Assembly: GCA_016196285.1 (NCBI GenBank)
Contig: JACPXY010000004.1
Location: forward strand, 1-38,551
DNA from: Candidatus Pacearchaeota archaeon
GTDB lineage: Archaea > Nanobdellota > Nanobdellia > Pacearchaeales > GW2011-AR1
Length of the DNA stretch: 38,551 nt
Direction of reading: 5' to 3'
This document shows, one piece after another, positions 1 to 38,551 of the stretch. The notes under the pieces are model-generated. The model saw only the letters and a list, made by a program, of their open reading frames with translations. It had not been told where the DNA came from and made no database searches. Position numbers and translations under genes: made by a program. Each line of letters starts with the position of its first letter. The first letter of the stretch is position 1.

Positions 1-245
1 ATGGTTGCATCTATAGGATTCCCATAAATGTATACTGCCTTGAATTTTCTCTGTGCCACTGGAGGTGGTGCCACCAGATGCTTGAATCCATCGCAATTAT
101 TGACACAATTTACTTTCTTGAATCTGTTCAGAAATCTCATAAAAAAACTCGTTCCGACGCCTCCGCATGAAGCGACAAGAACATCCAAGTTTTCTAGGTC
201 TTTTTTCTGGACTCCTCTCTGTTTGCATTCTTCACAGAACCACAT
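1..245 (-). CDS. Sulfotransferase-like protein, N-terminal part (runs off the window)
   Basis: Manual translation MWFCEECKQRGVQKKDLENLDVLVASCGGVGTSFFMRFLNRF...KAVYIYGNPIDAT. VASCGGVGTS resembles the 5'-PSB loop and KAVYIYGNPxD the 3'-PB motif. Divergent from the glycosyltransferases. Not in the ORF track. Confidence 0.6.
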   Translation of the reverse strand, partial: MWFCEECKQRGVQKKDLENLDVLVASCGGVGTSFFMRFLNRFKKVNCVNNCDGFKHLVAPPPVAQRKFKAVYIYGNPIDAT

Positions 246-308
246 AGTATGAGTGTTTGACAAGGATATATAAACTTTTTTAAACTATTTCAACAGCACA
301 GAAAAGAG

Positions 309-1445
309 ATGAATACAAATAAGCTAAAAATCGCAATATTTCACAACTTTCTGGATAACATCGGGGGTGCAGAATATGTTGACCTGATCTTAGCAAGAGA
401 GCTGGATGCAGATATATACACTACTAATATTGATGCAGAAAAGATTAGAAAGATGGGTTTCTCCATTAAGAATATCTATTCCATTGGTTCGGTGCCGCTT
501 AATGCACCATACCGCCAGGAAGCAACATACTGGAGATTCAGAAAGTTCAAGGCAAAGAAAAAGTACGATTTGTACATTATAGCCGGGGACTGGGCAGTAG
601 GGGCTGCAGTCAATAATAAGCCGAATCTATGGTATGTATACTCTCCAATACGGGAAATCTGGGACCTTCATGAGTACACGAGAAATAATATAGTGCCCTT
701 CCACACACGTATGGTATTTGACCTCTGGGTGCGCATGCGGAGAATGCTCAACAAAAAAGATGTGCGGGAAGTCAACAGGATTATATCTATCTCAAAGAAC
801 GTGCAGGAGCGGATAAAGAAATACTTGAAAAAAGAGTCTACAGTCGTCTATCCTCCCACTGAAACAGCAAAATATCACTCAAAAAAGAGCAAAGGATACT
901 GGCTTTCAGTAAATCGCCTGATAACGCACAAAAGGATTGACCTGCAGCTGGAAGCATTTAAGAAGATGCCTGAAGAAAAGCTGATTGTTGTAGGAAGTTA
1001 CGAAATGTCGAGCCATTTCAGGAGATACGTCTCCTACTTAGAGGAGATAAAACCGAAAAACGTAACAATCCTCAGTTGGGTGAGCAATAAGGAGTTAATC
1101 GACCTCTATGCTGGCTGCAGGGGATTCATCACAACTTCAAGTGATGAAGATTACGGCATGACGCCAGTAGAAGCAATGGCCTCTGGAAAACCAGTCATCG
1201 CTCCTAATGAAGGAGGATACAAGGAAACTATATTGCATAAAAAGACAGGCCTCTTAATAAATAAAATTACCTCTGAAAAGATTGTACAGGCAGTACAGGA
1301 GATAAACTCTGCTCTCCAAAACACTCCTCTGAAGTACAGCGCTGCCTGCATACAGCAAGCAAGGAAGTTCGACACGCGTAGATTCATGGAGCAGTTCAAG
1401 GAAGAGATACAGAAGAGTATTCAGGATGCAGGATGCCATGAATAG
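309..1445 (+). CDS. Glycosyltransferase family 4 (GT-B)
   Basis: N-terminal IGGAE, NRLITHKRID, and the C-terminal EDYGMTPVEAMASGKPVI signature. Confidence 0.92.
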   Translation: MNTNKLKIAIFHNFLDNIGGAEYVDLILARELDADIYTTNIDAEKIRKMGFSIKNIYSIGSVPLNAPYRQEATYWRFRKFKAKKKYDLYIIAGDWAVGAAVNNKPNLWYVYSPIREIWDLHEYTRNNIVPFHTRMVFDLWVRMRRMLNKKDVREVNRIISISKNVQERIKKYLKKESTVVYPPTETAKYHSKKSKGYWLSVNRLITHKRIDLQLEAFKKMPEEKLIVVGSYEMSSHFRRYVSYLEEIKPKNVTILSWVSNKELIDLYAGCRGFITTSSDEDYGMTPVEAMASGKPVIAPNEGGYKETILHKKTGLLINKITSEKIVQAVQEINSALQNTPLKYSAACIQQARKFDTRRFMEQFKEEIQKSIQDAGCHE

Positions 1446-2484
1446 AAAAAGAGCAGTCTTGATAACGCTTGCTGATAAGTCTCATGTCGAGCAGGCAAAG
1501 CAGCTCTTTGCAGGAGCACATTTTAAAGGAGGCTGGACAGGAGACTATCTGCTCCTTGCAAACAACATTCCTGAAAGAGAACTTGAAGCATTCAGGAAAA
1601 GAGGAATAAAAGTAATGAAATGCAAGCCAATCTTCAAAACAAAGAGCCGGCATCCCGATGTAGTAACTGCCAAACTTTCTATCTTCAAGAGCTATTTCAA
1701 GAGATGGGGCAATGTGCTTTTTCTTGATGCAGACATTCTCATCAAGGCATCCATACAAGACCTTGCAGACAGTAAAGGAATACAAGCAGTCTCTACCTAT
1801 CGTGAGCCATTACTGGGGAAGCACAAGCTATTAGGTGTAGAAAAGGATGCATCACAAGAGCTCAATAAGATGTATAAGGAAATAAAAGAGAATTATAATC
1901 TCGAAAAGAAAGGTATAAACTCCGGGGTAATTGCATTCAATACAAACATAATAACTGAAAGCACTTTTAATGAAATCTGCACGTTATGCAAAAAATACCA
2001 GAAAGTGCTGAGAACAGATGAGGCAGTGCTTGGGCTATATTTTAACAAGATGCTCACCTTCCTGCCGTTAGTGTACAACATCAGCATGAAATCAATGCTT
2101 CTTGATCACAATATTCCTGCAGAGAAGGCGAGAGGGATTATTTTGCATTTTGTAGGAAAGCAAAAACCTTGGAATAAGAAGAATCCATATTATGCTGAAT
2201 GGATATCAATGCACAATAAATTCAATGAACTGAATATGCAAAAAAAAGTAGAGCCGGATAAGTGGGGGGTGCTGAAGATATGTCTTTATTGTTGGTACCT
2301 CGCATACAAAAAACATCTATATGACTTGCAGAGAAAGCTCGTCTCGCTTGATTTCATGCATTGGTATGTAGACCATAAGATAGGGGTGCTCGGAGAGAGA
2401 ATACATGAGAAAATCCCAATGACCTATTCTATATTAAAGAGACTAAATCCGATACCTAAATATACTCATAAAGGCAGGTGGTAA
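1426..2484 (+). CDS. Glycosyltransferase family 8
   Basis: VLFLDADILI (DxD), INSGVI, DEAVL and ILHFVGKQKPW motifs typical of GT8. Confidence 0.85.
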   Translation: MQDAMNRKRAVLITLADKSHVEQAKQLFAGAHFKGGWTGDYLLLANNIPERELEAFRKRGIKVMKCKPIFKTKSRHPDVVTAKLSIFKSYFKRWGNVLFLDADILIKASIQDLADSKGIQAVSTYREPLLGKHKLLGVEKDASQELNKMYKEIKENYNLEKKGINSGVIAFNTNIITESTFNEICTLCKKYQKVLRTDEAVLGLYFNKMLTFLPLVYNISMKSMLLDHNIPAEKARGIILHFVGKQKPWNKKNPYYAEWISMHNKFNELNMQKKVEPDKWGVLKICLYCWYLAYKKHLYDLQRKLVSLDFMHWYVDHKIGVLGERIHEKIPMTYSILKRLNPIPKYTHKGRW

Positions 2485-2485
2485 T

Positions 2486-3241
2486 GTGACCTTCCTTGAC
2501 AACAGGGTAGTAAGTGCGCGTATAGCATTCCAAGAACTGCAGAAATTCTCAGATAAGAATAAACTCGGATTGCTCTGGTACATTCTTGAACCTTTAGTAA
2601 TCTTTGTAGCACTCCTGCTAGTCTTTCATGGCAGAGTCGGGCAGAACATTCCAATCTATCCGCTCTATCTCTTGATGGGAATAATGCTCTTGAGGCTCTT
2701 CTTAAATACGACAAGGGAAGTTCTTAACGTAAGAGATAAAAGCTACTTTCTTAAAGAACACAAGAAAGCAACACTGCATACATTAATAGAGAGCACGATT
2801 ATCAAGAACCTGTTTATACATGCTGGTGAGGTGCTGATATTCATTGTAATAGCAGGATACCTCATGCATAACCTTGTCCTCTTTATTGCCTATCTCCCCC
2901 TCCTTGCACTATTTACTCTCTTCCTTTACGGATTCTCAACTACTCTCTTTGTGCTCTACCAATTCATAAAAGATGTCTCTCCTGCTTGGCAGATTGCTTC
3001 AAGAGCGCTCTGGTTCATAACTCCTGTATTCTATCAAATAACCAATAACCCTCTACTCAAGACAGTAAATAGTTTCAATCCGATTTATTATCTCGTAGAG
3101 TTGTTCAGAGACATTCTCATCTATCAGAGGATGCCTGAATTTTCTATTCTGTTTGGTTCACTCTTGCTCTCAATAGTATTTTTTGCATTAGGAAGCATTG
3201 CGTACAAATTATCTGAGAGAAAGTTTCTAATCAGCACTTAA
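2486..3241 (+). CDS. ABC-2 type polysaccharide export permease (Wzm/TagG-like)
   Basis: LGLLWYILEPL, WFITPVFY, NPIYYLVELFRD; about 6 TM segments; GTG start. Confidence 0.85.
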   Translation: MTFLDNRVVSARIAFQELQKFSDKNKLGLLWYILEPLVIFVALLLVFHGRVGQNIPIYPLYLLMGIMLLRLFLNTTREVLNVRDKSYFLKEHKKATLHTLIESTIIKNLFIHAGEVLIFIVIAGYLMHNLVLFIAYLPLLALFTLFLYGFSTTLFVLYQFIKDVSPAWQIASRALWFITPVFYQITNNPLLKTVNSFNPIYYLVELFRDILIYQRMPEFSILFGSLLLSIVFFALGSIAYKLSERKFLIST

Positions 3242-3924
3242 AGCCAGCCGCGCTTCTTGATGCCTTGATTCGTAATCTGAAACTCGAGTGATGATTCCTT
3301 CAGGCTCCTATGCTTTCTAAGAAAAGCAGTGCGCACTCCTTTTTCATGCGTCAGTTCAATATGGCATTTACCCCAATATCTCAGAATGTCGCCGCCGACC
3401 ATTTTCTGGGTCTCTTCCCATGAGTAGACTTGATTGCTCACCACTACAGGAATCTCCCGCTTCCGCGCAATCTCTGCAAGAGTTCTAAGCTGCTGCACCA
3501 GTAGCGCATTAATATTTCTGATTGAAGCAACATCCTTCTCTCGTGCAGCTGCAAATTCAAGCCGGTATAAGATAGTCATACCATCCACGACAATAAGCGA
3601 GACCTCTTTAGTGAGTAGGTTCAGCAGTCTCCCAAATACCTCCTCTTGCTCAGAGAAAGAAGTCGGTTTCAATAGAAGAATGTTCTGCAATACTTCATTC
3701 ACCTCATCTCCAGCCAGTTGTTTAACGCGCTCGCTACTGAACCCGCCTTCAGTATCAATAAAAATTACTTTGTTACCTTTCTTAGCCTGTGAGACAGCAG
3801 CTAAAAGACAGAGATTAGTCTTGCCAGTTCCTGAGCCGCCATACAAGACAGTAATCACATCACTCTCATAGCCTCCGTGGAGCCATTTATTCAAGTCATA
3901 GCTTCCTGCAGATATTTTGCTCAT
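3238..3924 (-). CDS. radB: DNA repair and recombination protein RadB
   Basis: Walker A GGSGTGKT, FIDTEGGFS, LIVVDG, C-terminal LRKHRS. Start moved to ATG 3924 (TATA 29 nt upstream). Confidence 0.92.
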   Translation of the reverse strand: MSKISAGSYDLNKWLHGGYESDVITVLYGGSGTGKTNLCLLAAVSQAKKGNKVIFIDTEGGFSSERVKQLAGDEVNEVLQNILLLKPTSFSEQEEVFGRLLNLLTKEVSLIVVDGMTILYRLEFAAAREKDVASIRNINALLVQQLRTLAEIARKREIPVVVSNQVYSWEETQKMVGGDILRYWGKCHIELTHEKGVRTAFLRKHRSLKESSLEFQITNQGIKKRGWL

Positions 3925-3981
3925 AGTATTCTGCAACACTAAGAGTATATAAAAATAAGTAAAATGAAAAATTAAAGAGAA

Positions 3982-4176
3982 TTATCTTCTCTTCTTTCGT
4001 GAAGAAGCCATTCCTGCTTCTGGCAAACGGCAGTTGTTGCATTTCAAAGCGTGTATAAGCAGCAGTGCAGCAGCAATAACGACAACCCACTTACCCCATG
4101 CAAGGCTCGACCAAAGTGCAAACACGATAATCACTATCGCAAGAATCACTTCAGTAACTTGGCAATTACAATTCAT
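3982..4176 (-). CDS. Small two-TM membrane protein with Cys motifs
   Basis: 64 aa, two hydrophobic helices, CxC and CxxC, basic tail; strong SD (AAGGAGGT) upstream. Confidence 0.7.
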   Translation of the reverse strand: MNCNCQVTEVILAIVIIVFALWSSLAWGKWVVVIAAALLLIHALKCNNCRLPEAGMASSRKKRR

Positions 4177-4225
4177 GTATACCTCCTTACAAAGAAATAG
4201 CTCTGAAGCTTAATAAAGGTACCGC

Positions 4226-4480
4226 TTATTTCTTCAAACTGCTGATAAGCGCACCGCACTCTTTGCCGATAAGAGCAACAGTATCTGCAAGCACTTTGCT
4301 GACATTCTTATCACTGCTCTGTATCTTGAGGACTACGGGCTTGCTTGGATGCTCTCTGCGCCAGGCTGCAAAGTCAGCTCCTGCCTTATATGCATACACG
4401 CGTAAAATCTCGGCAACAGTCACGTTATCAAGCTGGATATCTGCTTGATGCTTATCCTGATGTAATATCTTAATCTGCAT
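4226..4480 (-). CDS. rpoL: DNA-directed RNA polymerase subunit L (Rpo11), divergent
   Basis: 84 aa; TVAEILR...DFAAWRREHPS...LKIQS matches the Rpo11/RPB11 pattern (FAxYxxxHP). Confidence 0.75.
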   Translation of the reverse strand: MQIKILHQDKHQADIQLDNVTVAEILRVYAYKAGADFAAWRREHPSKPVVLKIQSSDKNVSKVLADTVALIGKECGALISSLKK

Positions 4481-4502
4481 AAGTCATGATTCAGAAACCG
4501 AT

Positions 4503-5012
4503 TTATAAAGCTTTCGACGCATCGTCGGCTAAGATATTCTCTTTCTGCACTGCAGGTTCAACAGCAGGAGGAGTTATAGGTTTTCCTGTATCTTTGCGTA
4601 GATCAATGTTGAAGAACTGCTCGACTTTGTTAACAAGTACGAAGTTACCGCCGACAACAACCCCGTTCTCAAGCATCTTTAAGGCATACTCATCAACTGC
4701 AAGCGATTGAGCAAGCTGCTTTCTTGTCACTCCACGCTCCTTTCGTTTTTTTAGGATAATCCAATGAAAATTATGGGCAAGCTCGCTTTCAATAGTTTTT
4801 GTATCGTGCTTGAGTGGCTTACTGAACTCCTCGAAGCGCAGAAGCCCGCGCTCCTTTGCACGGGTTTGCTCGGTCTGCGGAGCAGGAACAACGCGTATAA
4901 CCGGCCTGCGGATAATAGGTAATCCTTCTCTGCGCGCATAGTCTTCTGGCACGCGGACAATTTTACCTTCATCAATCGCTTCTACAATAGGAATCGCCTC
5001 TTGTCTATACAT
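4503..5012 (-). CDS. HTH (XRE/MBF1-like) domain protein
   Basis: C-terminal IILKKRKERGVTRKQLAQSLAVDEYALKMLENG...KVEQFFNIDL resembles the archaeal MBF1 HTH. Confidence 0.7.
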   Translation of the reverse strand: MYRQEAIPIVEAIDEGKIVRVPEDYARREGLPIIRRPVIRVVPAPQTEQTRAKERGLLRFEEFSKPLKHDTKTIESELAHNFHWIILKKRKERGVTRKQLAQSLAVDEYALKMLENGVVVGGNFVLVNKVEQFFNIDLRKDTGKPITPPAVEPAVQKENILADDASKAL

Positions 5013-5043
5013 GAAAGAAAGGGGTATCTGTCCTTTTTATGGT

Positions 5044-5724
5044 TTATGGTAGTGGACTAGAAGAAGATAATGAAAATATTCTCTCTTCAATCTCTTCGAG
5101 TGTGACAACACCTGTAACAACATTCTGTTCATCAATCACGATTGCAGGTAGAGATGTAACATCATAATTCTGTATATGTAGGTCAATAGAAGAAAGATTA
5201 GTGTTTACTGCAAGAGGAATAAGCAGTATCTCTTCAGGATGCTCATTTTTTAGGTCACCAAGCATCCTGGAGTAGAACGTCTGCTGGGCGCGGGTCGTCA
5301 CATCCTCAGACTCATACTCATATAAATAAACTACTGTATGGAAAGTAGAGTTGCACCCTTGCTTAAGCTTGATGCTTTCTGTCCAGAGCAGCATGCGCAG
5401 GAGATCATACCTCCGATGCAGGATGCCTAGAACATCCTGGAAGGTATTTGCAGAGTCATACTGCTCAAGCAGGCGTGCTTCTGCATAAATCTTATCCGCA
5501 AAGGCAAAAGTGCTCTCTTGTGCAATATCGCATTTAACAGAGAAATCACTGATTAGTCTATTTCTAAGCTGCTCATCAGCAAGTGATATCTCTGAGTCAA
5601 GTAGTTTCTCCTGCACTACATCAGCCCGATAACTCTCGAGGAAGAACCCTAACAGCACACCCATGCCGAATACAACAATCGTCAGGAGAAATGCCTGCCA
5701 GAATACATGCTTGTTCGCTACCAT
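5044..5724 (-). CDS. Hypothetical membrane-anchored protein (possible C-terminal thioredoxin-like fold)
   Basis: N-terminal TM; C-terminal YDVTSLPAIVID; overlaps the GT2 stop. Confidence 0.6.
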   Translation of the reverse strand: MVANKHVFWQAFLLTIVVFGMGVLLGFFLESYRADVVQEKLLDSEISLADEQLRNRLISDFSVKCDIAQESTFAFADKIYAEARLLEQYDSANTFQDVLGILHRRYDLLRMLLWTESIKLKQGCNSTFHTVVYLYEYESEDVTTRAQQTFYSRMLGDLKNEHPEEILLIPLAVNTNLSSIDLHIQNYDVTSLPAIVIDEQNVVTGVVTLEEIEERIFSLSSSSPLP

Positions 5725-6950
5725 GAATAAGTTCCTCGTATCAATCTCGTCAATCCAGTAATCATAATAACAGGATACACTGAGAGGTACACAAGCATAT
5801 AGAAGAGTATATTAAAAATGTTCCCTTTGGTGAATCTAGGCTGGTTCATAATGCCTAAACCCACAAGAGTAAATATACTGCCGGCAAGAAACAATGTAAC
5901 ACCAAAGAAATTTAGGATTGAAGGGCTGAACGTCAAATCCTGAAGCTGAAGCAATGTAGCATGTCCATATAGAGAATACTTTGTTGAAAGATATGTAATT
6001 AAGAACCTGCGTACAAGCAAGTACAAAAACACGCACAAGCCAATTAGCCCCAGAAAGAGTGATAGGCTGAAGAAAGGAATAATGAAGGCGCCAAGCATTC
6101 CTTTCTTGAAGACCATCGATCTATATTTGATAAGCGTTTGAGTGCCGCCAATATTCCAGCGTACACGCTGCCTGAACCATGATTTGAATCTAGAGGGAGT
6201 TGCCGAGTGTACGCGCGCAGCAAGGCACATACGGGCTACATAACCATGCGAGAGTAAACGCCATACAATCTCAATGTCCTGCGTCATGTTCTTCATATCA
6301 AACAATCCTACTTCAAGAAGCTGCTTCTTTCGATACAGTGCAAACGGTCCAGGAGTCACATATACTGCATCAACTAAGTCAAGCAGTTTTCTAGACCACG
6401 CTATAATAGCATATTCGATTGCCTGCAGCTTCTGGATAAAAGTATATGGCTCTTTGGACATAACAGTGCAGGTCACTGCAGCAGTTCGTGAATCATGCTG
6501 AAGAAAACCAATCATCTTTAATAGTGCATCTGGTTCAGGTGTTGAATCAGCATCAGCTACTGCAATATACGCATGCTTCGCAGCTTTAATGCCGATATTA
6601 GTCGGCTCTGCAGCGCCTCCTGAATTGCGCGTATTGACAATCAGATGCACATTCAGGTGTGTTCGTGCATAAGCACGTACAATAGCTGCAGAATCGTCAG
6701 TTGACCTATCATCCACAACAATAATCTCAAGCATCTCTCTGGGATAACGCATCGCGAGTAAAGCATCAAGCGCTTCAGCAATGTGCTTCCCTTCATTATA
6801 ACACGGCATGATAATGCTGACTGGTTCAGGCTTTCCGTTAGGATATTCAAATATGCGATGCCTGTTAGGGATATAGAGGAAAAGGAGAAGGTTCAGCATA
6901 TACAGTCCGATGAACATATAAGCAAAGAAAATGAACTCGATAAAATTCAT
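5718..6950 (-). CDS. Processive glycosyltransferase family 2 (PgaC/IcaA/cellulose-synthase-like)
   Basis: VSIIMPCYNE, DDRSTD, DADS, TQD, QRVRW (QxxRW), flanking TMs. Start set at ATG 6950. Confidence 0.9.
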   Translation of the reverse strand: MNFIEFIFFAYMFIGLYMLNLLLFLYIPNRHRIFEYPNGKPEPVSIIMPCYNEGKHIAEALDALLAMRYPREMLEIIVVDDRSTDDSAAIVRAYARTHLNVHLIVNTRNSGGAAEPTNIGIKAAKHAYIAVADADSTPEPDALLKMIGFLQHDSRTAAVTCTVMSKEPYTFIQKLQAIEYAIIAWSRKLLDLVDAVYVTPGPFALYRKKQLLEVGLFDMKNMTQDIEIVWRLLSHGYVARMCLAARVHSATPSRFKSWFRQRVRWNIGGTQTLIKYRSMVFKKGMLGAFIIPFFSLSLFLGLIGLCVFLYLLVRRFLITYLSTKYSLYGHATLLQLQDLTFSPSILNFFGVTLFLAGSIFTLVGLGIMNQPRFTKGNIFNILFYMLVYLSVYPVIMITGLTRLIRGTYSW

Positions 6951-6951
6951 G

Positions 6952-7473
6952 TTAACGATGCTCCGGAAGAGCCTCTCCTGTATGCAAGCTGAAATAATCA
7001 TAAAATGACTCGCTCAGCGTCAATTCAGCAGTATGCCCTATTCTCTTTTTATGTATCAGCCCCATCTCGACAAAGCGCTTGATATGATCATATGCCTTGT
7101 TCCCGCGTATTTTAACGAGCACCGATTGTTTCATCGGCTGCTTGTAAGCAATAATCGCCAGAGTTTCTTGCTCAGCCTTGCTGAATTCAGCGCTGCCTGT
7201 TGCGAGTTTGTTGACCATCCAAGTATAGTCATGTGCAACATCCATTTTCCAAAGCTGATTCTGCTGCACCACACTGATACCTGACTGCGCATACTGATCT
7301 TTGAGATCCTCAAGTATCTTCTTCAAAAGTAGGGGGTTCACATCAGTCAATGCAACGAGCTCGTGAACACTCATATATTTTCCTGCGATGAACAAAGCAG
7401 CCTCGACCTTCCGCTTTGATTCAGTCTCAAGTTCCTCATCAAGCTCGTCAATCCCTTCTCTACGCATCTCCAT
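6952..7473 (-). CDS. scpB: Segregation and condensation protein ScpB
   Basis: KVEAALF, ETLAIIAYKQP, VKIRGNKAYDHIKRF, FYDYF. Confidence 0.92.
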   Translation of the reverse strand: MEMRREGIDELDEELETESKRKVEAALFIAGKYMSVHELVALTDVNPLLLKKILEDLKDQYAQSGISVVQQNQLWKMDVAHDYTWMVNKLATGSAEFSKAEQETLAIIAYKQPMKQSVLVKIRGNKAYDHIKRFVEMGLIHKKRIGHTAELTLSESFYDYFSLHTGEALPEHR

Positions 7474-7608
7474 AGGTCAAGTAACGCTCAGCCCTATTAA
7501 AACATTATGCAAAACAGCACTACCTTGTCTGGAGGATTAGATACCAGTATCTCTGCCGCTCTATTTAGCAAGACATAACCTGACAGAGATAGTCTTTACT
7601 TTAGCTAA

Positions 7609-7680
7609 TGAAGAACCTATGGCAAGACCATAGGACATCAGACGAAGAAAAGAAGAATATCGTTATGTCAAGGAACTTGA
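7609..7680 (-). mobile_element. Partial copy (A) of the hairpin element family; right-end-like
   Basis: + strand TGAAGAA-CCTATGG-CAAGA-CCATAGG-ACATCAGA (perfect 7-bp stem), similar to the starts of the copies at 15984 and 30523. Confidence 0.6.
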
Positions 7681-7682
7681 CA

Positions 7683-8258
7683 TCAAGAAGTCAAGCCTAT
7701 CAACAAGCCCTCGATAATCGCAGCGATTAGCAGGAGCGGTAGGACAATGCAGATAAATGCCTTCAAAGAACCAATAAACAAGTACTTTAAGCGCTCGCGA
7801 AGATTGCTGCCAAATGGAAATGAGCCGAGGCGCACTCCTAAGCCCAGAGCAATAAAGATTGCAGGCAGTTCAAAAATGCCGTGCGGCAGCAAGCGCCAGA
7901 AATCCGCAAAGCCGGTAACTGCATGCACTTTCCGCAGTACATATCCCAGAACTGCTCCATTGAGTGCTGCATTGAAGACAGGAGGGATACCGACTAAGAT
8001 ACCCAGTAGCATCCCGAAAAAAGCACTCTGGAGATTATTGAGAAAGATAAAGACAATAAGCTCCACTGTAGAAAGATCAGTCGTCTTATCAATCAATTTT
8101 TTAAGCATCTCGTCAAAGAAGCCAAGATATTCGGCAAGAAAGAATCCGGCAATAGCACTGCACACAAAAAGAGCAATGATTGCATAGATAAATGTTCTGG
8201 TCTCAAGAGTATAGCGTATCGCTTCTCTAAACCATCCTGCCTTCTGTTGTCTCTTCAT
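7683..8258 (-). CDS. Stage II sporulation protein M (SpoIIM/DUF95) family membrane protein
   Basis: IFLNNL, NGAVLG, LLPHGIFELPAI, LLIAAIIEG. Confidence 0.88.
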   Translation of the reverse strand: MKRQQKAGWFREAIRYTLETRTFIYAIIALFVCSAIAGFFLAEYLGFFDEMLKKLIDKTTDLSTVELIVFIFLNNLQSAFFGMLLGILVGIPPVFNAALNGAVLGYVLRKVHAVTGFADFWRLLPHGIFELPAIFIALGLGVRLGSFPFGSNLRERLKYLFIGSLKAFICIVLPLLLIAAIIEGLLIGLTS

Positions 8259-9091
8259 TTGAAAAATCGCTGCAGAAGGAGAACCTTCTGAGGATACGTA
8301 AGCCTAAGCGCTATACCATAAACTGCGCCGGCAATAAGCCCGCCAAGATGCGCAGTATTGCCGATGGGCAGCGGCACAAAGAAACTAATAACTACCAAAG
8401 GGATAATCGCAACAAGAGGTGCAATCCACATGGGCATAGCGACAGGAACAGCAAATCTTCTAAAAGAAGCATGAGGTGAGAACAATGCAAAGATAGTGAC
8501 AAACGCAAGAATATTCGCAAGTACAATGAAGAACGTCTGTAGGAAGCTGGGAACAAATGGATAGAGAAGGAACTGGCCGATAATCACAATCAAAGGTCCG
8601 ACAACAAGATACACACGGTAGCGCGGCAGGAGAACCGCAAGCAGCCCAAGCAGCCCGAATAATGCTCCTGAAGCTCCTGCGGCCAGAGTGTCAGGAGTCC
8701 CTAATACTGAAGCTCCCCAAGACACATGAGTTCCCAGTGCGGCACCGCCAACGAAGAACAGCGCTCCGACAATTCCTGCAGCAAAATAAAGCAGGAGCAG
8801 CCGTTTTCCACCGATGATTTTCTCGCTCAGATTTCCTAGAAAGAATAAAGAGAACATGTTCACTAATAAATGAAATCCGCCTTGATGCATGAAAATGCTA
8901 GTAACAAGTGTCCAGAGCGACTTTCCTTCCAGGATAGATGCAGGATGAATCTCAATCATGCTCAAAAGTTCAGGCTTCAATGCAGCAAGTATGCTGAAGA
9001 TAATAAACAGAATCACAGTAATCAGTATCAGCCAGTTTGTATATGATACCAATGAGAACAGGTAACGGATGAGTGAATTGCGTCTGGCCAT
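8255..9091 (-). CDS. Rhomboid family intramembrane serine protease
   Basis: TSIFMH...HLLVNM, catalytic GASGA, AHLGGLIAG. Confidence 0.92.
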   Translation of the reverse strand: MARRNSLIRYLFSLVSYTNWLILITVILFIIFSILAALKPELLSMIEIHPASILEGKSLWTLVTSIFMHQGGFHLLVNMFSLFFLGNLSEKIIGGKRLLLLYFAAGIVGALFFVGGAALGTHVSWGASVLGTPDTLAAGASGALFGLLGLLAVLLPRYRVYLVVGPLIVIIGQFLLYPFVPSFLQTFFIVLANILAFVTIFALFSPHASFRRFAVPVAMPMWIAPLVAIIPLVVISFFVPLPIGNTAHLGGLIAGAVYGIALRLTYPQKVLLLQRFFK

Positions 9092-9774
9092 TATCGCTTC
9101 TTACGTTTTTGAGAACCTTTTGTCTTTGTCTTCTTGAGAACAGATTTTTGCCGGGCTTTCTGGGCAAGCTTCTGCCTCGCTGCGCGTTCTTTCTTCCGCT
9201 TCCGCTCATCAGCCTTCATACGCCGGGTTCGAGCCTGATCTTCCTTATGGTTAATAATCTTTAGTTCATCGTTTACCTTTGAAAGAGCCTGCTCAAGCTT
9301 GGCAATCTCCCGCTCAAGCTCCTGAATTTCTGCACTCGTGTCTTTTACCTCTAAAACCTCTCCGCATTCTGGGCACGCATAAGTATGCAATAATGCTTGT
9401 TCCTCATTGAATTCGAGATGGCAATTTTTGCACAAATAAAATCTGCCCTGTTTTCTGCTCTGGAGCTGCGAGCGAAGAGAAGTAATGGTCTTGTCCATAG
9501 TATCTCTGAATTTAAGCAAGCTCTTTCCCGAATTAAGCGTCCAGAAGTAGGTATACCATCCGCCCTTCTTGTTGTCTTTCTTCCGCACAAAGCTTACGAG
9601 CCCTTCATCAGCCAGTTTGTAGAGAATATTTCTCGTCTGATTGATGGTCAAGTTCAGCTTCTTAGCTATCAGGAATTCATTGACATTTTTCTTTCCATAA
9701 AGCAGATCAACTATGCCTGATGCATTTGTGCCAGCAAAAGAGCTGATAATACTTTTAAGAAGAGTGACCTGCAT
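9091..9774 (-). CDS. tfe: Transcription factor E (TFE/TFIIE-alpha) with long basic C-terminal tail
   Basis: wHTH NEFLIAKKLNLTINQTRNILYKL, GWYTYFW, Zn ribbon CKNC...CPECG. Confidence 0.9.
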   Translation of the reverse strand: MQVTLLKSIISSFAGTNASGIVDLLYGKKNVNEFLIAKKLNLTINQTRNILYKLADEGLVSFVRKKDNKKGGWYTYFWTLNSGKSLLKFRDTMDKTITSLRSQLQSRKQGRFYLCKNCHLEFNEEQALLHTYACPECGEVLEVKDTSAEIQELEREIAKLEQALSKVNDELKIINHKEDQARTRRMKADERKRKKERAARQKLAQKARQKSVLKKTKTKGSQKRKKR

Positions 9775-9873
9775 AATGAGTTGTAAAGGTGTTCTCTTAA
9801 AAATGTTTCGTATAAGTGTTACTATCCTAAAATTAATATAAAGCTATATAAATTGATAGCTTGGAATATGCGT

Positions 9874-10443
9874 ATGTTCTGGAATAAAAAGGGTGACAAG
9901 GCTTCACTTCCCGATCTTCCTCCGCTTAAAACAGGTTTTGCACAACCTCTCTCGATATCTGATGATGAAGATGATGGTATCATTGAGAAACACGACCTTC
10001 CCTCATTTCCAGATTCTCCTATAAAACAAGGATTCTCGCAGGCAGCTATCAAAGATGCTGTGACGACTCAAGAGATAGAGGAAGATTCAGCAGGAATGAA
10101 TGAAGAAGATGAGTTCCAGTCAACAGCGCCTCCTCTTCCACTGCCGAGATTTAAGTCAGCACCTCTTGAAAGGTCTTTACCGCCTCCTCCTGAACCAGAG
10201 CCGGCAGTATTCAAAAAACCAATAAAGGGAGATGTTTTTGTAAAGATTGATAAGTTCCATGCAGCACGGCGTGCATTACAAGCAGCACAGGAAAAAGTTG
10301 ATGAAATAGACCATCTGCTAAAGAAAATCAGGGAGACGAGAATGAGAGAAGAACAAGAGCTTACTGCGTGGGAGAAGGATATTACCTCCGTAAAGACCAG
10401 GGTTGAGGACGTTTCAAAGAATCTATTTGATAAGCTCACATGA
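9874..10443 (+). CDS. Hypothetical protein (Pro/acidic N-terminus, coiled-coil C-terminus)
   Basis: Long ORF; VFVKIDKF followed by a heptad-rich helix. ATG 9874 lies 29 nt after the TATA. Confidence 0.7.
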   Translation: MFWNKKGDKASLPDLPPLKTGFAQPLSISDDEDDGIIEKHDLPSFPDSPIKQGFSQAAIKDAVTTQEIEEDSAGMNEEDEFQSTAPPLPLPRFKSAPLERSLPPPPEPEPAVFKKPIKGDVFVKIDKFHAARRALQAAQEKVDEIDHLLKKIRETRMREEQELTAWEKDITSVKTRVEDVSKNLFDKLT

Positions 10444-10766
10444 GTTCTGAGTATGTCCGTTTTCTAGCAGATGAATCTCAGGCAATTCAAAAAGATGCGT
10501 TGACTGCTGAGCTTGAAACACTCACTTCTCTAAAGCACCTTCACGAGTACAAAAAGTTTAGACATGAGGGATTCAAACTTAAAATCTCTCTCAAGTCTAG
10601 GCTTGATGAGCTTGGAGAAAACCTTCAAGTTCTGGATAAAGTTCTCCCAATTTCTGAGGCAAAGATCAAGCACGAAGAGAAAGAGATAGTCATGCACAAA
10701 GAAGAAAAGTCCACAATTGAGGAAGAACTAGCTGAGATTCAGCGCAAGCTGGCTGCGCTGCGCTAG
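10440..10766 (+). CDS. Hypothetical coiled-coil protein
   Basis: ATGA-coupled to the upstream gene; helical E/K-rich. Confidence 0.7.
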   Translation: MSSEYVRFLADESQAIQKDALTAELETLTSLKHLHEYKKFRHEGFKLKISLKSRLDELGENLQVLDKVLPISEAKIKHEEKEIVMHKEEKSTIEEELAEIQRKLAALR

Positions 10767-10823
10767 CACACCTGATAGCTGCTGAGACTAAACATTTATA
10801 TAGTAAGTAAGGTATAACTTACT

Positions 10824-11096
10824 ATGGTAGAAATAGAAACAGCGACAATAAGCTCCAAAGGGCAGATAGTAATCCCTTCAAGTATGAGAAAAGATTTGAA
10901 AGAAGGAGATAGATTTCTTATCATAAAAGATAAATCCAGCTTCTTGTTAAAAAAAGCTGATGACTTAGATGAAAAGTTTAAAGAAGACCTTGAATTCGCA
11001 AGAAGAACCGAAGAAGCATGGAAAGAGATAGAAGAGGGAAAATTCAAGAGGATGTCTAAAGAAGAATTTCTTAAAGAGATAAGAAGCTTAAAATGA
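10824..11096 (+). CDS. AbrB/MazE/SpoVT family antitoxin
   Basis: TATISSKGQIVIPSSMRKDLKEGD signature. Confidence 0.9.
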   Translation: MVEIETATISSKGQIVIPSSMRKDLKEGDRFLIIKDKSSFLLKKADDLDEKFKEDLEFARRTEEAWKEIEEGKFKRMSKEEFLKEIRSLK

Positions 11097-11097
11097 G

Positions 11098-11337
11098 ATG
11101 GTAAAAGAGATAATCAGAACAAATAGTTTCTTGAGGAAATTGGATAAATCCATACTGGAAAAAGTTGAGAAGTTAATAATAAAACTTCTCTATAGTCCTG
11201 AGACAGGCAAACCTATGAGGCATGATAGAAAAGGAACAAGAGAAGTTTATGTTCCACCCTTCAGAATGAGTTATAGATATGATAAACCTAGAGATATTTT
11301 AATTTTTCTTGACATTTACCACAAAGACAATCAATAA
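11098..11337 (+). CDS. RelE/ParE family toxin
   Basis: 79 aa, PETGKPMR...TREVYVPPFRMSY...DIYHKD; directly after the antitoxin. Confidence 0.8.
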   Translation: MVKEIIRTNSFLRKLDKSILEKVEKLIIKLLYSPETGKPMRHDRKGTREVYVPPFRMSYRYDKPRDILIFLDIYHKDNQ

Positions 11338-11381
11338 TCCTTTCAGCAAACATTTTAATATCTCTCTTATCCCTTCTATAC

Positions 11382-13193
11382 ATGGCAATCACTTCCAGGC
11401 AGGAATTAATAAAGAGGTACATAGAGTTCTTCAAATCAAAAAAGCACAAGCACATCCCCTCCAGTTCTTTGATACCAGAAAACGACCCCACAGTTCTGTT
11501 CACAACAGCAGGCATGCATCCTCTTGTTCCGTATCTTTCAGGAGAGAAACATCCTCTAGGCTCTAGATTAGTCAATGTTCAAAAATGCATAAGAACACAA
11601 GACATAGATGAGGTGGGAGACTCCATTCATCATACTTTCTTTGAAATGCTCGGTAACTGGTCTCTCGGAGACTATTTCAAGAAAGAAGCAATCCAATTTT
11701 CATTCGAATTTCTAACTAAAGAACTCAAGCTTCCCTTAAATAAAATAGCAATTACCTGCTTTGGAGGAGATAAAAGAGTCCCTCAGCTTCCAGTAGATAA
11801 AGAATCTTCTGAAATATGGATAGATTTAGGAATACCAAAAGAACGTATTGCATTTCTTGAAGGAGGAGTATTTGAATCAAAGAAAAATTGGTGGGGTCCT
11901 GCAGGAGAAACTGGCCCTTGCGGCCCAGATACTGAAATGTTTTATTGGTCATCCAGCAAGCCAGCACCAAAAAAATTCAATCCGGAAGATGAAAACTGGG
12001 TTGAAATATGGAATGATGTTTTCATGCAGTATGAAAAGACAAAGGCAAATTCATACATCCAATTAAAGCAGAAAAATGTAGATACAGGAATGGGTGTAGA
12101 AAGAACATTAGCTGTATTAAATGGATTAGAAGATAACTATCTTACCAGCATCTTTCAGCCAGTAACAAAAGAGATAGAAAAGATATCTAATAAAAAATAC
12201 GGCAAGAATAAAGAAGATACAAAGGCAATGAGAATCATAGCAGACCACGCAAGGGCATCTATCTTTATTTTAGGAGATGAAAGAGCAATAAAGCCCAGCA
12301 ATATAGGCCAAGGCTATGTTCTAAGAAGATTAATAAGAAGAGCGGTCAGATACGGAAAGCTACTAGGAATAAAAGAAAGTTTCATGCACCATTTAATTCA
12401 TCCAATCCTAGAAGTTTATCCAGACTATCAGGAATTGCACAGAAATCACAAATTTATAGAACAAGAATTAAAAAGTGAAGAAGAAAGATTCAACTCAACT
12501 CTAGAAAAAGGATTAAAAAAGTTCAAAGAATTAAGCAAGGAAAAATTAATATCGGGAAAAGATGCTTTCTTATTATTTCAATCATACGGCTTTCCAATTG
12601 AATTCACAGAAGAATTGGCAGATGAAGCAGGAATTAAAGTTGACTTGGAAGAATACAATGAAGAATTCAAAAGACATCAAGATTTGTCAAGAACTTCATC
12701 AGCAGGAATGTTCAAATCAGGCCTCGCAGACGACAGCGAAGCAACAAGAAAATTGCACACAGCTACTCACTTGCTAAATGAAGCTCTTAGAATAGTATTG
12801 AAAGATAAAGAGATAAAACAAAAAGGCTCAAACATCACTCCCGAGCGTTTAAGATTTGACTTCAACTTCCCAAGAAAACTTACTGAAGAAGAGATAAAAG
12901 AGATAGAAAGACTCATAAATAAAAAGATAAAAGATGGATTAGAAATAATAAGGGAAGAAATTCCATTAGAACAAGCAATCAGTTCAGGAGCACAGCATGA
13001 ATTCAATGCAAGATATCCTGAACTAGTATCAGTCTACACAATCCAAGACAAGTCAGAAAAAGGGGGCTGGTTCAGCAAAGAATTCTGCACAGGCCCCCAT
13101 GTCAATAACACATCAGAGCTTGGAAGCTTCAAAATAACAAAGGAAGAATCAGTCTCTGCAGGAATCAGAAGGATAAAAGCAGTTGTGGGATAA
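11382..13193 (+). CDS. alaS: Alanine--tRNA ligase, short form lacking C-Ala
   Basis: DPTVLFTTAGM, QKCIR, HHTFFEMLGNWS, GPCGPDTE, VDTGMGVER, GYVLRRLIRRA; editing HTATH and CTGPH; ends at GIRRIKA. Confidence 0.97.
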   Translation: MAITSRQELIKRYIEFFKSKKHKHIPSSSLIPENDPTVLFTTAGMHPLVPYLSGEKHPLGSRLVNVQKCIRTQDIDEVGDSIHHTFFEMLGNWSLGDYFKKEAIQFSFEFLTKELKLPLNKIAITCFGGDKRVPQLPVDKESSEIWIDLGIPKERIAFLEGGVFESKKNWWGPAGETGPCGPDTEMFYWSSSKPAPKKFNPEDENWVEIWNDVFMQYEKTKANSYIQLKQKNVDTGMGVERTLAVLNGLEDNYLTSIFQPVTKEIEKISNKKYGKNKEDTKAMRIIADHARASIFILGDERAIKPSNIGQGYVLRRLIRRAVRYGKLLGIKESFMHHLIHPILEVYPDYQELHRNHKFIEQELKSEEERFNSTLEKGLKKFKELSKEKLISGKDAFLLFQSYGFPIEFTEELADEAGIKVDLEEYNEEFKRHQDLSRTSSAGMFKSGLADDSEATRKLHTATHLLNEALRIVLKDKEIKQKGSNITPERLRFDFNFPRKLTEEEIKEIERLINKKIKDGLEIIREEIPLEQAISSGAQHEFNARYPELVSVYTIQDKSEKGGWFSKEFCTGPHVNNTSELGSFKITKEESVSAGIRRIKAVVG

Positions 13194-13242
13194 GATGAAG
13201 ACAAAAGTGAAGCTCCAAGAGGGGTTTGTCTACGGCAGTGTG

Positions 13243-13311
13243 GAGCATCAGAAAAAAGACTATCGTTAGCTCATACAACTAAGATTTTATAGTCAGACAT
13301 CAGGTGATTAT
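13243..13311. repeat. Degenerate internal fragment (D) of the hairpin element family
   Basis: GAGCATCAGAAA..TATCGTTA..CAACT..TCAGACA..GATTAT is colinear with 16009-16077 and 7635-7680. Confidence 0.4.
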
Positions 13312-13413
13312 CTTTGGGACACATCTTACTGTCACAAAAGAATTCTCGGCAAAGAGCGTTAAGAAGCTGTTCACCTGAGCAATATTTAAATACAATTCTG
13401 ATGTATACATAGA

Positions 13414-13806
13414 ATGAAACAAAGGGTCCAGCATGCAGTTTACTTTATCGGATGTAATGAGCTGGGAGAAGTAGATCTTAAAGCATTTGAGCCTCTAGTA
13501 AGACACACAAGACAGTGCAGCCAGGTAATTACTGATTATAGGGCTGCAGAAGAAGTTTCTCTTGATGCAGCAATAGTAGCTGCTTCTGGACAGCACGAAC
13601 TGGCAGCCCGTTGCCAGGTAACTCAATTAAAGAATGAAGGAATACCTGTACTCTTTCTTGAACACATCACTTCTGGGGAAAGTAAAAAGGAGAAAACCGT
13701 GTATGGTGCACATGTCACATACAAAGAAGATGCACGTGCCTATCACGCAATCACTGAATTTATACGCTGCAGAATTACCAGAAAGAAAAGAGCTAAGCAC
13801 TACTGA
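13414..13806 (+). CDS. Hypothetical protein (possibly a degenerate nucleoside 2-deoxyribosyltransferase-like alpha/beta fold)
   Basis: TATA at -29; VYFIG...DAAIV...GIPVLFL pattern. The fold guess is weak. Confidence 0.5.
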   Translation: MKQRVQHAVYFIGCNELGEVDLKAFEPLVRHTRQCSQVITDYRAAEEVSLDAAIVAASGQHELAARCQVTQLKNEGIPVLFLEHITSGESKKEKTVYGAHVTYKEDARAYHAITEFIRCRITRKKRAKHY

Positions 13807-14575
13807 AAGAGAGATAGAGTAAAAGTCCTGCTGCGAGGGAGAGTGCATAAAATGCAAACCAGCGCAGATTCTTTCTTGAGTTTAATATTACCTTGAACAT
13901 CCAGTGTATAACCAGCAATCCGACAAGGAAAGAGACAAGTGTTGCCCAAATCAGCTCAGACGGCAATTGTTGATTTCCAATAACCAGGATATTGGCACCG
14001 AAGATAATCGGAATCGCCATAAGAAAAGAGAAACGCGCAGCAGCTTTCTGCTCAAGGCCAAGTAGCATGCCAGTTGCCAAGGTGCTTCCTGAACGCGAGA
14101 TGCCTGGAAGGATAGAAGCGGCTTGTGCAACGCCTACGAGAAGTGCATCGAATGGAGAGAGCATCTTCTTTCGCTTCTTAAAGTCCAGTGAGGCAATCAA
14201 GAGAAACGCGCCAGTCACTGCAAATCCCAGTGCTGCAACCAACAAACTGGAGAAGATGCCTTCAAAAAAATTAAAGAACGTATAACCGATAAGTGCTGCG
14301 GGAATGCTTGCAACAATCAAAAGCACACCTGTCTTTCCTTCTTGCGTGTCAAAACGAAAGCGTAAAACATCTCGTAGTATATCAACAATATCCTTGCCGA
14401 AATACACAAATACCGCCATTAAAGTTCCGAAATGCAGAGCCACCTCGAATAATAGTCCTCCTGAATAGCCCAGCAGATGCTCAAATAGGAGTAAATGCCC
14501 TGAACTTGAGATAGGCAGCCACTCAGTAATGCCCTGCACAACAGCCAAAATCAGCGCAGCAAGCAGATCATTCAT
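13793..14575 (-). CDS. uppP: Undecaprenyl-diphosphate phosphatase (BacA/UppP)
   Basis: VQGITEWLPISSSGH, HFGTLMAV, PGISRSGST, AARFSFL. Confidence 0.95.
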   Translation of the reverse strand: MNDLLAALILAVVQGITEWLPISSSGHLLLFEHLLGYSGGLLFEVALHFGTLMAVFVYFGKDIVDILRDVLRFRFDTQEGKTGVLLIVASIPAALIGYTFFNFFEGIFSSLLVAALGFAVTGAFLLIASLDFKKRKKMLSPFDALLVGVAQAASILPGISRSGSTLATGMLLGLEQKAAARFSFLMAIPIIFGANILVIGNQQLPSELIWATLVSFLVGLLVIHWMFKVILNSRKNLRWFAFYALSLAAGLLLYLSFSSA

Positions 14576-14723
14576 CTGGCTCCTGACACATAACAGTTAA
14601 TAAAGATAACGAAATCCATTAAAGTAGCGTCACCTGATTTTTTCAAAGCGAAAAATCAAATCTAACCACCTATTTTCTACCAACTCTAAATTCAGAATAC
14701 ACTTTATTAGCAGTCGAAACTAG

Positions 14724-14750
14724 GAAAGAATAAAAAAGAAAAGAAAAAGG
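14724..14750 (-). terminator. Oligo-T archaeal terminator after the Zn-finger gene
   Basis: Minus strand CCTTTTTCTTTTCTTTTTTATTCTTTC just after the stop at 14757. Confidence 0.5.
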
Positions 14751-14756
14751 CAGGAA

Positions 14757-14930
14757 TTACAGGCGGCAATCCCAACACAGCAGCGGAAGCTGTATACGTC
14801 GTGCGCGTATGGCGCGCACTACTTCCTCGACCTGGACCTCGTCGCCATCACGGCTGAGGTCATAGCTCAAGTCAAAGATAGCTCCACACGAGCTGCATCG
14901 GGCAGGGAGGGCACAGGCTTGGCTTTCCAT
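14757..14930 (-). CDS. Small zinc-finger protein (57 aa)
   Basis: Manual translation MESQACALPARCSSCGAIFDLSYDLSRDGDEVQVEEVVRAIRARRIQLPLLCWDCRL*; two CxxC, upstream TATA-like tract, downstream T-tract; below the ORF-track cutoff. Confidence 0.75.
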   Translation of the reverse strand: MESQACALPARCSSCGAIFDLSYDLSRDGDEVQVEEVVRAIRARRIQLPLLCWDCRL

Positions 14931-15157
14931 AGCAAAAATATGCTGTACAAGTATATATACTAAGTACGAAATACAATAGACTGATTCCTATGCCATAATT
15001 CTTTTATACTCATTCACTTAAAAAAGACAAAGCCGATTAATTGGAAGAAAGTTACGCCCTATTTAAAGCATGCTCCTCGAGAAACAGAGTGTCACTAAGA
15101 GAAGAGTTCACGCTCGACGGTAGGAAAAATACTTAAACTCTGGAGAAATACACGAGC

Positions 15158-15352
15158 ATGGAAGAAGCTAAGAAAGAAGAAGAGCCTGCGCTGGTTCTTG
15201 AATCAGGAAGCTATGAGATCACCGGACCGTCCACTGGAGAGATACAAATGGATACCCTTATTTTAAAGAGCGGCTCCGGTGCAACTAGAATCTGGAAGCT
15301 CAAGTCCTTGGATAAGAAGCAGGCACTCTTCGAGATTGTAAAGTTCGGGTAA
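15158..15352 (+). CDS. Small hypothetical protein
   Basis: 64-aa ORF with CTTAAA about 26 nt upstream and a GGAG. Confidence 0.55.
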   Translation: MEEAKKEEEPALVLESGSYEITGPSTGEIQMDTLILKSGSGATRIWKLKSLDKKQALFEIVKFG

Positions 15353-15474
15353 GTAAAATTAACCGCAATTCAAGTTCGCCGCTTAATACTAAATTCACAA
15401 TATGCAGCGCCATTCTCCGTCAAAGTCTAAAACCTAATCGAAAGACTTAAATATGTGCTTACACATAATTAAGT

Positions 15475-15693
15475 ATGACGAACATGACTTTATCAATACC
15501 AGAATCACTTTTTGAGAAAATGAAAGCAATGAAGGAAATGCGTTGGAGTGAGATAGCCAGGCAGGCATTTGAGAGCAAGATAAAAGAAGCCGATTTTGAG
15601 GAAAGCTTGTTAAAGAAAAGCAAAATAACTGCAAAAGATATTGAAGAGATAAGCAGTAAAATAAAGAGAGAGATTGCTAAGGACTTGGGGTAA
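15475..15693 (+). CDS. CopG/RHH family antitoxin (VapB-like)
   Basis: MTNMTLSIPESL..KMK...EMRWSEIARQAF. Confidence 0.85.
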   Translation: MTNMTLSIPESLFEKMKAMKEMRWSEIARQAFESKIKEADFEESLLKKSKITAKDIEEISSKIKREIAKDLG

Positions 15694-15694
15694 A

Positions 15695-15983
15695 GTGAAA
15701 ATAGTTATAGATGTTAATATTTTGATATCCGCTCTATTGAAAGACTCTAAAACAAGGAGTATTATAAAAAGTTCAGGCATGGATCTTTATTTTCCAGAGA
15801 TTGCTTTTCATAAGATTAGCCGAGGAATTAATGAAAACAATTGATGAAGAGGATTACCCTTTTGTTGCAGCAGCTTTAAGTTTGGGTAATGATGGAGTAG
15901 TCTGGAGTGAAGACAAACATTTTGAAAAGCAGAATATAGTTAAAATTATAAAAACAACTGACTTAGAAAAATTTGTTTCTTAG
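15695..15983 (+). pseudogene. PIN-domain (VapC) toxin, frameshifted with an internal deletion
   Basis: First frame from GTG 15695: VKIVIDVNILISALLKDSKTRSII...LYFPEIAFHKI, then stop at about 15844. Second frame carries AEELMKTIDEEDYPFVAAAL...VWSEDKHF. The middle helices are missing. Confidence 0.85.
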
Positions 15984-16163
15984 TGAAGAACCCTATAGCA
16001 AGACCATAGAGCATCAGAAAGAAGAAACATTATTATGTCCCGCAACTGCTCATCTTTATCAGACACGCGATAATTATAATTGTTAGACTATCTTAGGTTT
16101 ATATTGTAATCCTGCCTTGCTTTATCCCCAAGGCAAGACCTTGGGGTATTGGAAAACAATAAA
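15984..16163 (-). mobile_element. Full copy (B) of a non-autonomous IS200/IS605-like palindrome element (PATE/MITE-like)
   Basis: Two related hairpins (CCCTATAGCAAGACCATAGAG and perfect CCCCAAGG-CAAGA-CCTTGGGG); colinear with 30523-30673; minus strand begins TTTAT and ends GGGTTCTTCA. Confidence 0.7.
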
Positions 16164-16195
16164 CAACCCGTCCGCAGCAAGCTGTGGGGTAAAAC
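16164..16195 (-). repeat. Short CCGCAGCAAGCTGYGG hairpin element (F)
   Basis: AACCCGTCCGCAGCAAGCTGTGGGGTAAAAC is near-identical to 19628-19657. Confidence 0.7.
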
Positions 16196-16226
16196 GATTA
16201 AAGTATATTCATCTCCTTAATTCTTT

Positions 16227-18941
16227 CTATTCAACATAAATTCCTGGCTTGCCCGGTCTGGCTTTCCCTGCTTTGCCGGTTGGGTCATGCTTTTTCGGGT
16301 CGTTGACTGCATATACTTCAACTGACATTCCGACTCTTTTCGTCAGTATCTTTGCAGAGTAAGTATCGTACTCATGAGGCAGTACATAAACATACACTTT
16401 TTCTGGATTCTTCCGCTGTTTCTCCTTAACTAATGCAAGCACGTGTAAAATGTCAGTTACGGTAGTATCAACTGCGTGTTCCGCCTGCTCAAGCTTCATG
16501 TCAATTTGCCCCTCATCATGCTCTGGCCAAGAGGCAAGACTGACAAATCCATTCTTGCCGAAAATGCTCCACACTTCTTCAGCAGTATGGGGACACACTG
16601 GTGCTATCAATCGCACCCATGAGTTGCCTATTAAATAATAGAATGCGTATAGTTCTTTCTTCTCCATAACCAATTTTGCATCTTTCACAAGTCGAAGCAT
16701 ATCAAAGATTGCCGCAGCAGTATATTCACGCAGCTTCATCTGAGATAATTTCTCTCCCGCATTCTTGAGAATGCTATTGAACCGAGAGATAAATAATGGT
16801 CTGACAGCTCCTTTCTTTCGCATCGTAGCAGCTTCCTGCAAGGTCGCATAAACTCGTTCAATCGTAGCTTTTGCATTCTGTGCCTCACTCTCTCTCCAGT
16901 CAAACGTACCTTCAATGTTTGTTGAGTTCGTCAAGTAGAATCTGAATACATCTGCACCGTATTTCTTCTTGATATCCAGCAAAGTGATGACATTTCCCTT
17001 GCTCTTGCTCATCTTGCTCCCCTCACTGACCACTAAGCCATGGAAGCTGATGGCCCTCGGCCAGTAATTCTCAGGAAAGATGCTGGCAAAGGCAAAAAGC
17101 ATGAAGGAGAGATGATTTGGCAAGTGCAGCGTGAAGGTATGTCTCTGGTCAACTGGCATCCAATACTCGAAACTCTTTCGTAACTCGAGAAGCACCGGTT
17201 CCTTGATCTTCGTCTTCTTGGCAACTTCCTTCATTGCACCCTTCCCTGCATAAACATAATCAAAAAAAACAGTGCTCAGCTGCTCACGTTTCAGCTTATT
17301 TTTTCTAATCAAATGATTGATTGTGTAAAGAGTCATATACAGAGTAGAATCTGAGAGCGACTCAATAATCCAATTTGTATCAAAGGGAAACGGTGTCCCC
17401 AGACCGCGCTTCCTGGCGCAAGGCCTCTTGTCAAGCCATGCAAACGTATCAATGAACTGCGCACGGGTACGTTCAGGCAGCAGTTTTGTTTTCTGCAGGC
17501 ACTCAGCTGCTTTCTCTTTCCATCCTGGTGCATTGAAATCAATGAACCATTGGTTATCAAGCAAGGCAACAATAATCTTTCCGCCGCTTCGTGAGACTGC
17601 CTTTCTGCTAGGCTCATACATAATTGCTGCTTCATGCTTTGCTAACATAATGTGCTTCATCTTCTCCTTAGCTTCTTTGACCAGCATGCCTTCATATGCC
17701 TCACAGTTTTCATTCAGCGTTCCTGCATGATATCCTTCTTTATACACTTCCTGCGTCAGTTTCTCAAGCCGAGGATCGTCTTGTGTAATAACCTGTGTTG
17801 TTTCTACAACTTTGACTGCCGCTTTATCGCCATACTTTGCAGTGGTGATGATAGGTATCACCTCAATCTCCTCTATATCTTCAATCTGAGACAGGGTGAA
17901 TCCTATCTTCTTTTTCTGTTCAGCAGAAAGCCGTTGCAGCTCACGTAAAGCTACATAATCATACGGTGCGTCGCTCGGCACAGAAGTTACAATGCCTGTT
18001 CCAACATCAGCATCAACGAACCTTGAAGGCAGGATCATGAGCTCTCGATGAATCATTGGTGCAAGCGCTTTCTTTCCCAGCAAGGATTCTTTCAAGTAAC
18101 CTATTTTCTTGATGTCGCTTCGCTGGTAACGCAGTTTCTCATATCCTTCCTCACTCATAATCCATATCTCCTCGCCTACTTCTGCCTCGATATAACTCAC
18201 TTCTGGATTAATCCACAGGTTCGTCTGTCCAAAAACAGTTTCCGGCCTCAAAGTAGCAGCTACTAAAAATTTCTTCCCGAATGAGAACTTAAGCAAGGTA
18301 AATTCTATCTTTTCCACAGGCTCAGAGTCAGCATCTTGAATGTCATCTTCTCCCATAGCACTCTCATCATCAGGACAATACAGCACCGGATATCTCTCCT
18401 TAATCAAGTAGCCTTTTTTCCTATACTGCTCAAACTGCCAGCTCACCATCTGTTGATGTTCCATATCTCCTGAGGTAAATTGCCTCCTCCAGTCAACGCT
18501 CAATCCGAGCTGCTTGTATTCTTCCATCATACGCGGAATAAAGAAATCGACAATCTTCTGTGGGTTTGCAAATGACTTGACGATTTTCTTGACTTTATCT
18601 TTACTCGTCACATACGCACCAACATATTCTTCATACAAATTGATCTTTTCTGTATCGCCTGCCTTGATGGCTGCAGAGATGCCAAGCACAGGAGTTCCAG
18701 TAATATGAAATGCCATCGGATAGAGCACATTATAACCTTTCATACGGAGGTATCTGCAGAAAATATCGCTCTCGCTTACTGCTCGTCCATGACCTACATG
18801 TAGGCTTCCAGAAATGTAGGGATAGGGAGTCGTGAAGAAGAACTTCTTCTTGCCATCAGGTTCAGCTTCGAATATTCTAGTCTTCTCCCACCTCTGTTGC
18901 CACTTCTTCTCTATCTTTGAGAAGTCAAGTTCGTTTCCCAT
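16227..18941 (-). CDS. leuS: Leucine--tRNA ligase (archaeal type)
   Basis: PYPYISGSLHVGH, ATLRPET, GTGIVTSVPSDAPYD, ESLSDSTLY, KMSKS. Start set at ATG 18941. Confidence 0.97.
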   Translation of the reverse strand: MGNELDFSKIEKKWQQRWEKTRIFEAEPDGKKKFFFTTPYPYISGSLHVGHGRAVSESDIFCRYLRMKGYNVLYPMAFHITGTPVLGISAAIKAGDTEKINLYEEYVGAYVTSKDKVKKIVKSFANPQKIVDFFIPRMMEEYKQLGLSVDWRRQFTSGDMEHQQMVSWQFEQYRKKGYLIKERYPVLYCPDDESAMGEDDIQDADSEPVEKIEFTLLKFSFGKKFLVAATLRPETVFGQTNLWINPEVSYIEAEVGEEIWIMSEEGYEKLRYQRSDIKKIGYLKESLLGKKALAPMIHRELMILPSRFVDADVGTGIVTSVPSDAPYDYVALRELQRLSAEQKKKIGFTLSQIEDIEEIEVIPIITTAKYGDKAAVKVVETTQVITQDDPRLEKLTQEVYKEGYHAGTLNENCEAYEGMLVKEAKEKMKHIMLAKHEAAIMYEPSRKAVSRSGGKIIVALLDNQWFIDFNAPGWKEKAAECLQKTKLLPERTRAQFIDTFAWLDKRPCARKRGLGTPFPFDTNWIIESLSDSTLYMTLYTINHLIRKNKLKREQLSTVFFDYVYAGKGAMKEVAKKTKIKEPVLLELRKSFEYWMPVDQRHTFTLHLPNHLSFMLFAFASIFPENYWPRAISFHGLVVSEGSKMSKSKGNVITLLDIKKKYGADVFRFYLTNSTNIEGTFDWRESEAQNAKATIERVYATLQEAATMRKKGAVRPLFISRFNSILKNAGEKLSQMKLREYTAAAIFDMLRLVKDAKLVMEKKELYAFYYLIGNSWVRLIAPVCPHTAEEVWSIFGKNGFVSLASWPEHDEGQIDMKLEQAEHAVDTTVTDILHVLALVKEKQRKNPEKVYVYVLPHEYDTYSAKILTKRVGMSVEVYAVNDPKKHDPTGKAGKARPGKPGIYVE

Positions 18942-18963
18942 CCACTCTTCTGTAGAATCAATC

Positions 18964-19599
18964 TTAAAAGTCTTTCCACATGCGGAAAAGCCGGACAAGC
19001 GCCTCTGTAATAGGTCTCAATTCAACTTGTTCTTCTTGCTCGTTCTGTTCGAGAACATATTTGCCTGTCGTCTTTGAGATATATAATGGCCTCAAAGGGA
19101 AATAAGGATCCATTGTACCTTTCGGTGTATTCGTCAGAAAACATGGACGAACTGCTTCTTCGTAGAATCCATTTCTTTCAGGAACAGGAGTAAGGAGATA
19201 CAAGCAAGTTCTCCACTCTGCATCTACCTTGCCGCCATAGGACGAAGCCAGATTCTGATAATACTGCAGCATTTTCTCAGCAATTTCTTTAACAGATAAT
19301 GATTTCTCGGAGATTTCTTGAAGAGCATTTCTCTTTACCATGACTGGATCAATTTCTGCACCTGCAATGAAAAAGCCGGAATCATCAGTAAGTATGGGTA
19401 GTGGAGTGAGTGCTGACAAAATGCGGGCTTTCTTCATTGCATTTTCTCTAAGCGTCTTTCCATCTTCTTCAACATCAAACTTCTGTATGCCAATATCCTG
19501 GGGAGTGAGGAGCACGAACGGAGCACCTGCCGAAGAGATAAGCATTTGCATGCGTTTCAATTTCGCCTGATTATTGGAAGCAAAAACCACTTCATGCAT
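18964..19599 (-). CDS. Ham1/RdgB family non-canonical purine NTP pyrophosphatase, divergent
   Basis: VVFASNNQAK, VEEDGKTLRENAMKKA, TDDSGF; the C-terminal SHR motif is absent. Confidence 0.8.
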   Translation of the reverse strand: MHEVVFASNNQAKLKRMQMLISSAGAPFVLLTPQDIGIQKFDVEEDGKTLRENAMKKARILSALTPLPILTDDSGFFIAGAEIDPVMVKRNALQEISEKSLSVKEIAEKMLQYYQNLASSYGGKVDAEWRTCLYLLTPVPERNGFYEEAVRPCFLTNTPKGTMDPYFPLRPLYISKTTGKYVLEQNEQEEQVELRPITEALVRLFRMWKDF

Positions 19600-19620
19600 C
19601 ACGCTCGCAGCGCGTGTGGT

Positions 19621-19662
19621 AATGAAGAACCCAGCCGCAGCAAGCTGCGGGGTAAACCCCAG
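19621..19662 (-). mobile_element. Minimal hairpin element (E)
   Basis: AATGAAGAACCC-AG-CCGCAGC-AA-GCTGCGG-GGTAAACCCC; shares the TGAAGAACC terminus with copies A and B. Confidence 0.65.
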
Positions 19663-19682
19663 TAAGGAATTTAAACCTTGTG

Positions 19683-20036
19683 TTAGAATCCATGAGTAAG
19701 GGATTTTAGAAGACCCTTTTTACGAAGCTGGTTTGCCTGTGATGCATGATACTTGAAGATGACATCGCCCTTGGAATCATCATCTGGCCAAGGCATCACA
19801 AGCACTATATCGTTCGGTCGAAGCCATAATTGTTTCTTGTACTTGCCAGGTACCCTGCAGTTTCTGCTCTTCCCATCAGTAGTTTTGATTTCCATCCGGT
19901 TTCCTCCGTATCGCTGTACAATAATGCCAATCAGTTCGCCTTGGCGTGGCAAACGTACTCTAATGGGCTCCGACTGATCAGGAACCTGTAAAGTCTGTTC
20001 TTGAACCACTTCTTCAAAATCACCATAGTCGACCAT
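19683..20036 (-). CDS. eif1a: Translation initiation factor aIF-1A
   Basis: RVRLPR.GE, YGGNRM, DGKSRNCRVPGK.KKQLW, KGDVIFKY. Confidence 0.95.
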   Translation of the reverse strand: MVDYGDFEEVVQEQTLQVPDQSEPIRVRLPRQGELIGIIVQRYGGNRMEIKTTDGKSRNCRVPGKYKKQLWLRPNDIVLVMPWPDDDSKGDVIFKYHASQANQLRKKGLLKSLTHGF

Positions 20037-20072
20037 CTATCTATGCACAAAAGAGTATTTTTAAACCTATAG

Positions 20073-20855
20073 CTAAGATGACTTGAGTTCGAGGTATAGG
20101 TGTTTAAGGAAGAGAACACCTATGGGAAGCGTTATCGAGCTCATAACAGTTTTAACAATAACACCTAATATGCTATTGACAATAAATAAGCTTATAGAAA
20201 TACCAGTTCCCTGAAGATTCGCCAAGAGGATAGGGATGCCAGTAGGAAGCATGAGGAGTGAACCTGCCAAGGAGATTCCTCCAAGAATTAGAAAGAAGAC
20301 AATAATGCAGCCAAATGTGCGCCACCATCGTCCGCGCACCAATTGAAAGCTAGTACTGAGCGAAGCAAATATGCTTGTCTGCTCAGTAAAGAAAATATAT
20401 GCTGCAGCACTCCAGAATACTGTAAAGATTATGCCTGGGATAATGAGCAAAAGATAGAGAAGAGTCAAGAAGATACCGGTAACAATACAGAAACCGAGAA
20501 ATCTCCAGAATGTTGTACGCCCGAAGCGGGCAAGAGAATTGTATGCTTTCTTGTCTGTACTGACGCTCGCGCTAATTAGTGCACTATAAATGAATAATAT
20601 GAACATAATTAAGACAATTCCTAATATGCTCATGCTCACAAAATATAGTGGACTCACATTGAAGAGATTTACAACCTCGTTTGGATTAGGATTAAGGAGA
20701 GTCTCGCGTAGAGAAGGATCGCTAAGCGTCCAGATATTTGTAACTAATGTAATAATAAGAAAAGGTATACCGAAGAAGATAAGAATAAATAAGAAAAAGC
20801 GTCGAAAATTAGCTCGATACTCATCCCAGCTTCGCTGGAGAATATGCTCTAACAT
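20073..20855 (-). CDS. Polytopic membrane protein (BPSS1780/GDPD-anchor-like)
   Basis: LLLIIPGIIF...SLSTSFQLVRGRWWRTFG...LYLEL. Confidence 0.7.
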   Translation of the reverse strand: MLEHILQRSWDEYRANFRRFFLFILIFFGIPFLIITLVTNIWTLSDPSLRETLLNPNPNEVVNLFNVSPLYFVSMSILGIVLIMFILFIYSALISASVSTDKKAYNSLARFGRTTFWRFLGFCIVTGIFLTLLYLLLIIPGIIFTVFWSAAAYIFFTEQTSIFASLSTSFQLVRGRWWRTFGCIIVFFLILGGISLAGSLLMLPTGIPILLANLQGTGISISLFIVNSILGVIVKTVMSSITLPIGVLFLKHLYLELKSS

Positions 20856-20921
20856 ATTTCTTCATGCTCAATATGCTATTTAAAGCTATAGTTTATATAC
20901 CTTCAAAACAAAAAAAGGAGA

Positions 20922-21176
20922 ATGAAAAAGGCACGGCAGTCCAAATCACAGGTAGTTTCTCAAGGCCTCGCAATTGCAGCGCTTATTCTGAATATCCTAA
21001 TTCTTCCTGGCTTGGGAACCTTGATTGCAGGCAGAATTAAAACCGGAGTGATACAGCTCGTCATTGCACTAATCTCCATTCCTCTAATGTTCCTCATTAT
21101 CGGAATCCCTATATTCCTTATTGTCTGGATCTGGGGAATAGTCACTGCAGTAAACTTGATTAAGGAAGCGAAGTAG
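20922..21176 (+). CDS. Small membrane protein (TM2-like)
   Basis: LNILILPGLGTLIAG..KTGVIQL; 2-3 TM. Confidence 0.7.
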   Translation: MKKARQSKSQVVSQGLAIAALILNILILPGLGTLIAGRIKTGVIQLVIALISIPLMFLIIGIPIFLIVWIWGIVTAVNLIKEAK

Positions 21177-21214
21177 CAGACAACTCTTAAATACCTCACT
21201 TTCCTCATAGAATA

Positions 21215-21727
21215 ATGATTCACGCTTATCTCTCCGGAGACCATATCAACTCAAACGCGAGTGCTGCATTCTCCCTATATGATAAATCTCTCTTTGGTGA
21301 GAAGCGTGGGCAGGTTATTGAATATGCTCCTATAGAAACACTCTATCTAGTACGGGAAGGGTTGATGAGGGTCTTATCAGGCAGCAAGGAGCTCTCCTAT
21401 GATGCTTTATTGCTAAAGTTGAAGAGAAAAGATGCGCGTCTTGGCATGAAATCAGAGGTATTCCATCAGCTAAGAAAGAAAGGATACATAGTGAAAACAG
21501 CGCTGAAGTTCGGGGCAGATTTCCGTATCTATGATAAGGGAGTCAGGCCAGGAAAAGAACATGCTCGCTGGTTGCTTACCTGCTTCAAGGCACATGACAA
21601 AGTAAACTGGCATGACCTTGCTGCGAAATTGCGTGTAGCACATTCTACAAAGAAGAAACTAGTGCTTGCCATAATTGATGAAGAATCATCAGTCTCATAC
21701 TACGAATCCGGCTGGCTCAAGCTCTAG
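21215..21727 (+). CDS. endA: tRNA-splicing endonuclease (single-unit, alpha4-type size)
   Basis: LRKKGYIVKTALKFGADFRIY, catalytic Y/H/K (GKEHA, RVAHSTKKK). Confidence 0.93.
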   Translation: MIHAYLSGDHINSNASAAFSLYDKSLFGEKRGQVIEYAPIETLYLVREGLMRVLSGSKELSYDALLLKLKRKDARLGMKSEVFHQLRKKGYIVKTALKFGADFRIYDKGVRPGKEHARWLLTCFKAHDKVNWHDLAAKLRVAHSTKKKLVLAIIDEESSVSYYESGWLKL

Positions 21728-21783
21728 TAACACCTTCCCAGTAATACGGGAATGTTTATAACATTCCTCCTTTTTCTAAATGC

Positions 21784-22719
21784 ATGCCCCTAGATACATA
21801 TACACTTCAGCGCACAAAGGATCAGATACTCTCATTCATCAGATCCCGTGGACCAAGTCTGCCAGTGCATATCGCCAGGGATGCGAAACTTGAACCTCTC
21901 TTTGCTTCTGCATTCCTCTCAGAACTCTATCGAGAACAGAAATTACTGATGTCGCACCTGAAAGTAGGTAGTTCTTCGCTCTATCTCATTCCAGGACAAG
22001 AAGCGATGCTTGAGAATTTTATCCAGTTCCTAAATCAGAAAGAACAGGAAGCATTCCATGGGTTGAGAAAAGAAAAGATAATTTTGGATGAGCAGCTGCA
22101 GCCTGCAATCAGGGTGGCGATGCGGGCTATCAAAGACTTCGCTATCCCAATTCAGGTAATCTTGAACAACACCCAGAAATTATTCTGGAAATACGCATTC
22201 ATGCCTGATACAGAGGTTCCTGAGCTGCTGAGAAAGCACACATCCTCCAATTCACAAGCACTTGTAAGTATACCGGCGATTGAAGTAAATAAGGAAGTTG
22301 AAAAGACGGAACCTGCGCCTTTGATGCATCTGCAAGAAAGCAAGATAGAAGAACCCCTGCAAACTGAGAAACCAAAGAAGAAAACAAGGAGAACAAAACA
22401 AGAAGACTTGGTCTTCACTACAAGCCTTCGCGAATATCTCTCAGCAAAAGACATTGAGATTCTCCAAGTGATTGAAGAGAAGAAAAAGGAATTGTATGCA
22501 AAAATTAGGATTAACGACCTATTCGGCAAGCAGGAATACTATCTTATCGCCAAGGACAGGAAGAAAGTAAAAGAAGAGGACCTAACCCTTGTATTGCACA
22601 AGGCTCAGCAGGAACGCATGCTTGCCCTTTTCATGGCACCAGGAGAATTAGATAAAAAAGCCATTGAATTCATCAAAGATTACAGGAATTTAGTCAAGTT
22701 TGAAAGGTTGAAATTTTAG
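21784..22719 (+). CDS. Hypothetical protein with N-terminal winged helix
   Basis: ILSFIRSRGPSLPVHIAR...FASAFLSEL...KVGSSSLY; linker; alpha/beta C-terminal domain. Confidence 0.7.
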   Translation: MPLDTYTLQRTKDQILSFIRSRGPSLPVHIARDAKLEPLFASAFLSELYREQKLLMSHLKVGSSSLYLIPGQEAMLENFIQFLNQKEQEAFHGLRKEKIILDEQLQPAIRVAMRAIKDFAIPIQVILNNTQKLFWKYAFMPDTEVPELLRKHTSSNSQALVSIPAIEVNKEVEKTEPAPLMHLQESKIEEPLQTEKPKKKTRRTKQEDLVFTTSLREYLSAKDIEILQVIEEKKKELYAKIRINDLFGKQEYYLIAKDRKKVKEEDLTLVLHKAQQERMLALFMAPGELDKKAIEFIKDYRNLVKFERLKF

Positions 22720-22766
22720 TCTCTATCACAACTAACTTTAAATACCAGTTTTGAGGAGGAAAAGAG

Positions 22767-23060
22767 ATGTCAAAAAGAACAGTTTACTTTGGACCGCCAG
22801 CAGGCAGGTATGAATCTGCTTCCTTTCCTGCATTTGTGCAACAGATCTCCGAGAAATTGGCAGACCAGGGCAGATGCAATGAAGAACACCATGGTCCGCA
22901 CAGCATCACCTATCATTTCCCAGACGCAGGGTTGGGCATCACTTATGCACGGATCAATGAACATCGCTGCATAGTTGACATAATGGGCTCGTCGTCACTT
23001 CTCGAAGAGATGACTTCATTCATTTTCGCAGAAGATAACAAACCTGCTCAAAAAGCTTAA
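22767..23060 (+). CDS. Hypothetical protein
   Basis: 97-aa ORF with TATA at about -29 and GAGGA upstream. Confidence 0.6.
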   Translation: MSKRTVYFGPPAGRYESASFPAFVQQISEKLADQGRCNEEHHGPHSITYHFPDAGLGITYARINEHRCIVDIMGSSSLLEEMTSFIFAEDNKPAQKA

Positions 23061-23086
23061 ATACCCTCTTCCTCAACCTTCTTAAG

Positions 23087-23323
23087 ATGGGACGCATAAA
23101 ATCACTAATGGTCAAAAGAGCAGCTCGTCAGCTGCTGGTGCAGAAGCCAGAGCAGTTCACTGAGAGCTTCACGTACAACAAACAGGTGCTGGGAAGGAAC
23201 ATGCCGAGCATTCCTATTCGGAATAAAATAGCGGGATATATAGCCCGTCTTGTCAAGATGCGCAGAATCGAGAAGGAAAAACCAGCTCCAGCGCCTGTTG
23301 TAGAAGTACAGGAAGCAATATAA
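23087..23323 (+). CDS. rps17e: 30S ribosomal protein S17e
   Basis: MGRIKSLMVKRAA...F..NK...IRNKIAGYI. Confidence 0.95.
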   Translation: MGRIKSLMVKRAARQLLVQKPEQFTESFTYNKQVLGRNMPSIPIRNKIAGYIARLVKMRRIEKEKPAPAPVVEVQEAI

Positions 23324-23551
23324 TCATCTTTTCTTGAGAATATTATCAATCTTACGCTCAATGCGCACCATATCTTTCTTTATCTCGTAAACTTCCTGCA
23401 TTCTCTTTCGGTTATAGTAGAAAGAGATTGACTGAAATATAATCCATACTATTATTATTGCACCAACAGCCTGAAGCCATAGTGCTATCTCTCCAAGACT
23501 GCCTAAAACTCCTGGAAGATCTGCCGCCTCTTCAGAGATATTAACCGCCAT
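23324..23551 (-). CDS. Small single-TM hypothetical protein
   Basis: One TM plus a coiled-coil tail (IERKID). Confidence 0.65.
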   Translation of the reverse strand: MAVNISEEAADLPGVLGSLGEIALWLQAVGAIIIVWIIFQSISFYYNRKRMQEVYEIKKDMVRIERKIDNILKKR

Positions 23552-23622
23552 ATATCACATAAGAGAAAACTCCTTATAATCTTTTCCAACAGCCTTAAAA
23601 ACCCTCCTGGGTTTTCAGATTC

Positions 23623-23694
23623 GGCGGTATAGCTCAGTGGTAGAGCACTGCTCTCATAAGGCAGGGGTCCCGAGTTCAATTCTCGGTACCGCCA
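23623..23694 (+). tRNA. tRNA with CAT anticodon (elongator Met most likely; Ile2 not excluded)
   Basis: Acceptor GGCGGTA/TACCGCC, anticodon arm CTGCT-CTCATAA-GGCAG, TTCAA T-loop; no initiator hallmarks; no encoded CCA. Confidence 0.92.
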
Positions 23695-24183
23695 TCATCT
23701 TTTCCACTCAATCTTCTCGCCCTTCTTCAGATGCTTATCGAGAGTCTCCAATTCTTCATAAATCCCTTCAATCAAGGCGTACTGTTTGGCTTCTTCTAAG
23801 TCAACCCATTTATAATCACTCAGAGCCGTGCACAACTGCACTACATCACTTTGAACCTCGGCATACAGGCTTACAATTAAACAAGGAATGCCATCGCTTC
23901 GTATATAGACTAAGCTTGTAACATAGCCGAGTGCATCTACTGCAAGACCTGTCTCTTCCAGCACTTCTCGTCTAGCAACATCCTCAAGTACATGGTACCA
24001 ATGTTCACTTGTATCCTTCTTCCTCAATGCATAATCAAGTACCTTTACCTTCCCTCCAGGCACTGTCCACTTCCCTGGAAACGCCTTCTCCCATTCCGCT
24101 CGCTTGGCTATAAGATATCTCCCTTCTTTAACAGGAATAACCGTAACAACGATATAATGCGCTTGATCCCTGTCATAAGTCAT
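23695..24183 (-). CDS. NUDIX hydrolase
   Basis: FPGKWTVPGG...ARREVLEETGL with an insertion inside the Nudix box. Confidence 0.9.
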   Translation of the reverse strand: MTYDRDQAHYIVVTVIPVKEGRYLIAKRAEWEKAFPGKWTVPGGKVKVLDYALRKKDTSEHWYHVLEDVARREVLEETGLAVDALGYVTSLVYIRSDGIPCLIVSLYAEVQSDVVQLCTALSDYKWVDLEEAKQYALIEGIYEELETLDKHLKKGEKIEWKR

Positions 24184-24235
24184 GAATTCCCTAGTATGAA
24201 AACCTATTTAAAGAAGAGCTCAAGAAAATTGACTA

Positions 24236-24832
24236 ATGAAAGACGAAATAGTATCCTTGTTTGCTTATGACAAAAGTCTCAGCTTTACTGAGATAAAGAA
24301 TAAGATTGGAGAGCGCTCAAGCCATGTTGCCTACTGGCTGAAAAAGTTGCTGCAAGAGAAGATTATACGAAAAAGCGAATTAGTATATCAGTTGACAGAA
24401 GAATCAGAGCACAATATACCCTATCTTTCGCGTTCAAGATCAGCCCTTCCCGTAGTGCTTGTCCATCTGGGAGATGCACAAAAAGCCTTCTTAAGTAAGA
24501 GGAAGAAGAGGCCATATAAAGGATTGCTCGGTCTGCCTGGAGGAAGAGTGCTAGTAGGAGAATCAATCGAGCAGGCAGCAGTAAGAATAATGAAGAGCAA
24601 GCACGGAATTAGTATCGCTAATCCTCGTATCGAAGGTATTGCACTCGAGCACATGCTCCGAGATACTCCGCTCCATACATTTGTGCTCTTTCTTGTCAAG
24701 GCACAGACAAAAGATATCATACCCTATACTGCGCTGAAGAATACTCGCCGAATAATAAAAAGCGATTATGCATTATTGAAAGACAAGAGACAGAGAATCC
24801 GCATGCCGATGCTCAACTCAGTCTATGCATAA
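24236..24832 (+). CDS. wHTH-NUDIX fusion protein (probable regulator)
   Basis: N-terminal LSFTEIK..IGERSSHVAYWLKKL; Nudix box GGRVLVGESIEQAAVRIMKSKHGI lacks the catalytic Glu residues. Confidence 0.8.
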   Translation: MKDEIVSLFAYDKSLSFTEIKNKIGERSSHVAYWLKKLLQEKIIRKSELVYQLTEESEHNIPYLSRSRSALPVVLVHLGDAQKAFLSKRKKRPYKGLLGLPGGRVLVGESIEQAAVRIMKSKHGISIANPRIEGIALEHMLRDTPLHTFVLFLVKAQTKDIIPYTALKNTRRIIKSDYALLKDKRQRIRMPMLNSVYA

Positions 24833-24899
24833 ATAAGATGTAACCACTTAAAAAGTACAATGATAAAAAAGCTTAAATAAGTCTGCATGTTCTAATGAT

Positions 24900-26162
24900 G
24901 TGGCACGCACACTCTTACTGACAAAGATACGAGAAGCTGCAGAACGAGTTAAAGCTAGGAGAAGAATATACCTGCAGAAAGATGTTGCAAAAGAAGCAGG
25001 ATGTTCACTCTCATCGGTATGCGCAGCACTGAACAGCGGGATGCTTTCGCTTAAATCAGTTAATGAGCAAAGAAGAGAATACCTAGCACATATGCTGAAA
25101 AAAGGAGCTCCCCTCTATGAGATTGCATTGAGGGGAGGCCTAGGACTCAATACACTCTATCAATATCTATACACTGAAGAGGTGAATATCCTTGCACTTC
25201 AAATGCCTTTTAGAGATTCAGAAGAAGTCTCTGCACTGATTAAAAGACTCGTACAGGAAGGAAATGAGGAAGTCAGTCGGCTTGCAGAATATGTGTTGAA
25301 AGGTTTAACCTCTCAGCAGATGGGTGATGAAACAGGTGAAACACGTGAAAGCGCCAGGAGAAAGATATGTGCCTTAGGATTGCATACCATTTGGAGAGAG
25401 CAGGAAAAGAGAACATCTAAAAAACTACGTCTTCGAGAAGAGCGGACAGAGATAGCAAGTCTGCTCGAAAAGAGAGTTAAGTATTTGCTTGCTGATCCTG
25501 CGCTCTCTTGGGCTGAGCGGACCGCCTACGAATATAATCTTAAGTCGCAGCTTGGACTTTCAGTACGGGCAATTGCTCATGAAAAACTCGTCAGATTCTT
25601 CTCGCTCTATGAAGAGGCACGGAAAAAAGGAATAGAGATAACATTGGAATATGCTGCTAAAGAAGCCGGTTTCGCAAGAGGCGCACCAGAAGCAGGCCGG
25701 ATTTTAGCACGAATGAATCTTCCCGCATTTCATCCTTACCGGCTATTCCCTGAAAAAGTGCAGGCATTGAAGAAAACAGTAAAATTGGGCTTCCTCAGCT
25801 TAAGAGATATAGCTTATCTTTCTGGAATAAACACAGGTACATTAGGAGAGCATCAGATAAGAACAACTGCTAAAGGGAAGAAACGTCTGCATACAAAGGG
25901 CACTGGAAAGAGTAGAACAGAATTAACATATAGGAAAGCAAGCCGAATCTACCAAGCCATAGACTTAGGATTTTCAAGAGAAGAGACAGCGTTTGTATGC
26001 GATACAACTCAGGACATAGTCTCCTATGCACTCAACCATAAGAGAGAGATCGCTCCGCAAATCATCAAAGCTCTCCAAGTAATCTATCCTGTTATCAAGG
26101 TAACAAAACCCTACAGCACATTCGATGCATCAGCGAACAAGTATAAAGTTACTGCAGAGTAA
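24900..26162 (+). CDS. Multi-HTH hypothetical DNA-binding protein
   Basis: Several HTH-like segments (QKDVAKEAGCSLSSV; YEIALRGGLGLNTL; SQQMGDETGETRESAR; LRDIAYLSGINTGTL; REETAFVCDTTQDIV). Confidence 0.65.
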   Translation: MARTLLLTKIREAAERVKARRRIYLQKDVAKEAGCSLSSVCAALNSGMLSLKSVNEQRREYLAHMLKKGAPLYEIALRGGLGLNTLYQYLYTEEVNILALQMPFRDSEEVSALIKRLVQEGNEEVSRLAEYVLKGLTSQQMGDETGETRESARRKICALGLHTIWREQEKRTSKKLRLREERTEIASLLEKRVKYLLADPALSWAERTAYEYNLKSQLGLSVRAIAHEKLVRFFSLYEEARKKGIEITLEYAAKEAGFARGAPEAGRILARMNLPAFHPYRLFPEKVQALKKTVKLGFLSLRDIAYLSGINTGTLGEHQIRTTAKGKKRLHTKGTGKSRTELTYRKASRIYQAIDLGFSREETAFVCDTTQDIVSYALNHKREIAPQIIKALQVIYPVIKVTKPYSTFDASANKYKVTAE

Positions 26163-26541
26163 TCTTCTTCAACACATCCTCAGCTTCCCCCTTTGCATAG
26201 GTCTTTGTCGGCCAGAAGTTAGCCATGCCATCCTCCTTGTATCGAGGAACGAGGTGTACATGCACGTGAGGCACATCTAATCCGATAATGGAAACAGCAA
26301 CGAAGTCTGCCTGTAATCTTTCCTTGAGATGCACCTGCAGTTTTTTGACCACAGAAAAGATTTTGGGGACAACAGCATCAGGAGTCTCACTTAAGCTGGA
26401 ATAATGCTGCTTCGGAATGACTAGTGTGTGTCCTGGATTGACGGGATTTAAATCCAGAAAAGCACATATCTGTTCATCTTCATACAAAATATAAGCTGAA
26501 ACCTCGTGCTGTGCAATTTTACAGAAGATGCACTCCATCAA
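26149..26541 (-). CDS. HIT family nucleotide hydrolase
   Basis: CIFCKI, PGHTLVIPK, VPHVHVHLVPR. Confidence 0.95.
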   Translation of the reverse strand: MMECIFCKIAQHEVSAYILYEDEQICAFLDLNPVNPGHTLVIPKQHYSSLSETPDAVVPKIFSVVKKLQVHLKERLQADFVAVSIIGLDVPHVHVHLVPRYKEDGMANFWPTKTYAKGEAEDVLKKITLQ

Positions 26542-26542
26542 T

Positions 26543-27349
26543 TCAGATAAACAGCGAACTATAAAAGCTTTCCTTCAAGAGCTGCCGGTTAACCTGCTCT
26601 CGTGAGAAACTAGTAGCGAAGAGCCGATGAAGGAATGAAGGACGTTCATTCATGCCAGTAAGTGCTGCATTCAATGACTTGATTTCACGGGCAAACCTGC
26701 TGTTTCCTTTATACACTGCAGCAGGTATCCGTGTAAAGACTGCCCTGCCATGAATTTTGCTATCAGGAAGCTTGGCAACAACGGGAATGCCTGTCGCATG
26801 CTCTATAGTCTCTATCTCAAGTTCATAATGAGGATCCCGTACCTTATTCACCACAATACCTGCAATTGGTCTGCCGCGCTGTCGTGCGAGATGCGCTGCA
26901 CGAACTGAACACTGTAGGGTCGGTTCATCAGGAGTCGACACAACAAGCAGAGCATCTGATGCCAGGATTGTGGCAAGCATTTCATCATTAAGATTCGGAG
27001 ACGAGTCAAGAACAATGTAATCATAATGGCTCTTTATTTTAGCGAGTTTATCCTTCAGCTTTAGAGGATTAATGTCATACAGATAAAAACCGTTGCCGGG
27101 CATTACATCAACTCCATACCTGCTGTAAATCGCGGATAATACGTGCGCTTTTCCTGCGAGCACATCATGTATCGTGCGCTTCGGATCAGTTACATCCATA
27201 TGGACACCCAGAGTCGGGGATGAAAAGTTAGCATCAACCAGCAGAACTTTCTTGCCATAGGTATTTGCAAGGTCAGTTGCGAGCGAAGACGCTACCGTTG
27301 TCTTGCCCACTCCTCCTTTTATTGAAACAATGCCGAGCGTCCTGCTCAT
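26543..27349 (-). CDS. minD: MinD/ParA family ATPase
   Basis: KGGVGKTT deviant Walker A, VLLVDAN, YDYIVLDSSP, GIVVNKV. Confidence 0.88.
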   Translation of the reverse strand: MSRTLGIVSIKGGVGKTTVASSLATDLANTYGKKVLLVDANFSSPTLGVHMDVTDPKRTIHDVLAGKAHVLSAIYSRYGVDVMPGNGFYLYDINPLKLKDKLAKIKSHYDYIVLDSSPNLNDEMLATILASDALLVVSTPDEPTLQCSVRAAHLARQRGRPIAGIVVNKVRDPHYELEIETIEHATGIPVVAKLPDSKIHGRAVFTRIPAAVYKGNSRFAREIKSLNAALTGMNERPSFLHRLFATSFSREQVNRQLLKESFYSSLFI

Positions 27350-27429
27350 AAGTCCCTCTCAATGTAAAACAGCATAATTCAGTTTAAAACCTTTTCTACA
27401 ATCAGAAGAGATAACGAGTTATCCATAAA

Positions 27430-27500
27430 TGGACCCAGTGAGAATCGAACTCACACCGCTCGACTGCCAGCCGAGCATTCTACCACTGAACTATGGGCCC
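27430..27500 (-). tRNA. tRNA-Ala(GGC)
   Basis: GGGCCCA/TGGGTCC with G3:U70; anticodon arm CTCGG-CTGGCAG-TCGAG; TTCGA. Confidence 0.95.
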
Positions 27501-27532
27501 TTAGATAATTAGAAAAAAAGCAAGTTATAAAT

Positions 27533-28276
27533 CTATTCCAACAGTATCAAAGCAGCCATAACCCCAATTCCAATAATAAAAGCAAGAAGCTGAAGCAAAG
27601 TTGCCCTTATATGATGAGAATGCTTATGCAATTCAGGTATTAAGTCACTTCCTGCGATGTATAGAAATCCTCCAATGGCTAAGGGAATTAAATAACTAAT
27701 CAAGCCTTCAACAGAACTTCCAAGCCATAAAGTAATAACTGCTCCAAGTATTGCAAACAAAGCAGAAGCGAAATTCATTAACAATGCTTTTCTTTTAGAA
27801 AATCCTGCGTGTAATAAGACTCCAAAGTCTCCAATTTCTTGTGGTATCTCATGCAAAGCAACTGCAATAGTAGTTGCAATTCCTGCCGGAATACTAATTA
27901 AATAGCTTCCTGCGATAATGGCTCCGTCAATAAAGTTATGCAATCCGTCTCCAACTAGATTAGTATATGCAAAAGGATGAACATGTTTCTCACTTACAGG
28001 CATATGACAATGTTGCCAATGAATAAATTTCTCCAAGATAAAGAATATAACTATTCCGGCTAATATTGTGAGAGAAGTCTGTAAAGTGAAAGACTCTTCA
28101 ACCAATTCAGGCAGTAAATGAATAAATACATCTCCAAACAAAGCTCCTGCTGAAAAACTGATTAAATAAATCAAAGCAGTTCTAAGTCTTTCATGCTTTA
28201 TTCCTAAAGTAAAAGCTCCGACCAAGCTAATCAAACTGACAATTAAAACACTTAACAGAACATAAATCCATACCAT
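27533..28276 (-). CDS. ZIP family metal (zinc) transporter
   Basis: GDGLHNFIDG, ALHEIPQEIGDFG, His-rich loop, SDLIPEL. Start at ATG 28276. Confidence 0.95.
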   Translation of the reverse strand: MVWIYVLLSVLIVSLISLVGAFTLGIKHERLRTALIYLISFSAGALFGDVFIHLLPELVEESFTLQTSLTILAGIVIFFILEKFIHWQHCHMPVSEKHVHPFAYTNLVGDGLHNFIDGAIIAGSYLISIPAGIATTIAVALHEIPQEIGDFGVLLHAGFSKRKALLMNFASALFAILGAVITLWLGSSVEGLISYLIPLAIGGFLYIAGSDLIPELHKHSHHIRATLLQLLAFIIGIGVMAALILLE

Positions 28277-28306
28277 CAATAAAGCAAAACACAACAATAT
28301 TTAAAG

Positions 28307-28331
28307 CTTATTGATTTTGATTATCAATAAG
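28307..28331. promoter_or_regulatory. Fur-family operator palindrome next to a shared TATA box
   Basis: CTTATTGAT-N7-ATCAATAAG perfect inverted repeat with core TGATTTTGATTATCA; adjoins TTTAAA at 28300-28305. Confidence 0.8.
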
Positions 28332-28700
28332 ATGAGAATAAGAAAAACCAAGCAAGAATTAGAAATAGAAAGAATTTACAATAAGATAAATTCAGTTTTT
28401 ACAGCAGATGATTTATACAATAAGATAAAGCATGAAAAGATAGGGATAGCCACTATTTACCGCTTTTTGAAAGATAAATCTAAGAATCATGAATTGCACA
28501 CTTATTTATGCAATAGAAAAACCCTCTATAGTAAAGAGCAAATAAATCACTGTCATTTTACCTGTGAAAATTGCCATAAAACAATCCACTTCCAGATAAA
28601 AGACATCACACAAATACAAAAATCAATTTCAAATCCCATCTGCCATATTCAAATAGATGCATATGGCTTATGTGAAAAATGTAAAAAGCTAAGCAACTAA
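28332..28700 (+). CDS. Fur/Zur family transcriptional regulator
   Basis: FTADDLY, IGIATIYRFL, HCHFTCENC, YGLCEKC. Confidence 0.92.
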   Translation: MRIRKTKQELEIERIYNKINSVFTADDLYNKIKHEKIGIATIYRFLKDKSKNHELHTYLCNRKTLYSKEQINHCHFTCENCHKTIHFQIKDITQIQKSISNPICHIQIDAYGLCEKCKKLSN

Positions 28701-28931
28701 ACCTTTGTGCTTAATATTCCTAATAACAATAAAGTAAACCAACGCGCCTATCCATCCCCCAACAACAATAACAACCAGCCATATAATCTTCTCGGTCAAA
28801 TTCTTGAAATTTCTCTTAGCACAATCAACAATCATCCATATCCAGAATGCAAATAACAGTATTCCTGCAATCATCATAATTCCAAATCCTGCTGCTAAGA
28901 AAGGAAATCCCCACCAACTATCGAAAAGCAT
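28689..28931 (-). CDS. PLDc_N domain small membrane protein
   Basis: FWIWMIVDC...EKIIWLVVIV..GWIGALVYF. Confidence 0.8.
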   Translation of the reverse strand: MLFDSWWGFPFLAAGFGIMMIAGILLFAFWIWMIVDCAKRNFKNLTEKIIWLVVIVVGGWIGALVYFIVIRNIKHKGLVA

Positions 28932-28962
28932 GCCAATACTATCAATCTGAAATATTTAAACG

Positions 28963-30432
28963 TTACTTAACGCGCGTCTCAACGAGAGTTCCTGCTTTCT
29001 CGAAGGTCTTCTTTCCCTGAACCATGCTTCGTACTGCTGCAGAAAGCTCCTTAATAGGAACGCGAACTTGTTTTGTCGAGTCGCGGTCGCGGATAGTAGC
29101 ACATTTGTCCTTTACTGAATCTTCGTCGATAGTGATGCAGTAAGGCGTGCCAATCTCATCCTGCCGTGCATATCTCCGTCCAATACTTCCTGAAACATCA
29201 AACAAGACTGAAAACTCAGCAAGCAGCTCCTGATACACTGCTCTTGCAAGCTCATATGCCTTCCCTTTGGAGACAAGGGGGAATACTGCTGCTTGATAAG
29301 GTGCAAGTCGCGGAGGCAATCTTAAGACAATATTCTCACGTTTTTTGTCATACGTATACGCCTGGCAGAGCAGGGCAAGGAATACTCTGTCCATGCCAAA
29401 AGTTGGCTCAATGACTCTCGGAACAACTCTCTCCTTGCTCTTCTCGTCAAAAATCTCAAACTTTTCCTTGCTCTCCTTAGCATGCTGGGTCAAGTCATAC
29501 TGTCCGCGGTTTGCATTTCCTGCAAGCTCATTGCTTCCAAAAGAATATTCATAATCTAAATCAAAAGTCGCCGAGGAATAATGGCTCAATTCATCTTTCT
29601 TATGCTCTCTAATTTTAATCTTCTCGGCAATTCCTAAATGCTCAAACCATAATACTTGTTCAGCAAGCCAATACGCATGCCACTCATCCAATCGCTTCTC
29701 CTTGACCATCTGGCCAATAGTAGTGTTTTTCAATGCGTCTGTTCCTTTCTCTTGGCTCTCAGCATCCAGAAGACGAACCTTTACCTTAGTATGAGTATCA
29801 TCAAGTAATGCACACTTCATCTCATGAGGATGAATAAAGAACTCAAATTCTCCTATGGTAAACTCTCTGCTTCTGAATAAAAAGTCTCTGGGAGCAATCT
29901 CATTCCGAAAGCACTTTCCAACTTGGAGAATGCCGAAAGGCAATTGCTTTCTCGAAGTCTCCTGTATCAGCTTAAAGTCCATGAACATCGCCTGCGCTGT
30001 TTCTCCGCGCAGGTAAGTATCTGATTGATTCAATGCTCCGACGCGTGTCTTGAACATTAAATTGAACTCGCCCAGGGATTCGTACTCTCCAGAACATTCG
30101 CACTTCACTTTGCCAAGCTCGCTCTTGTCAATCTTCGTTGACTTCTTGCACTTCTTGCAAACAACAGCCACATCGCTGAAGCTTGCTAAGTGCCCTGAAG
30201 CTTTCCAAGTGCGTGGATGGGAGATAATTGAGGCCTCAATGCCAGTCATATTCTCTTTCGAATGCACAAACCATCTCCAGAAATCCTGTTTCAGATTCTT
30301 GAATAATTCAGCTCCCAATGGCCCATAATCCCAGAAACCGGAAAAGCCGCCATAAATCTCGCTCGATTTGAATACAAATCCCTTCCGCTTGCAGAAAGTA
30401 GCCAATTCCTCAATGCTTAGTTCAACGCTCAT
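28963..30432 (-). CDS. glyS: Glycine--tRNA ligase (alpha2 type)
   Basis: KRKGF..SSEIYGG, WKASGH, YLRGETAQ, GKCFRNEI, VIEPTFGMDR, GSIGRRYARQDEIGTP. Confidence 0.97.
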   Translation of the reverse strand: MSVELSIEELATFCKRKGFVFKSSEIYGGFSGFWDYGPLGAELFKNLKQDFWRWFVHSKENMTGIEASIISHPRTWKASGHLASFSDVAVVCKKCKKSTKIDKSELGKVKCECSGEYESLGEFNLMFKTRVGALNQSDTYLRGETAQAMFMDFKLIQETSRKQLPFGILQVGKCFRNEIAPRDFLFRSREFTIGEFEFFIHPHEMKCALLDDTHTKVKVRLLDAESQEKGTDALKNTTIGQMVKEKRLDEWHAYWLAEQVLWFEHLGIAEKIKIREHKKDELSHYSSATFDLDYEYSFGSNELAGNANRGQYDLTQHAKESKEKFEIFDEKSKERVVPRVIEPTFGMDRVFLALLCQAYTYDKKRENIVLRLPPRLAPYQAAVFPLVSKGKAYELARAVYQELLAEFSVLFDVSGSIGRRYARQDEIGTPYCITIDEDSVKDKCATIRDRDSTKQVRVPIKELSAAVRSMVQGKKTFEKAGTLVETRVK

Positions 30433-30522
30433 GTATATATGTCTTAAAAAGTCTATTTAAAGTATTCTGCATAAGCTATCTAAACAATGAATAGGGGCTA
30501 TATCAAGATTGAGTACTATAAA

Positions 30523-30673
30523 GAAGAACCCTAAAGCAAGACCATGGTGCATCAGAAGAAGAAACTTTATTATCTCCTGCAACTACTCATCTTTATCGGA
30601 CACAAGATAATTATGTTGTAATCCTGCCTTGTTTCATCCCTGGTAAGACATTGAGGTATTAGAAAACAATAAA
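30523..30673 (-). mobile_element. Full, more decayed copy (C) of the palindrome element
   Basis: Colinear with 15985-16163 apart from an indel of about 26 nt; both hairpins carry mismatches. Confidence 0.7.
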
Positions 30674-30765
30674 GATAGACGATAATATGGTCTTAGTACA
30701 ATGCTACGACTATATGCATAACTTTAAAGTAATGGAAAATAAGATGCTAAAGATAAAAAGTACCG

Positions 30766-30915
30766 TTATTTAAGTCCGCCCATTCTGCAGACAGTTGTCC
30801 CGCAGGTAGGGCATTTTCCTTTTGCAATCTTAGTGCCTTTTGAAGTCAACGATTCAACTGGATTCTTGATGTCGACTTTCTTCTTGCACTTGACGCAGTA
30901 TCCTTGTGTTGCCAT
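30766..30915 (-). CDS. Small basic Zn-ribbon protein (DUF5679-like), 49 aa
   Basis: Manual translation MATQGYCVKCKKKVDIKNPVESLTSKGTKIAKGKCPTCGTTVCRMGGLK*; SD AAGGAGGT; not in the ORF track. Confidence 0.85.
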   Translation of the reverse strand: MATQGYCVKCKKKVDIKNPVESLTSKGTKIAKGKCPTCGTTVCRMGGLK

Positions 30916-30982
30916 GCTAACCTCCTTGGTGTACATTCTTGAACATCTATGCTTTTATAAACCTATAGGTCAGAATAGAAGG

Positions 30983-31798
30983 ATGTGGCCTGATGAAGGA
31001 GTATGGTGGTCTGGTGGATTATTCAAACGTTATCTACGCTGGACGGAAGATCCAGCAACAGAAAAAAGAACATTACTTGAGCACTATTATGAAGCAGTTG
31101 AAATGAAGTATAGGGATCAGCCGGTAAAAACACCAGAAGACCATCATAGAGATGCAAAAGCGTGTTTTGCCTGGCTCGGGCAACGGCTTCAAGGAATATC
31201 ATGCATCATCTCAGGAGCTGCAAGCATCAGCTGGCAAACACAGGATTTCACGCGCGCCCGTTCCAATACAGACCTCGCCATCAACGCCGACAAAAAAGTA
31301 TTAGAAGCATTAGTCGACGCATTTGAGCCAGAAGGAGCATATCTGGTTGAGCGGAGCCTAAGTTGGAAGTTCAGGAGAAAGTCCGAAGACAAGTACCACG
31401 TCTATCGCCCTATCCCTCCTCTAAGAATAATGAAAGACCTGCATGCAAACATGAATCTTATGTTCGTGAAAGCTGATCGAACAGAGAGAGGTAGGAATTA
31501 TTTTTTGGCAGAAAGTACTGCACGCAATCCAGTAAGAATATATCTACATCAGCAGTCAGGAAAAAGCATCGTAAGTATTGAAGAAAAGAAGGCATATCAG
31601 TTTACTGTTCCTGAAGAATATCTTAATCCAATCAAGATAGAAACTAGTATGGGGGGCACAATTCAGCTTATGCCTCTCCAGTATATGTATGCCAAGTTGA
31701 AAGCCATGCATCGCGCAGAGGAAGGTTTGCTTCACGAAAAACATTTGCACGATATTAATCTAATAAAGGCAGTAATTACACAAAATCAAGGTTTCTAG
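30983..31798 (+). CDS. Hypothetical protein, possible nucleotidyltransferase-like fold
   Basis: CIISGAAS...RSNTDLAI and PLQYMYAKLK...KHLHDI resemble the motifs of AbiEii/DUF2204-type NTases. Start 30983 is 29 nt after the TATA. Confidence 0.55.
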   Translation: MWPDEGVWWSGGLFKRYLRWTEDPATEKRTLLEHYYEAVEMKYRDQPVKTPEDHHRDAKACFAWLGQRLQGISCIISGAASISWQTQDFTRARSNTDLAINADKKVLEALVDAFEPEGAYLVERSLSWKFRRKSEDKYHVYRPIPPLRIMKDLHANMNLMFVKADRTERGRNYFLAESTARNPVRIYLHQQSGKSIVSIEEKKAYQFTVPEEYLNPIKIETSMGGTIQLMPLQYMYAKLKAMHRAEEGLLHEKHLHDINLIKAVITQNQGF

Positions 31799-31835
31799 AG
31801 CAAAAATATAAAAGGGGATAGTTATACGTGTTTCA

Positions 31836-32114
31836 ATGGGTGCAGATATACGGATGAATTGGGCATTGCAGATTGAGCCGCCAAGCTCGCTCGAGGAAAG
31901 AGCAGAATATGTTTTTGAGAAATCAGGAAACAGGATTTTTCCATTGGAAACTCCGATAGACCTGCTTAACATGCAGAGAGATGCCGTCGCAAAGATAAGA
32001 ATCACTGAATTCACGAACAAGCCAGGAATCACAACTGGAAGGTATGAAGTGATTAAAATCTATCAAGATACAGAAAAGCAGGTCTTGACACAGTATTGGA
32101 GAGAAAACCAGTAG
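31836..32114 (+). CDS. Hypothetical protein, DUF2584-like
   Basis: MG...N..L...EKSGNRIFPLETPIDL...T...YEVIKIY pattern. Confidence 0.55.
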   Translation: MGADIRMNWALQIEPPSSLEERAEYVFEKSGNRIFPLETPIDLLNMQRDAVAKIRITEFTNKPGITTGRYEVIKIYQDTEKQVLTQYWRENQ

Positions 32115-32185
32115 AATATCTAAATGAATCCTTATAAAAGTTGCTGTGGGAGAAGTCATTCTGTGAGCACATTAAATTCCTGAGA

Positions 32186-32257
32186 AGCGCACGCCAGGAA
32201 TCGAACCTGGGTAAAGTCGGGCTGCAGCCGACCGCAGTACCACTGTGCCACGTGCGC
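32186..32257 (-). tRNA. tRNA-Cys(GCA)
   Basis: GCGCACG/CGTGCGC, U73 discriminator, anticodon arm GTCGG-CTGCAGC-CCGAC. Confidence 0.95.
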
Positions 32258-32362
32258 ACGTGGCAGGAAGCATAAGAGCCCTTTTAAAGATAGTGCCTAT
32301 GCAAAAAGAGATTATCATCTTTGAAATATGTCTATAAGATATTCCCTCATAGTAAATACATA

Positions 32363-32437
<75 letters not shown>

Positions 32438-32476
32438 TCGGCTCTAGAATCAGAAAATACTATTTAAGCGTTGGCA

Positions 32477-33025
32477 TCAGTAGCTCAAGAACACAACTTC
32501 TCCGTTGCTCATCTTCTCATAGAAGTCAAGGTAGGGCTTCTTCTCCCGTGCAGTATAGAAGAGCTGGTCAAGCCCTGTCCATGCAGTGAACCATCCGGCT
32601 GGCTCGAGGATAACCACAAGAAGATGATGAAAAAATGATTCAGGAGAGAAAGTAGCGATTGAAGTGGCGATGATAATAAAAGCCATTCCCAAAAGCGCCA
32701 TAAAAATGCCGTTTCCAAGTGTCCTCCTATACTCGTGCAGTGCCTCAAGATAATGCTTCTTGAAATGTTCGCGCAGCCTGCGCCTTATGAGAACTTCATC
32801 ATTATAGCTGCGTTTAGCAGCAGGCATCAGAAATCGTAGTTCAACCGCTCCAGAGGTTTTATCCCTGCTTGCTCTCCGGATCTCTTGCAGAAAGTCATCA
32901 GATAAAGCTCGTTGAAGATACTGTCTCGGATCAAAACTTGAGAATATATCATTATACGTTGCCAAGGTTAGGCTGATGGAAGAGACCTGCGCAACTTCAT
33001 CTTTCGACAATGCCTCCTTATTCAT
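32477..33025 (-). CDS. Hypothetical membrane protein (2 TM)
   Basis: DIFSSFDP..Y.QR.LSDDFL N-domain plus two C-terminal TMs (GWFTAWTG). Confidence 0.7.
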   Translation of the reverse strand: MNKEALSKDEVAQVSSISLTLATYNDIFSSFDPRQYLQRALSDDFLQEIRRASRDKTSGAVELRFLMPAAKRSYNDEVLIRRRLREHFKKHYLEALHEYRRTLGNGIFMALLGMAFIIIATSIATFSPESFFHHLLVVILEPAGWFTAWTGLDQLFYTAREKKPYLDFYEKMSNGEVVFLSY

Positions 33026-33059
33026 ATCTCTCTAAGACACAATCTATTTTTAAGGTTGT

Positions 33060-33674
33060 CTATAAACGCAGTGCAACAAGATTTTTCTCATGCAAAGAAC
33101 GTATATGCTCATGCTGCATCCTGCGCCGGTAGACAAGCCGAATATAGTAAAACAAAACACCAAGAACAATTAAAAAGAAGGCAAAGGAGCCGGCAACGCG
33201 CATCGGTTCTGTCTTTATGGCATTGCCAGTTAGAGCAACATGATTATTCAACGCACGAAGCGCGACACTGCGTTCTTCTCCTTCTCGCGCCTCGAGCAGG
33301 AGCACTGCTCCAGAAGGGATTTCAGATGATAAAGGAATGCTCAGAAGATACAACTCCTGATTATCGGCCCCAAGCACCACAGATTCTATTCCTAAAGCAT
33401 ACTGTATCCCTTGCCCATCATACACTTCATAGATGATCTCCAGTTCATGAGAGGCTCCTGCTGTTTCCTGCAAGAGATACTCGACCCTCAAAGTTCGACC
33501 AAGCGTATATTCTTCAATTGAAAGGGAAAATGATTCTGAACTTCGAGCAGAAGAGAAATCTTGGTCAATGACTAAGCCTGCAAGGCTGAGAGGAAGAAAC
33601 GCACCAAGAGCAATAAGAAAGATAATTACCAGAAACAGTAGTCCATATGAGCGAAGAACACGTCGGTGCAGCAT
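33060..33674 (-). CDS. Hypothetical cell-surface protein (N- and C-terminal TM, beta-rich middle)
   Basis: TM, beta-rich segment, LTGNAI, TM, basic tail. Confidence 0.7.
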   Translation of the reverse strand: MLHRRVLRSYGLLFLVIIFLIALGAFLPLSLAGLVIDQDFSSARSSESFSLSIEEYTLGRTLRVEYLLQETAGASHELEIIYEVYDGQGIQYALGIESVVLGADNQELYLLSIPLSSEIPSGAVLLLEAREGEERSVALRALNNHVALTGNAIKTEPMRVAGSFAFFLIVLGVLFYYIRLVYRRRMQHEHIRSLHEKNLVALRL

Positions 33675-33786
33675 AACTATTCATGGCAAAGAATCTTATA
33701 AATGTTGCCCAATACTAACCAAGTGCAAAAGTAACGCTTTCTAAGCAATCCAGAACGTATATAAAACCTCTCTTCTCTATCATTCC

Positions 33787-34686
33787 ATGAAGCCCATCAC
33801 GCTCACCTTTCTCGGCACCAGCAATGCAGTGCCTACTGAACTGAGAAATCATACTGCCATTCTTGCTTCGTTTGATGCTGAGGCAGTCTTAATCGACTGC
33901 GGGGAAGGCACACAGCGCCAGTTCAAGCAGGCAGGCATCAGCCCGCACAAGCTCACAAGAATACTCATCACTCACTGGCACGGCGATCACATTCTCGGTC
34001 TTCCAGGCCTCTTTCAAACCTTAGCTATGTCAGACTACCGGAAGACACTGCACCTCTATGGTCCTCATGGAACCAAATACTTCATTTCGCTCATCCAGCA
34101 ACTCATGGGAAAGTTAAGAATTCAGCTGGAAGTTCACGAAGTTTCCCCAGGAAAAATCATAGACGAGCCAGAGTTCTTTATAGAAGCAGCTGCAATGCAC
34201 CATGACACGCCAACCCTTGCCTATGCACTAATCATCAAAGATAAACGGCGTTTAAACAAACAGAAACTGAAGAAGCTAAAAATACCCAACTCTCCGATGA
34301 TTAAAGAATTACAGAGAGGCAAAGATATTGTACTGAATGGCAGAAAGATCAGGGCATCTCAAGTATCTTACATTGAAAAAGGCAAGAAACTTGCCTGTAT
34401 TCTAGATACTGGCATGAACGCTCATGCAGTCCAGCTCGCCAAAGAAGCAGACCTTCTTATTTGCGAATCTTCCTTCTCAGAAGAAGAAACAGAGAAAGCA
34501 AAGGAATACTTTCATTTGACTGCAGGCGATGCTGCAACTATTGCAAAAAAGGCAAAGGCAAAGGCATTGATCCTCACGCACATCTCACAGCGCTACGAGC
34601 ATAACTTGAAGAAGATAGAAAATGAAGCCAGAAAGATATTCAAGAACACAAGAATTGCCAGGGACCTTGATGTTATTATTGTTTAA
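33787..34686 (+). CDS. rnz: Ribonuclease Z
   Basis: TFLGTS, DCGEGTQRQ, ITHWHGDHILG, exosite, DT, HLTA, LTHISQRY. Confidence 0.96.
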   Translation: MKPITLTFLGTSNAVPTELRNHTAILASFDAEAVLIDCGEGTQRQFKQAGISPHKLTRILITHWHGDHILGLPGLFQTLAMSDYRKTLHLYGPHGTKYFISLIQQLMGKLRIQLEVHEVSPGKIIDEPEFFIEAAAMHHDTPTLAYALIIKDKRRLNKQKLKKLKIPNSPMIKELQRGKDIVLNGRKIRASQVSYIEKGKKLACILDTGMNAHAVQLAKEADLLICESSFSEEETEKAKEYFHLTAGDAATIAKKAKAKALILTHISQRYEHNLKKIENEARKIFKNTRIARDLDVIIV

Positions 34687-35140
34687 CCAGCCAAGTTGAA
34701 ATATATCTATTATACTTCTGTCTTACACTTTCAGGCATATTATTATAAGCTCCAATAACTTTTCTACAGTCTTTCTCTCCGCATTTGCAATTCATCTTCC
34801 AATTGCTATTTTCAGTCATTTCATAATCCCATAATATTTCCTCTCCTTTTTTTATTTCCCTCATTGCAGCAAGCTTAAACTTCCCTGTAAAACCTGAATT
34901 AGGATTGCAAGAATGATTTGCATATCTCCCAAATCCATTAGTATCTATCCATTTATGCTCTTCAAATTGGATTGCATGGTCTGCAATTTCTTTAGGCAAA
35001 TCTAAACATTTTTCAGCAGTATAAATCTTGCCTCCCTCCCAATTAAATATTAATTCTCCTTTCTCAATATTTCTTTTTGCAAATACTCCCTTTCCATATT
35101 TTCCAGTTTTTCTAACTTCAACATCTATATTAAGTATCAT
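34676..35140 (-). CDS. SET domain protein-lysine methyltransferase with post-SET
   Basis: GKGVFAKRNIEKGE, RYANHSCNPN, IKKGEEILWDY, CKCGEKDCR. Confidence 0.92.
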   Translation of the reverse strand: MILNIDVEVRKTGKYGKGVFAKRNIEKGELIFNWEGGKIYTAEKCLDLPKEIADHAIQFEEHKWIDTNGFGRYANHSCNPNSGFTGKFKLAAMREIKKGEEILWDYEMTENSNWKMNCKCGEKDCRKVIGAYNNMPESVRQKYNRYISTWLVKQ

Positions 35141-35242
35141 AAAACTAATCTGCTTTTATTATTTAAAAACTTTAACAAGGCTCATGCTATCCAAAAACCC
35201 ATATAAGTTGAACTTACAGGTAAATCAACAATAAAACCCCAA

Positions 35243-35491
35243 TCACTTGTTCAAAGAAGTTGAAGCCGGTGAGATAAAGATAATAGTATCGCCCCTCAAA
35301 AAAGTAAGGCCGATGCTCTTCTTTACTTCTCCATTTTCCAGTTCTTTAGCATTGTCCAAGACGACATTGATGTGGATGTCAAATGCCATCAAGGTGCCCA
35401 CAAACTGTTTATCACCTTTCAGCTGAACAAGGACCTCTTTTCCTTTTGATGCATTCAAAAGGTCAAGCGGTCGCTCAATTTTGCTAGCCAT
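35243..35491 (-). CDS. Sm-like archaeal protein (Lsm/SmAP)
   Basis: RPLDLL, GTLMAFDIHINVVL, FLRGDTIIFISP. Confidence 0.95.
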   Translation of the reverse strand: MASKIERPLDLLNASKGKEVLVQLKGDKQFVGTLMAFDIHINVVLDNAKELENGEVKKSIGLTFLRGDTIIFISPASTSLNK

Positions 35492-35521
35492 ACTCGCACC
35501 CAGTCCAGAGTATATATAAAT

Positions 35522-36784
35522 CTATCTACCGGCTAGACGTTGGATAAGCAGGTTGCTCTTCAATTTGCCTTCGTCTGAACGGTCTTTGAAAAAAAGTTTT
35601 ACTGCCTCAAACTCTCGCTCGTAGCGTCTCATGCTCCTGTCAGAAATGAGAGAAGACCATTGTCTGACGGCATTATGAAATTCTAAGTCATCACCGCGCA
35701 GACGCTTATCAAAGAGTGCAGCGTCAATTGACTCTTTCAGTAAAACAGGATGTTTAAACAAATATTCAGCAATGCCTAAGCGTAGCCTGAAGATGGGTGT
35801 CTGGCATATCATATTCTGATATGGGTTGACACCAAGCTGGTGCCATGAGTCGACCATTGCAAGCAAGCTCAGATGTGAGTTGGGGCGTTGTGCACCTTCA
35901 GGCATTCCCAGAGAGAATTCTCCCATTGTTGCATCATCCAGCAGAATTAAAGGATTATCTTTCTTGCCGAAAACGTATTCTCCTGCATTGTATATCCGCT
36001 TCTCAAATACAGAGGCATCTTCCTGAATCATAAGCTTGAACAATTCCGATTCTGAACGAGCATACTGTTGGATTTGTTCCCAAGCAATAGGATTAAATAA
36101 AGCTAATCCTGCATAGACGTGTACTTTTCCGCTGAAGATACGCACAGTCATTAATGCTTTAATGTTATCGAGGCCTCCAGTATATGCCGTATTCTCCCAA
36201 GGGTAGAATCCGGCGTTCTTCCAGGCAGTGCCCATACTCTCGAAGGCAACATGTGTTGCTGCCTGTGTATCTGCAGTTATTCTATCATGTTCCTCGTATG
36301 AACTCAATTCAACAATACGCGATCTAAGTGTGCCAAACAAGTCGAGCGCCCTGGAATATGCCTCATCTGAACTCCGATGCCTAATGACTGCAAGGGTTTG
36401 TCCAGTAGGAGGTACACTTGGCGCATGGAGTGAATGACAAGTCACAATATGGACATCAGAAGGCAGATATTTCTCAAATGCTCTAATCTCTGGAGTCTTG
36501 ACTGAAGTTTGCCCTCCAACAATCGCTCCTACGCGCGTTGCAGCTCCTGCCTGCGCAACTGCTTTTTCAATGTTCTCAGTCTCCACAGCATACATGATAA
36601 AATCGCTTCTTCGGGAGACCTCGCTTCCTGTATCAACAATCTCTATACCTGTGCCAGAAAGTTCCTCCTCGAGCTTGCTGCGATGCGCAGGAACGTCACA
36701 TCCTCTGACATGATAACCTGCCTTAGCAAACGTCCTGGCATATAGTTTTCCCATGTCTCCCAAACCGATGATGCCTATGTTCAT
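35522..36784 (-). CDS. tyrA: Prephenate dehydrogenase, long fungal Tyr1-like type
   Basis: IGIIGLGDMG, GGQTSVK.PEI.AFEKYLP, HSLH, EEHDRITADTQA.TH, NSHLSLLA.VDSW, DDLEF. Start at ATG 36784. Confidence 0.9.
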   Translation of the reverse strand: MNIGIIGLGDMGKLYARTFAKAGYHVRGCDVPAHRSKLEEELSGTGIEIVDTGSEVSRRSDFIMYAVETENIEKAVAQAGAATRVGAIVGGQTSVKTPEIRAFEKYLPSDVHIVTCHSLHAPSVPPTGQTLAVIRHRSSDEAYSRALDLFGTLRSRIVELSSYEEHDRITADTQAATHVAFESMGTAWKNAGFYPWENTAYTGGLDNIKALMTVRIFSGKVHVYAGLALFNPIAWEQIQQYARSESELFKLMIQEDASVFEKRIYNAGEYVFGKKDNPLILLDDATMGEFSLGMPEGAQRPNSHLSLLAMVDSWHQLGVNPYQNMICQTPIFRLRLGIAEYLFKHPVLLKESIDAALFDKRLRGDDLEFHNAVRQWSSLISDRSMRRYEREFEAVKLFFKDRSDEGKLKSNLLIQRLAGR

Positions 36785-36825
36785 AGCGTGGCAATTAAAT
36801 AACAAGTTATAAAGGTTTCCCCGTG

Positions 36826-36985
36826 GGGGTCACAAAACCCGAAGGGTTTTAACCTCGGCTTTTAAGCCGAGGCTTGTCTGTGGTTTTGTGGCTACCGGAG
36901 AAATCCGCAGTATGATGATAGTAGACTAAAGTCTGTGGATTTCTACAAGCATTAAAGATTCTCTTTAGGGCGGGAAAGATTTACT
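36826..36985 (+). other. Highly structured intergenic element (ncRNA or IS200/IS605-end remnants)
   Basis: Several stems: AAAACCC-GAA-GGGTTTT; CCTCGGCTT-TT-AAGCCGAGG; GGTCACAAAACC/GGTTTTGTGGCT; AGAAATCCGCAG/CTGTGGATTTCT. Confidence 0.55.
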
Positions 36986-37035
36986 TGGCGCTTCAGTATA
37001 TAAATGCTTAAAAGTATCTAAATTTTCTTTTATTG

Positions 37036-37320
37036 ATGAGTTATGGTATTTGGTATAGAAGCAAATTAATAGGAAGCGTTCACTATCTCGTTTACAAAGA
37101 AGGAAAGCTTCCTGGAAGAGAACAGGACATATTTCTTCGTATGAATGACCTTTGTGCCTTAGAAACTCTCCTGAAATTATCTTCTCGAAGTAGTTTAAGG
37201 ATTGGGGGAAATGACAAAGGTCATGAAATGAGATATGCTGAATTTAAAGAAGAAATCTTAGCAAAAGTTAGAGATATACATATAGAAAATAATTCTATCG
37301 GTGCAAGTGTTCATGGTTAG
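37036..37320 (+). CDS. Hypothetical protein
   Basis: 94-aa ORF; ATG 37036 is 29 nt after CTTAAAA. Confidence 0.6.
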   Translation: MSYGIWYRSKLIGSVHYLVYKEGKLPGREQDIFLRMNDLCALETLLKLSSRSSLRIGGNDKGHEMRYAEFKEEILAKVRDIHIENNSIGASVHG

Positions 37321-37556
37321 GCGCACACTATTGGGTGGGAGAAAACTTTTAATTTGGACACAGTCTGGGAACATATTGCAATACAATGAAGAACCAGAAT
37401 AAGATATAATTATCCCATAATACTCTAAGCTCTGCGGGCATCAGTTAACAATGTCTTTATTACATTTTTAGATGTATTTGCCTCTGTGAGAATATCGCAG
37501 GTTATTGGAGCCAATAAAACAAAAACCTTTATATACCAACGTTTAGAGGTTGACTT

Positions 37557-37919
37557 ATGAATCGTGGAAGAAAGATTTCCGGTGGAAAGTATCATAAACA
37601 GCGCAAAAGGCGCGCCCATGAACTGCGAGGTCAGGAAAGACACGTAGTATTGGGAGAGACAAAACAGAAGTTTCTAGGCACTCTGGGCGGCGCACAAAAG
37701 ACAATTCTTCTGAAAGCAGAGACAGTAAATGTTCTCATTGAAGGAAAGGCAAAAAAGGCAAAGATCATCAACGTAATTGAAACTCCTCAAAATAGATTCT
37801 TTGCACGGCAGAATCGTCTGATAAAATCAGCCCTTATAGAGACCTCAATGGGGAAAGCCAGGATTACCAACCGCCCAAGCCAAGAAGGCCAGGTCAATGC
37901 AGTATTAGTTAAGGAGTAA
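37557..37919 (+). CDS. rps8e: 30S ribosomal protein S8e
   Basis: RKISGGKY...RKRRAHELR, KIINVIETPQN, GKARITNRPSQEGQVNAVL. Confidence 0.96.
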   Translation: MNRGRKISGGKYHKQRKRRAHELRGQERHVVLGETKQKFLGTLGGAQKTILLKAETVNVLIEGKAKKAKIINVIETPQNRFFARQNRLIKSALIETSMGKARITNRPSQEGQVNAVLVKE

Positions 37920-38029
37920 AGAGCTTAGGGCGAGAGAAGGAGAACTCACTCCCTAATTCCTCGACAACCAACCGAAAGCTTTAAAAAGCTTCTTTCACAC
38001 TGAGTACTTAAACTTTTCGGTAATAATAT

Positions 38030-38551
38030 ATGGTTTATGTAAAACGCTGTCCTGAATGTGGGAGTGTCAATCTCACTTATGATGATCACAAAGGTGAAAT
38101 TATCTGCAACGAATGCGGGCTGATCGTCGAGGAGAAGATGGTCGATACAGGTCAGGATGTTGGTGGTCAATTCGATAAGACTGACAAGAAAGGCCGTGGT
38201 GGCGCTCCGATGTCTATGCAAAAATTCGACAAAGGCCTTGCAACAAATGTCGGTGAGATATCCGATATCTATCGTCTTGAAGCAGGACAGACCAGGAAAT
38301 TCCTTAGATTGAAAAAATGGCAGGAACGCGTTTCGACCTCTATCGAGAGAAACTTAAGGCTGGCGATGGCAGAATTAAGAAGAGTTGCCTCTTTTCTTAG
38401 TCTTCCTTCAGTTGTCAGGGACGAGGCATCAAGAGTCTATAATTATGTATTACAGAGAGGATTAGTCAGAGGAAGATCGATGGAGTCAGTCATTGCAGCA
38501 TGCATCTATGCAGCCTGCAGGTCATACAACATTCCCCGAACGCTCGATGAA
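38030..38551 (+). CDS. tfb: Transcription initiation factor IIB, N-terminal part (runs off the window)
   Basis: Manual translation MVYVKRCPECGSVNLTYDDHKGEIICNECGLIV...DKGLAT...RLKKWQ...ERNLRLAMAEL...LVRGRSMESVIAACIYAACRSYNIPRTLDE; not in the ORF track. Confidence 0.97.
   Translation, partial: MVYVKRCPECGSVNLTYDDHKGEIICNECGLIVEEKMVDTGQDVGGQFDKTDKKGRGGAPMSMQKFDKGLATNVGEISDIYRLEAGQTRKFLRLKKWQERVSTSIERNLRLAMAELRRVASFLSLPSVVRDEASRVYNYVLQRGLVRGRSMESVIAACIYAACRSYNIPRTLDE

Follow-up and report, generated by a model that had tools for sequence, protein, structure and literature searches.

Here we describe a dispersed family of short, gene-less hairpin elements in the genome of a Candidatus Pacearchaeota archaeon. 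Two of its copies, B and C, lie in the window, that is, the whole stretch of DNA analysed here (38,551 nt of contig JACPXY010000004.1). We regard B and C as very probably non-autonomous, transposase-less and PATE-like derivatives of an IS200-group element of the IS200/IS605 family, because the same ends bracket a Y1 transposase gene in sister genera. A sequence-only reading of the window had proposed just such a family, and the proposal is borne out by further copies in the genome, by an unoccupied site at genus level and by a tnpA gene with matching ends in the lineage. Also in keeping with an IS200 derivative are the conserved TTTAT on the 5′ side, the TTCAC end and the fact that neither terminal inverted repeats nor target duplications occur. 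No description of the family was found in the literature on DPANN MITEs and repeats and on archaeal palindrome-associated transposable elements.

A single gap of 25 nt is all that interrupts the end-to-end alignment of B (15983/4-16163) with C (30521/3-30673), much as first read (an indel of ~26 nt), and the ungapped blocks are 88-91% identical. Chance likeness is ruled out by the E values that both obtain in nhmmer with a profile built from 21 genome copies (Table 1). Both copies are intergenic. B lies between an ORF at 15801-15983 (+) and the LeuRS gene (16227-18998, -), and C between the gene of a 56-aa Zn-ribbon protein (30766-30936, -) and the GlyRS gene (28963-30432, -); the ORFs within B and C are 25-41 aa long and have no family assignment. 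The top strand of B is the minus strand of the window, on which both copies begin TTTAT-TGTTTTC, as had been noted. On the same strand B ends in GGGTTCTTCAC, with 15983 as its last base, and C in GGGTTCTTCTT, its last bases being TTCTT instead of TTCAC. The right end of B fits the pattern GATG-N6-GGTCTTGCC-N9-TTCAC with 1 mismatch. Each copy was said to contain two hairpins in direct orientation; both are good in B and both are damaged in the decayed copy C, in which one loop has become TCTTA, 2 nt are missing from one arm and, of the 8 pairs of the other stem, 4 Watson-Crick pairs and 1 G:T pair remain. A B-like copy elsewhere in the genome (BLAST, 96% identity over 167 nt) has AAGAT in place of TTTAT.

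Table 1 Copies of the family, their parts and related hairpins in the window
Feature	Position	Strand	Evidence or remark
Copy A, solo right end CTGATG-TCCTATGG-TCTTG-CCATAGG-TTCTTCAT plus short core stretch	7609..7678	-	nhmmer E=9.8e-5
Weak partial copy, profile positions 15-101	13234..13317	-	nhmmer E=5.6e-5
Copy B, element proper, 176 nt	15983..16158	-	nhmmer E=7e-54, profile positions 1-179; ends from comparing 36 and 37 copies
B right-end hairpin CTCTATGG-TCTTG-CTATAGGG, two G:T pairs	15991..16011	-	CTGATG before, TTCTTCAC after
B left-end hairpin CCCCAAGG-TCTTG-CCTTGGGG	16126..16146	-	AATA before, ATAAAG after
TTTAT pentanucleotide 5′ of B, presumed target and left cleavage site	16159..16163	-	probable flank, not element
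Solo right-end-like hairpin, loop GCTTGC, end ...GGGTTGTTTAT	16164..16193	-	86% identity to 19621-19656; resembles subfamily III right ends
Solo right-end-like hairpin CCGCAGC-TT-GCTGCGG, then GGGTTCTTCAT	19621..19656	-	between eIF-1A and Ham1-like genes
Copy C, short form without 25-nt core segment, decayed	30521..30668	-	nhmmer E=3e-36; alignment; end sequence
TTTAT pentanucleotide 5′ of C	30669..30673	-	sequence

Further copies had been predicted, and the 0.86-Mb, 81%-complete assembly of 72 contigs yielded 69 nhmmer hits (E<0.01), which merge into 67 elements and amount to 9,066 nt, or 1.05% of the assembly. Nearly all copies are intergenic, and 54 of 646 intergenic spacers are occupied. 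Both ends are present in 14 of the 67 elements, and complete copies measure 153-272 nt. Read on the top strand, the left half consists of TTTAT, ~12 nt, an 8-bp hairpin with the loop TCTTG and a variable core, and the right half of CTGATG, a second hairpin with the loop TCTTG and then TTCTTCAC. The element ends, TGTTTTCCAATA... and ...GGGTTCTTCAC, are not inverted copies of one another, the hairpins lie 12 nt (left) and 8 nt (right) from them, and no terminal inverted repeats were found in the complete copies examined. Target duplication is absent in 14/14 complete copies, whose flanks match over 0-3 nt by chance. TTTAT stands at the 5′ end of 26/36 copies and TTCAC at the 3′ end of 24/37; the base directly after the 3′ end is T in 26/37 copies, compared with a genome T frequency of 0.29. 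The stems covary around a fixed loop (CCCTATGG/CCATAGGG, CCACGAGG/CCTCGTGG, CCCCACGG/CCGTGGGG and CCACAAGG/CCTTGTGG), and on the top strand there are 34 G:T pairs versus 19 A:C. With three subfamilies mixed in the alignment, RNAalifold on 22 copies gave no more of the left hairpin than 6 pairs. Pairs of copies have a median identity of 65%, and two loci share one 83-nt right-end piece without any difference. The family may now be largely fossil, because its best full-length pairs are only 95-96% identical (95.5% at most in the pairwise comparison). Partial copies 4.7 kb apart on contig C18 were considered as a composite element, a reading that was rejected as they flank housekeeping genes and no transposase.

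BLASTN of B in 40 relatives gave weak hits only, in four of them, and the parent element was recognised because one such hit stood 61 nt from a Y1 gene. In sister genera, the same two ends bracket the gene of a 145-aa Y1 transposase (PF01797), which makes up an IS200-type element of ~536 nt with tnpA as its only gene. On contig C52 of genome G022, TTTAT, 11 nt and CCCCAAGG-TCTTG-CCTTGGGG-ATAAAGC are found upstream of the 145-aa ORF, and the left-end hairpin of B and its flanks are identical to this left end. Directly after the stop codon, on the same strand, comes GATG-CCCTAAGG-TCTTG-CCTTAGGG-AGCTTCAC. The ORF matches PF01797 Y1_Tnp with E=7.6e-32; its nearest solved relatives are the Y1 transposases 2XM3 (E=4e-18) and ISHp608 2A6M (E=1e-10), and its HVH motif and C-terminal Tyr align with 2XM3. 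Besides this locus, at least nine further genomes of the same taxonomic family have a tnpA gene that is bracketed by the same hairpins or abutted by the right end. The Y1 transposase with matching ends that had been expected in the lineage is thus present there.

Of the taxonomic family's 301 genomes, 17 contain the right-end pattern; the genome described here has 20 hits and no other has more than 4, and reversing the pattern as a control gave 0 hits throughout. Among the 27 right ends listed in other genomes, 10 abut a near full-length tnpA gene (65-100% identical to that of G022), 7 abut a tnpA gene cut by a contig end, and 10 are without tnpA within the locus. TTTAT also precedes the parent elements in G022, G212 and G273, and the relatives have, in addition, a second left-end type with TATA before the hairpin and a TTGAT-like 5′ sequence. 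The gene-less copies probably arose by deletion from a tnpA-bearing element. Signs of such an origin are a deletion derivative on contig C32 of G273, which keeps the 3′ coding remnant of tnpA, and a 62-nt terminal-only copy formed by loop-to-loop fusion on contig C45 of the present genome. No similarity to the parent element was detectable in the ~90-nt core of the gene-less copies.

No cognate transposase with matching ends was found in the 81%-complete assembly itself. The sole Y1 gene lies at the contig ends C41/C42/C37 and is 28% identical to the cognate type; it has at least two right-end copies, and its hairpin ends are unrelated to the family. With so distant a protein, and with ends on which the family profile has no significant match (E=2.4), the resident IS200-like element was rejected as parent.

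The sequence-only reading had also called for empty sites, and here the outcome is divided: an orthologous unoccupied site was found at genus level for copy C, and no exact site at strain level. The spacer between the Zn-ribbon and GlyRS genes is 333 nt long in the window, with copy C inside; across six same-genus genomes that keep the synteny, it measures 53-73 nt in four and 180 nt in a fifth. These genomes are 46-59% identical in the LeuRS piece and 61-85% in the GlyRS piece, and nucleotide alignment of their spacers was unworkable because they are too divergent. A metagenome scan with the LeuRS C-terminus, in which relatives were at most 48% identical, found no strain-level empty site, and four groundwater DNA runs from one study (contigs only, depth ~4-5) contained no joints over positions 13000-32999 of the window. 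The rise in depth over B and C arises because the copies collapse.

By analogy with IS608 and ISDra2, movement of the elements might proceed as follows. The active strand would be the minus strand of the window. Acting in trans, a dimer of a Y1 (HUH) transposase would bind both subterminal hairpins when the top strand becomes single-stranded at the replication fork. On the left it would cut 3′ of the TTTAT flank, ~12 nt ahead of the left hairpin, and on the right 3′ of TTCAC, 8 nt beyond the right hairpin. A single-stranded circle would thereby be released, to be re-inserted 3′ of another TTTAT without duplication of the target. The single-strand circle, the exact cleavage positions, any activity today and the place from which the transposase comes are all inferred. 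The tetranucleotide AATA directly 5′ of the left hairpin is the complement of TTAT in the same order, a parallel to IS608, in which the guide AAAG corresponds to the target TTAC (PMC3201880). The complementarity between AATA and TTAT may be a coincidence, because the second left-end type of the relatives (TATA, TTGAT-like) breaks the simple form of the rule.

Adjacent copies on one contig are on the same strand in 29/33 cases, and adjacent pairs more than 1 kb apart are co-oriented in 24/28 (p=2e-4). Judged by third codon positions, the strand richer in G/T is the one that carries the top strand in 17/23 contigs, with 6/23 in disagreement, and contig sign-flip tests of orientation against skew gave p=0.0006 (keto), 0.006 (GC) and 0.002 (TA). 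No rule emerged relative to the genes on either side: among copies set between tandem genes, 12 point the same way as the genes and 17 the opposite way. Copy orientation thus appears tied to strand composition, which indirectly fits integration into the template of the lagging strand, as described for IS608, ISDra2 and other family members (PMC5027513).

Several other readings of these copies have to be weighed. One is that they are domesticated hairpins of the REP/BIME kind and no selfish transposon derivative, kept by the host to act, for instance, at mRNA ends or in structuring the chromosome, with a RAYT-type Y1 enzyme from a single-copy gene to maintain them. Their intergenic position with enrichment between convergent genes (20/60 placed hits versus 113/646 background intergenic regions), the independent dispersal of solo hairpin modules, the mosaic make-up of the copies and the presence of a Y1 gene in the genome would all suit this reading. 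It is nevertheless very unlikely. The matching Y1 genes of the relatives are multi-copy and IS200-like, bracketed by two hairpins in direct orientation, and not single-copy genes between inverted REPs; the resident Y1 gene has right-end copies of its own with unrelated ends; orientation tracks the DNA strand and not the neighbouring genes; many copies are decayed; and the units consist of two hairpins and a core instead of short single palindromes. Slightly less probable still is that the copies are genes of small structured RNAs, among them stand-alone omega-RNA-like guide scaffolds that read into differing flanks. The sequence-only reading had pointed out that their size would suit such a scaffold, but the guide-RNA idea is without support because the assembly has neither a cognate transposase nor TnpB. 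Searches for TnpB- or IscB-type domains (PF07282, PF01385) gave 0 matches in the 81%-complete genome, while the controls matched; the parent element encodes tnpA only; and Rfam returned nothing beyond 4 tRNAs at the gathering score and a single chance-level hit (E=0.86) at a relaxed threshold. The minus strand does fold better than shuffled sequence (z=-2.26, versus -1.58 for the plus strand), the size of ~150-180 nt is suitable, and the stems covary with G:U pairs that favour one strand. However, covariation and strand bias are equally expected of single-stranded DNA hairpins recognised by a Y1 transposase, and the consensus fold of the whole element gave the terminal hairpin only.

That the copies are classical TIR MITEs moved by a DDE transposase, or degenerate CRISPR-like repeat units, is hardly credible. 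They are short, intergenic and numerous, as such a reading would have it, and after each hairpin on the plus strand comes a tail (AUCAGAAAG, UAUUGGAAAAC), which we take to be only superficially like the tails of CRISPR repeats. For MITEs, however, terminal inverted repeats and target duplication would be needed, and the 14/14 complete copies have neither; for CRISPR units, the copies are dispersed singly with a conserved core and not in arrays with variable spacers, and the plus-strand reading was dropped for lack of arrays. A reading of the CUGAUG/GAUGAG words as those of a C/D-box or K-turn sRNA was likewise dropped, as their spacing, judged by eye only, is unfit. There is a small chance that the copies remain mobile through an enzyme encoded outside the archaeon's own chromosome, by a virus, a plasmid or a partner organism, or through the resident 28%-identical Y1 enzyme working across hairpin types, or that the host has adopted the strand-locked hairpins as a REP-like signal with a structural or replication-related role. 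If either were so, the direction of replication in fragmented DPANN genomes could readily be read from their strict polarity.

Taken as PATE-like derivatives of an IS200-group element, the copies have their closest counterparts in the PATEs of Haloquadratum walsbyi, such as HqIRS46 (Dyall-Smith et al. 2011, PMC3119063). Of the features in the PATE definition given in that source, the family shows the lack of TIRs, the near-terminal palindromes, the lack of duplication and, in relatives, palindromes linked to tnpA. Members of both groups are too short for a transposase gene and lack terminal inverted repeats; their near-terminal palindromes are related to those of IS200/IS605-type transposons, and their insertion leaves no target duplication (PMC3119063). 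Both also have a conserved targeting sequence of 4-5 nt on the 5′ side, a distance from end to palindrome that is greater at the 5′ than at the 3′ end, and heterogeneous as well as homogeneous subfamilies (PMC3119063). Terminal-only versions produced by deletion between the palindromes are 52 bp long in Haloquadratum (PMC3119063), and a 62-nt copy is their counterpart here. The two differ in host, which is a haloarchaeon in one case and a DPANN groundwater archaeon with a genome of ~1 Mb in the other, and in parentage: the parent here is a tnpA-only IS200-group element, whereas the Haloquadratum PATEs are, in that account, mostly tied to the IS1341 type, which carries tnpB (PMC3119063). There is no sequence similarity between the Haloquadratum PATEs and the present family.

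The cognate TnpA is a Y1/HUH enzyme, as are those of IS608 (Helicobacter pylori) and ISDra2 (Deinococcus radiodurans), and in all three systems one strand carries a pair of subterminal hairpins that are directly oriented (PMC3201880, PMC5027513). Cleavage occurs 19 and 10 nt from the hairpins in IS608 and would occur ~12 and 8 nt from them here; insertion without duplication takes place 3′ of an AT-rich word, TTAC in IS608 and presumably TTTAT here; and in all of them the tetranucleotide that precedes the left hairpin is a same-order complement of the target (PMC3201880, PMC5027513), here perhaps by coincidence. Orientation is tied to the lagging-strand template in IS608 and ISDra2 (PMC5027513), a link to which the strand-composition bias here would correspond by analogy. 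By contrast with these two, the copies here are gene-less, reside in an archaeon, have their own hairpins, TCTTG loop and target and end words, and are known from sequence alone. With the REP/BIME-RAYT (TnpA-REP) systems, the family has in common intergenic hairpins related to IS200/IS605 ends, mosaic clusters and a link to Y1 enzymes (PMC3333891). REPs, however, are described as short palindromes that stand singly and often flank a single-copy RAYT gene as inverted pairs (PMC3333891), whereas the present elements combine two different direct hairpins with a core, and the enzyme gene of their relatives lies inside a multi-copy IS200-like element.

The elements are thus of a known, PATE-like kind, and the find is solid but ordinary, with no new mechanism revealed. 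It shows that IS200 elements of the single-strand "peel and paste" type have spread, together with derivatives that lack genes, into very small DPANN genomes, and a parent element with its transposase is now supplied for this gene-less hairpin family. TIR-based MITE surveys, such as that of PMC11602168, would miss elements of this type, so their number is probably underestimated in censuses of non-autonomous elements in archaea. For uncultured archaea, the polarity of such copies may be of use in working out how contigs lie with respect to replication.

The remaining pieces in the window are solo ends and partial copies (Table 1). Of these, the hairpin at 16164-16193 adjoins B, which lies directly 3′ of the TTTAT of that hairpin, and the homology between 16158-16193 and 19621-19656 extends through this TTTAT. 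B may therefore be a nested insertion next to the solo hairpin.

Copies B (15983/4–16163) and C (30521/3–30673) align over their full length with one 25-nt gap, as the sequence-only reading had noticed (it put the gap at about 26 nt), and a third family piece lies in the window at 7609–7643. The window is one whole contig (C15) of an 863,944-bp assembly of 72 contigs that is 81% complete; it carries archaeal translation genes (eIF-1A, LeuRS, GlyRS and AlaRS), and its DNA is present in four groundwater metagenome runs from a single study. A genome census by BLASTN, then with a profile built from 21 copies (E < 0.01), gave 69 profile matches that merge into 67 elements spanning 9,066 nt (1.05% of the assembly). 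Some contigs, for example C55 and C6, stop partway through a copy. Measured against a rough ORF annotation with 88% coding, almost all matches are intergenic, and 54 of 646 intergenic regions are occupied, with a median length of 276 nt versus 67 nt for unoccupied ones. Copies sharing the core also occur in three genomes of the same genus (G002, G006 and G004) and in G071 and G074. Elements cluster locally at C57:5745–6253 and C10:2809–7382; on C57, the right end of one copy directly joins the left end of the next without TTTAT (...GGGGTTGTTCTC|TTTTTCCTAATG), an arrangement that resembles a right-end/left-end junction.

Read on the window minus strand, the element top strand, the copies have sharp ends, and their two hairpins are in direct orientation. 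Neither inverted termini nor a target duplication was found in any of the 14 complete copies examined. Both hairpins of copy B are in good shape; copy C, a short form, has decayed, with damage to its stems and TTCTT as its end. The stems covary across genomes around a constant TCTTG loop. Counted over distinct stems, 34 G:T pairs on the minus strand versus 19 A:C give a bias in favour of that strand, and folding scores relative to shuffled sequence were z = −2.26 for the minus strand and z = −1.58 for the plus strand. Three copies (C72:5453–5724, C66:1575–1804 and C39:885–1131) are enlarged, at a single insertion point in the core, by a module of about 100 nt with two hairpins (GGATAACTGC...GCAGTTATCC and GAGAATTGCGTA...TACGCAGTTCTC); the pattern suggests a small repeat lodged inside another.

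Parts of a family copy, in order along the element top strand
Part	Features	Strand	Occurrence
1, 5' side	TTTAT	minus	26/36 copies reaching the left end
2	about 12 nt, the last four AATA	minus	
3, left hairpin	8-bp stem, loop TCTTG, then ATAAAG	minus	
4, core	three subfamily types; optional 25-nt and ~100-nt modules	minus	
5, right hairpin	CTGATG, then 8-bp stem, loop TCTTG	minus	
6, right end	TTCTTCAC	minus	TTCAC in 24/37 copies reaching the right end

Ends of this kind bracket a transposase gene in relatives. Y1_Tnp is present in 39 of 121 surveyed genomes of the same taxonomic family, and in one of these, G022, the match (C52:26615–26980) lies 61 nt from a BLASTN match to the hairpin end of copy B. 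There, a left end (TTTAT + 11 nt + CCCCAAGG-TCTTG-CCTTGGGG-ATAAAGC) is followed on the same strand by a 145-amino-acid ORF encoding a Y1 transposase (PF01797, E = 7.6e-32; nearest solved structures 2XM3 and the ISHp608 transposase 2A6M) and, directly past its stop codon, by the right end (GATG-CCCTAAGG-TCTTG-CCTTAGGG-AGCTTCAC), making a unit of about 536 nt end to end. Across 301 genomes of the taxonomic family, the right-end pattern occurs in 17, with 20 matches in the present genome and at most four in any other; a reversed control pattern gave none. Among the 27 right ends listed in other genomes, 10 adjoin a near full-length tnpA (65–100% identical to that of G022), with the left hairpin recognizable 460–509 nt upstream in six, and seven adjoin a tnpA cut off by a contig end. 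The remaining 10 lie in loci that lack tnpA; for four of them a left-end hairpin stands 125–294 nt upstream, giving what look to be short elements with no gene. Of these four, G273:C32 keeps a 3' coding remnant of tnpA and therefore arose by internal deletion. A Y1 transposase with matching ends is thus present in the lineage, which supports the proposal that the family is a non-autonomous, PATE-like (palindrome-associated transposable element) IS200/IS605 derivative.

In the genome itself, Y1_Tnp matches three times, each time at the end of a contig (C41:13174–13474, C42:6261–6499 and C37:7379–7617). The three matches belong to one IS200-like element that is split among these contigs and has two or more right-end copies or insertion sites; its right end (...GGGCAGGGAGGATGTCAC) holds a GCGAAGC mini-hairpin, and its hairpin ends are unrelated to those of the family. 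A tblastn search with the G022 TnpA found only this resident, 28%-identical gene, which falls short of proving that the cognate enzyme is absent, given the incomplete assembly and its breaks at repeats. No TnpB-type domain was found in the 81%-complete assembly, and the earlier aside that the copies might be guide-RNA scaffolds is left unsupported.

TTTAT is most likely flank rather than element, judging from sequence comparison: no other word is as conserved, and the next 12 nt differ between subfamilies, the copy at C70:36239 (96% BLAST identity to B over 167 nt) has AAGAT there, and the TTTAT of copy B also ends an older, right-end-like solo hairpin (16164–16193). The paralogue of this hairpin (19621–19656) aligns with it through TTTAT. 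The base after the right end is T in 26 of 37 copies and a reverse-complemented stop codon is frequent at that place, which fits insertion into TTTAT words just past gene ends. AATA before the left hairpin complements TTAT in the same order. IS608 offers a parallel: its guide AAAG goes with target TTAC, and its cleavage sites lie 19 and 10 nt away from the hairpins (PMC3201880). Because relatives also have a second left-end type that departs from the simple complement rule, the guide–target match is suggestive only. Next to copy B, whose last base completes the TAG stop of ORF 15801–15983, a PIN-domain-like frame is split over that ORF and the overlapping ORF 15674–15844, downstream of a small antitoxin-like ORF (15475–15693; all identified by eye); the split reflects either a frameshift in a toxin-like gene or an error in sequencing.

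Adjacent copies on the same contig are co-oriented in 29 of 33 pairs (24 of 28 when the two copies lie over 1 kb apart, p = 2e-4). Orientation shows no link to neighbouring genes (17 copies anti-oriented and 12 co-oriented in tandem gene contexts; rho = −0.18, p = 0.3 against gene-strand bias) and follows strand composition. With third-codon skews corrected for coding strand as the difference of plus-strand and minus-strand genes, 17 of 23 contigs have the element top strand on the G/T-rich strand (p = 0.0006 for keto, 0.006 for GC and 0.002 for TA skew in sign-flip tests by contig). As a rule, G/T richness marks the leading-strand sequence, which is the lagging-strand template. IS608, ISDra2 and other family members are described as excising from and inserting into the lagging-strand template (PMC5027513). 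The tie of the top strand to this template is indirect, and six of 23 contigs disagree.

At the site of copy C, the Zn-ribbon–GlyRS gene pair is kept in six of eight genomes of the genus, this one included, with a spacer of 53–73 nt in four genomes, 180 nt in G002 and 333 nt here. The empty sites sought by the sequence-only reading thus exist as unoccupied spacers at genus level, not as an exact empty-site allele. Copy C sits between upstream terminator-like T-runs and a retained GlyRS promoter-like TTTAAATA box. The G002 spacer holds different AT-rich palindromes (AAAAATCCTTTTAGGATTTTT, GAAACCTTTAAAGG-like), and related genomes seem to carry hairpin repeats of their own.

IS200/IS605 is reported to be more widespread in archaea than any other IS family (PMC13343696). 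As tabulated in the account of PATEs (PMC3119063), these are too short for a transposase, lack inverted termini, have near-terminal palindromes and make no target duplication; the present family shares all four features, the relation of its palindromes to IS200/IS605-type ends and an end-to-palindrome distance longer at the 5' than at the 3' side. Both also have terminal-only versions made by inter-palindrome deletion (62 nt at C45 here, 52 bp in Haloquadratum). A TIR-based MITE census, judged by its methods (PMC11602168), would miss such elements, and we found no published description of the family in these papers or in the literature on DPANN repeats and MITEs or archaeal PATEs. Modest added interest comes from how far the family has expanded in a genome of about 1 Mb, from the lack of its cognate enzyme in the assembly and from its clear strand polarity.

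Another dispersed hairpin repeat, TTGAG-CCGTAG-CAAG-CTACGG-AGTATTC.ACTCAA, has five copies in the genome (C9:1000, C22:781, C35:15391, C54:1022 and C58:643), and the same word lies inside a short element of the relative G238 (L105). Elsewhere in the window, a 420-amino-acid ORF (24900–26162), with a tRNA-Met gene (23623–23694) some 1.2 kb away, has only a sub-threshold resolvase-type HTH match (PF02796, 22.8 bits versus a cut-off of 23.8); it may encode an integrase or recombinase.
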